A stretch of 64,000 nucleotides of DNA from Lytechinus pictus. Lineage: Eukaryota. Below the pieces are notes generated by a model. It had not been told where the DNA came from. It did no database searches and was given only the letters and a program-made list of their open reading frames with translations. This document shows positions 1-64,000 of the stretch, piece by piece. Numbering within the stretch: position 1 is the stretch's first letter; each line of letters opens with the position of its first letter. Both the position numbers and the translations under genes were made by a program. The stretch lies in contig NC_087249.1 in the NCBI RefSeq assembly GCF_037042905.1, positions 7,874,001 through 7,938,000 on the forward strand, in the 5' to 3' direction.

Positions 1-349
1 TCAGGGGGTTTATCTTAACCCAAATTAATTGACATAAAATTACCATTACGTTAAAATTGTACCTATCAATATGAAAGATTAAAAGTTTAATTTTGTACTA
101 AATGTATCTGACTTATCTGCAAAAGGTCCAATGATTTTAAGCATATGCTTTTGGAATATGATTATAACATTCCGATTTTAGAAATGTGTAACGTTTGTTC
201 ATTTAAATATCTTTATTGCAAATTTCACCCATACACGTATATGATTTTATACATCGCATCTTTCTCAAAAATGTTTTGTGATATATCATTTTTAATCTGA
301 ATATGAATTGATGTTCAAAGATTAATAGTCATAAAAAATCATTCCAAAT

Positions 350-655
350 TTGATTTATACGATCTTTATCCCAAACAGATAATAATAATATTCTGCATTT
401 ATATAGCGCTTAACACATCGGAGCGACGTCTCTAAGCGCTTTACATATATATTATTACGCCGGTCATCGGATCCTTGCATGCCCGCATACAATGTACCTT
501 CTCCACTCCCTGTGGAGCATTCCAACATGAGTTCCAAGACTCTATTGCTAGGCATACTACATAGGCTTTCACATCCTACTGGGTACCCATTTAACACCTG
601 GGTGGAGAGTGGCAAATTGTGGATTGACGTCTTGCCAAAGATTCGACAAGAGAGC
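350..655 (-). mobile_element. SINE or SINE-related fragment
   Basis: Shares the gggtacccatt.a.cacctgggt motif and the LINE-like gcgctatataaat/tat-rich tail with the SINE at 2815-3090. Confidence 0.55.
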
Positions 656-699
656 AAAACCGTGATTTTTTTTTCAAGAGGGTATTTTAACGCACGTAC

Positions 700-796
700 C
701 TGTTACGTCATGAGAAGTGGTGTGGAGGAAAAAAACAGTCAAGAAGATCATCAAACCAATGATGGTAATAAGAATAAAATTCTTCCTGGTACCCAT
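700..796 (-). CDS. Putative first coding exon (copy 1) of a type II membrane or signal-anchored protein; the rest of the gene would lie left of the window
   Basis: Reads MGTRKNFILITIIGLMIFLTVFFLHTTSHDVT then G|gtacgt (phase-1 donor). Basic N-terminus plus hydrophobic stretch. Frame and donor are conserved in the duplicate at 1348-1444. Confidence 0.35.
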
Positions 797-1347
797 CGAA
801 TAGATTCAAAGGTTTCTTCAACACGTTATTAACCAGAATATCCTCCACAATTTCTACGCATCATAAACATGATAAACCGAAGCCATGACACAACATACTA
901 CTACTACTTTTGGATGATAGACCACGTACAGCTTGGTACAAATCTTTTCTCCAACTTCGAATGGGTCGTATGTTGAGACAGCATAAGTCCTTGAAGCACA
1001 AAAAGAAGGCCTAGATGTACACCTTTTTTAAGCTTCTTTTGTAATCGTATTGACACAAAGTTGTTGGTTACCACAGACTCTTAAATCTTGTTTGCAAGGA
1101 CGATGTACTGGCTGTGATTCTCTACAGGGTCAACCATCCAGTGGTAGGGACGTTACGTGGTTGTGTCGGTGATGATGATGATGATGATGATGATGACGAT
1201 GATGACACGAATTCAAATTTTTAAGGGTTTATGATTTTAAAGTTGTTTAAAAAAGTGAGAGATAAAATTGTTATCCTAAAAGTAATAATAGATAATGAGA
1301 TCAAATCCGCGTGTTTTTTTTTCAAGAGGGTATTTTAACGTACGTAC

Positions 1348-1444
1348 CTGTTACGTCATGAGAAGTGGTGTGAAGAAAAATAACAGTCAAGAAGATCATC
1401 AAACCAATGATGGTGATAAGAATAGAACTATTTCTGGTACCCAT
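1348..1444 (-). CDS. Putative first coding exon (copy 2) of the same signal-anchored protein
   Basis: Reads MGTRNSSILITIIGLMIFLTVIFLHTTSHDVT then G|gtacgt, inside ORF 1322..1546. Offset 648 bp from copy 1. Confidence 0.35.
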
Positions 1445-1904
1445 CGAATAGATTCCAAGTTTTCTACAACACGTTATCAACCTGAATATCGTATAATCCC
1501 CACAATTTCTGGGCATAATAAACTGGATAAACCGAAGCCATGACACAATATGCTACTTACCTTTGGATATACACTCAGTACAATCATATTCATGAAACCA
1601 ATAGAACGCGTACACTACAGCTTAGAACAAATCTTTTCTCCAACTTTGAATGGGTCAGTACACCTATTTAAAGCTGCTATTGTATATCCAGTTGTTGTGT
1701 GTCCGGACAATCAATTTTCAAAGGTCATTTGAAAAAATTTACAGGCGAAGTATTATCAATTTTTAGTAAAAAAAATTGATAGGCAATATTATAGAGAACA
1801 AAATAAAAGATGATTACAACTATTGCATTCATATATTTAGTGTGATCCAAAGACAAAAAAGAAGATGACAAAGTTCGGCAAGTATTCCAGCGAATAACAA
1901 AAAG

Positions 1905-2400
1905 TAAAAAAAATAAATAAATAAGGGAAATGTGTCATCACTAAAATGAAGTGTGGGGAAGATAAATGATGGATGTTGCAAAAAAAATGTTTCAAGACAT
2001 GAATACTTTAGATCAGCTGGTATAAAAACCCTCAACCACGACTATCCCAACAAAAATATAGGGCACGGGAGCAAGTATCCCCAGTGTTCCCCACTCCTTT
2101 TTTGGGGAGAAGGGTTATTTTCAAAGGTCGATCATTGCGTTCTTTGAAGCGATTAGCCCCTTTACTTTGCTTGTGAGAAGTCTTACGAAATCGATACACT
2201 TTGCAAAGTGTCACTGTGCCCTGTATTTTTGTTGGGATAGTCGTGGTGGAGGGTTTCTATACCAGCCGATCTAAACTACTCGATCTAAATTACTCATATT
2301 TTGATTTTTTTTTCTTTTGCAACATCCATCATTTGATATCTCCTCCACACTTCACTTTAGTGATGACACACTTCCCTTATTTGTTTGTTTTTACCAGCAA
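1905..2400. mobile_element. Foldback/MITE-like inverted repeat
   Basis: Arm tgtgtcatcactaaaatgaagtgtgg...ccacgactatcccaacaaaaatatagggcac recurs as its reverse complement at about 2215-2385. Confidence 0.65.
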
Positions 2401-2814
2401 ACAGGACCGGTGTATGTCTTTTCATAGTGGAATCTTGAATTTCTCAGATTCAATTGTAAACGTTAATGGGTATCTAATTTGTCGTTGTTAATCCGATATT
2501 TCGCGATAAGGATGTATTTATAAAATGACTTCAAAGGCAACTCTCAAAGAACAAGACATACTTTTTTTTCGTGCTGAACACTTTTCCCGAGATTTGTTTT
2601 ATCCCTGTACAACACCGATTATTGGTGTAGGGAGTTCTTTCTCAAAGCGGAATCCACAACAGAAACAATCAAAACGAGTTATTTGCTTCAATGTTCTTTA
2701 AAAAAAACAATAATAGCAAAGTCGTTTACAGATTCATCTTTTTCATGACTTCTGAACCTCATTCCATTCCACTGTCTCATCTTGCATAATTTGTCTTTTT
2801 GTTTGGTTTTATCA

Positions 2815-3090
2815 TGTAATAATAATAATAATAATAGGCATTTATATAGCGCCATTTATCTAGAAATATTCTATTCCGAGGTGCGATGTTATCATTATTA
2901 TTACCCCGGCTTTAGCTCGAGCTGCCTTTCAGCGCTCATGCATTCAAGGAATTAATCCTGCCGGGTACCCATTCACCTCACCTGGGTTGAGTGCAGCACA
3001 ATGTGAATACATTTTTGCTGAAGGAAATTACGCCACGGCTGGGATTCGAACCCACGACCCTCTGTTTCAAAGTCTGAAGACTAATCCACT
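2815..3090 (-). mobile_element. tRNA-derived SINE
   Basis: Minus strand shows A-box-like tagtggattag and B-box ggttcgaatcc, a central aatgggtacccggc motif and a (TAT)n tail. A related copy lies at 63530-63745. Confidence 0.8.
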
Positions 3091-4483
3091 ATACATCCAC
3101 TATGTATGAGTGTCCTGCAAGATATAGAAGATGAGATGTGTGTGTGTGGGTATGGGGGGTAGTGCAAATTTAATATCAGGGACCGTGCCGGGGTCTTTTG
3201 AAGAAGGGATATGTAGGGGGAAAAGTTCCTAAAAAAACAGAAACATAATAATAGAACAAAGCAATCGTTATTCATAAAGTCACAAGGGCAATGATTCATA
3301 AGGTTCGCAATTTTTAATGTTAGATGATGGCCATTCTTCGATATTTGGCATGACAGCTTCCATTAATTATGATGTATTGATCAACATGTATGAAACCAAA
3401 GAGCTGTTTGAAGCTCCTTTATGAAACAAAACATAATATTGTAATTGTTGTTGATGGAAGTAAAAACGAAATGAAATATAAATTAAAAGGACTGTTATTC
3501 ATGTTCAGAGTCATTATTAACATTGAATAAAGGCTCGCAGATTGGCATATACTTCGAGGGTCACTAATCATTACGACCGCCCTTTCATTCGACTTTAATC
3601 AACCTCTCTTTTAATGATGAAGAGTGACGTTAATTATGATTAGCGAACCTTTCTATAACTTCCCTCGTGTTACTCATTATAAGCTTAATAGAATTTAACA
3701 CAAAATTATGAACTATAAAATGAAACTTTTCATTCTTGTTTTTTTCCTCCTTTTTTTTGTTGCTCGGTCGCTAAGCTCTCTCTCTCTCAAAAATATAGTT
3801 AGAAGCTTTGCCCCCCATATCCTGGTGCCACTGCCCTGACGTCCCTGAACAGATGCGTGGATTGCAGGGGGGGGGGGCGCATCCCCAAACTTTTTTGTTG
3901 AGGTTGCTGTCTACAATACCCATCCCCTCCCTCCCCGGTTTTAAGGTGGAAAAGGGAAGGTAAAAATGTAATGATATTCTTTATAAATTATAATGCAAAC
4001 TTACAGTTATCATCATAATCATCCGCGTTATTATTATAATTATTATGATCATCATCATTATATATATTTCTATATAATGCAATGAAATTAGATCAAAAAT
4101 TATTTTCTCATTTTTTTTGCTTGAATCGCTCGCTCTTTTAATATAAAAATAGATAGGACATGAATACACCCACCCACATGTTAGATGGGGAAGGGGGGGC
4201 TTGGGGGGGGGGGGCACTCCCACCCTCCATACAAAATTCCACATTAACCAAAAAAACAAAAATAAAATAAAGCTTAAACGAACAAATGTTAAATTATTTT
4301 CTAAATATCAGATCATAACCATCACAAGCTGCGATTTTCACTTTGGAAAAGGTAAAGAAAATAAATGCCCGCTCGCAACATTTATGAAAATTTTTACCCC
4401 ATATGCTATGTTCTGCTCCCCTCAAAATGTTTGCCGTATTATGTCACTGCACACACCCATGTATATGTTCATTAACATACACA

Positions 4484-5160
4484 CAGGGGCGGCGATCCAC
4501 GCAAGAAAAATGCCCCCCCCCCCTCACGAACGTGAAATGTGCCCCTTTCTCCTGAGAAGGGCCCGTTTTATGTATGAGTAAGTGCCCCTTGCCTTCTTTA
4601 GGTGCCCTTTCTCGAATCAGTGCCCATCACGAACGTGTTCTGTGTCCCCTTCATACCTGATAATGTCCCGTTTTATTTGTTAACGAGTTCCCCTTTAGAA
4701 CAAGAAAAACAATTTTCTATTTTTTATATGTTGCTACTTATGAAGGGGAAAAAATGTAATAATCTTACGTGCATTAAGTTTCATGAGTCATGTGAGTTGA
4801 GTAGATAAGCAGCCGCGTACAGATTGGGGGGGGGGGAAGGGGGGGCTTTCAAGACCAAAAAAGGAAAAAGCTAAGAAAAAGAAAGAGGAATGGGTGAAAT
4901 ATAATATCAATTTCTGAATATTATGTCAAAATCTATCACAAAATTGGATTTTCGTTATAATAAAAATGTTAAAATTTTTGCTCGCTCGCAACTTCTTGTA
5001 AATTTAACGTGATACCACATATCTAGCCCCCTCAAAAGTTTGGTTCATTACGCCACTGTAAATAATTAATTTGTTTTAAGATAGTGCCCCTTTCGAAAAA
5101 AATGTGCCCCTTTTTCCCTGTGCCCCCCCCCCCACTTTCAAATTTGCTCCGCCGCCCCTG
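4484..5160. mobile_element. Non-autonomous hAT-like element (MITE)
   Basis: TIRs caggggcggcg / cgccgcccctg. Perfect 8-bp TSD catacaca (4476-4483, 5161-5168). Confidence 0.8.
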
Positions 5161-5704
5161 CATACACAGACACACACACACACCCACCCTCGCACACCAC
5201 ACACATATAATGTGTACATCATTCAGTTGATATGGAATCAGCCTCCAGGTATTATGGAGACCTGTATACCCCCATTGATGCCAAGGCTGAATTTAAAAAA
5301 AAAATATATATATAAGTATTGCCCGTCGCAAAAAACAAGAATAATAAAAATTAGCTATTAAATGTTTACTAATTAGACGAGTATCTTCAGGATATTCAAT
5401 GAAATGATGCAATGTTCATGACGAGAGAGAAAGCCAGACAAAGGAGAGCCAAACGTAATATTGCACGAATGAAGAAACATTGCATTCGAGAATATTGTTC
5501 ATAATTTAATCAGGCAATTTTTCAATGGTGATGGAAACTTGATTTTATCCCTAATATACCTTTCTTCTACATCTACTGCTTATTTCTTCCCATTTGGTCC
5601 TCATGCTTGATGGTATTTTTTTTTAATCAATGTTATACAGCAGTACTTTTTTTCCTAAGAACATCATTAAATTTTTATTTCAGGGTAATTATAAGCCATT
5701 CCTA

Positions 5705-5886
5705 CACTCTAAAAAACGGAGAGCTAACTTAGCTCTTAAAGAGCGTGTATAGTGACTGCAATTCGGAGTGCTGATTTGTCTAGTGCAAATTTGAACGAGA
5801 AAAATCAGCACTCCGAAGCGCAGTCACTGTACATGCTCTTTAAGAGCTATATTACCTCTTCGTATAGTTCTTCGTTTCTTAGAGTG
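5705..5886. mobile_element. Palindromic MITE with CACTA/EnSpm-like termini
   Basis: CACTCTAA...TTAGAGTG ends, TA on both flanks, near-fully self-complementary body. Confidence 0.7.
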
Positions 5887-7663
5887 TACTATTTTATATA
5901 ATTTCATGACAGAAATAAACAAGAAAATAATCTAAAACTGTTACACTCGCACAGTGGGGGAAAATAGAAAACTTGTGTCATAATGCCTTTCTTGGGCCAC
6001 CTAATTCCCTCATGAAAACTGCAACTACAAGATTCATATAATTCTGAAATCGTTACGTGATGAGAAATAATTGTTCAGCGCAGAATAATTTGAGGCATGA
6101 CCTCCTCAATCCTTTTATTCTTCTTACATCGACAAGATAATTAATTATTTTACAGTAGAGATAATTAATTATTTGAAGACAGTAATCATACACATTGAAC
6201 GCATACGTCATACAAACTTCATAACATGAAAACCTTGACTGAGCTACATATAAAATACGTTATAAATTATAATCTAGTAGAAAAATAGGTCACTTACTTC
6301 GTAAGATATTGTTACCTATTTTTCTGACCATTAAGGAATCATTTTCGGACGTCGTCTCCTGTGATTGGCCGGAGCTGCGTCAAGGTTTACATGTTATGAA
6401 TTTTGTGTGAGGCATGCAGCGAATAAAAAGCAGCATGATCCGAGAGGATCATGAGAGGATCATGGTTCATGCCCGCCAGGATTGAGTTCTGTCAGTTTCT
6501 GTGATCCGTGTCTTATCGAGGAGTTCAGCATAGTCCGCGACGTAGTTCGTTGCTCCGTAAAAGGCGAAAAAGGTAATTTTCTTTTCTTTACTTTTTTAAA
6601 TTGCATGTTTAAAGAAGAATCATCGACCCATGATTTAACCAATTGATGAACCTCTTCTTTAGGATTTGACGAAGCTTCTCATTGGCGATTCTATGTTCCC
6701 ATTAAGAGTGACAGAGCACTGCATTGCGCGTAGCAATAAAAACAATTTTCGCTTTGGAAAGTCTTGAAAATTGAACAAATGCAACATGAGGATAGTTCGT
6801 GGACATATATTCTTGGGCTTCGGACTGTTCTGCCAGATTATGATTATTGACAGAATACTATGCTTGAGTAAGCAATTCTCATTTTCTGTATTAAAGCTGG
6901 CAGATTTCGCGCCATGTTGATGATGTCCAAGGAGAGGGTGATCAAATAAACTTACCGAGTTGTACATTTCTCATAATGTATTTGAATTAAAGTCCAAGAA
7001 AATAAAACAGATACTTTGTTACTTGTATGATAAACTTTGCTACCAATATCAACATTTTAAACTTTCAAGTTGTTTGTGCCAGCTGGAGCTAAGGACGTGA
7101 TATTAAACAAATCCAGTTCATTTCAGACACCTCAAGTATTTTTGTTTATTAGTATTTCCACTTTCATCCATATTACTCGTTCAAAATTTTCTGCAAGTCA
7201 TTTTTCACGAACGTCTTAAAACTATTATTGCTCACTAAATCTGAAATTTTGCAGAGAGTAAAGTCTATTTAGAATAAATTGTGCAAATAAAAGAATGAGT
7301 AAAAAGTATTCAGAATATTACAATTTATTCATTTCATTTTGTTTTTCTTCAAAATGTAAAATTTTGTTGATTTTTCTACAAAATTCGACCTCATTGGCGC
7401 TGTTGAGCAATAGCCTATTAAAAACTTTAAAAAAAAATAAAAGAAAATAAAAACGTCTCGATGACTTTTCGATTGTGAACTTAGATTTAACAACAATATA
7501 AAGTTCACGTTTAGAATATCTCTTTACTTTCTTTTCTACTCTTTCGCATGATAGCATCATAGAAGCTGGATACAATCATGAATCATTTTTTAGGCTTCAT
7601 ATATATATAGGCCTACTTTTTACCCATTTTCAGATCAGGGGCGTCAGTATTATAACAGATGTG

Positions 7664-8803
7664 ATGTCTGTGAATGCGACTTTAAGATTCTCATCTGGGG
7701 TAGACTTGGAAGAAGACATGGCGGCTGGGAATATGAGTTATCCTTCTCAATATATCACCACTGCGACCATTCTTACCTTGATATCCGTCACTGGCCTGGG
7801 GGGGAACAGCTTGACCATCATATCAGTGTTCATGTCCACCAAACTACAGACCAAGACCAATGTCTTCGTGGTCAATCTGGCGGTCGGCGATGTGATAACC
7901 TGCACCGGTATTCTCGTCCAACTTGTGGCTCTGTTGTCACCGCGTGAACCATTAATTCCAGCCAGTTTTGGGGATCTGATTGCCATTCTTGGATCAGTGT
8001 CAATGAGCTCAACCATCCTGACACTGGCCGTGATCGCGATAATCAGGTGTGTGAGGGCTACAAAGTCCCCGATCATCTTTGACGGACTCTTCTCAACCCC
8101 GAAACTGACGCTGATGATTTTTCTCATCTGGGCCATCCCCGTTTCAAGCAATGTTCTATTCTACCTGGGAGGGGGGCGGAATCTGTACGACTCGCAGATC
8201 AGAATGTATAAATTCGCTTTATTGGAAAACACCGGAATTGACATTCCAGTCGCAATCTTCTTCGTCGTCGATGCAACGTTGGTCATCGTCTGTACACTAG
8301 TTATGCTGATTTGCTATCTGAAAATCGTCCTTCATGTTAGAGCTCACACGAGGAGAATATCTGTTGAATTGGGAGGTGGTGTATCTCCGTCATCTCGGGC
8401 CCTAGATTCAGGAAATCGAGACCAGCCCCAACCACGTCATCAAGCAGAGAACAGTCAACAGCGATCTGGGAGGCCTGCACGACAACCTCTTCGGCTTGAG
8501 GTTGACTCGGTGAGGGCTCATGAAGTCGCGATCACAAAAACCCTGGCACTGGTTACTATAGTATTTCTCGTCTGCTTTCTGCCTTTTATTACTTTATCAA
8601 TCAATCCCATTCCATTCAATTCTAATCCATACATCTTTAATATTGTTTTTGTATTGCTCTTGAGTAACTCTGCCATGAACCCAATAATCTTTGCCCTCAC
8701 ACACGCTGACTTTCGGAAGGTGTATCGGTGTATACTGACCGGGTCTTTTAGTGAAATTCCCTCCCCTTCTCGTTCACTGAGAGCAGCATTACAAACCGTA
8801 TGA
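7664..8803 (+). CDS. Class A (rhodopsin-like) GPCR with intronless CDS, orphan; putative chemoreceptor
   Basis: Seven hydrophobic segments. TM1 GN, TM2 NLAVGD, TM3 IAIIRC, TM4 W, TM5 CY, TM6 CFLP, TM7 NSAMNPIIF. N-terminal glycosylation sequons NAT and NMS. First ATG at 7664 (ORF track starts at GTG 7661). A ttttcag acceptor at about 7633 suggests a 5'UTR intron. Confidence 0.93.
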   Translation: MSVNATLRFSSGVDLEEDMAAGNMSYPSQYITTATILTLISVTGLGGNSLTIISVFMSTKLQTKTNVFVVNLAVGDVITCTGILVQLVALLSPREPLIPASFGDLIAILGSVSMSSTILTLAVIAIIRCVRATKSPIIFDGLFSTPKLTLMIFLIWAIPVSSNVLFYLGGGRNLYDSQIRMYKFALLENTGIDIPVAIFFVVDATLVIVCTLVMLICYLKIVLHVRAHTRRISVELGGGVSPSSRALDSGNRDQPQPRHQAENSQQRSGRPARQPLRLEVDSVRAHEVAITKTLALVTIVFLVCFLPFITLSINPIPFNSNPYIFNIVFVLLLSNSAMNPIIFALTHADFRKVYRCILTGSFSEIPSPSRSLRAALQTV

Positions 8804-9234
8804 TCGGATCACATCATGCAGGAATATGTAGATACAGGGGTGAGATCGCTCAAAAAAGTCGCATCGCAAATTCACTACATATAAAAATACCCTCACCAAG
8901 ATATTGCGGAAAGAAAAACGAAAATATTCTACAAACCAATAAATTCGTTTCAAGCACGATATAAAAAACAAGAGAAACAATCAACAATGCCATAAATAAA
9001 CATAACATAAGATATCGCACATGATAACAATAAAACACGACAATGTCGAAATTCATGATTCTTTTCGTATAGCGGATATATTTCATTAATATCAGTCACA
9101 AACCTTAATTTTCTATTTCTAGTACCAGTTCACAGGAATTAAATGGTAGATACAATGAACAACTTAAAATAATAAAAAGAGCTGAGGTCACGATGATATT
9201 GATAATATTTTATTAAAGAATGTTATAGAATAAG

Positions 9235-10610
9235 TAAATTGTTGATCCATTAGTATACATTTTTTAATGGCGACGTGCCTGACAATATGGAGAAATCTTA
9301 GATAATACCAGTGCACAAAATGGAGAAAAGAATAATGTATATAAATCCAGACCGATATCTGTATTGCCTACTTTATGTAAGTTTGCCTAAGTTATGGAAA
9401 GGGTAATCTATACAACAGTATTACATTTAAAATTTCTTGAATTAATATAATATAATTTCTGACTTTCAATTGGATTTCGCCAAAAATATAATAGTACATC
9501 GCATGCTACTCTCTCGTGTATAGACAAAATCACAAAAGCTATTAATAACTTTGAACATACAGTCAATAGGTGTTTTTCTGGACCTCTCCAAGGCCTTTGA
9601 CATTATAAATTATGAAATACTTCTATATAAACTTGAAAATTACGGAGTTCGTGGGAAGGCCTTGGAGTGGTTTATAAACTATCTCTCAAATCGTAAACAA
9701 AATGTAAGCATAAATGAACAAAATTGGTCTCTATACAATGTCAACTGGGTGTTCCCCAATGTAGCCTACTGGGTCCACTTTTATTTATATTCTATATAAA
9801 TTACATCCAGAACTCTTCCACAATAATATCTTAACTTCTTTTTGCAGATGATTCAAATGTACTCTATTCTCATCCTAATCCCGATATTTGAATTAATGTG
9901 TTGAACACTGAAATGGATAAGTACAATGGATAAGGGCTAACCAATTGTCGATTAGTGTACAAAAAAACGAAATGCATGCTTTCTAGCAATTCTTTAGATC
10001 AATTACCATTCAATATCAAATTGCACAATATAGACATTGACGTTATTACAACGACAACATTTTAGGTATCAAACTAGACAGCAAATTATCTTGGAAAACA
10101 CATACTGATTCTATAAGTCGTACAATTTCACGCAATATTGGTGTTATAATTTAGGTAAATTTTTTCTTCTTCCCACTTCCTCCCTTAAAAATGCTTTACT
10201 CAACATTAATTTACTTTGTTTCAATTACGGGACGATTGTCTGGGGAAATACACACTCATTTTACCTAGATCTAATATTGCTTTTACAGACATGACAGAAG
10301 AAGGCGTTGCGTGTTATGTTTAACTTATTCTGGAGATCCCATACAGATCACTTGTTTTTCAACAACAAAATTTTGAAAATAAAAACACTATACCAATATA
10401 TACTTGGTCAATTCATGTATCAATTAAACAATAATATGCTACCACCCATCTTGAATTCTTCGTTTAACAAAACAAAGCTGTTAACAAAATATCCCAACGT
10501 CAATCTGATGAATTTCATCCACCACTACCCCGGACTATCCTTGCAAAATCAATATTTACTTTCGAAGGCCCTAGGCTATGGGGAACTATTCCAGGGACCC
10601 CTTTCATAAG
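9235..10610 (+). pseudogene. Degraded CR1/L2-group LINE ORF2 (reverse transcriptase) fragment
   Basis: Frame-disrupted motifs RPISVLP, GVFLDLSKAFD, YGVRG, FADD and LSWKTH. Confidence 0.85.
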
Positions 10611-11793
10611 TTAGAACTATGGTAACTTTTGCCAACATGTCAATTACTACGGTAACATGGCTCAGCAGCCAATCACAGTCAACGCTTCCATGGTAGGATA
10701 CAGTAAAAGTGGCGTAACCATTGCTTTCATAAATATTTATGAATTTCTGATGTTTTTCTAATTATTTTTAACAGGTAGAGTCAAGCACCAGATTTATATT
10801 CATACATGTAACTCCGTTTGCCTCTTACATTGTTTTAGACTCCTAGAGGGCTCAAAAAGAAGCAAAATCAAATGATATGATGTGTAATTATTAACTATTA
10901 CAAATGATTTTTAAACTTTTTGATCGATTTTATTATCCCCTAACGGGAAAATTGCCTACATTTGCTTAGATGTTAACTTTTTTACTCACCATAAATTATA
11001 AATGTAGGCTTACAGGTAGCCTATGCCTCATCATCAAAAGTATATTTTAAAAAATGTCATCTTTTTACATAGAAAAATATCACATCAGTGTCGAAATATG
11101 ACTCTTTTTATGTATTTGAAGTACTCTGTATATAGTGTTCATTATTTCATGAAAAAGTAGGCCTTGTGATGTGTTTTCCTATCAAACTTGTTAACAAGTA
11201 CGTCAACGTGGTCAAAATGGCTTGATTGTCCTTATTCGATTTATACTGTGTTCCAACTTTGTAACTACAAGCTACGTAAGCGTACTGTTGTCTTGTTTTA
11301 TAAAAAAAAAACGCATTAATATCCAATAAGGTACAAGTATCTCTTCTAAGGGAAATATTATTGCTCTTAAAACATTTTTAAAGCATTGTTCATTGTAATA
11401 GTGTCTACGTCGTGAATGTGCCTTGATTCAACCTAGTGATTATTGTCATAGATGTAAATTACTAGTTTACATGGTGATTAAATAAACATATACTCATCTC
11501 CTTTATGTTGTATTTACTGATATCCGTAGTACATGTGTGATAAAACGCTCGAGGTACTTACAATATAGTATAATATACTACGTATTAGTGAGTATTTACT
11601 TAAGGTATTGTTGATTTTCATTCTTTTAGATGAGTATTAATTATTGATGACCGGCATGAATAGCCTATGGTTCTGATATCATTAGCAAGTACATTTTGCG
11701 CTAATATTTTAGGAATTTTCTTTTTTCCGTCGATACTATCAGTATATAGTATTAGTAGTAGTAGTAGTAGTAGTAGTAGTAGAAGAAGTAGTA

Positions 11794-12019
11794 CACTGTT
11801 AAAAATAATTTAAACAACGCTGTTTACTATGTGAATCGAACAGAAGTTGTTTAAACATGTTAAACAAATGTTTAAAATATTAAACAACAAAGTTTGAATG
11901 CAAATATTTAATTATCAATAATTTAAGCACGGCTTTGAAAGACTTTAAACACTTGTTTAAACTGTTTAAACAACTACTTCACATAGTAAACTGCGTTGTT
12001 TAAATTATTTTTAACAGTG
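11794..12019. mobile_element. CACTA/EnSpm-like MITE inserted in a (TAG)n microsatellite
   Basis: TIR CACTGTTAAAAATAATTTAAACAACGC at both ends, with TA flanks. Confidence 0.75.
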
Positions 12020-12024
12020 TAGTA

Positions 12025-12190
12025 NNNNNNNNNNNNNNNNNNNNNNNNNNNNNNNNNNNNNNNNNNNNNNNNNNNNNNNNNNNNNNNNNNNNNNNNNNNN
12101 NNNNNNNNNNNNNNNNNNNNNNNNNNNNNNNNNNNNNNNNNNNNNNNNNNNNNNNNNNNNNNNNNNNNNNNNNNNNNNNNNNNNNNNNNN
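12025..12190. other. Assembly gap
   Basis: Run of N. Confidence 1.
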
Positions 12191-12495
12191 AGGAAAAGAA
12201 GAAGGAAAAATTAAAAAATAATCCCTTGAACTCAGTCTGTAACATGAATGTCTACTTCTAACTTTTTATTCCCTACGGGGGTCGGACGCCAAAATAGGGT
12301 GTTACATGGTTAAAACCCCCATTCCACAGAGAGCAAGACCGCTGAAAGACTGCTGTAAGACCATAAAACTTGCTTGATCTTTCAAGGGTCTTTCAACGAA
12401 CTTTCAAAGATCTCCAAGGTCTTTCACGATTCTTGATGGATCTTTCAATGGTCTTCGTGGTCCTTGTGAGTCCCAAAACTTTTTGAATCGGTTCT

Positions 12496-12606
12496 TTAAG
12501 GTATATTTGTTGCCATGTTCGTCGTTGCCATGGGGATATCAGTAGGAGGAGTTGTTTGTTGAAACTGGAGGAGGATGGTGAAGTAAGTGATCAAAGTGCT
12601 TACAAC
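12496..12606 (-). CDS. Gustatory receptor-like gene A, exon 4 (TM7)
   Basis: Acceptor tgtacag|. Reads VVSTLITYFTILLQFQQTTPPTDIPMATTNMATNIP*. Contains the Gr-family TYxxxxxQF motif. Confidence 0.9.
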   Translation of the reverse strand, partial: VVSTLITYFTILLQFQQTTPPTDIPMATTNMATNIP

Positions 12607-12767
12607 CTGTACAAGAGAAGAAGATAAAAAATATAGCAGTTCCAACATCAAATGCCATCGAAAAGGAAAAAGAAGTATATTCTAATCATGATTATAGAAA
12701 AACAAAATGTTTTCGTGGACTATAAAGTAAAACATAGATCAATCAGAACACAAATAAAAATACCTAC

Positions 12768-12860
12768 CTCTAAAACTCGTTCCTTGGTAATAACGAAGCA
12801 ACCAAGAGCTGTCATGCCGATTTCCGGTCCGTCCAACCGAGCCAAGAATAGAAGCTGGAC
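12768..12860 (-). CDS. Gustatory receptor-like gene A, exon 3
   Basis: tttag|VQLLFLARLDGPEIGMTALGCFVITKERVLE|gtaggt. 93 nt, phase 0/0. Matches the Gr-type TAxGxFxI segment preceding TM7. Confidence 0.9.
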
Positions 12861-13541
12861 CTAAATTATAAAAATAAGAAAAACAAAGATAGCAATATAT
12901 ATTTGGTATGTTTTATAATGTGATGATATAGGACATACGCATAAACAAATGTCAACTAAAATCTAAATTAATTCGCGATCATTAACTGTACCATTCTATC
13001 AACAATATTTTCTAATTGTCTTTATTGTGAATTTGTGTCACTCAGTTACTTTCTGACATGCCAATTACTGAAAGCGTTGCTTTCTGTTAATCTCTGGAGT
13101 ATCAAAGTTATAATAACAGTCGAGAATTTAAACGCACACAGCCATGTCTGTCGATCTTAGGGGATGAGGTATATATCCTTTCCCCAATGACTTAATATGA
13201 TTATGTAAAAATGAAATTAGTCCCTTGATAGAGGAAAATAATGAAAGCAGTGAAAGTTTACCCCTTTAACAGTTTAAAATGTTCAAAGCGATGGCAGTTC
13301 ATGATTTGGGACATTGAAGGCGGAAGTACATTTATGCTCTCATTTGGTCGTTTTCTCAACATATGATGTCATCGCTTTTTAATTTTTAAGCTCACAAATT
13401 TTCAGACAACAACCTTTAAAATCAAAAGAACAAAATACAAATTGCGACATGGAACTTCTTTATAACATTGAGACAGTCATTATTCTACATTCTGCTTGAT
13501 TTTTTTTTAATTTAGTAAACTAAATGTAATATAATCTGTAC

Positions 13542-13607
13542 CTGAAATAGATCTGAGTCAAACGTGTCCATCTGTAGTTCGTGCACACGTCTGCGAAAGG
13601 AATGTGC
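13542..13607 (-). CDS. Gustatory receptor-like gene A, exon 2
   Basis: tgcag|AHSFRRRVHELQMDTFDSDLFQ|gtacag. 66 nt, phase 0/0. Paralogous exon at 32108-32173. Confidence 0.88.
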
Positions 13608-13640
13608 CTGCATTGGAAGGAAAGAACAGAAAGAAATTAA

Positions 13641-14225
13641 AGGAGAATTAAACCTTTGGAACAAGATAGCTTGTGTGAAAACAGAAAAATCATAGAAACA
13701 GATCAACAAACGTTTGAGAAAAATCGGACAAATAATGAAAATGTGATGAGCATTTGAATATTGCGATCACTAATGCTATGGAGATCCTAAAATTGGCAAA
13801 GGGACAAAGATGTGTGATGTCACTTGTGAACAACTCTCCCCATTACTTTAGTATATATTTCACTTAAATTGCCTGTTTTATCACATCTATCAGTAGATCA
13901 TGTGTTCTTTCTATAGGAGGGCATGTAATACAGATTTTTAAAGAATACATCATGGATAAAAAGTTTGTATCACCATAAGAAAAAGCAAAAAGAGACATTT
14001 TGAGGGTGTTTTATAGTCCATCAAAGGGAAAGTTGTTCACATGTGACATCACACATCCTTGTCGCATTGCCAATGGGAGGATCTCCAGAGCAATAGTGAT
14101 TGCAATATTCAAATGCTCATAACTTTCTTATTATTTGTCTGATTTTTCTCAAACTTTCTCTGTTCTTATTCTTTTATTTTTCTCTTTCGACACAAGCCTA
14201 CTTGTTCCAAAGGTTTCATTCCCCT
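13641..14225. mobile_element. Kolobok-like MITE in Grl-A intron 1
   Basis: TTAA TSD (13637-40, 14226-29). AGG...CCT termini. Long imperfect TIRs (aaacctttggaacaag / cttgttccaaaggttt). Confidence 0.75.
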
Positions 14226-14969
14226 TTAACTGTTTCTTCGTTTTTTGATTAATCACCCAAGTCTACAGGAGAATAATAACATACATATATACCAATATAT
14301 TTTGAAACTAAATACCAGTTGTGGTAACGATATCAAAACGAGTTCGAACAGAATCCAATAAAATGACCACCCAAGTGTTTGTGTGTATAAACACAAAATA
14401 TATGCGCGAAATTGCTCTGGAAGAAAATGCGTAATTGCTGAGAAATGAGCAAAATAAGCACGAAATTCTATCAAATCTCGGGTATTTTTCAAGTTATGTT
14501 AATACACTGTCCCACATATGCTTTTCTGTATTTTTGATCATCAGGATTATCGATTTTTAGCTAAGATTTCATGATTTCACAAAGATAATTTTACATTAAT
14601 GTACCAGATCTAGATATATGATAATATGGGGACAATTAACCTTGATTTAAAAGACTTTCTTATGAAATAAATGTTTGCTGCTATAATGCTTTCTTTCAAC
14701 TTTAATGTAAGGAATTCACGGGTGCTTTCGATTTATTTTCTTTATTTTGTTTTGTTTTACATTTATGAGTTAAAGATTCAATTTAGAGGGGAATTCTTTA
14801 ATGTCTAACATTACATAACATGCTATCTACGTTTATGTATTTGATTACTCAAGATTTATCTTCTTTCATTTAAATAGCTCCATTTCCGAGGTTGGGTTCC
14901 CTTTACAATGACTAAAATGAATCTACAACTTTATCCATGTCAAGAAACATAGGCCTAATTAAAGTCTAA

Positions 14970-16100
14970 AAGATAGCCTCCAAAAGATTCAAAATCGGGC
15001 AGCTCGCGTTATCAATAATACCCCCTGGGATTCATCTAAATGAACTAAATTGCGATACACTTGAAAAGAAAAGGAAAGAAAGTGTTGCACTAATGATGTT
15101 TTACATACTCAATAACTTAGCCCCTTCATACCTAATCAATAGATTTTCCCTTAAAGAAAGATCACATAACACAAGAAGTGGGAATCTCAATTTGGAAATA
15201 ATGCAAATAAAGACTGAATCTGCAAAGCGCATGTTTATGTACAGAGGCGCCAGTATTTGGAACTCGTTGCCCACAGATATTCAAGCGGCACAAACGAAAC
15301 ACAATTTCAAGGCAGGTCTTAAGAGATTATCTTTGTGATGTGGATCACAATGACTATTATTCTGTTTAATTGTATTTATGAAACATCAACAAACAATTTT
15401 CTATTTACTGTTCCCAGTACATGTATTAGATTGTAATCATTTCATAGGTTTTGCTTTATATATGGCAAGCTTCAGTATTACCCAAGTTTTTAATGCTTTA
15501 TAATTATGTTCAGTACATGTTTAGTGTTCATAAATTTTCCAGTTATTTTTATGTGTTTAGCTTTTAACATTGATAAATCGTGTATTCATTTTCTTGTGCT
15601 CGATTGTCCATTATAGAAACATGAATTTACTTTGACATTTTACCTTTTCATGTTCACATTTATTACTACCTTGTATGCATGCACTGCTTTGTTCGAATTA
15701 CCGATAGATATTTCATTTTGTATATTACTGATGTTTTTTAGAACGGTATATCATTTCTTCGTCTTCTTCTTATTATCATTATTATTCTTTTTCTTCTTTT
15801 CTTCTTCTGTTTTCTTCTCCGTTGTCTTTTTCTTCTCCTTCTCCCTTTTCCCTTCTTCTTCCTCCTTTTTTCTTCTCCTCCCCTCCTCTTCACCTTTCTA
15901 TGATTCCTTTGTAATATTTAATTGATGCTTCTGTTTAGGTTAACATATTTTTTTTCATATATATTGTTCGTTAAAACACTGGTTTTAAAATGTTTACTAT
16001 GTCAATTGCATATTATGTTCCACACGGCCCCAATGGAAATCAGTCTGTGAACTGTATGGGCTTTTTAACCGTGTATAAATAAAATCAATCTCATCTTATC
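14970..16100 (+). mobile_element. 5'-truncated LINE 3' end (ORF2 C-terminus plus 3'UTR)
   Basis: LQKIQNRAARVI, then HNTR and WNSLP motifs (ORF 15093..15338). Ends in aataaaatcaatc. Confidence 0.8.
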
Positions 16101-17109
16101 TTCTTTTCTCGTATTTGTCGTAGTTTTATGAATTCAAGTAAAGCTGGGCCTTTAAATTATACTAATGATTCTATATGAATTTTCCTATAGCTCTATTTCA
16201 AAGTGAATCAATATTTCTGCCCTATACACGGTGAATGAAAAAGAAATGTGCCACCAATTTGAAGTTATCTTGTCTGAAATAGAAACATTTAATCATTGAT
16301 TTATTGATTGGTTGAGGGGCTCGTAACACAAAGCTTCGCAATTATCGTAGAACATTTTTCTACGATTGATTGCATTGACTACAATGTACAATCGATTGTG
16401 AAAATGAAGCGTACGATTAATCGCTAACCTTTGTGTTACGGTACCCTGGTAGATCCTCCCTGCATATTTTGGTAACAGTTTCATATGGATCTTAGCGGGC
16501 GTGACTGACTACGTGACTGACTACTCCAGAAGGTCCTTAAATCTCAGTTGCTCCAAGTTGCTGGGTGAAAAATGAAAAAAAAAAAGAAGTAATTTTATGC
16601 ATGCAGAAAGACACCTACCAACTATTCCACACACACACACACACACACACACCCTCACACACTCTCCCACCCGCCCGTACATACACATCCCCCTGCCAAA
16701 CACAACACAAGTCATTACCTCTCCCACACACCACCACCACCAACACCCCCACCCACACATGTGAAGGGCTCCACATAAGCAACTGCTTCCAAATCAGGCA
16801 AGCCATTTTTGAAGGTACAAGGTATAAAACAAATTAAGGCAGTTGTCCAATTGATGATCAATGACGTTACCAATAAGATAGGGGGAAATGCAAACACTGC
16901 TTAATTAAGTTTTTATAAAATGTTCAGGAACTGTGTATATGGGTGTGGGTAGGTGTTATGTGTGGGTGTGAGGGTGTGTGTGTGTGGGTATGTATGTGTG
17001 GAGGGATTGACAGTTTTTCTGCCTGCACGCGAGTATATTTTTTTTTTACTCATTTGCTTCTCACAAAAAGAAAGACAAAACTCACGTTGGGAATTATAGA
17101 CCTATTAGT

Positions 17110-18438
17110 GTGTTAAGCATAGTGTCGAAAATTTTGGAGAAATGCGTGTATTCTCAAATTGAGAAATACTTTAAAGAATACAAAATCATTTATGAATTTC
17201 AGTCTGGTTTTAGGAATGGTTATTCTACTGAAACATGTTTAATTCACTTGTTGGATTTTGTTAGGAATGAAATTTCCGAAGGCCGTTATGTTGGGATGGT
17301 TCTTCTTGACTTACAAAAAGCATTCGATACGGTTAATCATGAAATACTCTTAAAGAAATTAGAAGTGATGGGTTTGAATTCAGCATGCTTAAATTGGTTT
17401 AGGTCTTACTTGACCAATCGCCATCAAGTGGTATCCATGCAAAATGTACTTTCATATTCTATGCCTATAAAGTGTGGAGTTCCACAGGGGAGCATAGTAG
17501 GTCCCATTCTTTTTATGTGCTATATCAACGATATGTGTATTTGTGTTAATGAAAGTAAATTACTTTTATATGCAGACGACAGTGTTTTACTCTACTCTGA
17601 TACAAGTCCTAAGCTGATCGGTGAAAAACTTAGTTTAGAATTATCAAATTGTGTTAAATGGATGACAGATAACAAGCTTAGCTTACATGTTGGTAAGACT
17701 GAAAGTATTTTGTTTTGTTCGCGGGGTAAGTCTAAGCATACAGATGATTTCAATATATACTATAACAATCAATTAATTAAGAGACAGAATTCCGTGAAGT
17801 ATTTAGGCCTGATATTAAATAGTGATCTCTCATGTACATCTATGGTTGACTCTATTGTCAAAAAAGCTAATGCTCGCTTGAAATTTCTATACCGGTACCA
17901 AAATTGCATGATTACGAAATCCAGACGCATTTTAAGCTTTTCATTAATACAGTGTTTATTTGATTATGCTAATGCAGCATGGTACTGCAGTCTTGGAAAG
18001 GTTGATCAAAAAAAGTTTATAATTATTCAAAATAAGATTGTTAGATTTATTACTTGCTTACACCCAAGAACACATGTTGGGAAGAATGAAATCGAAAAAG
18101 CTGGCCTTCTTCGCATAGACTTGAGGTCGCAACAACTTATACTTCACCATGTTCATAAAATTTTCTATTCAAACGAATATCATTACATATCAAAAAATTT
18201 TACACGTTCATCTAATATTCACGGGCATGAAACAAGAAATAGTCTGTTTAACTTTGTTGTACCTATGAGAAAAGGTCAAATTGGTAATACATTTTATTAT
18301 AAAGGTATACATTTTTGGAATTCCCTCCCTAATCATGTTAAATCGGTTAAGACTTTTACACAATTTAAAAGAATTGTTCCACTTTATATGTTTGTCATTT
18401 TGCCTCCGACGAAGATTCTGCTAGGATCGAAAGCTTAG
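17110..18438 (+). pseudogene. LINE ORF2 reverse transcriptase domain (5'-truncated; C-terminus interrupted by an 82-bp insert)
   Basis: 442-aa ORF with RT motifs. Removing 18373-18467 restores the end FKRVLKQHLKNVPTL* (stop 18504-18506). Confidence 0.88.
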
Positions 18439-18454
18439 GCCCCTTTTTGACTTT
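18373..18454 (+). mobile_element. Short Penelope-like element fragment containing a minimal hammerhead-ribozyme motif
   Basis: 13-bp TSD acaatttaaaaga (18360-72, 18455-67). Internal GCCT-CCGACGA-AGATTCT.GCT.AGGATC-GAAAGCTT-AGGC. Confidence 0.7.
18402..18440 (+). ncRNA. Minimal type I hammerhead ribozyme-like motif
   Basis: Helix I GCCU/AGGC. Core CCGACGA (variant of CUGANGA). Helix II GAUUCU/AGGAUC. GAAA followed by palindromic AGCU in place of helix III. Confidence 0.6.
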
Positions 18455-19209
18455 ACAATTTAAAAGAGTATTGAAACAACACTTAAAAAATGTCCCCACT
18501 CTGTAATGTTAAATATTCTTTCTAATTTCATGTTTATCGTGTAGTCTTATATATAACTATTTAGTTATGATTTATTTAATAAACTTGTTTTACATTGTTT
18601 CATCATATTTTGTTGTTTGCGTGAAAGTTTGATGTCAAACTTATTGTACTTTTTCATATCTTAGGTTTTAAGATTCATGAATCTTGTATTAGTTACGATG
18701 CATTTAGCGCTACTTAAAAACTGATTATTAGTGTAATTCTCATATGTAACTTAGAAGTAATGATCGTTTACTCAACCTGTTTTACAATTATTTTAATCAT
18801 ATTTTGTGGACTGCGTAAGTGTTTGTCATGGCAAACTTATTTGTTTTTGTCATTTTATATATTAAGTTTTACAATTCATCGTGTAAATTTAATTGTCTAG
18901 ACTTAATTGATGTAGTTTGTAGATTTCTATAGGTGTTTTTTCATAGATGTACATTGTCTTCAATTACTGATGTAAGGACCCCATTGGAAATAAGCCATCT
19001 CGGCTTTCATGGGTAATCCTGTCAAGGTATACACTTCTGTTTATATTTCCTTGTACTTGTTCATAGTTACCTGACAAATAAAATCAATCAATCAATCAAT
19101 CAAGTCTTCTCCCAGTAACTTAGCGCCACTGAGATTTTTCGACCTTACCACATACATACGAACACAAGGGGTAGTGACAAAACCATGAATGGCTAAAGTG
19201 ACATTTTAC

Positions 19210-20337
19210 CTTTTCATGAACTCGCACTGAGAAATAAGACAGAAGTGACACATTCGTGGAACAGGAAAGGATCCAAAAAGACGTCAAACTAATGTAGAAG
19301 CCGCCGTCAGCAAGATAAAAGAGCTGATATAACAAAAAAATTATGAGCGGAATGTTCGTCGAGTAAATAACGCCTATAAGAGGAGAGAATACATCATCAG
19401 CAACCTCGACAGTGTGGCAAATGACAGCGTGTCTTCGCCGAAAACAACTCAGTGTCTTTTTATCAATACGATGGGGAGAGTTGAGAGACTTGTCGAATTC
19501 TTCTGACAAGTTCTCAAATTGCGACGATATGTTGTAACATATTAGCGAGTAAAGAGCGATCGGAAATATATAGGTAGCAATTGCAAAGCCTGCGAATAGC
19601 AAGTTGAAGCCGCAAAAGTATTCCGAAAGCCATGGCCCACAAATGCCACTTGAGCTCAATGGGTTTAGTCCGAAGCCAAATGTTAAGAACCCGAGTGAAA
19701 CAAAGTTGATAAGCGTGACACAAGTACATGTTATCGTTACAAAAATGGCCCATTTGTCGTATCTTTTGGAATTTTTGTGCCGATTCTCATAAATTTCGTT
19801 TTTCGTGTTAGGGGTCGTCTCATCCAGTGAGCAATGTGTTCGTCTTGTGTAGAGGGATGTCACTGAAGAGTTCCAATGATGCCTGAAGTAGGGCATGCAC
19901 TTTTCTTTGGCACACACTGCAAACATGACGGTATTGCAGAGAGAAACGATGTAAAAGAACACTTGCAATGTTATCTGATCTTGCTTGAACATTCCATACC
20001 TGTCATTCAGAACAATAGCATATGTCACCCGGATCGCATTCAGCCACAGGTATATACACACGAAGGCGTGGTATACCCGAGAAAGGCTATTCTGCCAACT
20101 CCTCGACCTCGGTGGCTCAGGATCAGCATCCGGAAACCTCTCTGAACCTTCAGTCTGGTCCTGGGTTTTGAGGGCGCCCTTGAAAGATGTTTCGTGATAG
20201 ACTCCGACGATCTTCAAGGCCAGAAGGAGTGGTTCTAACATCTCATTCCAAAGAAGAATTTCTTTCACATCATTCCTTGGAGGTTGATCTTGTTTGGTTG
20301 CAGATTCCATATTCCCAATAACATCAATACGATTCAT
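19210..20337 (-). CDS. Gustatory receptor-like gene A, exon 1 (376 aa; full model 465 aa: 20337-19210, 13607-13542, 12860-12768, 12606-12496)
   Basis: Long multi-TM ORF with FRRRHAVICHTVEVADDVFSP (Gr-type RxxHxxLxxxVxxxxxxFS). Ends VHEK|gtaaaa, a phase-0 donor at the same position in all three paralogs. Confidence 0.9.
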
Positions 20338-20714
20338 TTCAGAAGCTAGTGTCTCTTAACTGGTTACAGAAACATGCAAAGCACACTCCTCTTCGAGAAA
20401 TATGGGAGTAGTTTAAAGATTATACCCTATGGATCTTTTTAAATTATGCAGACGAATCGGCTAGGTGTTCGTGTCTATATCGAACCTTCTCAATAAAACA
20501 CCGTAATAGCAACTGACAATAACTCTTCACACCACAAAAGCTAAGTGAAATCTCGCCAATGATGTAAACACATAGGAGGTAATTGTCTTAAGTGCCCGTT
20601 GGATAATTAACCATGATTTTTCCAAATGAGTTACCCCACTAAAATGGACAAATTAATTAACCTAATGGCGAAAGTGGTAATAGCCTTTGTCATGTATGAA
20701 TCGAATTGATAATT

Positions 20715-21059
20715 CAGATTGATGTAACAAGAGATATTGACAGATCGCACCGCACAGGAAGAGCAAGGCCCCAGTCCTCAGACCATTCTCTATCGCCGCG
20801 TCCAATAATCGTGAAACTTACTTCATATAGGAAAAGGAAAGAAATACTTCAAAAGAGAAGGCTTCTGAAGGGGTCCGGCATCATCATCGTGGAGGATCTT
20901 ACTGTGAGAAATCAGAAATTGTTGAAGAAAACACGTGAACACAGTAAAGTTGTACAGTGTTGGTCATCCGATGGTCGCATCATCGCCCTGCTTCCAGCCC
21001 GAGGAGGGAAGACCATGACTAAGCTGATTACCTGCGAAGAAGATTTAAACAAACTATAA
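20715..21059 (+). pseudogene. LINE ORF1 C-terminal fragment (L1-ORF1-like RRM/CTD)
   Basis: IDRSHRTG...PRPIIVKL...LKGSGIIIVEDLT...WSSDGRI, homologous to ORF1 at 42974-43717. Confidence 0.85.
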
Positions 21060-21278
21060 ACTTAAAACGAACAGAACGCGATCGGAACAATACAAAAAAA
21101 GAAATGCATGTAATAAACATTTGTTCTCACTTCTTAAATGAATTATAATGTGGGTAATACCACACCTAACATATGTTTTACCCCGGTGAACTCCATGCAT
21201 GTTTTAATATTGCCTTTTTTTCACATCCTTATGTACTTTTATGAATATTGATGTTTTTTATTCGTTTGTCGTTGTTAA

Positions 21279-24200
21279 ATGTCTACCTGTAATTTTTTTA
21301 GAGAATGCCTAAACAATTGCAACCATGACTTAAACATCTTGCATGAATTTCTGTCGCTTGATAATTTAGAATTTTCTCCTTGTAAGAAATATTTTACACC
21401 TGATGAGTTTAACACATACATTGAGAGTAAAGCAAAATCAGCATATCCATTTTCATGTATCCACTTGAATTCGAGAAGTCTACTCAATAATTTTGATAAT
21501 ATCATTTTATTTTTAAACAGTGTGAAACTTAAACCTACAGTAATTTGTATCACTGAAACTTGGTTCCGGGAGCACACTATACACCCTTTGTGTAATATAG
21601 ATGGATATAGTTTTGAAGGCGTTAGCCGTTTATCAAGAAGAGGGGGAGGAGTTGGAATTTTTGTAAATAATAGTGTGCAATATGTAAGACGCTCCGACTT
21701 AGAACATAATGATAGTTGTATCGAAAGTGTGTTTGTGGAAATCGTCAATGATAATTCTGGCATTATTGTTGGTTCAATCTATAGGCCCCCAGATCAGTCA
21801 ATTGATGATTTTTTTGAGAGATGCTCAAATGTTTTAAGTATTGTAAATAATGAAAATAAAATAGTTTACTTATTAGGTGATTACAATATCAATTTATTAA
21901 ATGTGGGTAAAGTGCAATATGTTGATAATTTCATTAATCTATTGTTATCACATCATATGTATCCATTGATTGACCATCCTACCAGAATCACGGATGAAAC
22001 AATCTCTTTAATTGATAATATAATCACCAATGATATACACGCAGACAAAGTTGAATCGGGAATACTAATAACTGACATCAGTGATCATTTACCTGTATAC
22101 TCTATTAGCTGGAATGATGTTAAATCACAGCAAAATTTAGATAAACCGCTTCGAATAATCAATGACAATAGTATAAAGTGTTTCTTAAGATCCATTCCAA
22201 TGGTCAATTGGTCTTGCCACAATAACAATCCAAATGCAAATTACGTGCAATTTCTAGAGAAGTTTTTAAATGTATATAACTTATGCTTCCCCTTGGAATA
22301 TTTGAAGAAAAAACCTAAAAAGAATAAACCATGGATTAATTTTGATATTCGAAAGTTGTCAAAGAAAAAATGTCGTTTATATCGACTTTATCTGAAAAAT
22401 CCATCACCATATCGTAAAGAAGTGTACAGAAAATGTAGAAATAAAGTCAGTAATATGATTAAACAAGCTAAAAAACATTATTTCTTGGAAAGTTTTGCAA
22501 ATTCCAAAGGAAATATGAAAAAAACTTGGAATACTGTTAATTGTGCAATGGGTCGTGCAAATAAAAAGTGCAATATTGATTTTCTGAAATGTAATAATCA
22601 AGCATTATATGATACCTCTGCTATTTGTAATGTATTCAATGAATATTTTATCAATATTGTAACTGAAATGAATTTTCCTGTTGATCAGGGCAATAATTTA
22701 AATTTGAATTTTTGTAGATATTTGGATAGAAATCCAAGGACTTGTTTTTTCAAACCAATCACTTGTACCGAGATTATTGATATTGTGTCAAACATAAAAA
22801 GTGATTGCAGTCCTGGGTATGATGATATAAGTATCAAGGTTATAAAGAAATCAATACATATTTTATGTCAACCCCTTTGTGCAATATTCAATCAATGTTT
22901 AGATCTCGGTATATTTCCTGATGAATTAAAGATTGCTCGTGTTGTTCCTGTATATAAAAATGGTCCGAGTGAAAATGTTTCAAATTACAGACCCATATCA
23001 GTCTTGCCAATTTTTTCAAAGATTTTAGAAAAGTGTATATATAATAGATTATTTGATTTTATAAACAAGTGCAATATATTATCTCTACATCAATACGGTT
23101 TTCGTGCTGGTCATTCAACTTCTTCGGCTCTTATTGATTTTGTCCATACTGTTACCAACGCTCTTGATGATAAGAAATATTTGATAGCAATGTTTTTAGA
23201 TTTGAAGAAGGCTTTCGATACAGTTGATCACGCTATTTTATTGAACAAACTAGAATTGTATGGCATAAGAGGTAATGTACTTAAATTATTTAAAAGTTAT
23301 TTATCCAACAGAAAACAATATGTTGAAATATCAAAATGCAAATCACAGCTTAAGATTATCTCATGTGGGGTTCCTCAGGGTTCTATTTTAGGACCGCTCT
23401 TGTTTCTCCTCTTTATTAATGATCTTAGTAAAGTATCCAACTTATTACATTGTATTATGTTTGCTGACGACACTAGTCTGTTTTTATCTCATACAAACTA
23501 TCATGTTTTACACAATTTATTCAATTCTGAACTTGAATTAATATCTGAGTGGTTTTATGCAAACAAAATGATAGTTAATCTTGCCAAAACCAATTATATG
23601 ATTTTTAGTAATTTATTTTTACCAGATAGTCTTTCAATTAGAATGTGCAATACAGATATTAAGTGTGTAACGTCAGTAAAATTTTTAGGAGTAACAATAG
23701 ATAATAAGTTTACATGGAAAAATCATATTGATAATCTGTGCAATAAGCTTGCCAAAAATATAGGAATAATGTATAGATTAAGATCATTTCCCAAGGAGAT
23801 TTTAAAACTAATGTATTATGCCATTGTATATCCATACCTCAATTATGGTATTCTAGCCTGGGGAAGTGCAAGTAGCATTCACATTGATAGATTATATATT
23901 TTACAAAAACGTGCAATAAGAATTATGTCTCATGCTCCTTACCTTGCCCATACGAATCCTCTATTTGTTGAATTGAATGTATTAACATTTTATGATATTC
24001 ATGCATTTCAAATTCTTATATTTATGTATTTATGTAACAATAACCTCTTGCCAGATTACATCAAAACATTCTTTAAGTTCAATAGTGATTTCCATGGATA
24101 CAACACAAGAAATGCAAAGGATTTCCATCTACCTAAGCCAAGACTCTCATCTTTTAAAAACTCAATTTTATTTCAAGGACCACAACTCTGGAATTCTATT

Positions 24201-24281
24201 TCTGTAGACATCAAGCAATCAGTTTCATTAAATGTTTTTAAGTCAAAATCAAGGCAATTTATTTTAAATAGTAATTCATAA
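21279..24281 (+). CDS. LINE ORF2: apurinic-like endonuclease plus reverse transcriptase (intact, 1000 aa)
   Basis: EN motifs HLNSRSL, ITETW, GGGV, IYRPP, GDYNIN, IDNI, SDHLP. RT motifs NYRPIS, DLKKAFD, GVPQGSILGP, FADD, FLG. C-terminal HGYNTR. Confidence 0.96.
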   Translation: MSTCNFFRECLNNCNHDLNILHEFLSLDNLEFSPCKKYFTPDEFNTYIESKAKSAYPFSCIHLNSRSLLNNFDNIILFLNSVKLKPTVICITETWFREHTIHPLCNIDGYSFEGVSRLSRRGGGVGIFVNNSVQYVRRSDLEHNDSCIESVFVEIVNDNSGIIVGSIYRPPDQSIDDFFERCSNVLSIVNNENKIVYLLGDYNINLLNVGKVQYVDNFINLLLSHHMYPLIDHPTRITDETISLIDNIITNDIHADKVESGILITDISDHLPVYSISWNDVKSQQNLDKPLRIINDNSIKCFLRSIPMVNWSCHNNNPNANYVQFLEKFLNVYNLCFPLEYLKKKPKKNKPWINFDIRKLSKKKCRLYRLYLKNPSPYRKEVYRKCRNKVSNMIKQAKKHYFLESFANSKGNMKKTWNTVNCAMGRANKKCNIDFLKCNNQALYDTSAICNVFNEYFINIVTEMNFPVDQGNNLNLNFCRYLDRNPRTCFFKPITCTEIIDIVSNIKSDCSPGYDDISIKVIKKSIHILCQPLCAIFNQCLDLGIFPDELKIARVVPVYKNGPSENVSNYRPISVLPIFSKILEKCIYNRLFDFINKCNILSLHQYGFRAGHSTSSALIDFVHTVTNALDDKKYLIAMFLDLKKAFDTVDHAILLNKLELYGIRGNVLKLFKSYLSNRKQYVEISKCKSQLKIISCGVPQGSILGPLLFLLFINDLSKVSNLLHCIMFADDTSLFLSHTNYHVLHNLFNSELELISEWFYANKMIVNLAKTNYMIFSNLFLPDSLSIRMCNTDIKCVTSVKFLGVTIDNKFTWKNHIDNLCNKLAKNIGIMYRLRSFPKEILKLMYYAIVYPYLNYGILAWGSASSIHIDRLYILQKRAIRIMSHAPYLAHTNPLFVELNVLTFYDIHAFQILIFMYLCNNNLLPDYIKTFFKFNSDFHGYNTRNAKDFHLPKPRLSSFKNSILFQGPQLWNSISVDIKQSVSLNVFKSKSRQFILNSNS

Positions 24282-25189
24282 AGTTTCTTTGTATAAATTT
24301 CATTCAGGCATTATAGGCACCCCCCCCCCTTCGTTGTAGTTTAGTGATTTTTTTCTATCTTTGTTATTGAAGTCTTTGTATAATTATTATGTTATAGGGT
24401 CAGCTAATCACAAGGCTTGTTCCTTTCTTGCTGTCCCTCTCATAGTCAATCCAATGTTTATTTCTATTTGTTGTTGTTGTTTTTTCTATTTTGTGAATAT
24501 GATACTTTGTATATGTATGTTTTTGTATGGATTTTTATGAGCAAATAAATTGAAATTGAAATTGAAATTGAAATTGATAATTGATCGAGATGATGCTACC
24601 GCAGGAGTTTGTGGGTATAGATAATTAGGATGACTGGACTTTGTGTTCTTTTCTCTCTTTCCAACTCTGTTTAATTTTTTCCTCCCTATTTCTCTTAAAC
24701 CCCATTCCTCAGCTTCAGATGCCAATATGAGCGGGATTTAGTTCTCCGACTACGATCTTTTCTTATGAAACGCATAAATTTATCCAAATCTCACTGATTA
24801 AAAATAGAGAGATAGATAGATAGATTAGATAGATAGATAGATAGAGAGGAAGGGGTGGGGGTGGGGTGTGATATATATAGAGAGAGCCATGGGGGGTGAG
24901 ATGGATATAGTGAGAGGGGTGGGAGAAAGCAAAAGGGGAAAATGATTCCATGAGGTAATTGTATGTCTTCTCTGCTTACCATATTTACTTCAGTAAACAA
25001 CATTTATAAAGGTAAATGCTGTTTGTACTGAGCATTCTTCAATTTTTTAATTATTAATTTTCGGTTGATTGTATTCGAAAATGTTTTTTTTATTGTTGTT
25101 TAAAGAACCAATAATGGCAAGTTTACACTCACCATCCCCCTTCAACTTTCCATGTCTCTCTGCTGTTGTATATCTCTCTCTTTCTCTCT

Positions 25190-25540
25190 TAATAATAATA
25201 ACGATAATAATAATCTGGTTATTTATAATGCAGAAATTTTACGTATCTGTACACTCCCAGATTTATTATTACCCCAATCATTAGATTCAATCAGCCATTC
25301 CCGCACACAACGTATGCATATCCTCCACTCCAGCCAGTATTCCAGCCAGGCGCCAATGAGGCGCACACAGTAGCTCGACAAGCTACGATGACTTTCAAGT
25401 CCTACCGGGAACCCATTTTGGCACATGAGCGGAGAGTGGCAGTGTGGATTAACGCCTTGTCAAAGGACGCTAGGTCGCGGTGGAATTCGAACACACGACC
25501 GTTACAAGGCGAGCGTCATAATTTCTACACCATGGTTCCT
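25190..25540 (-). mobile_element. Degenerate tRNA-SINE
   Basis: Minus-strand B-box-like gtgttcgaattcc, an aaatgggttccc motif and a (TAT)n tail. Confidence 0.55.
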
Positions 25541-26882
25541 CCACTCTCTCATTTTTTCCTTCTTGTTCTGTCTGTCTGTCTCTCTCTCCCTCACTTTGAC
25601 TTTCTTTCTATCTTCCTTATATAACTGTACAATAACCAAAATGAAGTTTCAAAAAAATATAAACTTTCCAATACAATTGATTTATTTCAAGATTATCCAT
25701 AATTGTTAGGTTCTTAAACCAGTCAACATGGTCGCAACTTATACGCTGTTCAAATGATTAATTGCTTTTACAGATCCCATCCTCTCAAACGAAAGTGATG
25801 CTAGGTGATCGAGCATATTCTTGTGTGGCCCCAAAACTCTGGAATGGCTTATATACCCTTGGAAGTCAGGATAGCGCCATTCATAAACAGCTTAAAAACA
25901 AAACTTGAATCACATTTATATCATTTATTTCATTAATTATAACCATTATGAGAACAGTAAAATATATGATTGATATATGATATGTGAATAGTTTCTGCAC
26001 TCTATTTATCTATATGGATGAATGGATGAATGGGTACCAGGTAGAATTTATTTCGCTTTAGCGCCGATATGGCGGCTCAGCTACTGCCGGTGTAATGATG
26101 ATGCCAAGTATCAAAGCGCAGCTGTGTATATGCACAATGTAACTGCGCTATTTAAATAGACATATCATCATTATTTTTATTTATATTATTATTATCATTT
26201 TGTCATGATTATTATTAATAATTTTATCATCATTAAATGCGATTAGATGTAATTGGGAATATACATCGCCTCTGTTATCACGTTTCCAAGGAAGGGGATG
26301 GGTGTATGTAAGCTTACATAATATGTATATCACTTGATTAAGACGGTATGAAAATTGTGGACTTGAATAAATTTTACTGGAAAAAATGCATGAAATTCGT
26401 TCTCTCTCTCTCTCCCTTAAAAGAATCATATTGCCCTCGTCTAGAGACTCTGGCCAATTCTGTTGCGGGCAATATATCTGGTGTTCCCTTCAAGGCCAGT
26501 CAATATTATACAAATCATATATAATTATAACCATGATGATCATATTCATCCTTTACATCTGAATTGAAATCGCATCGTTCAACTTTTTCAGTATTCAAAA
26601 ATAAGTTTTCATTCAATTATTGTAAAAATAATTATTGAAAATTTATTACTACATTACTACACAGTATGCGCAAACTGTTAACAAATATACATGTAGATAT
26701 ATATACACACTATACACATTCCACTTTTCTTTTGCTACATAATGACCTTATCCTATTGGTAGAACTGTCTAGATCTGCCTTAAACAAGATCGTAGAGACT
26801 ATACACAGATCGTCGTACGCCAACCCACGAGGATAATGAGGAGTTTACGATCACCTTCCAAGTGTCAATTGGACATAAATGA

Positions 26883-27020
26883 TCATGGTTCAGGAGAAGT
26901 ACGGCTGAAAGAGGGAATATTTGTTGTCATGTTCGTCGTTGCCATGGTGATATCAGTAGTAGGAGTGGTTTGTTGAAATTGGAGGAGGATGGTGAAGTAA
27001 GTGATCAACGTGCTGACAAC
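26883..27020 (-). CDS. Gustatory receptor-like gene B, exon 4 (TM7)
   Basis: tttttcag|VVSTLITYFTILLQFQQTTPTTDITMATTNMTTNIPSFSRTSPEP*. Confidence 0.92.
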   Translation of the reverse strand, partial: VVSTLITYFTILLQFQQTTPTTDITMATTNMTTNIPSFSRTSPEP

Positions 27021-27036
27021 CTGAAAAATAGAAAAA

Positions 27037-27233
27037 TGGTTCCATGACATTTGCTCCGGCGACAATATTGTCCCGCTTCAAATTCCACACATTAATGCAA
27101 TGACCAACTTCAACCCTGGATCTAACACTATACCAAAACTTAACCCTAAACCGAAACATAAAAACCTTATTGCAACCCTAACCCTATATCTTAGACGAAA
27201 TAAATTGTCGCCGGATCAAATGTCGTGACACCA
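27037..27233. mobile_element. MITE with internal CCCTAA-like repeats, next to the Grl-B exon 4 acceptor
   Basis: TIRs tggttccatgacatttgctccggcgacaat / attgtcgccggatcaaatgtcgtgacacca, flanked by gaaaaa on both sides. Confidence 0.7.
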
Positions 27234-28461
27234 GAAAAAAAAAAACCAGTGCAATATTATGTCTTATACAAGACCAAACATTCTGGGAGAGTTTTAGTTA
27301 TTGTTCATCTTGTAGAAGTCTGCCTATATTATTCTCATTTATTGCGAAAATTTCATTTCATTTCGTTTATTTCCATTTTCAACAATTAGAGTTTGTTTTG
27401 TACATTTTAACATACAAATAACAAAACATATTTCAAGTATCCCTGTACAAAAAATTATACTCAGGATTGTTACATAACAGATTGGAAATGGAGGAGGCTG
27501 CCAAAAAGCGGAGCTTGTAGAGTGCAGCCTCCTAACAAATGTGTGGATAATGTGAGATGGTGTACTGGTGTGGGTGAGGGTGTGTGTGTGTACGCGGATG
27601 TACCTGTGAACATTGAGCTGGAATATTTTTTTTTCTTCTTTTGAGACTATGAAGCGTGAACAATTATCTAAAATTGCCATTAACTGTATTTCTTGGTTAG
27701 CGAAAGTTACCCTAGTTTTGTGGTTGCGACCCAATAATTTTGTTGCATAGTCTTACAATTTATACAAAAGCAAGAGGAACAAAATAACCACCCAGTCTTT
27801 TTTAATATACCAGGCTTGGTGAAATAATCCAAAACAATGTAAATAATTTCCACTAATACTTTTTTTAGGAAACGCCATGGTTTTTATTACTTTTTTAAGT
27901 TCGAACAATAAATCTGGGCCGATACTTAGTCTGTAGTTGGCCCAATCCCCATTCAGGAAGAAACTCATTCAGCCACTTTGCTACGCGAATTCTGATTCGT
28001 GTCTGCACTGTTAAACATCACCACGTGGTTGAAAACTATCATAGAATGCTCGCCGCCGAAAGTCGACGATACTTCATGGGCAGAACTAATTGCGCATGGT
28101 CAAGCATGAGCATGCGCTGTTCTGCCCAGAAAAAAATGTGAAAAATATTTGGAGCTCTGAATGAAATTTATCCGACACACAATTTTTATTCTCAGAAAAT
28201 ACCTGAAATTCTTCCCGAGGAAAAATACAAAAAGGCAAAAAATCACCCCCCCCCAAAAAAAAAAATAATAATAATAATTTGATAGGAGAGTGCCTCAGTA
28301 GACAAAAGTATAGACTGGATTGATTAGTAGAGTAAAAATTTAGCATTATCCTTTTTAAACATGTTCTAAAAACAATTTTCGCCCTCTTCAGTATGATTTA
28401 TCGATGCAATTTCAAATGAAAACTGATTGCTGTCAAACAATAACAAAATTAAGGAACCTAC

Positions 28462-28554
28462 CGCTAAAACCCGTTCCTTAGTAATAACGAAGCAACCAAG
28501 AGCCGTCATGCCGATTTCTGGTCCGTCCAACCGGGCCAAGAATAGAAGCTGGAC
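28462..28554 (-). CDS. Gustatory receptor-like gene B, exon 3
   Basis: tttag|VQLLFLARLDGPEIGMTALGCFVITKERVLA|gtaggt. 93 nt. Confidence 0.9.
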
Positions 28555-29194
28555 CTAAATGAAAAGACGTGAAAAGATTTTTGTGTGAATATGGTACATG
28601 TACATTCACAAACGTAAAACGAAAATTTGATTTGAAAACAAAAATAAAAGATTAACAATAAAAACATGGTACCATCAAAAATATTACCTGTAATAGCCAG
28701 CCCATGCAGCCTTACAAAATATGAGAAATTTAAAATATTTTCTGATATGTTGAAAGCAAAGTCATAAAATGATATTATGGATCTCTTTTAATGAATAATG
28801 TTCTTTCATTTTTCTTCATTCATTTTGCTTGCTCATTATTAAAAAAAATTATCAGTTTGGGACAATTTTAAATATTGGACGAGAAAGATGACATAATAGG
28901 TCACTATTGATTTGGAAGTGAGGTTATCGAATACAAAATTCGAATCGTGGGCTATATGTTCAGAATATATAGAATATATGAAATTTTCCATTGGTTTGCT
29001 TTTCTCGCTCGCTTTAAAAATGTTTAATTGAAATCAAATATTTCCATGCCCATAGATTTATATTCAGTGATGAAGATACAATGGCCCTGGGAAGCGGGAC
29101 CTATATTTTGTAGTGAAAACCTTTTTTTTTACTTGTCAAATAGCACCCCCAGTAAAAAAAAATCGTTCCCACTGGCCTGAAAGATATATATATA

Positions 29195-31273
29195 CACAAC
29201 AAAAAAAGTAAGTCCCCCCTAAATCAAATTGCTGTAAGTTTTGAACGGAATTATTTTGAGATATGATATTTCGTAGGTGGTTTTATACACTCATTAAGCA
29301 ACTCCTGGTGAAAAATTAGATTGATCGGTTGAGTCATGCATGAATGATTAAAGATTGAATTAAAAATTGCCATTTTTGAAAGTCACAAGAGTCGTTTTTC
29401 AGATTGTGCAAATACAAAGTTGGGCAAAAGTTGTTTTTAGGTGAATTGTTTGGTGTTATGCTGTTTTAATATACATCATTTAGCCACTCCACACACAATT
29501 TTGATATCGTATGTTCATGGTTGAGTGAGCACAATGTATTGCAGGGGCCACGGAAGCGGGGGGGGGGGGCTTCAGCCCCCCTCCCCCACTTTTTTCCAAA
29601 AGCATGTACAAAAATGTAAAAATGACCATACGATTGTGATTTTTTTGCATGGTCAGACCCCCCCGACCCCCCCCCCCCCACTTTGAAAACTGTTCCGCGG
29701 CCCCTGTATTGTGACGTATTATGATAGGGGTTTATGGTAATTTCCTCTACAACTTGTTAGATCATGTTAAAATTTGAAAATGTTGGTGTCTCCCCCGATT
29801 ATAGGCCTCTCCCCCATTTTAGAATTTTGGATCCACCACTGATTTGTCCATAAATTAAACTGATCATCAGAAATTGTTAGGAAAGAATACATTTATGCAG
29901 TATAAAGAGTATTTATTCCTAAGTTTTTGCTCGCTCAACCATGCAAATGTTTTAAGTTCGGAAATTGTGTGGTGATAGAAATGATGGATGATAAAAACAC
30001 AGCAATTAAAGTCACATTTGAAACCGAATTTGCCCCCCAAAATTCACTTTATTACCCTTTAAAATGAGTCTGTGACATTGAAAATACCAATTTCCCCACT
30101 TTGATGCGTGCTCACTCATCCATAAATAAACAAATCGATTTCATTTTTGCACAGAATTCTGCCCATGGGTTGATAAACATTACTACGAAATGACATTGAA
30201 AAAGACAGCCTTGAAAAAAAGTTCCACCATATTGAATAAGGGGTTACGTATTCTTAAACATATGCACCCATAATGTACACAAGTTAATGAGAGAGGAAGT
30301 CAACATTCTAACAAATTTGAAATGAGGGTTTGTTTCATATACGGTTTTTGTTACTTCTGCCAACAGTTATATCATGAAACTTCGCACATGGCTTCAGAGT
30401 AACACTATCCAAAAGGCGCTTACACCAAAATAACCATTCGATACGGCACAGAGTGGGGCCAAGGCATTGAACTTTCTTCTCATTTGCATAATTTTCGAAT
30501 ATTGTGTGCTCACTGATGCATTAAACATCGGGATTTTCATAAAAATCAAATCAAATGAACTATGCATGGAGGTTTGTGACAGATATCCATAGTTACAAAT
30601 TGCATTTTTTCCAATAACGTAAAAAAGAGCTAATCACATTCCACATGTTCATTCAAGCGTGAACGTTTAATTAAACGCCTTTGAATCATTGAAGCATGTT
30701 AATTGGTCATGAACATAACGAAAAAGTTGAGAAAAGATCATTTTCAGTTACCAAAATGAAACGATACATGCCTATGATATTTGAAAATCGTATTTTTTGT
30801 ATTCAATTAATGTTTATTGAACCGTGAAACGATGAATATTGCTGAATATACTCTTCCCAAAAATAACTGTCTTCATATTCTATCATTTTTATTTATAGAA
30901 ATGTGTAAAAAATCCAATTATAGCAAATTTGAACTTGTGTTTATTCAACCGTGAAATTTAGCCAAAAAAGTTGTATCGTCTTTTAGAAAGTACCTTTTAC
31001 AAGCCTTCCGACTATTTTTCATGATGAGAATGTGGAATTAGTTCCAATAAAATGGAATCAAAGTAATGATATTTGGCTTGTGACTTTTAAAAAGTGACAT
31101 TTTTGCCTTCTGACGGTGCTCACTGAAGCATGACGTAAAATATGTCCATAACATTTACTCAGAGGATAGCTTATAAAATTACCTACACGCTCATGTAAAA
31201 ATATATTAAAAACTCGCATTGGTTCGGAAATTATTGATGTTTGTTTAAGGGGGGACTTACTTTTTTTGTTGTG
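29195..31273. mobile_element. Non-autonomous Tc1/mariner-like element in Grl-B intron 2, with a nested MITE at 29542-29706
   Basis: TIR CACAACAAAAAAAGTAAGTCCCCCCT at both ends, TA flanks, no transposase ORF. The nested caggggcc...ggcccctg is flanked by tattg. Confidence 0.8.
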
Positions 31274-32107
31274 TATATATTAGTGAAGGTATTTTGGTAC
31301 ATGGTATAGGTACAAGCATTATCAAATATGCATGTACAGTTGCTTCCCATATTCTCTTCCTAATGTGGTCTCTATACAAATTGGTCCCATGTCATGTATG
31401 TTTTATTCTAGCTTTGGTCTCTTTTTAAAGTCTTAATAGTCTTGAACCCAAAGTTGGAAGGTGAGTGCCCCGGAGGATAGGACTCGCACCATCTTAAAAA
31501 AAGATGATAAAAACTTAATGGTACCATCTGTAGATCACTGCATGGTCTATAGAAGTGTCATCATCATAATTTGCATTCATTTTCCTTGAATATCTGGCCG
31601 TCTACCTTGACACTGCCCAGCATACGGAACTGAAGTGGCTACCCTGGGTAAATATACCGTTATTATTATCATTATTATTAATAGTATTATTAATTTGTAT
31701 TATTATTATTATTATTACAATAGAATCGGTTAGTTATTTCCAAACAGTCAACATGGGACATCTTTTGTAACCACCATCCTCTTAATATTCATAAACTTAG
31801 CGTAATATGAGCCAAGCTTTTCTAAGGGAGCTAGACGAGGAAAAATTACTATAAAGCTTCGAGGGAGCGAAGCGAGCGAGCAAATTTTTTAAACCCGAAT
31901 ACAAAACTAATTTTGTGAAAGTATCTGACATAGTATTCAGAAAACGATATAATTTCCACTCCTTTTTCCTTCACCTCGATTTTTTTAGGGGCCATGTCCG
32001 CCAAGCCCCCCCCCCCCTTCACCTGTACGCCAGTAATATTCATTATAGTACATTCAGCGTGAAAAAAAGTTGTAGAATTAAAATAGTGAAGTTATTACAT
32101 TTAGTAC

Positions 32108-32173
32108 CTGAGATAGATCTGAGTCAAACGTGTCCATCTGTAGTTCGTGCACACGTCTGCGTAGGGAATGAGC
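32108..32173 (-). CDS. Gustatory receptor-like gene B, exon 2
   Basis: tgcag|AHSLRRRVHELQMDTFDSDLSQ|gtacta. 66 nt. Confidence 0.88.
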
Positions 32174-32238
32174 CTGCATGGGAAAGAGAGAACAGCCACA
32201 AACAATTTGCAAAATTTGTTTCTTCTCTTTTCGCGACT

Positions 32239-32405
32239 AATACCTCAGTCACATTTTCTCTAGGGCGGCCGTAAGGTGAGTCGAAAACAGCCGTTTTACT
32301 CATCTTCATTCGAACCACCTGTATGTAGCTATTACAAACAAAATGTTAAAACAGTTGATTCGACTCGCCGTACAGCCACCATTTTGCAAATGTGACTGAG
32401 GTATT
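32239..32405. mobile_element. Small MITE in Grl-B intron 1
   Basis: TIRs aatacctcagtcacattt / aaatgtgactgaggtatt. Confidence 0.7.
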
Positions 32406-32667
32406 CAACTAGTAAGGCTACTGAAAACCCAAAATATTTTAATGAAAGGATGCATAAGTTGTTCTAAAAAACAATTACCTCGTATATATTGAAAATATTA
32501 AAATTCGAAACATTTACAACGTTTAAAAAAATAACTATTAATGACTTGCTTCTATATGATTTACATTCTTTTATGAATGGAAAAAGGGTAGGCCTAATAG
32601 AATCTAAATAATAATAAATTATTGTATAGCTCAAACATAGGAACCGGCTCCAAAGTAATTATATTAC

Positions 32668-33798
32668 CTTTTCATATACTTGCACTGCGAAAAGGGACGG
32701 CAATAACACATTGGTGGAACAGACGAGGAGCCAACAGAGCGTCATACTGATGTACAATAGGTTTCCATTAGCAAGATAAAAGAGCTCATACAACAGAAAG
32801 ATAATGAGTGGAATGTTCGTCAAGTACACGACTCCCACAAAAGGAGAGAATACATCATCAGCAACCTCGACAGTGTGGCAAATAACAGCATGTCTTCGCC
32901 GAAAACAATTCAGTGTCTTTTTATCAATCGGGTGGGAAGAGTTGAGAGCCTGGTCGAATTCCTCTGACAAATTTTCAAATTGCAACGAAATGTTGTGACA
33001 TATGAGCGAGAAAAGAGCACCCGGAAATGCATAAGCAGCATTTGAATAAACTGCGAATATCAAATTAATGCCGCAAAATGGCTCTGAAAGCCACGGTCCA
33101 CAGATGCCCATTGAAGTCAGCGGGTTTAGTCCGAAGCCAAATGTTGAGAATACCATACCGGCAATGTTGATAAGCATGACACAAGTACATGTTACCGTTA
33201 CAAGCATAGCCCATTTGTTGTATCTTACGGGAGTTTTGTGCTGATTCTCATTAATTTCGTCTTTCGTGTTTAGGGTCGTTTTGTCCAATGAGCAATGTGT
33301 TCGTCTTGTTTGAAGGGACGTGACCGAAGAGTTCCAATGACGCCGGAAGTAGGGCATGCATTTGTCCCTGTAACACACTACGAACATGATGGTATTGCAG
33401 ATAGATACGATGTAAAAGTACACTTGCATTGTTATCAGTTCTTGCGAGAATATTCCGTACCTGTCATTCAGAGCAATAGCATATGTCATCCGGATCGTAT
33501 TCAGCCACAGGTATATACACACCAAAGCGTGGTATACTCGAGAAATACCATTCCGCCAACTCTTCGACCTAGGTGGCTCAGGATCAGCATCAGGAAACCA
33601 TCCTGAACCTTCAGCCTGGCCCTGAGTTTTGAGGGCGCCCTCGAAAGCTGTTTCGTGATAGACTCCAACGATCTTCAAAGTCAAAAGAAGGGGTTCTAAC
33701 ATCTCATTCCAAAGAAGATTTACTTTCACATCATTCCTTGGAGGTTGATCTTGTTTTGTTGCAGATTCCATCTTCCCAATAACAGCAATACGATTCAT
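32668..33798 (-). CDS. Gustatory receptor-like gene B, exon 1 (377 aa; full model 475 aa: 33798-32668, 32173-32108, 28554-28462, 27020-26883)
   Basis: Paralog of 19210-20337. Ends VYEK|gtaata (phase 0). Confidence 0.92.
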
Positions 33799-34650
33799 TT
33801 TAGAAGCTATTTTCTCTTTCTTCGAGAAATATGGGAGTAGTATAAAGCCTATACTCTATGGATCTGTTTCAAATAATGCAGACGAATCGACTAGCTGAGC
33901 TGTTCATGGCTTAAGTCGAACCTTTTCGATAAAACCCCGCGACGGCTACCGACAAACAGACAATTACTACTCACACCCTAAATGCTAAATGGCACCTCGT
34001 CAATGTTATGCAACGCAAAATCATAACAGGAGTTAATCATCTTAAGTGACTGTTTACTAATCACTGGCAATTGTTCCAAATTAGTTACCACACTTTAATG
34101 GTAAAATTAATTTAGATAATTGTGAGAGAGCTAATGTAGGCCTATTTGTTTTGTATGAATAGATAGTTGATAGGGATGATACTCCTGCAGGAGTTTGTTG
34201 ACAGTGTAAAAGAATGAATTGTTTGTGTGTTCTTCTACCCCCCCCCCCTCTCTCTCTCTCTGTATGATCATATGAAAACGCATTCAAATCGCACTGACAG
34301 AATACAGGGATAGAGAGAGCCGAATCAGGGGGAAGGGGATGCGGGAGAATAGGGAAAGAGGGTGAGTGAGAGAGGGAGAGAGAGAGAAGGGGGGGGGGGA
34401 GAGGAGAGCCTTGGAGAGGGAATGCAATTGAAATTGATTGCATAAATCTTCTTCGTTTACGTCAATAAAACGTATTCATAGAGATCCTAGCCATTTGTTT
34501 TTATCATTCTTCATTTTATCAGTTACCCCTTTTCGTTTTTTTTAAAGCGGTCTTTGATTACTTAAAGAATTAAGAATCCAATTTTGAGCTCCAGTATACA
34601 AATAATGAATGTTTATGAGTGCAATGGACATAATACTTCATGGGGTGACA

Positions 34651-37511
34651 CATGGGCGAAATCTCTCCTTAAACATGTTAAAGGTAGGGGGGACACAATT
34701 GACTTTTCCGTTTTTTTCCGTTTTTAAGTNNNNNNNNNNNNNNNNNNNNNNNNNNNNNNNNNNNNNNNNNNNNNNNNNNNNNNNNNNNNNNNNNNNNNNN
34801 NNNNNNNNNNNNNNNNNNNNNNNNNNNNNNNNNNNNNNNNNNNNNNNNNNNNNNNNNNNNNNNNNNNATTTCGAAGAGGGGAGGTATTCCTAACTAAAGA
34901 TGAAAGGCCTCAATAAATAATGCAAGCGCGAAGCGCGAGCCCAAATATGTCGATATTTTATAAATTGTGACCTGGAAATTGAACATTCTGAACGTTTTTT
35001 GTGATCATGAACTAAATTCGAACCTACCTAAACCATTAATGCGAGCACGAAGTGCGAGCTGAAAGTTTTTGATTTTCCAACCTAAAAACTGGGCATTCTT
35101 AACACTTTTTCAAATCATGAACAGGATATGAATTACCTAAAACTGAACATTCGTAACACTTTTTCAAATCATGAACAGAATAGGAATTTAACTAAATCAT
35201 AGATGCGAGCGCGAGCTGAAAGTTTTTGATGATTTTCCCATCTAAAAACTGAACATTCTTAACAGTTTTATAAAAATCATGATCAGGATAGGAATCTAAT
35301 AAAACAATGCTAGCGCGAAGCGCGAGCTGAAAGTTTTTTTTATTTTCCAACCTAAAAACTGGACATTCGTAACACTTTTTTCAAATCATGAACAGGATAG
35401 GAATTTAACTAAATAATAGCTGCAAGCTGAAAATGTTTGATTTTCCTACCTAAATACTGGACATTCATAGCACTTAAAAAATAATATGAACGGAATAAGA
35501 ATCTAAACAATGAATGAAAGCGCGAGCTGAAAAGGTTTTTGATTTTCCAACCTAACAACTGGACATTCTTAGTACTTAAAAAAAATCATGAACAGGAAAG
35601 GAATCTAAACAATTAATGCGAGCGTGAAGCACGAGCTGAAAGATTTTGATTTTCCAACCTAAAAACTGGACATTCTTAGCACTTAATAATGAACGGAATA
35701 AGAATCAAAACAATGAATGCGAGCGCGAAGCGCGAGCTGAAAGGATTTTTGATTTTCCAACCTAAAAACTGGACATTCTTAGTACTTAAAAAAAATTATG
35801 AACAGGAAAGGAATCTAAACAATTAATGCGGGCGTGAAGCACGAGCTGAAAGTTTTTGATTTTCCAACCTAAAAACTGGACATTCTTAGCACTTAATAAT
35901 GAACGGAATAGGAATCTAAACAATGAATGCGAGCGCGAAGCGCGAGCTGAAAGGGTTTTTGATTTTCCAACCTAACAACTGGACATTCTTAGTACTTAAA
36001 AAAAAATTATGAACAGGAAAGGAATCTAAACAATTAATGCGGGCGCGAAGCGCGAGCTGAAAGTTTGTTATTTTCCAACCTAAAAACTGGACAATCGTAA
36101 CACTTTTTCAAATCATAAACAGGATAGGAATCTTACTAAACAATATTAGATTCGAGCGCGAAGTGTGTGCTGAAGATATGTCATTTCCGGCCTACAAAAT
36201 TGGTATTATTAGCATATTTTAAATCAAGGACAGGGTGGCTATCTAACTAAATTTTAATTGATATGAGCGTGAAGCGTATCCTGATTTTTTTCAATTTTCC
36301 GACCAAAAAAGGCATCTTCTTTTCACCTTATAGCAATAAAACAGGATAATATCTGACCCAACCATATTACCGATGCGAGCGCGAAGCGCGAAATGAATTT
36401 TATTTATATTCGGATCTGAAAACTGGATCTTTCAAGCACTTTTGAAATAAAGAACAAGCAGTCTATCTCAATAAACAATGCGAGCGCAAAGCGCGAGCTA
36501 ATTTTTTTTCTTTAAGATTTAAACCTACAAATTATGAAAAAGATGGATATCTTCCTAAATAAATGATTTGATTTTATATATTTCGATCTTAAAAGTGAAA
36601 GAAAAAAATTTAAGCACGTTTTGAAAGAAGAGATGGCTGTGTATTAATGCGAAGCGCGAGCGATTTTTTTATTTTTTTTACACAATGACCTGAAAGTTTT
36701 ATTTTTTCCGATTATTCCCCTCCCCTTCCATCATTTGATTGTCTTCCTCGTCCTATCTTTCTTCTTATTTTTCTCCTCACCTTCCCATTTTGCGCCGCCA
36801 ATAGGAGGCGGGCAGCCGCTTCGTCCCCTTGATCTACCTATAATGACCCCTCCCACGTACGGCAGGAATTTCGTGTAAAAATGGAATATAAAAGTCTCGT
36901 TAATAGAGTATTTAAAAACAAATTTTGGGGGATTAAACAAAGGTATGTTTTTACGGGGTATGGAACATTCTCGTCTACCATCTATACACTAAATTTACTT
37001 ATAAGTATCCAGGGGCGATTTTCTGTTTTCGTCATTTTCATTAGTTATGAAATTGACAATGGGCATCGAAGTCAGCAATGTCATCACTCTTTGGCTGACA
37101 TATAGGGCTAGATGCGAGTTCGGGAATAGTCGGGCCGGTATGCCTTTTCTTTTCCTATCCAACTGAAAGAGGGTCACTTATATTTCACATTTTTATAAAT
37201 ATATCCAATGATTTTTGTGATGTGAGATTTTCATGACGGCATTTTAATATTGTAACTGTTATACCCATACTATTTTCAGGTATCAACATTGATTTTTTTT
37301 TAACAGGGAGCGATGTTATATTTTGCCTTTAACAAAAACTCTTTGTTTATATTTATTTCGAAATTCGAGGATACATGTGTATAATTTCGATTTTGAATTA
37401 TGTATTTTGATCCATAATAAAATACCACAAATAGTGGGGGGACATTTGATATTACGTACCCCCTTTCCAAAATGGTAGGGGGACGCGTCCCCCCTGGGAT
37501 TTCCGCCCATG
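34651..37511. mobile_element. Non-autonomous hAT-like element carrying an internal tandem array of about 115-120 bp units
   Basis: Ends catgggcgaaatc / gatttccgcccatg. Flanks gggtgaca / aggtgacg (degenerate 8-bp TSD). Array units contain gcgagcgcgaagcgcgagctgaaa...ttttccaacctaaaaactggacattc. Confidence 0.6.
34730..34867. other. Assembly gap
   Basis: Run of N. Confidence 1.
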
Positions 37512-40500
37512 AGGTGACGGATGAATGGGCCATTCAACGAGTCGCAGCGGAGTTGAATTGATCATTTATTTCATCTTTCACCGAATGAGTATTCTGTCCA
37601 TTGCACGAATATTTGATTTATATGACACCTAAAAATAGATTCTTGTAATTTACAGATTTGAATGCAAAAGTGCATTTAGTGCGAACGCGTTCTGTTGACT
37701 GTCGCATACATACAACAAAATCGTATGGATAAAAAATTGCACGGATTATGACGTCATTGTAAATTGTGCTGAATGATCGACATCGAACAACCAATCAAAT
37801 GACAAGGAACTATCTAGGTGTCATATAATGACATATAAACACGGAGCTTCAACATGCTCAAGTATCAACACGGCAAACTCTGGATCATGCCGGCATGATC
37901 CAAGGAAGTCCGGGATAATTTTGCTCCGAATTTAGCGTCGAAGAGCGTTGTTCACGCGGTATCAACGCGGCATTAACACGATGTTTACATGTATCTACAG
38001 AGACCATGCCTGCAGAGCACGTCGTCGACACCATGTACACGGACCGTCACACAGTGGGCCAGAATGAGTTGAAAGTGCGCCAAAATTATATTCCGTGTTA
38101 TATGTTTACCTTAACATGTTGGTTATGGGTAATTTTGGGCGTAGAATCGACTGAACATAATTTAAAGCCGATATGACGTCACTTTGATACCAAATTATGA
38201 TTGGCTACTTAAAACCTATCTGTGAAAAGACAAATTGCAGTATATAAACAAAGTGCAGTATATAAACTTTGTGTTATGTGTTACTTTAAGATTGACCAGA
38301 CATGTCAGAGTGAATGTTGGTTCATGCTTCTCACATGCCTAAAAAGTGTGTACGAGATCCTGAAAATAATTTTATGGCATCAAAATGATCATTATATTTT
38401 CAAAATCTGAAAATATTAACCGTGCTTTATCATGTTTATCAAGCGGTGCAGACTTGGGTAAAACGCACCACGAATGGTTTACTATGAGGAGGGTTTTGGG
38501 CTGAAATTATTCTACAAGTAACTTTTATCTATGGAAGAGGGGCGGGTAGCCCTTATATGCGTTACCAACCTTTATTTTGGTTGCATTATGCCCGGAATTC
38601 ATGTCATTTTCATGGAATGAAAGGGGAATCGTCCTCGCCGTGCAAAAATGAACGGCATTGTACACCCACACGGGTTTTCCAACCTAAAAACTGGACATTC
38701 ATAACACTTTTTTCAAATCATGAACAGGATAGGAATTTAACTAAATAATAGCTGCAAGCTGAAAATGTTTGATTTTCCTACCTAAATACTGGACATTCAT
38801 AGCACTTAAAAAATAATATGAACGGAATAAGAATCTAAACAATGAATGAAAGCGCGAGCTGAAAAGGTTTTTGATTTTCCAACCTAACAACTGGACATTC
38901 TTAGTACTTAAAAAAAATCATGAACAGGAAAGGAATCTAAACAATTAATGCGAGCGTGAAGCACGAGCTGAAAGATTTTGATTTTCCAACCTAAAAACTG
39001 GACATTCTTAGCACTTAATAATGAACGGAATAAGAATCAAAACAATGAATGCGAGCGCGAAGCGCGAGCTGAAAGGATTTTTGATTTTCCAACCTAAAAA
39101 CTGGACATTCTTAGTACTTAAAAAAAATTATGAACAGGAAAGGAATCTAAACAATTAATGCGGGCGTGAAGCACGAGCTGAAAGTTTTTGATTTTCCAAC
39201 CTAAAAACTGGACATTCTTAGCACTTAATAATGAACGGAATAGGAATCTAAACAATGAATGCGAGCGCGAAGCGCGAGCTGAAAGGGTTTTTGATTTTCC
39301 AACCTAACAACTGGACATTCTTAGTACTTAAAAAAAAATTATGAACAGGAAAGGAATCTAAACAATTAATGCGGGCGCGAAGCGCGAGCTGAAAGTTTGT
39401 TATTTTCCAACCTAAAAACTGGACAATCGTAACACTTTTTCAAATCATAAACAGGATAGGAATCTTACTAAACAATATTAGATTCGAGCGCGAAGTGTGT
39501 GCTGAAGATATGTCATTTCCGGCCTACAAAATTGGTATTATTAGCATATTTTAAATCAAGGACAGGGTGGCTATCTAACTAAATTTTAATTGATATGAGC
39601 GTGAAGCGTATCCTGATTTTTTTCAATTTTCCGACCAAAAAAGGCATCTTCTTTTCACCTTATAGCAATAAAACAGGATAATATCTGACCCAACCATATT
39701 ACCGATGCGAGCGCGAAGCGCGAAATGAATTTTATTTATATTCGGATCTGAAAACTGGATCTTTCAAGCACTTTTGAAATAAAGAACAAGCAGTCTATCT
39801 CAATAAACAATGCGAGCGCAAAGCGCGAGCTAATTTTTTTTCTTTAAGATTTAAACCTACAAATTATGAAAAAGATGGATATCTTCCTAAATAAATGATT
39901 TGATTTTATATATTTCGATCTTAAAAGTGAAAGAAAAAAATTTAAGCACGTTTTGAAAGAAGAGATGGCTGTGTATTAATGCGAAGCGCGAGCGATTTTT
40001 TTATTTTTTTTACACAATGACCTGAAAGTTTTATTTTTTCCGATTATTCCCCTCCCCTTCCATCATTTGATTTTCTTCCTCGTCCTATCTTTCTTCTTAT
40101 TTTTCTCCTCACCTTCCCATTTTGCGCCGCCAATAGGAGGCGGGCAGCCGCTTCGTCCCCTTGATCTACCTATAATGACCCCTCCCACGTACGGCAGGAA
40201 TTTCGTGTAAAAATGGAATATAAAAGTCTCGTTAATAGAGTATTTAAAAACAAATTTTGGGGGATTAAACAAAGGTATGTTTTTACGGGGTATGGAACAT
40301 TCTCGTCTACCATCTATACACTAAATTTACTTATAAGTATCCAGGGGCGATTTTCTGTTTTCGTCATTTTCATTAGTTATGAAATTGACAATGGGCATCG
40401 AAGTCAGCAATGTCATCACTCTTTGGCTGACATATAGGGCTAGATGCGAGTTCGGGAATAGTCGGGCCGGTATGCCTTTTCTTTTCCTATCCAACTGAAA

Positions 40501-42005
40501 GAGGGTCACTTATATTTCACATTTTTATAAATATATCCAATGATTTTTGTGATGTGAGATTTTCATGACGGCATTTTAATATTGTAACTGTTATACCCAT
40601 ACTATTTTCAGGTATCAACATTGATTTTTTTTTAACAGGGAGCGATGTTATATTTTGCCTTTAACAAAAACTCTTTGTTTATATTTATTTCGAAATTCGA
40701 GGATGCATGTGTATAATTTCGATTTTGAATTATGTATTTTGATCCATAATAAAATACCACAAATAGTGGGGGGACATTTGATATTACGTACCCCCTTTCC
40801 AAAATGGTAGGGGGACGCGTCCCCCCTGGGATTTCCGCCCATGAGGTGACGGATGAATGGGCCATTCAACGAGTCGCAGCGGAGTTGAATTGATCATTTA
40901 TTTCATCTTTCACCGAATGAGTATTCTGTCCATTGCACGAATATTTGATTTATATGACACCTAAAAATAGATTCTTGTAATTTACAGATTTGAATGCAAA
41001 AGTGCATTTAGTGCGAACGCGTTCTGTTGACTGTCGCATACATACAACAAAATCGTATGGATAAAAAATTGCACGGATTATGACGTCATTGTAAATTGTG
41101 CTGAATGATCGACATCGAACAACCAATCAAATGACAAGGAACTATCTAGGTGTCATATAATGACATATAAACACGGAGCTTCAACATGCTCAAGTATCAA
41201 CACGGCAAACTCTGGATCATGCCGGCATGATCCAAGGAAGTCCGGGATAATTTTGCTCCGAATTTAGCGTCGAAGAGCGTTGTTCACGCGGTATCAACGC
41301 GGCATTAACACGATGTTTACATGTATCTACAGAGACCATGCCTGCAGAGCACGTCGTCGACACCATGTACACGGACCGTCACACAGTGGGCCAGAATGAG
41401 TTGAAAGTGCGCCAAAATTATATTCCGTGTTATATGTTTACCTTAACATGTTGGTTATGGGTAATTTTGGGCGTAGAATCGACTGAACATAATTTAAAGC
41501 CGATATGACGTCACTTTGATACCAAATTATGATTGGCTACTTAAAACCTATCTGTGAAAAGACAAATTGCAGTATATAAACAAAGTGCAGTATATAAACT
41601 TTGTGTTATGTGTTACTTTAAGATTGACCAGACATGTCAGAGTGAATGTTGGTTCATGCTTCTCACATGCCTAAAAAGTGTGTACGAGATCCTGAAAATA
41701 ATTTTATGGCATCAAAATGATCATTATATTTTCAAAATCTGAAAATATTAACCGTGCTTTATCATGTTTATCAAGCGGTGCAGACTTGGGTAAAACGCAC
41801 CACGAATGGTTTACTATGAGGAGGGTTTTGGGCTGAAATTATTCTACAAGTAACTTTTATCTATGGAAGAGGGGCGGGTAGCCCTTATATGCGTTACCAA
41901 CCTTTATTTTGGTTGCATTATGCCCGGAATTCATGTCATTTTCATGGAATGAAAGGGGAATCGTCCTCGCCGTGCAAAAATGAACGGCATTGTACACCCA
42001 CACGG
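35343..42005. repeat. Near-identical tandem duplication, period 3332 bp (35343-38673 and 38675-42005)
   Basis: Identical ORF-track hits offset by 3332 (e.g. 36881/40213, 38222/41554). Only a few substitutions seen. Confidence 0.95.
38050..38673. mobile_element. Truncated left half of the Transib-like element (product of the tandem duplication)
   Basis: cgtca|CACAGTGGGCCAGAATGAG..., matching 41382-42005 and cut at the duplication junction. Confidence 0.8.
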
Positions 42006-42588
42006 TGCGCTGCGATGACTGCGCGGTATAAAATTGACCGTTTTGAACCGGTTTTGGGGGTGTTAATGTCAAGTAAAATCGGCTCTAACATAAAAACGGG
42101 CAGCTAAATTTGGTATCGACTGGTATCGACTTAAAGCTTGGACATCTGGCAAAATGATGATGATAGAATTTAAATGGAAATCCAAACGTTTCTAATGTAA
42201 ATGCAAAAAACATGGATTATCAGCCTATTTCGAGGAATAATTACCCTGTAAACCTCCTGAAATGTGTCTTTTTTCTAACTTGAACCCTTTCACACGAAAA
42301 AAGAATATATCAGGATTATGTGGGTGCCATTTCAGATTCCTACATGAAAAACCTCCTGTGAAATGGCCTGTTTTACAACTAAGTTGTCATATACGCGGCA
42401 TTTCGCAAAATGTCACATTTTACGATTTGAGGTAGGAAATTAACAACCTTTATGCAAAATCCCGAATGAAATATTTTGCTGAAGTATTCTTCAAAGTGTT
42501 GTCTTTCAGCTGGGCATGACAAAAATTAAAAACTGAAATTGCCCAATATGACTTTTGGCGCACTTTTGTTTCGCCCCGGCCCACTGTG
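41382..42588. mobile_element. Non-autonomous Transib-like DNA transposon with RSS-like terminal inverted repeats
   Basis: Both ends begin CACAGTGGGCC and share AAAGTGCGCCAAAA at the same spacing. Perfect 5-bp TSD CGTCA (41377-81, 42589-93). 1207 bp with no transposase ORF. Confidence 0.85.
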
Positions 42589-42973
42589 CGTCAGTGCGTC
42601 CGCACGGACTAATTAACAAAAGAGAGGAAAGGTCCATGCGAGTGTGTTAACTTTTGTCTTAGTCTTAATTGGACTTGATCTGATACTCTGAATGCCATGT
42701 AGTTGAGTTGAACATTACATATAAACCTCTGGGAGACATGTGGATTTAATTTTATGTGAAGGATCTCGCCAAATCATTGAATTTTCACCTTCTCTTGAAT
42801 GAGCAGATTGTCTTTGACCTGTATGTGTGGAAATTGTGGTCCCAAATATAATACTATCTGTGAGTAACATGTGACAAAGTGTACTTTCACTTTCAATTAT
42901 TCCACCTCTTTTTCTTCATCCACGGAGCTTACATTCTTCCCTTCTCTCCTTCACTGCGGTCTTCAGCAACATC

Positions 42974-43717
42974 ATGCCGTCAACACGTCAAGATTCTTCT
43001 GCTGGAAGTAGTCTTGCTCCAGACTTTTCTGATGTCCACGATATCATTAAAAAAATATTTTGTGAAGATGATTTTGTGTCCGCGTTGGAGAGGAGCATTG
43101 AGAAAGTTCTCTCAAAGCGCCAGCGAGAGTTTGAGGAGAGGATAGAGAGGCAGGAAGGTGAAATCCATGATCTACAAGTAGCATTGAATCAAAAGGAGGC
43201 TGAGATCCACTCAATCACCACTTCCATGAAGAAGCTGGAAAGCAGAGTAGAGGCTTACGAGGGTAAGAGCAACGAGCTAGAGCAGTATAGTAGGAGGAAC
43301 TCTGTTCGGGTGTTTGGTGTGCCAGAGTCATCAACAGAGTCTACGGACAACCTGGTGATGAAGGTGGCAACAGATCGCCTTGGCTGCCCGATAAGCAAGG
43401 CTGACATCGAGAGATCACATCGATCGGGAAAGCCCCGCTCTGACAGAAAGCCTCGGCCTATCCTGGTCAAGCTCTGCTCCCATCGAGTGAAGGCTGCACT
43501 GATGAAGGATCGCCGTAAATTGAAGGGGTCAGGTATCTCCATCCAGGAGGACCTAACAAAGTTAAATCATCAAATTCTCATGAAATTGTCCTCCCATCCA
43601 AAAGTCGAAGCGGCTTGGTCAACTGATGGGAGAGTCATGGCTGCCCTCAAGACCAACCAAGAGGGAATCCAAGTTAAGAGGTCCTTCTCATCACTGCAAC
43701 AAGTCTCTTCTTTATAA
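42974..43717 (+). CDS. LINE ORF1 (coiled coil plus L1-ORF1-like RRM/CTD), 247 aa
   Basis: Heptad-rich E/K region, then LEQYSRRNSVRVFGVPE, IERSHR, PRPILVKL, IQEDLT, AWSTDGRV. Confidence 0.9.
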   Translation: MPSTRQDSSAGSSLAPDFSDVHDIIKKIFCEDDFVSALERSIEKVLSKRQREFEERIERQEGEIHDLQVALNQKEAEIHSITTSMKKLESRVEAYEGKSNELEQYSRRNSVRVFGVPESSTESTDNLVMKVATDRLGCPISKADIERSHRSGKPRSDRKPRPILVKLCSHRVKAALMKDRRKLKGSGISIQEDLTKLNHQILMKLSSHPKVEAAWSTDGRVMAALKTNQEGIQVKRSFSSLQQVSSL

Positions 43718-44130
43718 CTTCCAACTTTTGTGTTTAACTTTATTTCCACTGTTACCTCTCTCAGGGGTTTACCTTTTAACTGTAACTTGAACATTACTTC
43801 ACCCTTTTTCTGATTTCCACTTATTTTCTTAGTTTCTTTTATCATTCTTTTCTTCCCGCTTTTTTGTCTAACTTGTGTCTCGTTGTATATTTATAATGTC
43901 ATTTGCTCTTGCATTTGCTTTTCTTCTATATACTATGTACATACCTGTATATATTCATCATATAGTTGTTAATGTGTCTGTGTGTGTGTCTGTGAATATG
44001 TGTAATGGCTGTCCTCAGATTTCCATGTTTCATCCACCCTTGTTGATATTTTATATTTGTTTGGTCTGTGACGGATATGGTTTAATAAATGCTGTATTGG
44101 TTTATTGTTTGCTTGTTGAAATCTCTCCTC

Positions 44131-47080
44131 ATGGATGACGGATTTAATATTCCAGAACCGGTTATTAATGAGTGTAAATACATAAACTGTGAAGATTTCC
44201 AATGTAATGGTGAAAACTTTTCCGTTATGCATATTAATTCGAGAAGTCTCTTTAAAAATTTTGAAGATTTGGCGGTCTTGTTATCATGTATAAATCATAA
44301 TTTTTCTGTGATTGGTGTTTCAGAAACCTGGTTTACTCCATCCACAGAAGTAGCTATGTTTGATATTCCTGGATATTCACTTGTTCAAGTATGTCGATCA
44401 AATAAAAAAAGGTGGTGGTGTAGCATGTTATGTCAGAGAGGGGCTTGATTACAAATTACGCAATGATTTATCAACGGCAAATACTTATTATGAGTCTGTA
44501 TTTATTGAATTGAATAATGCAAACAAAAAGTCAATTGTTGGTTGTGTGTATAGAGCCCCTGGCAATGATATTCGATCATTTACTGATGACTTTGACCAAG
44601 AAATGCAAATATTGAGTAAAGAAAATAAGGACATTTATATTATGGGTGATTTTAACATTAACTTGTTAAATGCTGATACAGATGAAAAGGTTAGAGATTT
44701 TAATAATTTCATGTGTTCATTTGGCTTGTTTTCCCTAATCACTAAACCTACACGCATAACATCATCTTCAGCAACCTTAATTGATAATATATTTACCAAT
44801 TGTGTTCAATATCAATTCTGCTCTGGAATATTTTGTTCTGATTTTTCTGATCATATGCCGATTTGTAGCATTAACAAAGGCAATGCCATTACTTCTAGTG
44901 AAACAAAAAGAAAAGTGTTCAGACGTCTAATTACTGAAGTAAGAATGAATTACTTTAGACAAGATTTACTTAACACAGATTGGTCTGTTTTATATGATTT
45001 GTTTGACGCTAATGTGTCGTTTAACTATTTTAGTGACATTTTTTCTCAGTTATACAATGAACATTTCCCTTTAATTAAATGCAGTGGTAAGAATAAATGC
45101 AGGAAACCATGGATTACTCCAGTTCTTCTATAATCCATTCATAAAAAGCAGAAGCTTTACTATGCATATATAAAAAATAAAAACGAAATTAATAGGAAAA
45201 AGTATATTGATTACAAAAATACATTGACAAATCTTGTTCGTCAAAGTAAGAAGAATTATTATGATAATGTTTTTCGAACAAATCAAAATGATATGAGGAA
45301 GACTTGGTCCCATATCAATGAATTGCTTGGGAGGGGGAAGAAAACGCCACTCCCAAATGACATGTATCATAACGAATCGTTGTTAAATTCAGATCTACAT
45401 AAAGCTGAGTATTTTAATAAATATTTTATTGATCTACCTTCTAAAATAAGCAAGAAAATTCCTTCTGTCCAATCGTCATACAGAGATTTTATGTCGGTCC
45501 AAAATCACTCCTCATCCTTGTATTTTCGACCAACATCTGTTTGTGAAATTTCTAATTTGGTTTCGACTTTAAAACCATCGAAGGCATGCGGGTCAGATGA
45601 TGTTTCTCCCAAGGTCATAAAAAATTGTATTCAATGCATTGTTGATCCCTTATGCGATATTTTTAATAAGTCCTTGTTTCAGGGTATTGTCCCTGACAAA
45701 CTGAAAATAGCTAGAGTAGTCCCAGTATTTAAAAAGAATGATCGTAAATGCATTGAAAATTACAGACCTATTGCGTTGTTACCCATATTCTCAAAAATTC
45801 TTGAGAAAATAGTGTACAAAAGAATGGATGATTTCCTTCAACTTCATAACATAATGATACCACAACAATTTGGATTTCGAAAGAATTACTCCACAAGTAT
45901 GGGCGTCTTGAATTTAGTAAATACCATTATAAGTGCAATTGATAGTGGAAAATTTTGTATTGGTGTGTTTCTTGATTTATCGAAAGCATTTGATACTATC
46001 GATCATGATATATTATTGTACAAGCTTGAGCATTATGGTGTTCGTGGGGTAGCCTTAAGTTGGTTCAAAAATTACTTAACGAATAGATGTCAGTATGTAA
46101 CGATTAATGGAGTTAAATCACAATCTAAGGAGGTTAAATGTGGTGTACCCCAAGGCTCGGTTCTGGGTCCCTTATTGTTCTTGATTTATGTTAATGACAT
46201 TATAAATTCATCAAAATTGTTTACTTATTCACTATTCGCAGATGACACTTGCTTACTTTCCCATCACAAAGATATGGAAACTCTCATACTCTCAACTAAC
46301 AATGAAATTAAAAATATATTTAAATGGTTTTGCTGTAACAAGCTTTTATTAAATGCTAGTAAAACTCAATATATTGTCTTTAGAACAAGGGGTAAACGAG
46401 TCCCTGAAGATACTAATCCATTATCAATAGGAGGCCATCAGATCAATCGAAGTCAAGATGTAAGGTTTTTGGGAGTTGTAGTTGATGATCACTTATCATG
46501 GAAAAATCACCTCAGTTATGTTTGTACTAAGGTATCAAGGAGCGTTGGTGTCATTTATAAATTACGTTTCTCTCTCCCTCAGCAGACCTTAGTAACTCTT
46601 TACAATGCTATTATTATGCCACACTTAAATTATTGTAATGTTGCATGGGGAAATACATATAGGAACCATTTAAACAAACTGCTAGTTCTTCAGAAGAAAG
46701 TTATGAGGCTCATGACATATTCGAATTACAGATGTCCAAGTATTCCTTTATTTCTGCAATTGAAGATTTTGCCTCTTGATGATTTAGTCTCCCTCAATTG
46801 CTTGATATCTATGTACAAATCACAATCCTCTCAAAACTGTTCATTTTTAAAAGATGCATTTGTTGTTAACTCAAATGTCCATTTGTACAATACACGGCAG
46901 AAAAATCTTATCCACCAGCCACTTGCAAGAACAAATACTGCTTTGAATTCTTTTGTGATAGTTTGTACAAAAGAATGGAATAAGTTACCACAAAACTTTA
47001 GATCCAGTCCAACACTGCCCATATTTAAAATTTCATGTCGAAAATATTTATTTGAAAGATTACAAAATATCTTAAATTGA
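44131..47080 (+). pseudogene. LINE ORF2 (EN plus RT) with one frameshift and one premature stop
   Basis: +1 frameshift in the A-run at about 44404-44410 (CRSNKK/GGGV). In-frame TAA at 45131-45133. Otherwise continuous EN and RT motifs. Confidence 0.92.
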
Positions 47081-47734
47081 TTCTTGATAAACCATGTGTG
47101 TTGTGTGTGTGTGTGTGTGTGCGTGTTGTGTTTGTATGTATTTTCTTATTTTACTCTTTAGATTATCATTGTAAATATTTTTTTCATCTCATTATTGTTG
47201 TAATGTACTTTATAAGGGGCCCCTCTCACAAGCTCTGCTTCTATGGGGTCCCAAACCTATCATGCATTCTCATTTTTGTTAAACTATGTGATATGTCTCT
47301 TGTTCTTGATTGGTTTGAATAAATTTGAACTTTGAACTTGAACACGGCAGCTCCACGACGAACAGGGAAACTATACATGAACAATTCAGGATTGCTCTGC
47401 AAACACGGCAATTCACGGATGACGCCCGATGGTTTTTACTTTCCAAAGACAGTTGTTCATGCCTCTCGGACGTTCATGGACCTTCATGAACCAACGATGC
47501 CCAGGCACAGAGGTGGAAAAAATGTGCCCAAGGCGTCTATCTCTTCCCGGTCGCGAAATTATTTTTCCCACCGAGTTCTGGACCAACATATGAATATTCA
47601 TGACTTGCGTCTTCGGATTAAGAGTACGCATGCGCGTGGACTTTGCCTCGACCATGTACCAGAGCCGGTCGTAAGCATTCACGTTCAGTTGCTCAGAATT
47701 AATTAGCATCGTCAAATTACCGGTAACCTTACAT

Positions 47735-47868
47735 NNNNNNNNNNNNNNNNNNNNNNNNNNNNNNNNNNNNNNNNNNNNNNNNNNNNNNNNNNNNNNNNNN
47801 NNNNNNNNNNNNNNNNNNNNNNNNNNNNNNNNNNNNNNNNNNNNNNNNNNNNNNNNNNNNNNNNNNNN
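47735..47868. other. Assembly gap
   Basis: Run of N. Confidence 1.
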
Positions 47869-48739
47869 CTAGCTGGCAAGACATGTGCTAGGCTAGAGCT
47901 CGCTTAGGCTAGCGCATTAACTTTACCTCAAATCTGGACCTGTCTAATGACGATAATAAATTTGACATCTGACTGCAATTTTGACAACAATTTTCATACT
48001 TTAAACATAGCTAACTCTAAAAAACGATAACAATCCATTAGGATCAGTGACGTACCTAGGATTTTCCACAGGGGGGGGCAAATCCGTCCGCCAAAAAATT
48101 TGACAAGCAAAAAAAAGAAGAAAAAAGTTTTTCACCCAAAATGTAAGGTCATTTAGTCCAAAAGGTATTATTTCGATTGTGAAGTGATGAATTCTTCACA
48201 ATGAAAGACCAAAAATAGTAGGGGGACATTTTATATTGTATCCCCCTACTATTTTTGGTAGGGGGACACATACCCCTGTCCCCTCTGGGATTTCCGCCCA
48301 TGTGGGTTGAAGATGTCACATCCCCACTATCCTGTTTCTTGTGTTATTACATGGAATCAAAATTGTTTCATTTTTTCATACCAGTGTGAATGATATGTCT
48401 CCCTTATAATGAAATAAGTTGCAGCAAAGAATATCTAATAGACTAAATCAGTTGTCAATTCAACTGTTTTTGGTTCTTGAAGGGAAAATATTAAATAAAC
48501 CTAATTTTATATAATAAAATACAAAAGAACAAGTGGGGATATGACATCATCAGTTTGCTCATTGAATATTAATGAAGACATGCTTAAAACTGTTTCACCG
48601 GAATAATGCTAATCTTTAAAATACAATAACTTTGATATTCCTTGTAGGATTTTGATCAAATCTTTATTCTCATGTTCGTCTGATTTATCTTTATCTGTTC
48701 AAACCATATTACCTTCAGTGTGGAGTTTCAGATCAGAAT

Positions 48740-49490
48740 ATCAAAAATTTTCTGCTCGCGCTTCGCGCTCACATTATTAATGTAATAATATATAAAATTA
48801 CCTATAATTTTCTTGATTTACAAAACATGAATAGAATGTCCCAATAAAATTATAGGTCTGAAATCTCAATTTTGTTTCCGCTCGCGCTTTGCGCTCGCAT
48901 CGATTGTATAGTTATATACCTATCCTGTTAGTCATGATTAGAAAAGTGCTTAAGATGTCCTGTTTTTAGGTCTGAAATCTCATTTTTATTTCCGCTCGCG
49001 CTTCGCGCTCGCATCAATTGTATAGTTATGTACCTATCCTCTTCATTATTAGAAAAGTGCTTAGAATGTCTCGTTTTTGGTCTGAAATCTCAATTTTGTT
49101 TCCGCTCGCGCTTCGCGCTCGCATCAATTGTATAGTTATATACCTATCCTGTTCATGATTGCGAAAAGTGCTTAGAATGTCCAGTATTTAGGTCGGAATG
49201 TTAGATTTTTCAGCTCGCGCTTCGCGCTCGCATTATTTGATTGTTGATATATGTATCGTCTTAATGGGTAACTGCAAACAGTCCTTATATCACTTCCCTT
49301 TCGATCAGACCAGAGCGTATACAAAAAATATCTGCTCGCACTGGTCACATTCGCAGTTATTATTTGTTACATATACATCTTGTTCAGGACCACAAACATC
49401 GCTCAAAATGTTCAATTTTTCTGAACAAAATACATGAAATTTCCCCCCCCCAAAAAAAAAAAAATAGCTCGCGCTTCGCGCTCGAGTTAT
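48740..49490 (-). repeat. Tandem units of the gcgagcgcgaagcgcgagc repeat family (reverse orientation)
   Basis: Repeated gctcgcgcttcgcgctcgcat...aaaagtgcttagaatgtcc units. The same family occurs at 34920-36660, 54130-54620 and 60670-61130. Confidence 0.8.
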
Positions 49491-50478
49491 CTAATTATAT
49501 ATCTATGTTCTTTTATAAGAAGAATGAAGTGACTGTCATATATATGTCTGTATATATATATGTGTGTGGTGAGGGTGTGTGTGGTGCCCTTAGAGGTGTG
49601 TGTGTAATTATGGAAAATTCAATTGTGTCCCCCCCCCCCACCTTCGAGGAGAGATTTCAGCACCCCCACTGAAAAAATCGTTCCCAGGTCCCTGGGTTAC
49701 CGGTAATTTGACGATGCTAATTCATTCCACGCGCATGCGTACTCTTAATCCGAAGACGCAAGTCATGAATATTCATATATTGGTCCAGAACTCGGTGGGA
49801 AAAATAATTTCGCTTCCCGGTCACTCCGGATCTGGTCCGGCGTGTAAATCTGACTGATCTGGATTGATCAGGGGGAGATATCCGGACATAGATTTTGAAC
49901 TAAATGAGTAAAGGTATAAGTTTTATACGTTTCGGTGTATATTTTCAGTGTACAACATGGTACAAAGAGGAGAGTTGTATACTTCTGTGACATCACAGAT
50001 CTTGGTTGCATTGTCGATTGGAGTACCTCTGTAGCATAAGTGATTTCGACATGCCAAATGCTCATAACTTTCTTATTGCTTGTCCAATTGTTCTCAAATG
50101 TCCATTCATTTCATTCTTTAATTTTCCTTTTTCATACGCTCTAACTCCTTTGAAATACTGAGATTTGGAGACAGTGATTAATGTGTGAAAGGAGCCATTT
50201 AGTAATTTTAATAGGCAATGGGTGATTTCAAGTTCAGTGTTGACCTGTTGGTGTTAGGTCAACTTTTCCACGATTATAACACCAAACATAAAATGAAGAT
50301 GGTCCCGAAAAGTCATTCACTAGTAGTTGAGATGTCAATAATGTGATCTGGATCAGTTTTACAAACTCTGAATAAGTTTTGGAGCAAGAGGAAGCGATCC
50401 AAATTTCAACTTCAACACCAAGGCCAACACCGGACTTGAAAACACTCATTGCCCTCGACTCCGATGTATTCGTTTTAC

Positions 50479-51594
50479 CTTGTCATGAACTCGCACTGTG
50501 AAAAAGGACAGCAGTAAGACAGTGGTGGAACAGCTAAACAGCCAGAAAAGCGTCAGACCAGTGAAGATTAAGTCACCGTCAGCAATATAAAAGAGCTGAT
50601 ACAACAGAAAAATGATGAGCGGAATGTTCGTCGAGTAAATAACGCCTATAAGAGGAGAGAATACATCATCAGCAACCTCGACAGTGTGGCAAATAACAGC
50701 GTGTCTTCGCCGAAAACAATTCAGTGTCATTTTATCAATCGGATGGGGAGAGTTGAGAGCCTGGTCGAATTCTTCCGACAGGTTGTTGAATTGCAACGAA
50801 ATGTTATGACATATGAGGGAATAAAGAGCGCCCGGGAATATGTACGCAGTAGTTGCATAAACTGCGAAAATCAAGTTGATGCCGCAAAATAGCTCTGTAA
50901 GCCAAGGTCCGCAGACTCCACTTGAACTCAGCGGGTTTAGTCCTCCGAAGCCAAATGTCAAGAAAATCATAGTAGCAACGTTGAAAAGTGTCATACAAAT
51001 ACAAGTTATCGTTACAAATACAGCCGATTTGGTGTACTGTTTAGGATTCCCATGTAAGTTTTCTGCCTTTGTGTTGAGGGTTCTATCGAATGAGCATTGT
51101 GTTCGTCTTGTGTTAAGGAATGTAACCGAAGAGTTCCAATGACGATGGAACAAGGGCATTCCTTTTTCCCTGTAACACACTGCGAACATGATGGTATTGC
51201 ATATAGAAACGACGTAAAAGTAAACTTGCAATGTTATCTGATCGTACCTGACACTGAGAGAAATAACGTAGGTCATCCGAATCGCATTCAGCCACAGGTA
51301 TATACACACGAAGGCGTGATATACCCGAGAAAGGCCATTCCGCCAGCTCCTCGACCATGTCGACCTCGGTGGCTCAGGATCAGCATCAGGAAACCACCCT
51401 GAACCTTCAGTCTGGTCCTGGGTTCTGAGGGCGCCCTTGAAAGCTGTTTCGTGATAGACTCCGACGATCTTCAAAACCAGAAGGAGGGGTTCCAACATCT
51501 CATTCCAAAGAAGATTTACTTTCACATCATTCCTTGGAGGTTGATCTTGTTTGGTTGCAGAGTCCATCTTCCCAATAACAGAAATGCGATTCAT
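50479..51594 (-). CDS. Gustatory receptor-like exon 1C (372 aa, intact); no dedicated exons 2-4 visible
   Basis: Third paralog of the long first exon. Open frame from ATG to VHDK|gtaaaa (phase-0 donor). Confidence 0.88.
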
Positions 51595-53380
51595 TTCAGT
51601 CTGCTCCTTCTTTGATGATTACAGAAGCTTGCACAGTCAACTCTTCTCCGAGAACTCTTGGATAAGTCGTGGGAATGTCTAGCATATGGATCTTCTTTTT
51701 CAAATTTGTATTCGAAACGCCCAGGTAATCTTTGCTTTACATCAAATCTTCTTGTAAGTACGCTCTACGACAACTAAGAAACAACTGACAATAATCCAAC
51801 AAAATCAATTATTCCCACAAAAGCTACTCACCGGAGGTAATTAATTACCTTGCGTCATTGTTTGCATATTGTTTATAATTGTTCTGTATTGGTTATCGCA
51901 CCCTAATGGGTAAACTGACTTGGGAGATGGAGAAAGCGCTAATTGTATTTGTCTTAAAATCGATTTTCAATTGTGGTGGTACTGGAGAGGATTGTCTTGG
52001 TATAGGAAAAGAAAAGGGCCTTGTCTGTCTATAATTCTAAACAGAGTACCCCATCCTCGTCTCCCCACCCCCTCTCTCTTTCTATCTCTCTTTCTTTCTC
52101 GCAACCTCCATTCCTTTTCTTCTTGTTTACACTCTTTTTTCTTTTACCCCACTTTGTCAATAATGATAATTATAATTAGCATACGGGTGGTAATATTCGT
52201 AACAATAAGAATTGTAATGCAAAATAAGGCTGAACGGTCTTCTTGAAGTTGGGCAAAAAAATAATTTTGGCATACGAATTATTTGTTGGAGGTCACACAT
52301 CTTACACATAACTCATTCGTGGTTTTACGCAAATACTTAGCAGCTAGGGGGCGGGGAAGCGGGGGGCGTTGGTGCTTCAACCCCCAATTTTTTTCCTTAA
52401 AAAATCGTGTACAAAAACGTAAAAATAACCATCTGATTATGATTTTTTGCATGGTCATCCCCCCTCCCACACTTTCGGCTCAGCCCCCCCCCCCCCCCCA
52501 TTTTCAAAACCGCCGTCCGCGGCCCCTGCTTAGTGTGACATGTCTCAAGGATAGGGAATTGTGTATATTGACAGAAAAGATGACAAGATGAAAAAAGTTT
52601 TCTTTATCATTAAACTGTAATAAACTGTAATCCTTGAACACCAATTAGGGACATTTCCATCAAAAACAGTGTGCCGTTTATTCCTGATAGTTATATTTAC
52701 ACTTTAGATCTCATAGTGTATGTATTTGAATATCTTTATATGAGTAATAAGAAATCTATTTTCTTTAAATTATAGTTGGTGAATGAATTCTTAAATATGT
52801 TTATAAATGTCATATTTATCGGAAGCGTAATAAGTCGGAAATTTTGAGGGGATCAGACCTGGCTCGTGGGGCAAAATTTGTAAAAAGTTGCGAGTGAGCA
52901 AAGAATTCAATCTTTTATATTAAAAATAATAATTTTATGATAGATTTCGTCATGATATTTAGAAAAAATAACATCACATTTTTAGCCTTTTCCTTTCATT
53001 AGCGTTCTTTTCTCTCTCTTTTCCTTAGCCGCGAAAAGAAAATATTGGGAGGTCCATGTCTCCCCAAACCCATCCCACATCTTAATGCCCAGGGGCGGAT
53101 CCAGGATTTTCCAAAGGGGGGGGGGCAAGTTTTTCTACCACAAATTAAGGATATTTCGTGCCCGATAAAAATTGACAAGCAAAAAAAAAAAAAGGTTTTA
53201 AACCACATATGAAGGATAATTGGTATCCGATACCTCGGTTTCAATGGCATTTTTACATTACAAATTTTAATTTTGCTTCTCAAAGGGGGGGGGGGGGACA
53301 CGTGCCCCCTGTGCCCCCCCCCCCTGGATCCGCGCCTGTTAATGCCAGTGTTAAAAGTATGAAATATCAAGGCAAAATCC

Positions 53381-55486
53381 TATGGAAGCTTAGAAGTGCC
53401 ACCCAGATGTTGAGATAATTATCTTGGGAAGTCAACATCTTGCAAGCGAAAAGACCAGATGACGAGATCCCGGATCTCATCATGTCCACATCCTTCAGAA
53501 AAGATGATCAGATGACAAGATCCCGGATCTCATCATGTCGACATCTTTTAGAAGAGTTGATCAGATGACAAGATCCCGGATCTCATCATGTCGACATCTT
53601 TTAGAAGAGATGATCAGATGACAAGATCCTGGATCTCATAATGTCGACATCTTTTAGAAGAGATGATCAGATGACAAGATCCCGGATCTCGTCATGTCGA
53701 CATCTTTTAGAATAGATGATCAGATGGCAAGATCCCGGATCTCATCATGTCGACATCTTTTAGAAGAGATGATCAGATGACAAGATCCCGGATCTCATCA
53801 TGTCTACATCCTTTTGAAGAGATGATCAAATGACAAGATCTTGGATCTTATCATGTCTACATCCCGTGGGAGAGATGATCAGATGACAAGATCTTGGATC
53901 TCGTCATGTCTACATCCAGTGGAAGAGATGATCAGATGTCATGATCTCGTAACTCGTCATGTCTACATCTTTTAGAAGAGTTGATCAGATGACATGTTCA
54001 TGGATCGAAGATCTTGTCATCTGATCATCTCCTCCGCAGGATGTAGACATGATGTGATCCAAAAGTTCTCTAGTTACATAGGCATCTTGTTTTGAAGATT
54101 ACAAACATATTGCCCATCATATTTCCAAAAAAATTATAGCTCGCGCTTCGCGCTCGCATTAATTAAAAAGGGCTTATGATATTATTACATATTTACTTTA
54201 TTTTATAAGAATAAAGCTAATTATTGACTGTTAGGACTACCCTTTTAAAGAAACAAACAAACAAGAATAAACTTTGAGCTGCCGATCGAGGAAATTATGG
54301 GTGAAAAAATATTGTCCCCCCCCCCTATTCGCGAAAGTTGGATCCGCAGGAGGGGCAGGGGGCACATGAACCCCCAAAATAAATAAGAGGGAAACGCTAT
54401 TTTTCCAAAAAGGGAAATTCCTTTTTTTTCAAAATAAATACTCTTTTTAAAGTATACATTTTAGATTAATTTTCAGGCTGGAATATTACAATTTTTCAGC
54501 TCGCGCTTCGCACTCGCATTATTTGATTGGTGAAATATGTATCCTAAAAGATCACTAAATGCAGTCCTTAACAGGTTCCTTTTCTGGTCAGTATATTTAA
54601 GCTCGCGCTTTGCGCTCGTGTTAATTCTTTAGTTAGATCAAGGACCCTAGGTTCCATGATTAGATGCACATCTTATTAATGATGGCAGAAACCTGCTCGG
54701 CTTTTTTTTCAATTCTTATTGAAAAGCCCTAAAGTTTTAGCTTGTGATCCACGCTCGCAACACCTCGCAATAATGCCATTTTAACAATAATTGACCGCAA
54801 AAACGAGTTTTACAACTTCAGCTTTGATTTTTTTTCCAAACCGCTCGCTCATTCGAGTGTCATTTTTGGCTTTGCCCCCCAAACGAAAATTCGTTCGGCC
54901 GCCCTTGCCTCCCCATCCTAATAACAATTGAACAGCAACGGTGTTTCTCTACCCCCCCCCCCCACCACACTTGCCCTTCCTCTGCTTTCCCGGTTTTCAT
55001 TTTTCGGATTAACGAACATTCGGAATAACGAATCTTATTTCGTTATTTCGTTTTCGGATTAACGAACCTGGGAAACCCGGGATCTTGTCATCTGATCATC
55101 TCTTCTAAAAGATGTTAACACGATGAGATCCGGGATCTTGTCATCTGTTCGTCTCTTCTAAAAGATGTCGACATGACGAGATCCTGGATCTTGTCATCTG
55201 ATCATCTCTTCTGAAAGATGTCGACATGATGAGATCCTGGATCTTGTCATCTGATCATCTCTTCTGAAAGATGTTGACATGATGAGATCCGGGATCTTGT
55301 CATCTGATCATCTCTTCTAAAAGATGTGGACATGATGAGATCCTGGATCTTTTCATCTGATCATCTCTTCTGAAAGATGTGGACATGATGAGATCCGGGA
55401 TCTCGTCATCTGATCTTTTGCTATCAAGATGTCGACTTCCCAAGATAATTATCTCAACATCTCGGTGGCACTTTTAAGCTTCCATA
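53381..55486. mobile_element. IS3EU-like non-autonomous foldback element with 53-bp subterminal tandem repeats
   Basis: TATGG...CCATA termini and 6-bp TSD aaatcc (53375-80, 55487-92). Inverted arrays of gatcagatgacaagatcccggatctcatcatgtcgacatcttttagaagagat. Confidence 0.75.
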
Positions 55487-55569
55487 AAATCCAGACGTAC
55501 GTGTGTATGATTCCAAACAATGGCACTCTGTACGACTCAAAATTAGACATTCTCACTTTTTGTAATATA

Positions 55570-56552
55570 CAGTGCGTATCAAAAAAAGTTTACACTTAGG
55601 AAAAATCCTGTAAAATTATACATTTGTAATATCCTGAAGATTTTTCCACATTTTATCATTGGTACAGATCCATTTAAGCATATGACGATATAGCTGTCGA
55701 AAAATATTTCCGCTTGAGTGAGCACCACTTACTTTTAAAAAGTAGGTGAAAAATGATTTGCGCAGAACTTTGAAATAGTTATGCGAATAAAAGCAGACCT
55801 TAATCATGAAGAACATGTGGAATTATCTAGTAAAATTGATTTGAAGATATCTTATACCCCTTTTAACTTGTTTCCTTGCCCAAACACTTCGAAGAGTGCT
55901 TTGCGCCCCACCCAACTCCCCCACACACCGAGGCCATCGTGACGATATTTGCTTTACATTGAGCTGTGATTTACATGAAATGGCTTAGGCTTGATTTTCA
56001 TTTTGTTATTCATTGTCAAGCTCGGGAAAAGTGTGGAGAAACAAGTATTAAATGAAAAATGAAATGTAAACCCACTTTAAATGATAAAAACTTAGTCAAA
56101 AAATGGTGGAGATGTCTGACATAATTTTTTTTCAGATTTAGTTATGTCTTCAGATCCAGCTGGCACAAAAAGGGTAAAGGTTGCGCCTATTAAGTGTTGA
56201 AATTTCAATTTGGGTGGCAAAATTGTTCCAAAATACTTGAATGTATCCGTTTTATTTCAATTGACTAAAAGTGCAAGGGAAATGTATGAGAAATGTTCCG
56301 CAGGGTAAGTTTGATTTTGCCCTTTCCCTTTGACACAGCGTGAAAATGAGCATTTCTGCGCAAACAGATTTCTGCGAGCTTTACAAAAATGGACAGTGCT
56401 CACTTTAGTGTAACATTCTGTCAAAAAGTTTACTTTCATTGGATAGATGAGACCCAAACCCAAGATTATATGTGAAAAAATTACCCACATGTTGTATATT
56501 TTTAAATTCCCAGGGCTTTTTCAAAGTGTAAACTTTTTTTTGATACGCACTG
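55570..56552. mobile_element. Non-autonomous Tc1/mariner-like element
   Basis: TIR CAGTGCGTATCAAAAAAAGTTTACACTT, TA TSD, 983 bp, no ORF. Confidence 0.85.
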
Positions 56553-56559
56553 TATAATC

Positions 56560-56790
56560 ATAATTAAACGTTTTTGTATAGCGCAAAATACGCTTTTTCT
56601 ATAAATAAACAGCACTGGGTTCCCAATTGTCTACAAAATGCTAAATAAATGTGTTTTCAAACAATTTCTGAACTTTTCATAATATGCTGTTATATTACTT
56701 GGATTTTCTGGCAGATTATTCCATGAAAAAGCGGCTGCATATAAGAATGATCTTTCCCCATATGACTTTGTCTTCAAGAAGAAATTCTTG
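56560..56790 (-). mobile_element. L2-like LINE 3' fragment
   Basis: Minus strand reads TKSYGERSFLYAAAFSWNNLPE. Confidence 0.65.
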
Positions 56791-56938
56791 AATAAATTGA
56801 GATAACCGAACTCCAGTTGAATGGGGTCGTTGCCATTTTTTTATGAATCTTATTTATCATTGGAGCAAGCCTCGACAAGCTTTTTGCTTTTACTAGTTCC
56901 CCCATTGTTAACTAATTACTGGATTTATGTGTAATTAT

Positions 56939-57452
56939 GGGCCTTTTCACACGTGAATCTTGAATCATCATTGTAATGATGATTGCTATTGTAATCGTGA
57001 CTGTGATTAGCGTTCGTGATTCTAATCATGTTCTAGTTTGGTTTCACACGTGCTAGATATTGGTCACTAGCCTTATTTTTCACTGGAATCATCTTTCAAA
57101 TTACGATTTTTTTATACCTAAATGTCGCGTGTAATCTATCGGCCTTTTTACACGTGAATCTTGAATCATCAATGTAATGATGATTGCAATTCGTCTTTAG
57201 AATCATCGGACCTTTCACACGGAAAATTCGTACCGTAATTTGAGTGAAACTTAACTGGCCGCCCTTTCACACGGTAAAAAAAAAATCGTAATTTGAATGA
57301 TGATTCCAGTGAAAATAAGGCTAATGACGAATATTTAGCACGTGTGAAACCAAACTAGAACATGATTAGAATCACGAACGCTAATCACAGTTACGATAAC
57401 AATAGCAATCATCATTACAACGATGATTCAAGATTCACGTGTGAAAAGACCC
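56939..57452. mobile_element. PIF/Harbinger-like MITE, with partial extra copies extending to about 57610
   Basis: Long TIRs ggg.cttttcacacgtgaatcttgaatcatc, flanked by tat / taa. Confidence 0.65.
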
Positions 57453-60044
57453 TAAAATTCACCTCCGAAGTAGAATTTGAATTCGTGATTGTGATTAGCG
57501 TTGGTGATTCTAGTTTGGTTTCACCCGTGCAAAAAAAAAATCATCATTAGCCTTATTTTTCACTGGAATCATCATTCAAATTACGATTTTGTTACCGTGC
57601 GAAAGGGCGATGAGTCTTATGTAATTTATGAAATGTGTTCTCCATTCACGCCAGCATATGTACAGGATACATTGCACATAATTATGAAGGGATTTTTATT
57701 CAAAACCACATGACAGAATGAACATCCCGATGAAGGATTGTACAATAACAGTAAGTTGCTTTGTCTATTCTGAGTATTTATTAATCCTGTTTTGTCGGAT
57801 CAAATTATAATCTATATGCATAATTCAATGTCGGCCTATGTTCGATTCAAATCAATTTGATTTTCCAGTCAATTCCATTAAAAATCAATATAAGGTGTAG
57901 CATAGAGTGATATCAAATAAAATGTACAACAGTGAGAGGCAGGCAAATGTAAGATAAAACAAGAAACATCTGACGATATACAAAGAAACTATATTATTGG
58001 AATTTTGAGGCCATAAAAACCTTACAGGTTTGTCAAGACGGGGATACGACATATGCTCCTGCAGTCCTGCTACATTTTCCCCGGTCTTAATATCCCACAA
58101 GGCATATGGTTAGAGGTAGGAAAGTATTGGAATGTTTTATTCTGAATGATGTAAAGATTAGGATCAGTGTTTATCAGTTCTGGAGGTTAGGTTTGTGTTT
58201 GGCTCATTTAGCAGATTTCCCATCGGATCAGTTGTTGCCGGAACAAATGTCATGAAATCGTCTAAACAACCACCTTATGTATGAATGATATAAGTGTAAT
58301 TAAATTACAACAATATATACAAAAATGCAAATGAAGTGATACCATAAAATTCAATTAATTTAATATTTATACAATCAAATGAAATCTTAAAACACATTCA
58401 AACGGACAAACGATCGATATCCTTAGCTGGAAAGACCTACAGTGCGCTCTTTGAGGCCAAAAAATACTCCAAAGGGTCAAAGCGCACACAAAATTCCACA
58501 CTCTTTTCTATTGTGTGTGCGTCGAAGTGGCGTGGAGATGGTGGAGCACTTTCCGCATTGCTCTGGCCCCATATACTGTTATTTGTGTCGTGGCGCCACG
58601 GCAAAGGAATTCGCCTGACCAGGCCCCCTCCTTGTAAAACACCTGTTAACGTACCGCTGGCGGGATATGTTGTTGTCCAGCTAGCCTGACCTGAGATAAC
58701 CCCCCATTAACTCGCTTCGCGCGTTAAGAGGTAATAGGCTAGATAATCGACACCTCATAAATGCTATTTATCATTATTATTATTATTATTGTTGTTGTCG
58801 ACTTGTTGTTATTATTACAAAGCAGTCGTCTAATAAACATAAATTTGTTCCAAACAACTAAAGCACTATGTCAAAATAAAATGATATATAATTTTTATTT
58901 GAAGTCGATAATTGATTTATTGTATTGTAATCATTTACATTTCAATTTACGACAGTGAATTATATGAAGTATAATTGTTTATATTTAAAAGTTGATATTC
59001 CACAGGAGTAGGTGTTAAGTTGATATAATATTATATTTAGAACATTAAATTTCGAAAAAAAATTACCTTAGTGCAGACCAGTATGAACACGCTCGAATCA
59101 TTCTTTTTGGAAGATAAGTAATCTTTCTAAGTTTGAAGGATACGTAGGGCTATTTGCCCATATACATGTACGTTACAAAATCGATTTTTCGCAATGTGAC
59201 GGGGACAGATTCTGCAACATAGAAAATCTATTGAAAAAAAACCCCGTCAAATCACAATGGACAGCTTTGAGGTCTTTGTCGAAAATTGGTGATCAGAGAC
59301 AGCTGATCGTCCCAAGATTCGGAGCTCGCGAAAAAATTGCAAATATATCGTTTGTCCAGGGTCTATGACGAAACTGCTGTTTTGATTCACCGATTTTCGA
59401 CAAAGACTGCTTTGTTGTGAAGGGCCTATGACAATAGATTTCTTTGTTGCATAATCCGTCGCGATTGCGAAACATCCCTATTAAGACAAGATTCGGGTAT
59501 GATACAAATCAAAAGAATGTGTTGAAGCAAGAAATTACTGAGTTTGTGGATGACACCATAATTATTGGATATTTTGGTTCTCACGTCCATGATAGTTAAG
59601 ATTATTGTTTCAATGAGTCCATCTCGACTCGCTTGATGACGTGAATATTCTTTTTATTATCTTATACTTCAATATTATTTGCTTTATTTTGTCCACACAT
59701 TAACATATAGTTTGATTTGTCAATAGTCAAGGAAACTCTGCTATAGTTAGTTTAGGTAATTTTTGATTTAAAACATTATTCAAAGATGCACTGTACTTGT
59801 TAGGACATGCACGAGGGAGGTGAAAATAGAATGTATAATAAATGTATGAAATATTCTTTGTTGAAAACATGTTTATATATTTTTTGTAATGATACATCAT
59901 TTCTGTAAAATCACCATGACCACTTTATATGCCTTTCAATCATATATTTTAAATGTAACTAATATGTATGTTTTAATGATTATGTAAATCCCGAAACAAA
60001 TTTCCTTTATGGCTTAATAAAATTGAATTGCATTGAATTGAATC

Positions 60045-60300
60045 TGATATTAAAATATTAAGATAATTTGCAATTAGTAAAATTTCAATGTCTGAACAAT
60101 ATGGTAATCAATCAATATTAAAATATGGTAGCGGCCCGAGTACAGATCCTGGGGCACACCACATAAAATATCTAAATGTTCTGATAAAATGTTATATAGC
60201 AATATACATATTTCACATGGTTTGACTGATAATTGTGAAACCAACATAATACATGACCCCTAATTCCATAAAACTGTAATGTTTGTAAAAATATATATTT
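60045..60300 (-). pseudogene. Degraded LINE RT fragment
   Basis: Minus strand carries CGVPQGSVLGP-like and YGIRG-like motifs with frameshifts. Confidence 0.65.
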
Positions 60301-62423
60301 CAGTCCAAAAGCCCGAAATTTCAATTATGTGTGAACGGCTCTAATGACTATAGTCGGCAATGGGGTGTGATGGTGCAATTTGCTTCTCTAATTGCAGACA
60401 TTTTACCATTAATTTTATCAAATTGTTTCACCGATAACTTCCACTTGAGAGCACAAGGTAATCAGATTAGGAGGGTGCTCAAGGTCGAGAACACCTGGCC
60501 AAAACAACTACTATTCCAGTGGCGGATCCAGGGGGGCACAGGGGGCGCCCCCCCCCCCCCCAATGATTCCGCATGTGCAAAAATAAAATAAGATGGTATT
60601 GAGCTACACAACTCGTTCTTTATTTCAAATCATGCTCAAATTGTCCGCTTTTCAGATTGGAATATAAAAATTTTCAGCTCGCGCTTCGCGCTCGCATCAT
60701 TTCTGTAGCAAAACCCCATACTTTTCATGATTAAATAGGTGAATGGAATGTCCCATTTTCAGTTCTAAACCTCAAAAGAACTCCCGCTTCGATTTGCAAT
60801 AATCTTTTGTAGGATATAATCTTGTTCTTTATTAAAAACGTCAATTAAACTGTCTTTTTTTTCAGATCGAAATATTAAAATTTTAAGCTCGCGCTTCGCG
60901 CTCGCATCTATCGTTTTTTTAGATACCCATCTTAATCATTGGTACCAAAAATGCTTAGAATATCAAGCTTTCTGGTCAGAATATAAAGAAATTTCAGCTC
61001 GCCCTCGCATTATCTGTGTAGTGAGATATGTATCCTCCTCATGAGTTACTACAAACAGTCCTAAACAGGCACCTTTTTCCTGTATTCAGGTCAGTATACT
61101 AAAAAATTTCAGCTCGCGCTCGCATTAATTTGTTGGTGAGATATGTGTCTCTATCTCATGAGTCATATAAATAAATAAATATATATATATATGCATATGT
61201 GTGTGTGCGTGTTTGTGTGTGTGAGTTTGTTTGTTTTGTGTGATCGAGCGCCTTTGGAAAGTTGATTCATGATTTTGCCCCCCCCCCCCATCTGAAAAAG
61301 GATCGACGCCCCTGTGTATATATATATAGTAAAAAAAAAACTCAATTAATATACAAAAGTATTGGCCTCATCACAAAAAAGGGTTAGTTCACGAGATTTT
61401 GAAATCGCACATAACATGCATAATTTGTGTTACTTTTTGCTTGTTTCTTTCTTTAATATGTTTTTCAATCTCTCTCTTTATATGTTTTAGAAAGATTATA
61501 TGTTAAAATTGATGTATATTCTCTGTTATAATAAGATATGTTTAAGTGGACTTCAGGGAATGGTCGTACGCAGCAAGGGGGATGGGGGGGGGGGGCAAAT
61601 TCCCGATCAGCTGTTGTGAAAGCACTTTTTTTCCCCCTAACATTTCATGAAAACTATGAAAAATGTGCATATGTGAGATGTGCACCAAATACTGTTATTA
61701 CACTTGTAAAAAAAAATAATCGCCCAATTGAGCAGCTCGGTCCGTTTACCCTATCGTTTTTATTTTATTCTTTTAAATAAGTTCGAGTCTTGCCCCCCCC
61801 CCCCGGAAATATTTTCTGCGTGTGGTCATGCAAAATGGCATGAATAAAAATCCTACATTTGAAAAGAGCATTTGACAGGGTCAGACTTTACCCCTTTTTC
61901 ACCATTTTCTTTTATGGCGCCGGTAAAGTGCAAAAGTATGTGCGCCCCTCGGCAGTGCGCCCCCCTTTCGCCAAAAGCTGGATCCGCCTATGTATTCCAT
62001 TCATTATCCATCGTAATTTAAACGCTTACTCAGGCGTGTTATTGAGCGGCAGAAAGTTAATCCTCGTTTAATATCATAATTAAGTCGAATTCAAACCTAA
62101 ATTATCTCTTTTCCAGAGCAGGTAAAGCGAGATTAACAGTGATCATGATTACATAAATTCGTAAAATGATAGCCGTACGTGGCGGGTCGCAAATAGCTTC
62201 ACCAACCTGATAACTGCAAACTTTCCAGTTAATAGTTCTATTTTACATATTCATTCTGAATTTTTGATGATGCCTATAACAACAAGAAAAAGTATTATAA
62301 TGTCGACCTCGGGATTTATCTTGGATTTTTATAATACCTTCCGCTAACTCGGCTAAAAACCACAAAGCTTGATCAATTGTGTCAAGAAGAACATCGATCC
62401 TGGGATATTTTAAGGATTGGCAA

Positions 62424-63410
62424 ATGATGTCTTCATTCAATGTAAATGTGATGCCAGTGGCGTTTGTTCCGAATCATCCTGTATACACCGGGATTTGTGT
62501 CACTTCTGCAGTACTTCTCGTGTGTATCATAGTCGTCGGAAACTTTCTAGTAGTCGCAACATTTCTGAAAAGTGAGAGTCTTAGGAGACCTTCGTATCTT
62601 CTTCTATCAAGTTTAGCTGCAGTCGATTTAATGACTGGCGTCATAGCGATTCCGTTGGAAACTTTTAAAAGATTCGTAGTGATTGAAGTGACGTGTCTAT
62701 ACACATACTCACGATATTTTTCGGGTTTTGTCTATCTTTTTGCCTCGAATTCTCTGCTTCATATCGTCATGGTAACCTGGGACCGATATATCGCTGTTCA
62801 CAAACCCCTTCGTTACGAAACTCTCGTTACCGCTAATCGTGTTGCGATCGGGATAATCTTCAGCTGGTTGCTTAGTATCGGGTTTTTGATAGGCCTTGTA
62901 ACGAAGGAAGAAGATCCAACTCTTATTGCAAACTACTGTGCTGGTACCAACAATCAAACCGATCGTCTTACTCGAATAGGGATCATCCTCATCATGGTAG
63001 CTATCATTTTGTCAGCATTGACTTTGATCACGCTCAACATGTTAATTCTACGCACAGCAATGCAGCATGCGCGTAGAATCGCACAGATGGAACGCGCAGT
63101 AGGCCAAAGGGAGGACGAAACCAGGTCTCGTGTTAAGGCATCGCAGATAGTAACAACTATCACTCTCGCGTTTTTCATTTGTTACATTCCAACAAGTGTG
63201 TTACATATCATTCTCGGTGTCGACATCGAAGGTCGTCTCTACAGTCGACCTGTCGACGACGTCACCACATTTATATTTTTATGCGGCTCTGCAGTGAATC
63301 CTGTTATATACAGTTACCGCGATCGTGTGTTCCGCGATAAGGCTCTCCGGTATTTCAAGGACAAGTCCGTCTGGAGAAAATTATGTTCTGCTGAATCCAC
63401 GTTTGCTTAA
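62424..63410 (+). CDS. Class A (rhodopsin-like) GPCR with intronless CDS, orphan; putative chemoreceptor
   Basis: TM1 GN, TM2 SLAAVD, TM3 Cys and WDRY, TM4 W, ECL2 Cys, TM6 CYIP, TM7 NPVIY, helix 8 FR. First in-frame ATG at 62424 (328 aa). Confidence 0.94.
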   Translation: MMSSFNVNVMPVAFVPNHPVYTGICVTSAVLLVCIIVVGNFLVVATFLKSESLRRPSYLLLSSLAAVDLMTGVIAIPLETFKRFVVIEVTCLYTYSRYFSGFVYLFASNSLLHIVMVTWDRYIAVHKPLRYETLVTANRVAIGIIFSWLLSIGFLIGLVTKEEDPTLIANYCAGTNNQTDRLTRIGIILIMVAIILSALTLITLNMLILRTAMQHARRIAQMERAVGQREDETRSRVKASQIVTTITLAFFICYIPTSVLHIILGVDIEGRLYSRPVDDVTTFIFLCGSAVNPVIYSYRDRVFRDKALRYFKDKSVWRKLCSAESTFA

Positions 63411-63529
63411 TTCTGGTCTTTCTATCAGAGCCACATCTTTTTGATAAGAAATTAGAATTCAAAGGCGACTGTTTCTAGTTTTGATGACATTCATGGAAAG
63501 GACATTGTGGACATGACATTGTACAATGA

Positions 63530-63745
63530 TTAATAATAATAATATAGGTATATTTACCACGGGAAGCCACTTGTCTGAAAACTGTTCTCCCAACGGACCC
63601 TGCTCTTATCATTACCCCGGCTTTAGCTGGGCTGCCTAGGCACTCAAAGCATTCAAGGAATTTCTTCCTACCGGGTACCCATTCACCTCACCTGGGTTGA
63701 GTGCAGCAGAATGTGGATAAATTTCTTGCTGAAGGAAATTACGCT
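63530..63745 (-). mobile_element. 5'-truncated SINE, same family as 2815-3090
   Basis: Shares attaccccggctttagct...gcattcaaggaatt...gggtacccattcacctcacctgggttgagtgcagca...gctgaaggaaattacgc. Confidence 0.8.
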
Positions 63746-64000
63746 TATAATTATGTTATAAGCCATAATATCACACATAACATGTTTATAGACTTAAGGA
63801 ACGCAATTCCATAAAGATTAAATTACCTCAGGTGTTTTTTTTTATTTTAAAGTAAAAAGAAGGGGCTTAAAGAAATGTGATCAATGATACGTCTACCATT
63901 TAAATAAGTAGTCTTGTTTCATTATACGTACATGCTTTACGCCAGACAGAGGTGGCTCGAGTGAAAATAGATCGCATAATTATGAACTCATGTGCTTGCA

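Follow-up and report, generated by a model that had tools for sequence, protein, structure and literature searches.

Members of the insect Gr/Or superfamily share three phase-0 introns at the 3′ end of the gene (PMC6175461, PMC7746228) and the motif TYhhhhhQF of TM7, or S7b, defined in PMC12635824. In a number of these genes, namely Gr28b, Gr39a and Gr23a of Drosophila and Gr60a-m of the cockroach, tandem long first exons are joined by alternative splicing to three short exons used in common at the 3′ end (Robertson et al. 2018, PMC6175461). For gustatory receptor-like (GRL) proteins outside arthropods and nematodes almost no functional data exist (eLife 2020, PMC7746228). In S. purpuratus two loci named “Gustatory receptor”, LOC115920745 and LOC105442954 (PMC7746228), agree with the Lytechinus genes described below in family, tail sequence and gene structure. 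Here, we consider a stretch of 64,000 nucleotides (C5:7874001-7938000), further referred to as the window, which the first-pass annotation had ascribed to a deuterostome and which belongs to Lytechinus pictus. This sea urchin is amenable to laboratory breeding and genetic modification, and GRLs of echinoderms were reportedly described by Robertson in 2015 and by Saina and coauthors in the same year. The family is thus already known in echinoderms, and the proteins of this cluster are already annotated, as uncharacterized proteins; what we address is how their exons are arranged and combined.

All GRL exons of the window are located on the minus strand. The three paralogous first exons of approximately 375 residues proposed from the letters of the DNA were recovered, all of them open, as A (376 aa), B (377 aa) and C (372 aa), with pairwise identity of 73-77% for protein and 80-82% for DNA, while the small exons (66, 93 and 111 or 138 nt) form two sets, one residing 3′ of A and the other 3′ of B. 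Introns of A and B begin with GT and end with AG in every case and, since all exons preceding the terminal one (1128 or 1131, 66 and 93 nt) are multiples of three in length, all three introns are in phase 0. For A and B the small exons are joined as had been supposed, giving rise to the anticipated proteins of 465 and 475 aa, respectively, both carrying TYFTILLQF and both represented in RefSeq with exactly the same joins.

Gene A (LOC129261859) starts with a first exon at 20337-19210 (minus strand), whose 376 codons for helices S0-S6 are open throughout, end at a GTAAAA donor and are 100% identical to RefSeq XP_054755863.2 (P0001), the product of this gene, in which, however, the start is placed at Met10. 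Exon 2 (13607-13542, minus strand, 66 nt, with AG acceptor and GT donor) and exon 3 (12860-12768, minus strand, 93 nt, encoding S7a and the beta-hairpin), both in phase 0, are present in the same RefSeq entry, and the last exon (12606-12496, minus strand, 111 nt including the stop) encodes the S7b pore helix with TYFTILLQF at 12562-12588. An assembly gap at 12025-12190, some 300 nt beyond the stop codon, probably falls into the 3′ UTR. Intron 1 harbors in antisense orientation a truncated non-LTR retrotransposon with a reverse transcriptase ORF at 17110-18438 (plus strand; Pfam RVT_1, 102.7 bits), and a further non-LTR retrotransposon ORF of 1000 aa with endonuclease and reverse transcriptase (21279-24281, plus strand) lies between gene A and the gene containing B and C.

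The latter (LOC129260554) has the proximal first exon B at 33798-32668 (minus strand, 377 codons), identical to RefSeq XP_054754495.2 (P0009), followed on the same strand by exon 2 (32173-32108, 66 nt, phase 0), exon 3 (28554-28462, 93 nt, phase 0) and the last coding exon (27020-26883, 138 nt including the stop) with TYFTILLQF at 26976-27002. RNA contigs of 2606 nt (X28, n=1) and 1103 nt (X29, n=1) cover B exons 1-2-3-4 with joints at exactly the predicted sites, 32668/32173, 32108/28554 and 28462/27020, and the transcript contig continues beyond 26870 as 3′ UTR. The last joint was also present in X3, and the first and the last ones in raw RNA-seq reads of X21, so that splicing of B to its tail is supported by runs from three studies; RNA depth in unique intron bins is zero. 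The check for RNA junctions suggested by the first-pass annotation has consequently revealed B exon 1 joined to the TYFTILLQF exon in transcripts. An older L. pictus gene model fuses B with NEIL1.

The proposal that these proteins belong to the insect-type Gr/Or family is borne out by profile and structural comparisons alike. Full-length proteins score 48.6 (A) and 44.9 bits (B-type) with Pfam 7tm_7, whose cut-off is 26.6, and 36.3 and 37.6 bits with Trehalose_recp (cut-off 21), whereas the first exons taken alone remain below the 7tm_7 cut-off with 24.4, 13.2 and 26.4 bits. A sequence profile searched against PDB retrieved chains of insect Gr, Or and Orco only, the best being Gr64a (E 4.8e-25) over nearly full length. 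The AlphaFold (AF2) model (pLDDT 84.2, pTM 0.84) contains S0, S1-S6, S7a, a beta-hairpin and S7b, with helices at residues 28-44, 81-113, 119-143, 148-220, 239-286, 293-341, 347-387, 395-408 and 425-446 and strands at 416-422; the predicted structure is thus a seven-helix fold with re-entrant S0 and a split S7a/beta-hairpin/S7b. In a Foldseek search with this model, ranks 1-24 are all occupied by insect OR, Orco or GR structures, 23 of these 24 at E <= 0.001; their TM-scores, normalized by target length, are 0.65-0.74, as against less than 0.2 for the next matches. An inverted topology, with the N-terminus inside and the C-terminus outside, is implied for the modelled protein by the fold match alone. 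Family membership and the gene models of A and B appear to us practically certain.

In comparison with the solved insect channels Orco (6C70), MhOR5 (7LIC), Gr43a (8JM9/8X82), Gr64a (8JME/8ZE0) and BmGr9 (8VC1/8UVT), the urchin proteins are alike in fold, in the arrangement of S7a, hairpin and S7b and in the presence of TYhhhhhQF on the pore helix, and unlike them in an unstructured N-terminal region, a low-confidence S0-S1 loop and, C-terminal to the motif, a Thr-rich tail of 30 residues; identity in structural alignments amounts to 11-16%. A tetramer formed via S5, S6, S7a and S7b is predicted and may be a further likeness. Four copies of B residues 236-450 gave a predicted complex scored 0.77 versus 0.00 for the best of three controls, a value to be read with a calibration made for two copies and with possible memory of solved OR/GR tetramers; contacts agreed by at least 95% between runs, and partner pLDDT was at least 79. 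Among 30 proteins with structures solved as pairs of one chain 21 attained the mark used for predicted complexes, and among 23 solved single chains none did, the share being 17 of 29 in eukaryotes (7/16 in animals) and only one of seven where an older solved relative was lacking.

The distal first exon C (51594-50479, minus strand) is intact over 372 codons and ends with a GTAAAA donor, and the question is which tail it uses. By means of tblastn no tail exons for C were found between C and B or elsewhere in the window. In L. variegatus, whose sequence is gap-free here, the order is the C exon (5606-6715), the B exon (10001-11131) and a single tail (11607-20165), and NCBI models assign C-type and B-type to one gene, as its isoforms X2 and X1, respectively, with identical tails, X2 being an automatic gene model and the only support for C-to-tail joining. 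The same principle, by which the only 3′ exon set lies downstream of all first exons and no such set intervenes between them, is observed in L. pictus, gap-free L. variegatus and gap-free S. purpuratus. First exons B, C and D-H (the last five located outside the window) all terminate in ...VH(E/D/Q)K or ...VHIE immediately before GT and stand in tandem on one strand, each with a start codon and its donor in the same phase-0 position. The lack of a tail for C, the order and isoforms in L. variegatus, the selection acting on C and the preservation of its donor, both considered below, together indicate that C probably serves the B gene as an alternative first exon and is not a separate gene. We hold the whole explanation, including the use of the common tail by C, to be likely, though with distinctly less assurance than the models of A and B.

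C might, on the other hand, be an independent four-exon gene whose three small exons are concealed by the assembly gap at 34730-34867 or by that at 47735-47868. Both gaps fall into the C-to-B interval, the former about 0.9 kb upstream of the B start codon and the latter 2.6 kb downstream of the C donor; their lengths are mere estimates, and A and B each possess a tail directly downstream, which would speak for the same layout in C. Neither gap touches an exon, however; none of the A and B exons abuts a gap, no reading frame crosses one, and the flanks of the gap at 34730-34867 show collinearity with the gap-free sequence of L. variegatus, where no tail is found between the C-type and B-type exons. 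The L. variegatus sequence that may correspond to the gaps, at most ~280 bp left unaligned, is shorter than three exons and two introns would require, and a genome-wide search detected no orphan tail, which renders an independent C gene very improbable. The interval itself comprises 16.7 kb in L. pictus (including the two gaps of estimated length) versus 3.3 kb in L. variegatus, to which difference a non-LTR retrotransposon at 42974-47080 (plus strand; a coiled-coil ORF1 precedes endonuclease and reverse transcriptase, which occupy different frames) contributes.

A more serious objection treats C as a first exon stranded by partial duplication, a young pseudo-exon with no functional splice partner, and isoform X2 of L. 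variegatus as an artefact of annotation. No transcript connecting the C donor (50479) with exon 2 (32173) was seen in the RNA data examined, X28 and X29 displaying the B form only, and RefSeq for L. pictus contains, to the extent visible in the database, the B form alone and no C isoform. Annotation of the GRL family is, moreover, unreliable, given that RefSeq models of F and of L. variegatus E are truncated single-exon read-through ORFs devoid of the S7 pore helix. Against such degeneration, the C frame is open in both species (372 codons in L. pictus and 370 in L. variegatus) at dS of 0.14, and the donor sequence, GTAAAACG, is identical between them with its GTAAAA kept. The dN/dS ratio of C is 0.33 (bootstrap 95% interval 0.20-0.55), comparable to 0.31 for A and 0.36 for B, and in 300 bootstraps it always stayed below 1; judged by this ratio, C is under purifying selection. 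A pseudo-exon therefore seems unlikely, and we return to C as an alternative first exon.

The first-pass annotation regarded the array as a recent local expansion. In relative terms this holds. S. purpuratus has one first exon of the A/B/C type where Lytechinus has three; its protein P0007 is 54% identical to A, and the single first exon of P0007 is sister to A, B and C together. Three first exons and two tails in Lytechinus thus correspond to one first exon and one tail in S. purpuratus. A, B and C each have a one-to-one ortholog in L. variegatus, and dS between these paralogs is 0.35-0.41 versus 0.11-0.14 between L. pictus and L. variegatus. Just outside the window the L. pictus array proceeds with the five further first exons D-H and a single third tail. 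TYFTILLQF occurs in this tail as it does in the two tails of the window, and P0016 of S. purpuratus carries a tail of this third type. Gap-free sequence of the latter species contains one tail for no fewer than three first exons, of H-, F- and E-type, with the terminal part of a fourth located where the locus is cut off. This recurrence of several first exons per tail speaks for a common tail of B and C as well. Between units whose first exons share about 25% identity, exon 3 retains 90-100%.

The arrangement which may account for these observations is that of mutually exclusive first exons, as in Drosophila Gr28b and Gr39a. B and C, long first exons in tandem with their own start codons and with donors in an identical phase-0 position, would be served by the one set of small exons downstream, C being most likely spliced to this common tail with B skipped to yield an isoform of 470 aa. 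Each first exon encodes S0-S6, the variable part, by which the ligand pocket is formed in insects, while the common small exons encode S7a, beta-hairpin and S7b with TYFTILLQF, i.e., the anchor domain and the pore helix. By homology and modelling, the products may assemble into tetrameric ligand-gated cation channels with the pore gated by Q and F of the motif. The urchin locus resembles Gr28b, Gr39a and Gr23a of Drosophila and Gr60a-m of the cockroach in having tandem long first exons on one strand with the same phase-0 end and three common short exons encoding the C-terminus, and differs from them in belonging to a deuterostome and in that splicing of the distal exon C was not seen in RNA. 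That deuterostome GRL loci in general combine several first exons for the ligand half, each with its own promoter, with one common pore/anchor cassette, as insect Gr28b and Gr39a do, we consider slightly better than an even chance.

What these channels may sense is a separate matter, since a Gr/Or fold serving development or internal, light or temperature sensing in place of environmental chemoreception would be compatible with the same gene layout. Such a role is a reasonable possibility, which we rate somewhat below even: early developmental expression is reported for GRLs of S. purpuratus and Nematostella, with a possible part in body patterning for one GRL of the latter, and LITE-1/GUR-3 of C. 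elegans and Gr28b of the fly sense light or heat (all PMC7746228). Lineage-specific duplication of the variable half with a fixed pore half is, by contrast, the pattern of chemoreceptor repertoires, although only suggestive here.

The RNA-supported B model and the assignment of exons to receptors offer concrete targets for knock-out, in situ hybridization and electrophysiology, and the layout corrects public models, namely the truncated F and L. variegatus E and the fusion of B with NEIL1. If alternative first exons are confirmed, receptors of echinoderms would need to be counted per first exon and not per gene; eight receptors, encoded within ~110 kb of the L. pictus genome, would then arise from just three transcription units, and the near-identical cassettes would permit mixed tetramers. 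The modular layout, found in both L. pictus and S. purpuratus, would in that case either represent the ancestral state of bilaterian GRLs or have arisen by striking convergence.

The sequence was assigned to Lytechinus pictus (C5:7874001-7938000) by genome search and by 100% identity to the RefSeq proteins of that species, and its GC content is 36% over the window. Three long open frames on the minus strand, A (20337-19123), B (33798-32662) and C (51594-50449), encode proteins with mutual identity of 73-77%, and each of them crosses a conserved codon closing ...VH(E/D)K or ...VYEK, directly after which stands GTAA. Cutting the frames at this codon set the ends of the first exons at 20337-19210 for A (376 codons), 33798-32668 for B (377 codons) and 51594-50479 for C (372 codons). 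Comparison of the DNA downstream of A with that downstream of B revealed three short stretches conserved at 90-92% identity. In frame they make exons of 66 nt, of 93 nt and, as the last, of 111 nt in A or 138 nt in B; each of them lies between AG and GT, and the phase is 0 throughout. Such a set of small 3′ exons is hereafter called a tail. The joined products comprise 465 (A) and 475 (B) amino acids with TYFTILLQF lying 21 and 30 residues ahead of the C-terminus, respectively, and the same joins are found in RefSeq proteins XP_054755863.2 (gene A, starting at Met10) and XP_054754495.2 (gene B). The first-pass annotation had described exactly this set of three first exons and two tails, with the same phase-0 joins, product lengths and terminal motif. 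Numbered as in protein B, residues 378-399 come from exon 2, residues 400-430 (S7a and hairpin) from exon 3 and residues 431-475 (S7b) from exon 4, S7b carrying Y438, Q444 and F445. A third assembly gap, 12025-12190, is located about 300 nt 3′ of the stop codon of gene A, probably inside its 3′ UTR.

Transcription of B was followed in sequencing runs, of which X28, X29, X3 and X21 were compared with window positions 26870-32860. Exon 1 of B is complete in three runs of one study (X28-X30), the intron-containing stretch being nearly absent there. One 2606-nt contig assembled from X28 and, likewise, one 1103-nt contig from X29 span the end of exon 1 together with exons 2, 3 and 4, giving the joints 32668/32173, 32108/28554 and 28462/27020, each of GT..AG type on the minus strand. 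The last joint is also present in X3, which belongs to a different study, and raw reads of X21, a third study recorded as RNA, pass over the first and the last joints. Within the introns of B unique bins have zero depth, and the repeat-derived parts have very high word depth in RNA runs, presumably contributed by transcribed copies located elsewhere. A lack of transcripts linking exon 1 with the exon that carries TYFTILLQF had been named beforehand as an observation that would refute the first-pass reading; the B contigs of X28 and X29 contain this link, and B is transcribed and spliced as predicted. Database protein P0006 (LOC129261847, 606 aa), combining exons 1-3 of B with a NEIL1 C-terminal region, was considered as a fusion gene and rejected, since its NEIL1 part maps to C5:6985219-6988654 on the plus strand, about 0.9 Mb from B and opposite to it in orientation; P0006 is therefore a chimeric model of an earlier assembly.

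Affiliation of these products with gustatory-receptor-like (GRL) proteins, the relatives of the insect Gr/Or channel superfamily, was examined by profile, fold and gene structure. Taken alone, the first exons of A, B and C match Pfam 7tm_7 just below its cut-off, and full-length proteins are needed for passing it. The latter gain 48.6 and 44.9 bits against 7tm_7 (cut-off 26.6) and 36.3 and 37.6 bits against Trehalose_recp (cut-off 21), so that both profiles proposed for checking in the first-pass annotation recognize them. Exhaustive profile search collected 451 representative proteins (E <= 0.001), and an alignment of 65 of them (A2), searched against all PDB sequences, retrieved 16 distinct chains, all belonging to insect gustatory or odorant receptors or Orco, the best match, to Gr64a (4.8e-25), covering almost the entire profile. 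In the AlphaFold2 prediction for B with A2 (pLDDT 84.2, pTM 0.84) the short S0 helix of the N-terminus and six long helices are followed by a helix spanning 395-408, a hairpin of two strands (416-422) and a further helix (425-446); the end of this model thus follows the order S7a, β-hairpin, S7b, which is the layout of insect gustatory receptors (PMC12635824). The structural comparison suggested along with the profiles had the same outcome: in Foldseek search against PDB ranks 1-24 are occupied exclusively by insect OR, Orco and GR chains, 23 of these 24 with E <= 0.001 and TM by target length of 0.65-0.74, and all later ranks have TM <0.2. Two hallmarks other than fold, the TM7 motif and three phase-0 introns at the 3′ end (PMC7746228; PMC6175461), are both present here, as had been noticed from the sequence, and membership of the A and B products in the GRL family is well supported. 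GRL101, the subject of a starfish paper (PMC6267866), is an unrelated GPCR.

First exon C is left without a tail of its own. Neither blastn between paralogs nor tblastn with full proteins and single-exon peptides (E up to 50) found a C-specific tail; homologs of exons 2-4 are absent between C and B and elsewhere in the window, barring the two assigned sets, and a whole-genome search found none for C. One might suppose that such exons are hidden by the assembly, as N runs 34730-34867 and 47735-47868 both fall between the donor of C (50479) and the start codon of B (33798). No exon adjoins either of these gaps and no frame crosses one, leaving the models of A and B unaffected. Both gaps are flanked by collinear blocks of L. 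pictus and L. variegatus, and the L. variegatus sequence that stays unaligned amounts to about 280 bp opposite one gap and about 0 bp opposite the other, which is too small for three exons and two introns. Moreover, the gap-free 30-kb locus of L. variegatus contains a C-type first exon (5606-6715), a B-type one (10001-11131) and a single tail (11607-11672, 14416-14508 and 20028-20165), followed by the A ortholog starting at 27313, and this argues that the gaps of L. pictus do not conceal a tail of C. Another explanation, that C is a decaying remnant, has on its side that no C junction was seen in RNA, X28 and X29 containing the B form only; X21, with about 1x raw read coverage here, is too shallow to inform on C. 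The coding features of C point the other way: an open frame of 372 codons in L. pictus and of 370 in L. variegatus, a donor, GTAAAACG, shared unchanged by the two species, and a dN/dS between them of 0.33 (bootstrap 95% interval 0.20-0.55; maximum 0.72 in 300 replicates), compared with 0.31 for A and 0.36 for B. Judged by these comparisons, C does not appear to be decaying.

A selected coding exon ending in a donor without an acceptor of its own leads to exon 2 at 32173, and we consider it probable that C serves as an alternative first exon spliced to the tail of B. NCBI models of LOC121415159 from L. variegatus are built in this way, isoform X2 (P0005, 468 aa) being C-type and X1 (P0008, 475 aa) B-type, with the last 98 residues identical. 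Insect Gr and Or genes are known for unusual alternative splicing of long first exons to common 3′ exons, and a similar arrangement is proposed for C.

The interval from C to B extends over 16.7 kb in L. pictus versus 3.3 kb in L. variegatus, and alignment attributes this difference mainly to inserted retrotransposons and to a 0.4-kb block present twice. A single L. variegatus block of this size matches window positions 40840-41246 and 37508-37914, which are 3.3 kb apart, at 82.8% identity in both cases, and the doubling may reflect local duplication, a repeated element or, this close to the gaps, faulty assembly. Non-LTR retrotransposon copies with endonuclease and reverse transcriptase domains are found on the plus strand, antisense to the GRL genes, at 17110-18438, 21279-24281 (with an unbroken 1000-aa ORF) and 42974-47080. 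Another sequence, non-coding and about 170 nt long, recurs in the region at 73-75% identity: it lies at 14022-14188, in intron 1 of A, and at 49963-50133, just 3′ of the first exon of C, with L. variegatus counterparts at 7379-7515, again 3′ of C, and 12551-12716, in intron 2 of the B/C gene. Its reading as an exon (14188-14022 for A, 50133-49963 for C) was ruled out by stops in all frames; this sequence may represent either a repeat or an intronic element that has been conserved.

The array continues beyond the window. In numbering extended past its end, five further first exons, D (80555-79518), E (84603-83545), F (114767-113733), G (118037-117003) and H (120908-119892), lie upstream of A, B and C on the same minus strand, each open and with GT next to it, and have 22-28% identity to A. 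Among the five there is only one tail, downstream of D (75290-75225, 74553-74461 and 68021-67899, minus strand, TYFTILLQF present), and together they occupy 67899-120908, that is C5:7941899-7994908. Compared from tail to tail, exon 3 has 90-100% identity in all three; first exons compared from group to group share only about 25%. In S. purpuratus H-, F- and E-type first exons follow each other without assembly gaps at distances of 3-4 kb and are succeeded by one tail, with the end of a fourth, G-like first exon at the locus edge; the protein of LOC105442954 joins an E/F-type exon to the single tail there. The RefSeq model of F (P0011, 356 aa) and that of L. variegatus E (P0015, 371 aa) are read-through single-exon ORFs devoid of S7 and are probably incomplete. 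Two intronless ORFs of rhodopsin-family GPCRs, 7661-8803 (380 aa, Pfam 7tm_1 98.6 bits) and 62379-63410 (343 aa, 118.6 bits, also matching the 7tm_4 olfactory-receptor profile), both on the plus strand, flank the GRL genes in the window, so that two unrelated candidate receptor families are interleaved in this region.

In the maximum-likelihood tree built from first exons each of A, B and C forms a pair with its L. variegatus ortholog (support 100/100, 100/100 and 89/99), the sole A/B/C-type exon of S. purpuratus, having its own tail, is sister to all three, and E and H group with S. purpuratus orthologs. This topology places the A/B/C expansion in the Lytechinus lineage after the split from Strongylocentrotus and before that of L. 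pictus and L. variegatus; dS is 0.35-0.41 between paralogs and 0.11-0.14 between the two species. One duplication involved the whole gene (A versus B with tail) and the other the first exon alone (B versus C).

Echinoderm GRLs have been known since 2015, and published hints on non-insect members include developmental expression (PMC7746228). Genes A and B are already deposited in RefSeq as "uncharacterized proteins" with Pfam domains attached, and S. purpuratus relatives bear the UniRef name "Gustatory receptor". Beyond the public record as we found it are the RNA confirmation of the exon structure of B and the layout of many first exons to one tail, kept in three sea urchins; full-text search, Robertson 2015 and Saina et al. 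2015 aside, found no description of alternative first exons in sea urchin GRLs.

In solved insect receptors four subunits enclose a central pore lined by S7b; the anchor domain is built from S7a together with the inner portions of S4-S6, and the ligand is bound in a pocket among helices S1-S6. The pore is shut by F of the motif, which Q replaces on opening (PMC12635824). By analogy, the GRL products described here would assemble as four-subunit channels with an S7b-lined pore, an S1-S6 ligand pocket and F/Q gating. A four-copy model of B residues 236-450 scored 0.77, the best of 3 controls reaching 0.00; with like complexes already solved, this value reflects likeness and not binding. The score mark, calibrated on two copies, is reached by 21 of 30 solved one-chain pairs and 0 of 23 solved single chains; on eukaryotes it is reached by 17 of 29, and by 1 of 7 where an older solved relative is absent. 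Contact agreement between the four-copy runs is at least 95% and partner pLDDT at least 79, the contacts being formed by residues 293-311, 379-411 and 418-445, and the small common exons account for most of the residues predicted to be in contact. If the model holds, assembly and pore surfaces would be the same in the B and C isoforms, and the half putatively binding the ligand would be all that distinguishes them.

What the first reader, a model, noticed from the sequence alone, without database searches (positions are those of the whole stretch)
26883..51594. Three variable first exons but only two sets of constant 3' exons: candidate alternative-promoter splicing onto a shared pore module
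Seen: exon 1C (50479-51594) is intact from ATG to a phase-0 donor at the same codon as in A and B (HDK/YEK/HEK|gtaa). I find no homolog of exons 2, 3 or 4 between 50479 and 33798, where the sequence is mostly transposon or duplication. The two gaps there are only about 135 nt each, and one sits inside a hAT-like element. Established: Drosophila Gr28b, Gr39a and Gr23a splice alternative long first exons onto shared short 3' exons encoding TM7. Inference: 1C splices about 18.3 kb to exon 2B, skipping exon 1B. This would give receptors with different ligand-binding parts and an identical pore/assembly helix. I know of no description of this architecture for non-arthropod Grls. Matching phases also permit 1B or 1C to splice to exon 2A.
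Basis: partly seen in the sequence, partly recalled or inferred. Interest (0 to 1): 0.9.

Follow-up and report, generated by a model that had tools for sequence, protein, structure and literature searches.

The report
Sea-urchin taste-receptor gene with alternative first exons
A sea-urchin relative of insect taste receptors has two different large first exons in front of a single set of small pore-encoding exons, the layout known from fly Gr28b and Gr39a, and it is conserved and under selection in two urchin species, but no RNA yet shows the splice.

Summary
The window is Lytechinus pictus chromosomal DNA. It carries three intact paralogous Gr-like first exons on the minus strand: 1A 19210-20337, 1B 32668-33798 and 1C 50479-51594. 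Only two sets of the three small phase-0 exons that encode TM7 are present.

No third set is detectable between 1C and 1B. The gap-free orthologous interval in L. variegatus (3.3 kb) also has none. Both L. pictus gaps lie in insertions that L. variegatus lacks at those sites.

Exon 1C is open in both species, keeps an identical donor, and has dN/dS 0.33, the same as 1A and 1B. NCBI already models the L. variegatus ortholog as isoform X2 (1C-type exon plus the B module). That product folds as a complete insect-type GR/OR channel subunit.

The pattern extends upstream of the window, where five more intact first exons precede one constant module.

The weak point is RNA. Three RNA-seq runs gave no reads on 1C, without a positive control.

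Verdict: most likely a real Gr28b/Gr39a-type variable/constant locus in a deuterostome. This is a new member of a known kind, and splicing is inferred, not shown.

The parts
50479..51594 (-). Variable first exon 1C (372 codons, ATG at 51594, phase-0 donor AAG|GTAAAA after 50479). Encodes the N-terminus through most of TM6.
   Evidence: Open ORF. 7tm_7 profile positions 18-288 of 370, 24 bits. Ortholog in L. variegatus is 88% identical in protein with an identical donor. dN/dS 0.33, p=7e-6.
51595..51860 (-). 5' flank of 1C, homologous to the 5' flanks of 1A and 1B. Candidate own promoter or 5' UTR.
   Evidence: Six-sequence alignment of about 265 nt upstream of each ATG in both species shows shared blocks among paralogs.
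32174..50478 (-). Proposed 18.3-kb intron for the 1C isoform. It contains exon 1B, an antisense LINE, a TIR element, a tandem duplication, satellites and two assembly gaps.
   Evidence: Colinear with the gap-free L. variegatus interval; the extra DNA is L. pictus-specific. No exon 2-4 homolog. TE content.
47546..49820 (.). Element bounded by 95-nt terminal inverted repeats (96% complementary). It contains assembly gap 47735-47868 and is absent at the orthologous L. variegatus site.
   Evidence: RNA reads from other copies pile up on its ends.
34650..37507 (.). L. pictus-specific insertion containing assembly gap 34730-34867 and a satellite array.
   Evidence: L. variegatus L001 12874-13250 and 13240-13899 abut at a single point, whereas their L. 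pictus counterparts are 2.9 kb apart. Satellite.
32668..33798 (-). Variable first exon 1B (377 codons), donor AAG|GTAATA.
   Evidence: Identical to exon 1 of XP_054754495.2. dN/dS 0.36.
32108..32173 (-). Constant exon 2B (22 codons, phase 0/0). First acceptor downstream of both 1C and 1B.
28462..28554 (-). Constant exon 3B (31 codons, phase 0/0). Carries the helix before TM7 and the start of TM7.
   Evidence: Helix map.
26883..27020 (-). Constant exon 4B (45 codons plus stop). Encodes TM7 with the motif TYFTILLQF.
19210..20337 (-). First exon 1A of the neighbouring single-first-exon gene.
12496..13607 (-). Constant module A (exons 2A 13542-13607, 3A 12768-12860, 4A 12496-12606).
   Evidence: Matches XP protein P0005.

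Best explanation
Exons 1C and 1B are alternative, promoter-linked first exons of one Gr-like (7TM ion-channel) gene. Each encodes the N-terminus and TM1-TM6, the variable and presumably ligand-facing part. Each ends in a phase-0 donor.

Transcripts that start at 1C would splice 18.3 kb to the first available acceptor, exon 2B, with 1B removed as part of the intron. Transcripts that start at 1B would splice 0.5 kb to the same acceptor. Both would then share exons 2B-4B, which supply the end of TM6, the cytoplasmic helix before TM7, and TM7 with the TYhhhhhQF motif.

Shown here:
- the anatomy;
- its conservation in a gap-free sister-species locus;
- purifying selection on 1C;
- a complete GR/OR fold for the joined product.

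Inferred:
- the splice itself;
- separate promoters;
- the pore and assembly role of the constant module, which rests on analogy with solved insect OR/GR tetramers.
For: 1. Only two constant modules exist for three first exons.

2. The L. variegatus locus L001 has no N. It reads 1C' 10001-11110, 1B' 14396-15526, exon 2 from 16002, exon 3 from 18811, exon 4 from 24423. Nothing exon-2-4-like lies in the 3.3 kb between 1C' and 1B'.

3. The interval is colinear between species, and both L. pictus gaps sit in insertions absent from L. variegatus.

4. 1C is open in both species. dN/dS is 0.33 (CI 0.20-0.52, p=7e-6), against 0.31 for 1A and 0.36 for 1B. Simulated neutral substitution alone keeps the ORF open in both lineages with p about 0.008.

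5. Ortholog pairs group with 100% bootstrap, and 1C is closer to its ortholog than to either paralog in six of seven sliding windows (0.92-0.96 against 0.74-0.88). In the first window its identity to Lp1A equals that to Lv1C (0.93). Recent gene conversion therefore does not explain the conservation of most of the exon.

6. The donor and the first 14 intron bases are identical in the two species. The read-through tail is not conserved: a stop after 10 codons in L. pictus, but more than 70 in L. variegatus.

7. NCBI isoforms X1 and X2 of LOC121415159 share one 3' end.

8. X2 passes 7tm_7 (45.8 against a cutoff of 26.6 bits, profile 37-369 of 370), whereas exon 1C alone scores 24 bits. Its model has pLDDT 82.8. 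All 24 top PDB matches are insect GR, OR or Orco, with target-normalised TM 0.60-0.74.

9. Each first exon carries a homologous 5' flank.

10. The same layout recurs upstream: five first exons before one module, also seen in L. variegatus.
Against: There is no RNA support. Three rRNA-depleted RNA-seq runs labelled as the same species as the best DNA holder of exon 1B gave zero depth over 50524-51611. About 6% of each run was read, roughly 8 million reads each.

No indexed RNA run holds 1C.

NCBI's L. pictus annotation treats 1C as a separate 382-aa read-through protein, not an isoform. It treats the analogous L. variegatus exon 1E' the same way. The automatic models are therefore inconsistent, and I could not see what evidence underlies X2.

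The true gap sizes are unknown.
Confidence: 0.65

Rival explanations
1. 1C is expressed only as the annotated read-through product: a stand-alone protein with six transmembrane helices and no TM7. It would act on its own or as a modulator.
For: NCBI's L. pictus annotation has exactly this 382-aa model (P0001). Purifying selection on 1C would also fit a functional truncated protein.
Against: The tail after the donor is not conserved: 10 codons in L. pictus, more than 70 in L. variegatus. The donor itself is identical in both species. Exon 1C alone falls below the Pfam cutoff and lacks the TM7 segment. Such models are what a pipeline produces when it cannot reach distant 3' exons; L. variegatus 1E' has the same form.
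Confidence: 0.08
2. 1C is a dead relic of a partial duplication or of a deletion that removed its own 3' exons. It is not used.
For: No RNA reads in three runs. No own module.
Against: dN/dS is 0.33 with p=7e-6, equal to the working paralogs. The ORF is open in two species, with p about 0.008 under neutrality even ignoring indels. Length differences are in frame, and the donor and 5' flank are conserved. No conversion from paralogs across most of the exon.
Confidence: 0.07
3. A third exon 2-4 set exists but lies entirely inside one of the two assembly gaps.
For: Gap lengths are only estimates. A full module can be as short as 1.1 kb, as in gene A.
Against: The gap-free L. variegatus interval has no such module. 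Both gaps lie inside L. pictus-specific insertions, one of them a TIR-bounded repeat element. No exon of a third set is visible on any gap flank.
Confidence: 0.03
4. 1C splices somewhere else: to the distal A module (exon 2A), or to an unrecognised non-homologous exon.
For: All donors and acceptors are phase 0, so 1C to 2A would stay in frame.
Against: The first compatible acceptor and the first terminal exon downstream of 1C belong to module B. The L. variegatus model uses module B. Conserved blocks in the 1C-1B interval are 83-91% identical, which is the neutral level (dS 0.11-0.14), so no hidden constrained exon stands out.
Confidence: 0.07

Closest known systems
Drosophila Gr39a (also Gr28b and Gr23a) alternatively spliced gustatory receptor loci
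   Same: Several large 5' exons in tandem, each encoding six TM domains and ending in a GT donor. They are followed by three small shared exons that encode TM7 and the C-terminus. The first acceptor appears only at the start of the small-exon block. The large exons are under purifying selection, and the small exons under much stronger constraint (PMC2204066). Here the layout is a large exon plus three small phase-0 exons, with dN/dS about 0.33 against about 0.05-0.08.
   Different: The host is a deuterostome (echinoid), not an arthropod. The fly isoforms are shown by cDNA and expression data, whereas splicing here is inferred. The urchin introns are far larger (18 kb, TE-filled). The first exons are recent (after the Strongylocentrotus split) for B and C, and old for D-H.
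NCBI Gnomon model LOC121415159 isoforms X1 and X2 of Lytechinus variegatus (XP_041464229.1, XP_041464230.1)
   Same: This is the direct ortholog. X2 is the 1C-type exon joined to the module that X1 (1B-type) also uses, with the same 3' end.
   Different: It is an automatic model in another species, and its evidence is not visible to me. The L. pictus annotation does not contain the equivalent isoform.
Animal Gr-like (GRL) genes as described for sea urchin, hemichordates, cnidarians and others (Robertson 2015; Saina et al. 2015, as cited in PMC7746228)
   Same: [quoted passage not shown]
   Different: I found no description of alternative first exons for these non-arthropod genes in the searchable library. 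The two primary papers are not held, so I could not check them.
Variable-exon/constant-exon loci such as clustered protocadherins and UGT1A (my own knowledge)
   Same: An array of promoter-linked variable first exons is spliced to shared constant exons.
   Different: These are unrelated proteins. Promoter choice is not tested here.

Membership tests
Insect-type gustatory receptor / GRL (7TM ion channel) superfamily | Significant match to the 7tm_7 / Trehalose_recp profiles | tested here: met
   The joined product P0002 scores 45.8 bits on 7tm_7 (cutoff 26.6) and 45.2 bits on Trehalose_recp (cutoff 21). Exon 1C alone scores 24 bits, below the cutoff. The family profile hits solved Gr64a at E 1.4e-20.
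Insect-type gustatory receptor / GRL (7TM ion channel) superfamily | TM7 motif TYhhhhhQF | tested here: met
   TYFTILLQF is present in exon 4 of modules A, B and D.
Insect-type gustatory receptor / GRL (7TM ion channel) superfamily | [quoted passage not shown] | tested here: inconclusive
   Three phase-0 introns lie in the last 98 codons. I did not align their positions with those of insect or cnidarian genes.
Insect-type gustatory receptor / GRL (7TM ion channel) superfamily | OR/GR/Orco-like fold | tested here: met
   AF2 model pLDDT 82.8, pTM 0.83. The top 24 PDB matches are all insect GR, OR or Orco, with target-normalised TM 0.60-0.74.
Gr28b/Gr39a-type alternatively spliced chemoreceptor locus | Two or more large tandem 5' exons on one strand, each encoding TM1-6 and ending in a same-phase donor | tested here: met
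   1C and 1B both end in a phase-0 AAG|GTAA donor at the homologous codon.
Gr28b/Gr39a-type alternatively spliced chemoreceptor locus | A single downstream block of small exons encoding TM7, with none between the large exons | tested here: met
   in L. pictus. The gap-free L. variegatus locus agrees. Sensitivity was calibrated.
Gr28b/Gr39a-type alternatively spliced chemoreceptor locus | Each large exon kept by purifying selection | tested here: met
   dN/dS is 0.33 for 1C and 0.36 for 1B.
Gr28b/Gr39a-type alternatively spliced chemoreceptor locus | Transcripts that join each large exon to the shared small exons | tested here: inconclusive
   No reads on 1C in three RNA runs, with no positive control. 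No RNA run in the index holds 1C. Only the L. variegatus gene model supports the junction.
Gr28b/Gr39a-type alternatively spliced chemoreceptor locus | No functional acceptor in front of the internal large exon (mutually exclusive use) | not tested
   1B starts with its own ATG and a 5' flank homologous to those of 1A and 1C. Acceptor strength was not scored.

The most novel reading that the evidence does not exclude
The whole Gr-like cluster of about 120 kb would be a variable/constant array: eight promoter-linked first exons served by three constant TM7 modules ([H G F E D], [C B], [A]). It would have been kept in this form since before the L. pictus / L. variegatus split. This would be the first such chemoreceptor locus outside arthropods. 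It would imply either that the conserved 3' phase-0 introns repeatedly predispose GR/GRL genes to this architecture, or that the architecture is ancestral to Bilateria.
Probability: 0.5. Interest if true: 0.65.

Novelty: new member of a known kind. Interest (0 to 1): 0.55.

Why it matters
If the splice is real, receptor diversification by swapping the TM1-6 part onto a fixed TM7 (pore and assembly) module is not an arthropod speciality. It would also occur in a deuterostome, in a family whose non-arthropod members have almost no functional data.

It gives a concrete and cheap test, because the junctions are diagnostic: exons 2A and 2B differ at two codons. It also offers a natural pair of isoforms for asking what the variable part senses.

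It flags systematic annotation errors. Orphan first exons are called as truncated read-through proteins in both Lytechinus annotations.

Tried and rejected
- RNA test. Runs X17-X19 (raw RNA-seq) and X1 (contigs, kind only guessed) were laid on 49300-53350. There was no depth on the body of exon 1C. All laid reads were partial hits to repeats (49708-50523, 52292-52563, 52972-53350). One X1 contig at 50689-50857 (depth 3) cannot be counted, because X1 may be DNA. This is no evidence for silence.

- Run searches. No indexed run on record as RNA holds 1C or 1B.

- MITE check. A 76% match between 14022-14188 (just upstream of exon 2A) and 49963-50133 (just downstream of 1C) looked like a possible remnant of a lost C intron. 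I rejected this. It is a foldback or MITE-like repeat (inverted copies 13637-13840 and 14026-14229), and in L. variegatus it sits at a different place, downstream of exon 2.

- hAT identity of the element around gap 47735-47868. No Pfam hit in its ORFs. Only the long inverted repeats are confirmed.

- Recent origin of module D by duplication from A or B. Rejected, because dS is about 1-1.6. The high protein identity of exon 3 reflects constraint.

- S. purpuratus. The ortholog of A, B and C is a single first exon with its own module, so the B/C arrangement is not older than the Lytechinus lineage. LOC105439903 isoforms X1 and X2 are the ortholog of the unlinked C3 gene and differ only slightly.

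- Two ENA contigs with tandem same-strand ORFs of about 355 aa gave no DNA.

- Literature. Five searches found no paper on alternative first exons in non-arthropod GRLs. Robertson 2015 and Saina 2015 are not held.


Full report
**What the window is.** Protein searches place the window in Lytechinus pictus, on a 57.47-Mb chromosome (G000:C5:7874001-7938000). GC content is 36%. There are three N runs: 12025-12190, 34730-34867 and 47735-47868.

**The observation.** Three paralogous large ORFs lie on the minus strand.
- They are 81-84% identical to one another in DNA. BLAST homology stops about 20-60 nt outside the ORFs.
- All end at the homologous codon, followed by GT. 1C (50479-51594) ends ..VHDK|gtaaaa. 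1B (32668-33798) ends ..VYEK|gtaata. 1A (19210-20337) ends ..VHEK|gtaaaa.
- Sensitive blastn found the three small exons twice only. Set A is 13542-13607, 12768-12860 and 12496-12606. Set B is 32108-32173, 28462-28554 and 26883-27020. All junctions are phase 0, and exon 4 carries TYFTILLQF.
- Between 33799 and 50478, blastn (word 7), tblastn (word 2, E up to 200) and nhmmer --max with exon profiles gave only noise.
- This search is sensitive enough. The unlinked Gr-like gene on contig C3 has a first exon only 26% identical and an exon 3 only 40% identical. Its own exons 2 and 3 were still found at E of 1e-4 to 1e-6, and its exon 4 more weakly (E about 0.1), all within 3.4 kb.

**The gaps.** I did not try to fill them. 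I used the sister species instead.
- The best annotated relative of 1C is L. variegatus XP_041464230.1, 'LOC121415159 isoform X2' (88% identical).
- Its locus (L001, 34.5 kb) contains no N.
- It reads 1C' 10001-11110, 1B' 14396-15526, exon 2 from 16002, exon 3 from 18811, exon 4 from 24423, then 1A' from 31708.
- The 3.3 kb between 1C' and 1B' has no exon 2-4 homolog.
- The interval is colinear with window 50478-33799. L. pictus is longer because of insertions.
- One insertion is 47525-49812. It coincides with an element bounded by 95-nt inverted repeats (47546-49820) and contains gap 47735-47868.
- Another is an antisense LINE (42974-47080).
- A third is a 3.3-kb tandem duplication at 99.9% identity (35343-42005).
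- A fourth is 34650-37507, which contains a satellite and gap 34730-34867.
- Both gaps are therefore inside DNA that L. variegatus lacks at those sites. Neither touches an exon, so reading frame across them is not an issue.
- A hidden third module remains possible in principle but is unlikely.

**Is 1C alive?** Several tests say yes.
- 1C is open in both species (372 and 370 codons, with in-frame length differences).
- The donor and the next 14 intron bases are identical.
- Nei-Gojobori dN/dS between the orthologs is 0.33 (bootstrap 95% interval 0.20-0.52; Fisher p=7e-6). This is indistinguishable from 1A (0.31) and 1B (0.36).
- Neutral substitution alone would leave the ORF open in both lineages in about 0.8% of simulations.
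- In a codon tree rooted with S. purpuratus, each ortholog pair has 100% bootstrap. A, B and C form a near-trichotomy that postdates the Strongylocentrotus split.
- In sliding windows, 1C is closer to its ortholog (0.92-0.96) than to any paralog (0.74-0.88) in six of seven windows. In the first window, identity to 1A equals identity to the ortholog (0.93). Recent conversion from 1A or 1B therefore does not explain the conservation of most of the exon.
- The peptide that read-through into the intron would add is not conserved: 10 codons in L. pictus and more than 70 in L. variegatus.
- About 265 nt upstream of each ATG is homologous among the three paralogs in both species. Each first exon was therefore copied together with its proximal 5' flank.

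**What the joined product would be.**
- Exon 1C alone covers 7tm_7 profile positions 18-288 of 370 and stays below the Pfam cutoff (24 against 26.6 bits).
- The L. variegatus X2 protein covers positions 37-369 and scores 45.8 bits.
- A profile of 46 relatives hits solved Gr64a at E 1.4e-20, and also hits Orco, MhOR5, Gr43a and BmGr9.
- The AlphaFold model of X2 has pLDDT 82.8 and pTM 0.83, with confidence mostly above 90 (one block at 82) across the exon junctions.
- Its 24 best PDB matches are all insect GR, OR or Orco chains, with target-normalised TM 0.60-0.74.
- Mapping the exon borders (370/371, 392/393, 423/424) on the model gives this division. Exon 1 ends inside the long helix 340-380. 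Exons 2 and 3 give helix 388-401. Exons 3 and 4 give helix 418-439, which carries TYFTILLQF.
- The constant module evolves much more slowly than the first exons. dN/dS is about 0.05 between species and about 0.08 between modules A and B.
- Its role as pore and assembly helix rests on analogy with the solved insect channels. It was not tested here.

**The pattern is wider than the finding.**
- The genome has nine matches to 1C. Five more lie just upstream of the window on the same strand.
- In the gap-free 70 kb C5:7938001-8008000, five intact first exons all end at the homologous codon plus GT. They are 1D 7953518-7954555, 1E 7957545-7958603, 1F 7987733-7988767, 1G 7991003-7992037 and 1H 7993892-7994908.
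- Only one set of exons 2-4 is found there (from 7949290, 7948553 and 7942021).
- L. variegatus has the same order, 1F'-1E'-1D', with no constant exon between them in a gap-free locus.
- dN/dS is 0.37 for 1D and 0.36 for 1F. For 1E it is 0.71, not significantly below 1.
- More distant urchin sequences contain intact relatives of 1E and 1H.
- Module D is old relative to modules A and B (dS about 1-1.6), although exon 3 is 93% identical in protein.
- The cluster thus reads [H G F E D] to module D, [C B] to module B, and [A] to module A.
- S. purpuratus has a single first exon with its own module at the A/B/C position.

**RNA.**
- No indexed run on record as RNA holds 1C or 1B.
- Three 2026 rRNA-depleted RNA-seq runs, labelled as the same species as the best DNA holder of 1B, were laid on 49300-53350. 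About 6% of each was read, roughly 8 million reads. They gave zero depth on exon 1C. All reads that laid were partial hits on repeats.
- The tissue is unknown, and I had no second call to check 1B or 1A. This is absence of evidence only.
- NCBI's L. pictus annotation calls 1C a 382-aa read-through protein. The L. variegatus annotation does the same for 1E' while joining 1C' to module B as isoform X2.
- The models are inconsistent, and I could not see their supporting evidence.

**Comparison with what is known.**
[quoted passage not shown] Donors sit on every large exon, and the first acceptor is at the small-exon block. Gr28b and Gr23a are built alike (PMC2204066).
- The urchin locus matches this feature by feature, except that transcripts have not been shown.
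- Animal GRLs are defined by the TM7 motif and conserved 3' introns (PMC7746228).
- I found no paper describing alternative first exons in a non-arthropod GRL. The two primary GRL surveys are not in the library.

**Verdict.** The reading of alternative first exons on a shared TM7 module is the best explanation (about 0.65). It rests on comparative and evolutionary evidence plus an existing automatic model in the sister species. The junction itself remains to be shown. It is a new member of a known kind of locus in a new phylum, of moderate interest.

Noticed in passing
G000:C5:7941920-7994908 (would be window 67920-120908; loci L003-L008): Five more intact Gr-like first exons (1D-1H) sit on the minus strand with only one set of exons 2-4 downstream. 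L. variegatus has the same order, 1F'-1E'-1D' (L013). The variable/constant layout appears to be general for this cluster.
   Followed up: partly
window 7661-8803 (+) and 62379-63410 (+): Two intronless rhodopsin-type GPCR ORFs (7tm_1, E 5e-28 and 4e-34) flank the Gr-like genes on the opposite strand.
   Followed up: no
window 21279-24281 (+), 17110-18438 (+), 42974-47080 (+): LINE elements. One has an uninterrupted 1000-aa endonuclease+RT ORF between genes B and A. One RT fragment lies in intron 1 of gene A. One ORF1/EN/RT copy lies in the proposed 1C intron.
   Followed up: partly
window 35343-38673 and 38675-42005: A 3.3-kb direct tandem duplication at 99.9% identity lies inside the 1C-1B interval. 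It is either a very recent duplication or an assembly artefact.
   Followed up: no
window 13637-14229, 49963-50133; L001 16920-17496: A foldback or MITE-like repeat with inverted halves occurs in different introns of the A and B/C loci in the two species, so it is mobile.
   Followed up: partly
window 53381-54006 and 55077-55436; 35134-36214; 48850-49262: Satellite arrays. The first two are in inverted orientation relative to each other.
   Followed up: no
first ~300 nt of exons 1A, 1B and 1C (window 20038-20337, 33499-33798, 51295-51594): The 5' end of the first exons is much more alike among paralogs (0.89-0.93) than the middle (0.74-0.79). This suggests either constraint on the N-terminus or past gene conversion together with the shared 5' flank.
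   Followed up: no
public annotations (P0001, P0015, P0006): Orphan first exons are annotated as truncated read-through proteins: L. pictus 1C at 382 aa and L. variegatus 1E' at 371 aa. An older L. pictus model (XP_054755852.1) fuses exons 1B-3B to an unrelated downstream gene that is not in this window.
   Followed up: partly
ENA sample ERZ26222911, two contigs: Relatives of these first exons sit next to further same-strand ORFs of 354-391 aa at 2.6-7 kb spacing. This may be the same tandem-first-exon layout in another echinoderm. No DNA was available.
   Followed up: no

What the first reader, a model, noticed from the sequence alone, without database searches (positions are those of the whole stretch)
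41377..42593. Transib-like element whose ends resemble V(D)J recombination signal sequences
Seen: the right end (reverse complement) is CACAGTG + GGCCGGGGCGAA (12 bp) + ACAAAAGTG, a perfect heptamer with a 12-bp spacer and a 6/9 match to the nonamer ACAAAAACC. The left end is CACAGTG + 12 bp + TTGAAAGTG, with CCAAAATTA (5/9) after a 23-bp spacer. The TSD is a perfect GC-rich 5-mer, CGTCA. Established: Transib and RAG-like transposons have CAC-initiated RSS-like TIRs and 5-bp TSDs and gave rise to RAG1; sea urchins carry both Transib and RAG1L/RAG2L sequences. Inference: a recently mobilised non-autonomous element, implying a Transib or RAG-like transposase elsewhere in the genome. Its largely symmetric TIRs favour Transib over ProtoRAG.
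Basis: partly seen in the sequence, partly recalled or inferred. Interest (0 to 1): 0.7.

Follow-up and report, generated by a model that had tools for sequence, protein, structure and literature searches.

The report
Passenger Transib transposon in sea urchin
This is a real 1.2-kb non-coding copy of a Transib-type cut-and-paste transposon in the painted sea urchin genome. An allele without it is still found in sequenced animals, so it arrived fairly recently, but the kind has been known in sea urchins since 2005 and is ordinary.

Summary
Window 41382-42588 is a 1207-bp element starting CACAGTG and ending CACTGTG, flanked by a perfect 5-bp duplication, CGTCA.

Both ends have the same two-block layout. 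Positions 1-11 and 23-36 are identical at the two ends, and positions 12-22 vary. There is therefore no 12/23 asymmetry. The "12-spacer" and "23-spacer" nonamers are two readings of one conserved block.

Contigs from three independent DNA samples of the same species show:
- a highly repeated family whose similarity stops exactly at the two terminal bases;
- heterogeneous, GC-rich flanks;
- internally deleted relatives;
- a contig joining 41376 to 42589 with 5 shared letters, which is the exact empty site.

The element has no coding capacity and no Rfam or tRNA match. The genome is Lytechinus pictus (GCA_037042905.1).

The end layout fits the published Transib design. It does not fit RAG-like (RAGL) transposon ends, which have an A-rich stretch at positions 8-10, and in RAGL-A also unequal spacers. 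The transposase could not be looked for with these tools.

This scan has already reported same-sized Transib mini-elements elsewhere in this genome and reached the same verdict. What is new here is the evidence for insertion polymorphism, and a 3332-bp tandem duplication that copied the left 624 bp of the element. I rate this a new member of a known kind, of low interest.

The parts
41377..41381 (.). Left copy of the 5-bp target site duplication, CGTCA
   Evidence: The 5 letters shared across the empty-site joint ('both' = 5).
41382..42588 (+). The element: 1207 bp, 37.9% GC, non-coding, non-autonomous Transib-type transposon
   Evidence: Boundaries from the TIR/TSD and from read-contig loose ends at 41382 and 42590 and the depth drop after 42601. 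No ORF over 72 aa. No Pfam or PDB match. No Rfam or tRNA match.
41382..41417 (+). Left terminal inverted repeat: heptamer CACAGTG within conserved block 1 (positions 1-11), variable 12-22, conserved block 2 (23-36, AAAGTGCGCCAAAA)
42553..42588 (-). Right terminal inverted repeat, same two-block layout and same spacing as the left one
42589..42593 (.). Right copy of the 5-bp target site duplication, CGTCA
41562..41599 (+). Internal 18-bp unit repeated 2.1 times (ACAAAGTGCAGTATATAA); no known role
38045..38673 (+). Second copy of the left TSD, left TIR and first 624 bp of the element, 100% identical, cut off at 38673 and joined to a satellite
   Evidence: It is part of the tandem duplication and not a separate insertion.
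35343..42005 (.). Tandem duplication, unit 3332 bp (35343-38673 and 38675-42005), 3 mismatches, one extra G at the junction (38674). The distal breakpoint lies inside the element.
   Evidence: Family contigs run straight across 42005 (table 8, record 3: 41907-42053), so the uninterrupted element is the original form.

Best explanation
Window 41382-42588 is one copy of a multi-copy, non-coding (non-autonomous) DNA transposon of the Transib superfamily in Lytechinus pictus. It carries only the two ends that a transposase needs. Each end has a CACAGTG heptamer at the tip and a second conserved A-rich block about two helical turns further in, with the same spacing at both ends (an 'RSS23/RSS23-like' design, not a 12/23 pair). 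The inferred mechanism is as follows. A Transib transposase encoded elsewhere binds both ends and nicks next to the CAC. It releases the element by forming hairpins on the flanking DNA. It then inserts the element with a 5-bp stagger into a GC-rich site, which produced the CGTCA duplication. The insertion is young enough that the uninserted allele still exists in sequenced animals. After the insertion, a 3332-bp tandem duplication copied the left flank and the first 624 bp of the element. Shown here: the ends, the TSD, the GC-rich target, the lack of coding capacity, the multi-copy family with exact ends, the internal-deletion relatives and the empty site. Inferred: the identity of the enzyme and the cleavage chemistry.
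For: TSD and TIR were read directly and are far beyond chance (0.00 expected; 0.03 expected). In one search, summed contig depth is 10^3-10^4 inside the element against about 50-250 in the right flank in three samples, with the drop after 42601. In each run, 19-25 contigs have loose ends exactly at 41382 and 42590 with heterogeneous flanks (agreement 0.40-0.47), and the flank consensus is GC-rich (left flanks end in CGGCG). Joints such as 41568->42569 and 42040->42548 indicate internally deleted relatives. The joint 41376->42589 skips 1212 bp with 5 shared letters in X1, X4 and X6 (three samples, three studies). In X4 its depth is 56, against 111 for a neighbouring unique contig. The target 25-mer is 68% GC, in the top 1.3% of the window. 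There is no coding capacity and no RNA family match. Literature: Transib is the only eukaryotic superfamily with 5-bp TSDs and prefers GC-rich targets. Its 38-bp end is a CAC heptamer, about 22-23 variable bp and an A-rich nonamer, with A at positions 34-35. Most families have RSS23-like ends on both sides. Transib1_SP and TransibN1_SP exist in sea urchin (PMC1131882). Here positions 33-36 are AAAA at both ends. Hztransib cleaves by nick-hairpin and always makes 5-bp, GC-enriched TSDs (PMC4840297). Transibs with intact ends occur in many echinoderms, while no mobile RAGL is known there (PMC10629977).
Against: No transposase was seen. The element has no coding remnant, and the genome could not be searched for an autonomous partner with the same ends, so superfamily assignment rests on the ends, the TSD and the target only. 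The empty-site contig has only 24 letters on its shorter side. That is the length expected for a k=31 graph contig starting at an allelic branch point, but it is below the tool's 31-letter bridging rule, and part of the left flank is itself mildly repeated. Most family contigs are only 90-95% like this copy (table 1), so the family as a whole is not very young. Depth from contigs is not a copy number.
Confidence: 0.85

Rival explanations
1. It is a non-autonomous RAG-like (RAGL-A or RAGL-B, 'ProtoRAG-type') element, moved by a RAG1L/RAG2L pair and not by a single Transib transposase.
For: RAGL transposons also have CAC-led heptamer ends, 5-bp TSDs and GC-rich targets, and non-autonomous RAGL elements exist in some deuterostomes (PMC7204232; PMC10629977). 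Sea urchins carry RAG1L/RAG2L genes.
Against: The RAGL end consensus has a conserved A-rich stretch at positions 8-10 (TR2) and similarity confined to about 15 bp. RAGL-A ends add a 10-bp spacer asymmetry. Here positions 8-10 are GGC, the ends are equal in layout, and a second block at 23-36 is conserved. No RAGL element capable of transposition is known in echinoderms, whereas Transibs with intact ends are.
Confidence: 0.07
2. The element is a Transib-type copy, but it is old and fixed. On this reading the 'empty site' contig comes from a paralogous, uninserted duplicate of the flanking region or from a graph artefact, and not from an allele.
For: The shorter side of the joint is only 24 letters, and 'between: not known' is stated. 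The left flank bins 41270-41343 have about 10 times the depth of the right flank. The region is duplication-prone. Most family contigs are 90-95% like this copy.
Against: The same joint appears in three samples from three studies, with exactly the 5 TSD letters shared. Its longer side lies in the right flank, which has unique-level depth. Its depth is about half that of a neighbouring unique contig in X4 (56 against 111), as an allele would be. The TSD is perfect, and both conserved end blocks are identical between the ends.
Confidence: 0.12
3. It is a chance inverted repeat, or an element of another superfamily (hAT, CACTA/Chapaev, PIF and others).
For: None beyond the lack of a transposase.
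Against: Chance is excluded and by the multi-copy family with exact ends. Per PMC1131882, 5-bp TSDs distinguish Transib from all other eukaryotic superfamilies, hAT makes 8-bp TSDs, its third terminal base is G not C, and it has no second conserved block. From memory, CACTA and Chapaev make 3-4-bp TSDs.
Confidence: 0.02

Closest known systems
TransibN1_SP and Transib1_SP of Strongylocentrotus purpuratus (Kapitonov & Jurka 2005, PMC1131882)
   Same: Both are sea urchin hosts. Both have 5-bp GC-rich TSDs (the Transib1_SP copy has CGGCG, and the flank consensus of this family also ends in CGGCG). Both have a CAC heptamer plus a distal A-rich block. TransibN1_SP is non-autonomous as well.
   Different: The species and presumably the family differ. 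Sequence relatedness to the Repbase entries could not be tested, because no Repbase or Dfam library is available here and the paper's supplement is not held.
Hztransib of Helicoverpa zea (Hencken 2012, cited in PMC4840297)
   Same: It is the biochemical model for the inferred mechanism: nick-hairpin cleavage at a CAC heptamer and invariably 5-bp, GC-enriched TSDs.
   Different: Hztransib is autonomous and from an insect. Its ends show little nonamer similarity, whereas this element has a clearly conserved distal block.
V(D)J recombination signal sequences (12RSS/23RSS)
   Same: The heptamer is identical to the RSS consensus CACAGTG. An A-run sits at the position of the 23RSS nonamer core (positions 33-36).
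   Different: Both ends have the same spacing, so there is no 12/23 pair. Nonamer matches are only 5-6 of 9. The 'spacer' starts with a conserved GGCC.
RAGL-B (ProtoRAG) and RAGL-A transposon ends
   Same: CAC-led heptamer, 5-bp GC-rich TSD.
   Different: There is no A-rich TR2 at positions 8-10 and no 10-bp spacer asymmetry, and a distal block is conserved at both ends.

Membership tests
Transib superfamily (canonical Transib clade), non-autonomous member | 5-bp target site duplication | tested here: met
   CGTCA on both sides. The empty-site joint shares exactly 5 letters.
Transib superfamily (canonical Transib clade), non-autonomous member | Termini 5'-CAC...GTG-3' with an RSS-like heptamer | tested here: met
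   CACAGTG / CACTGTG. Family contigs end exactly at these bases.
Transib superfamily (canonical Transib clade), non-autonomous member | End of about 38 bp = heptamer + about 22-23 less conserved bp + A-rich nonamer, with A at positions 34 and 35 (PMC1131882) | tested here: met
   Positions 33-36 are AAAA at both ends. Block 23-36 is identical at both ends and 12-22 is variable. Only the two ends of one copy were compared. Family-wide conservation was seen only indirectly: no majority differences are listed within about 50 bp of either tip.
Transib superfamily (canonical Transib clade), non-autonomous member | Preference for GC-rich targets in an AT-rich genome | tested here: met
   The 25-bp site is 68% GC against 36% for the window, in the top 1.3%. 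The flank consensus of other copies is GC-rich, while the loose ends of a neighbouring repeat are AT-rich.
Transib superfamily (canonical Transib clade), non-autonomous member | An autonomous partner with the same ends encoding a RAG1-core-like DDE transposase of about 700 aa | not testable with these tools
   The L. pictus assembly cannot be searched here. There is no coding remnant in the element. An earlier scan note reports only a dead transposase tail elsewhere in the genome (unchecked).
Non-autonomous (MITE-like) DNA transposon | No transposase gene, many copies with shared ends at different loci, internal-deletion variants | tested here: met
   (no coding capacity). (19-25 distinct flanks per end per run, depth 10^3-10^4 against about 10^2, deletion joints).
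RAGL-B (ProtoRAG-type) transposon | Conserved A-rich TR2 at end positions 8-10, similarity confined to about 15 bp (PMC7204232) | tested here: not met
   Positions 8-10 are GGC. A second conserved block lies at 23-36.
RAGL-A transposon | Heptamer - TR2 - spacer with 10-bp length asymmetry - AT-rich nonamer (PMC10629977) | tested here: not met
   Both ends have identical spacing and there is no A-rich TR2.
12/23 RSS-like asymmetric end pair | One end with a 12-bp and the other with a 23-bp heptamer-nonamer spacing | tested here: not met
   An ungapped alignment of the two ends keeps both conserved blocks in register.

The most novel reading that the evidence does not exclude
The family is being moved today not by a Transib transposase but by one of the sea urchin's own, supposedly domesticated RAG1-like/RAG2-like proteins acting on heptamer-plus-distal-block ends. 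That would be a living RAG-like enzyme and RSS-like substrate pair in an echinoderm. A milder version is that an intact Transib transposase is currently active in L. pictus, a laboratory model.
Probability: 0.04. Interest if true: 0.75.

Novelty: new member of a known kind. Interest (0 to 1): 0.25.

Why it matters
Transib ends and transposases are the accepted source of the RAG1 core and the V(D)J signals, so well-bounded copies in a deuterostome are useful comparative material. This copy adds little that is new in kind. Non-autonomous Transibs with RSS23-like ends on both sides have been described in sea urchins since 2005. The modest added value is evidence that the insertion is still polymorphic in L. 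pictus. This suggests fairly recent Transib activity in a species now used as a genetic model, and it gives a concrete locus for genotyping. It also corrects the recurring over-reading of these ends as a 12/23 pair.

Tried and rejected
- Coding remnants: ten ORFs of the element against Pfam at E up to 10 gave nothing. The two longest ORFs against PDB sequences gave nothing meaningful.
- RNA genes: Rfam at E up to 1 and ARAGORN over 41000-43000 gave nothing.
- Other genomic copies through exact-protein look-up of the 72-aa and 71-aa ORFs: not on record.
- TransibN1_SP termini from the 2005 paper's supplement: not held.
- Earlier scan notes by sequence: blank.
- The neighbouring + strand ORFs at 42974-47080 were checked as a possible transposase. 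They are a LINE (coiled-coil ORF1, endonuclease, reverse transcriptase).
- The left end at 38050 was considered as a second insertion, or as the true left end of a 4.5-kb element. This was rejected because 2.7 kb of flank is duplicated with it, and family contigs run straight across the 42005 breakpoint.
- The transposase search (tblastn of the assembly) was not possible.

Full report
**1. What is in the sequence**

- CGTCA lies at 41377-41381 and again at 42589-42593.
- Between them is a 1207-bp stretch (41382-42588) that starts CACAGTG and ends CACTGTG.
- The inverted-repeat finder reports 47-nt arms at 41371-41417 and 42553-42599.

An ungapped alignment of the left end with the reverse complement of the right end shows three zones:
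- positions 1-11 (CACAGTGGGCC) are identical;
- positions 12-22 are mostly different;
- positions 23-36 (AAAGTGCGCCAAAA) are identical, and similarity then fades.

The base just outside the heptamer differs between the two ends, so the element starts exactly at CAC.

**2. More than chance**

- The 11-mer with up to 1 mismatch occurs 3 times in the window, against 0.22 expected.
- The two-block 36-bp pattern with up to 3 mismatches occurs 3 times, against 0.00 in 100 shuffles.
- A scan of my own looked for CAC...GTG pairs within 12 kb with at least 11/13 inverted matches and identical 5-mers outside. It found 3 in the window, against 0.03 per mononucleotide shuffle.

**3. The third end at 38050 is a duplication, not a second insertion**

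Window 35343-38673 is repeated at 38675-42005 (offset 3332) with only 3 mismatches and a single extra G at the junction. The repeated unit contains:
- a satellite with periods of 101 and 210 bp;
- about 2.7 kb of the left flank;
- the left TSD, the left end and the first 624 bp of the element.

At 38673 the first copy of the element is cut off and joined to the satellite. Family contigs from public runs run straight across the matching point, 42005, of the complete copy (table 8, record 3: 41907-42053). The uninterrupted element is therefore the original form, and the duplication came after the insertion. It may also be an assembly artefact. I could not test that.

**4. Evidence from public reads**

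I laid the contigs of four runs on 40900-43100 at 88% likeness. X1, X4 and X6 are three samples from three studies of organism A. X7 is organism B.

*Repetition.* Summed contig depth is 10^3-10^4 across 41344-42601 and falls to about 50-250 from 42602 on in all three organism-A runs. The tool warns that this is not a copy number, so I take it only as "highly repeated, order 10^2".

*Exact ends.* Loose ends pile up exactly at 41382 (19 and 22 contigs in X1 and X4) and at 42590 (25, 25 and 19 contigs). Agreement is low (0.40-0.47), which means many different flanks. The consensus of those flanks is GC-rich, and the left flanks end in CGGCG. The loose ends of an unrelated repeat ending at 41160/41161 are AT-rich, as expected for this genome.

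*Deleted relatives.* Joints such as 41568->42569, 41859->42281, 42040->42548 and 42234->42553 indicate internally deleted relatives.

*Empty site.* A joint from 41376 to 42589 skips 1212 bp (the element plus one TSD copy) with 5 letters fitting on either side. It is present as one contig in each of X1, X4 and X6, at depths 58, 56 and 73. This is the exact empty site.
- Its shorter side is only 24 letters. That length is roughly what a k=31 graph contig starting at an allelic branch point would have (about 25 flank letters plus the 5 TSD letters make up the k-1 overlap). It is still below the tool's 31-letter bridging rule.
- In X4 a neighbouring unique contig (42662-42799) has depth 111, about twice that of the empty-site contig, as expected for an allele.
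- No listed contig of the filled allele bridging into the unique flank was shown, so I do not claim heterozygosity of any one animal.

*Age of the family.* Most family contigs are 90-95% like this copy (table 1), so the family is not uniformly young.

*Organism B.* X7 has a near-identical right flank (record 32). It also has a contig that matches 41382-41488 and then runs on into other sequence (record 25). This is a copy at another locus ending at the same terminal base.

**5. Content and surroundings**

- The element has no ORF longer than 72 aa.
- Ten ORFs gave no Pfam match even at E up to 10, and the two longest gave no meaningful PDB match.
- There is no Rfam or tRNA match.
- It contains one 18-bp unit repeated 2.1 times.
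- It is 37.9% GC, in a window of 36.1% GC.
- The reconstructed 25-bp target is 68% GC, in the top 1.3% of all 25-mers of the window.
- Downstream, the + strand ORFs at 42974-47080 are a LINE, with a coiled-coil ORF1, an endonuclease and a reverse transcriptase.
- The window also holds single-exon 7tm_7 chemoreceptor-like ORFs at 19120-20337 and 50446-51594.
- The latter ORF is found exactly in NCBI assembly GCA_037042905.1, record CM073230.1. PMC11082199 cites that assembly as Lytechinus pictus.

**6. What it is**

Kapitonov and Jurka 2005 (PMC1131882) state the following about Transib:
- It is the only eukaryotic DNA transposon superfamily with 5-bp TSDs.
- Transib and RAG transposition prefer GC-rich targets even in AT-rich genomes.
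- The 38-bp Transib end is a CAC-led heptamer, a variable spacer of about 22-23 bp and an A-rich nonamer, with conserved A at positions 34-35.
- Most families have RSS23-like ends on both sides.
- S. purpuratus carries Transib1_SP (one copy has TSD CGGCG) and the non-autonomous TransibN1_SP.

This element meets each sequence criterion, and positions 33-36 are AAAA at both ends.

The alternative, RAG-like transposons, fits less well.
- Their ends have a conserved AAA at positions 8-10 (TR2), with similarity confined to about 15 bp (PMC7204232).
- RAGL-A ends add a 10-bp spacer asymmetry (PMC10629977).
- Here positions 8-10 are GGC, the two ends have equal spacing, and a distal block is conserved.
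- The same 2023 paper notes that no RAGL element capable of transposition is known in echinoderms, whereas Transibs with intact ends occur in many of them.

**7. The RSS resemblance**

The heptamer equals the RSS consensus. Both are present at both ends. There is no 12/23 asymmetry in this copy.

**8. Mechanism**

The chemistry is inferred from the family. Hztransib cuts by a nick-hairpin reaction like RAG and makes invariably 5-bp, GC-enriched TSDs (PMC4840297). By analogy, a transposase encoded elsewhere would:
- bind both ends;
- nick beside the CAC;
- leave hairpins on the flanks;
- insert the blunt-ended element with a 5-bp stagger.

An exact empty site with a single CGTCA is what the uninserted allele looks like. 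An excision site would be expected to carry a footprint (my own knowledge of hairpin-end repair).

**9. Relation to earlier work of this scan**

Eighteen notes on this genome mention Transib. Two follow-ups on elements of 1232 and 1215 letters (s1-311596, s1-294506) reached the same conclusion: symmetric ends, an ordinary non-autonomous Transib. So the scan has found this kind, and probably this family, before on other DNA. I reached the symmetry reading from my own alignment before seeing those notes. One note reports only a dead transposase tail in this genome (s1-327711). I did not check it.

**10. Verdict**

The feature is real and was correctly interpreted. It is an ordinary member of a known kind. 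Two things are new for this copy: the evidence for insertion polymorphism, and the partial tandem duplication.

Noticed in passing
window 35343-42005: Near-perfect tandem duplication of a 3332-bp unit (3 mismatches, one extra G at the 38674 junction). One breakpoint lies in a 101/210-bp satellite and the other inside the Transib element. It could be a very recent duplication or an assembly artefact.
   Followed up: partly
window 11794-12019: 226-bp MITE-like element with inverted ends of about 40 bp starting CACTGTTAAAAAT. It is flanked by TAGTA on both sides, sits inside an AGT microsatellite and lies directly next to the N run 12025-12190. The apparent 5-bp TSD may simply be microsatellite sequence. 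A related end with 1 mismatch lies at 28006.
   Followed up: no
window 35208-36105 and 38675-39465: Satellite with units of about 101 and 210 bp (consensus contains TTTTCCAACCTAAAAACTGGACATTC), present in both copies of the duplication.
   Followed up: no
window 42974-47080 (+), also 21279-24281 (+) and 17110-18438 (+): LINE retrotransposon ORFs (coiled-coil ORF1, endonuclease, reverse transcriptase). The first starts about 380 bp downstream of the Transib element.
   Followed up: partly
window 19120-20337 (-), 50446-51594 (-), possibly 32659-33798 (-): Single-exon ORFs of about 380-405 aa, two with weak 7tm_7 chemosensory-receptor matches just below the Pfam cut-off. This looks like a small cluster of gustatory-receptor-like genes, with the transposon lying between them.
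   Followed up: partly
window 40900-41160: A very high-copy repeat (contig depth up to 8x10^4) ends sharply at 41160/41161 with AT-rich heterogeneous flanks in all four runs, including organism B. It was not identified.
   Followed up: no
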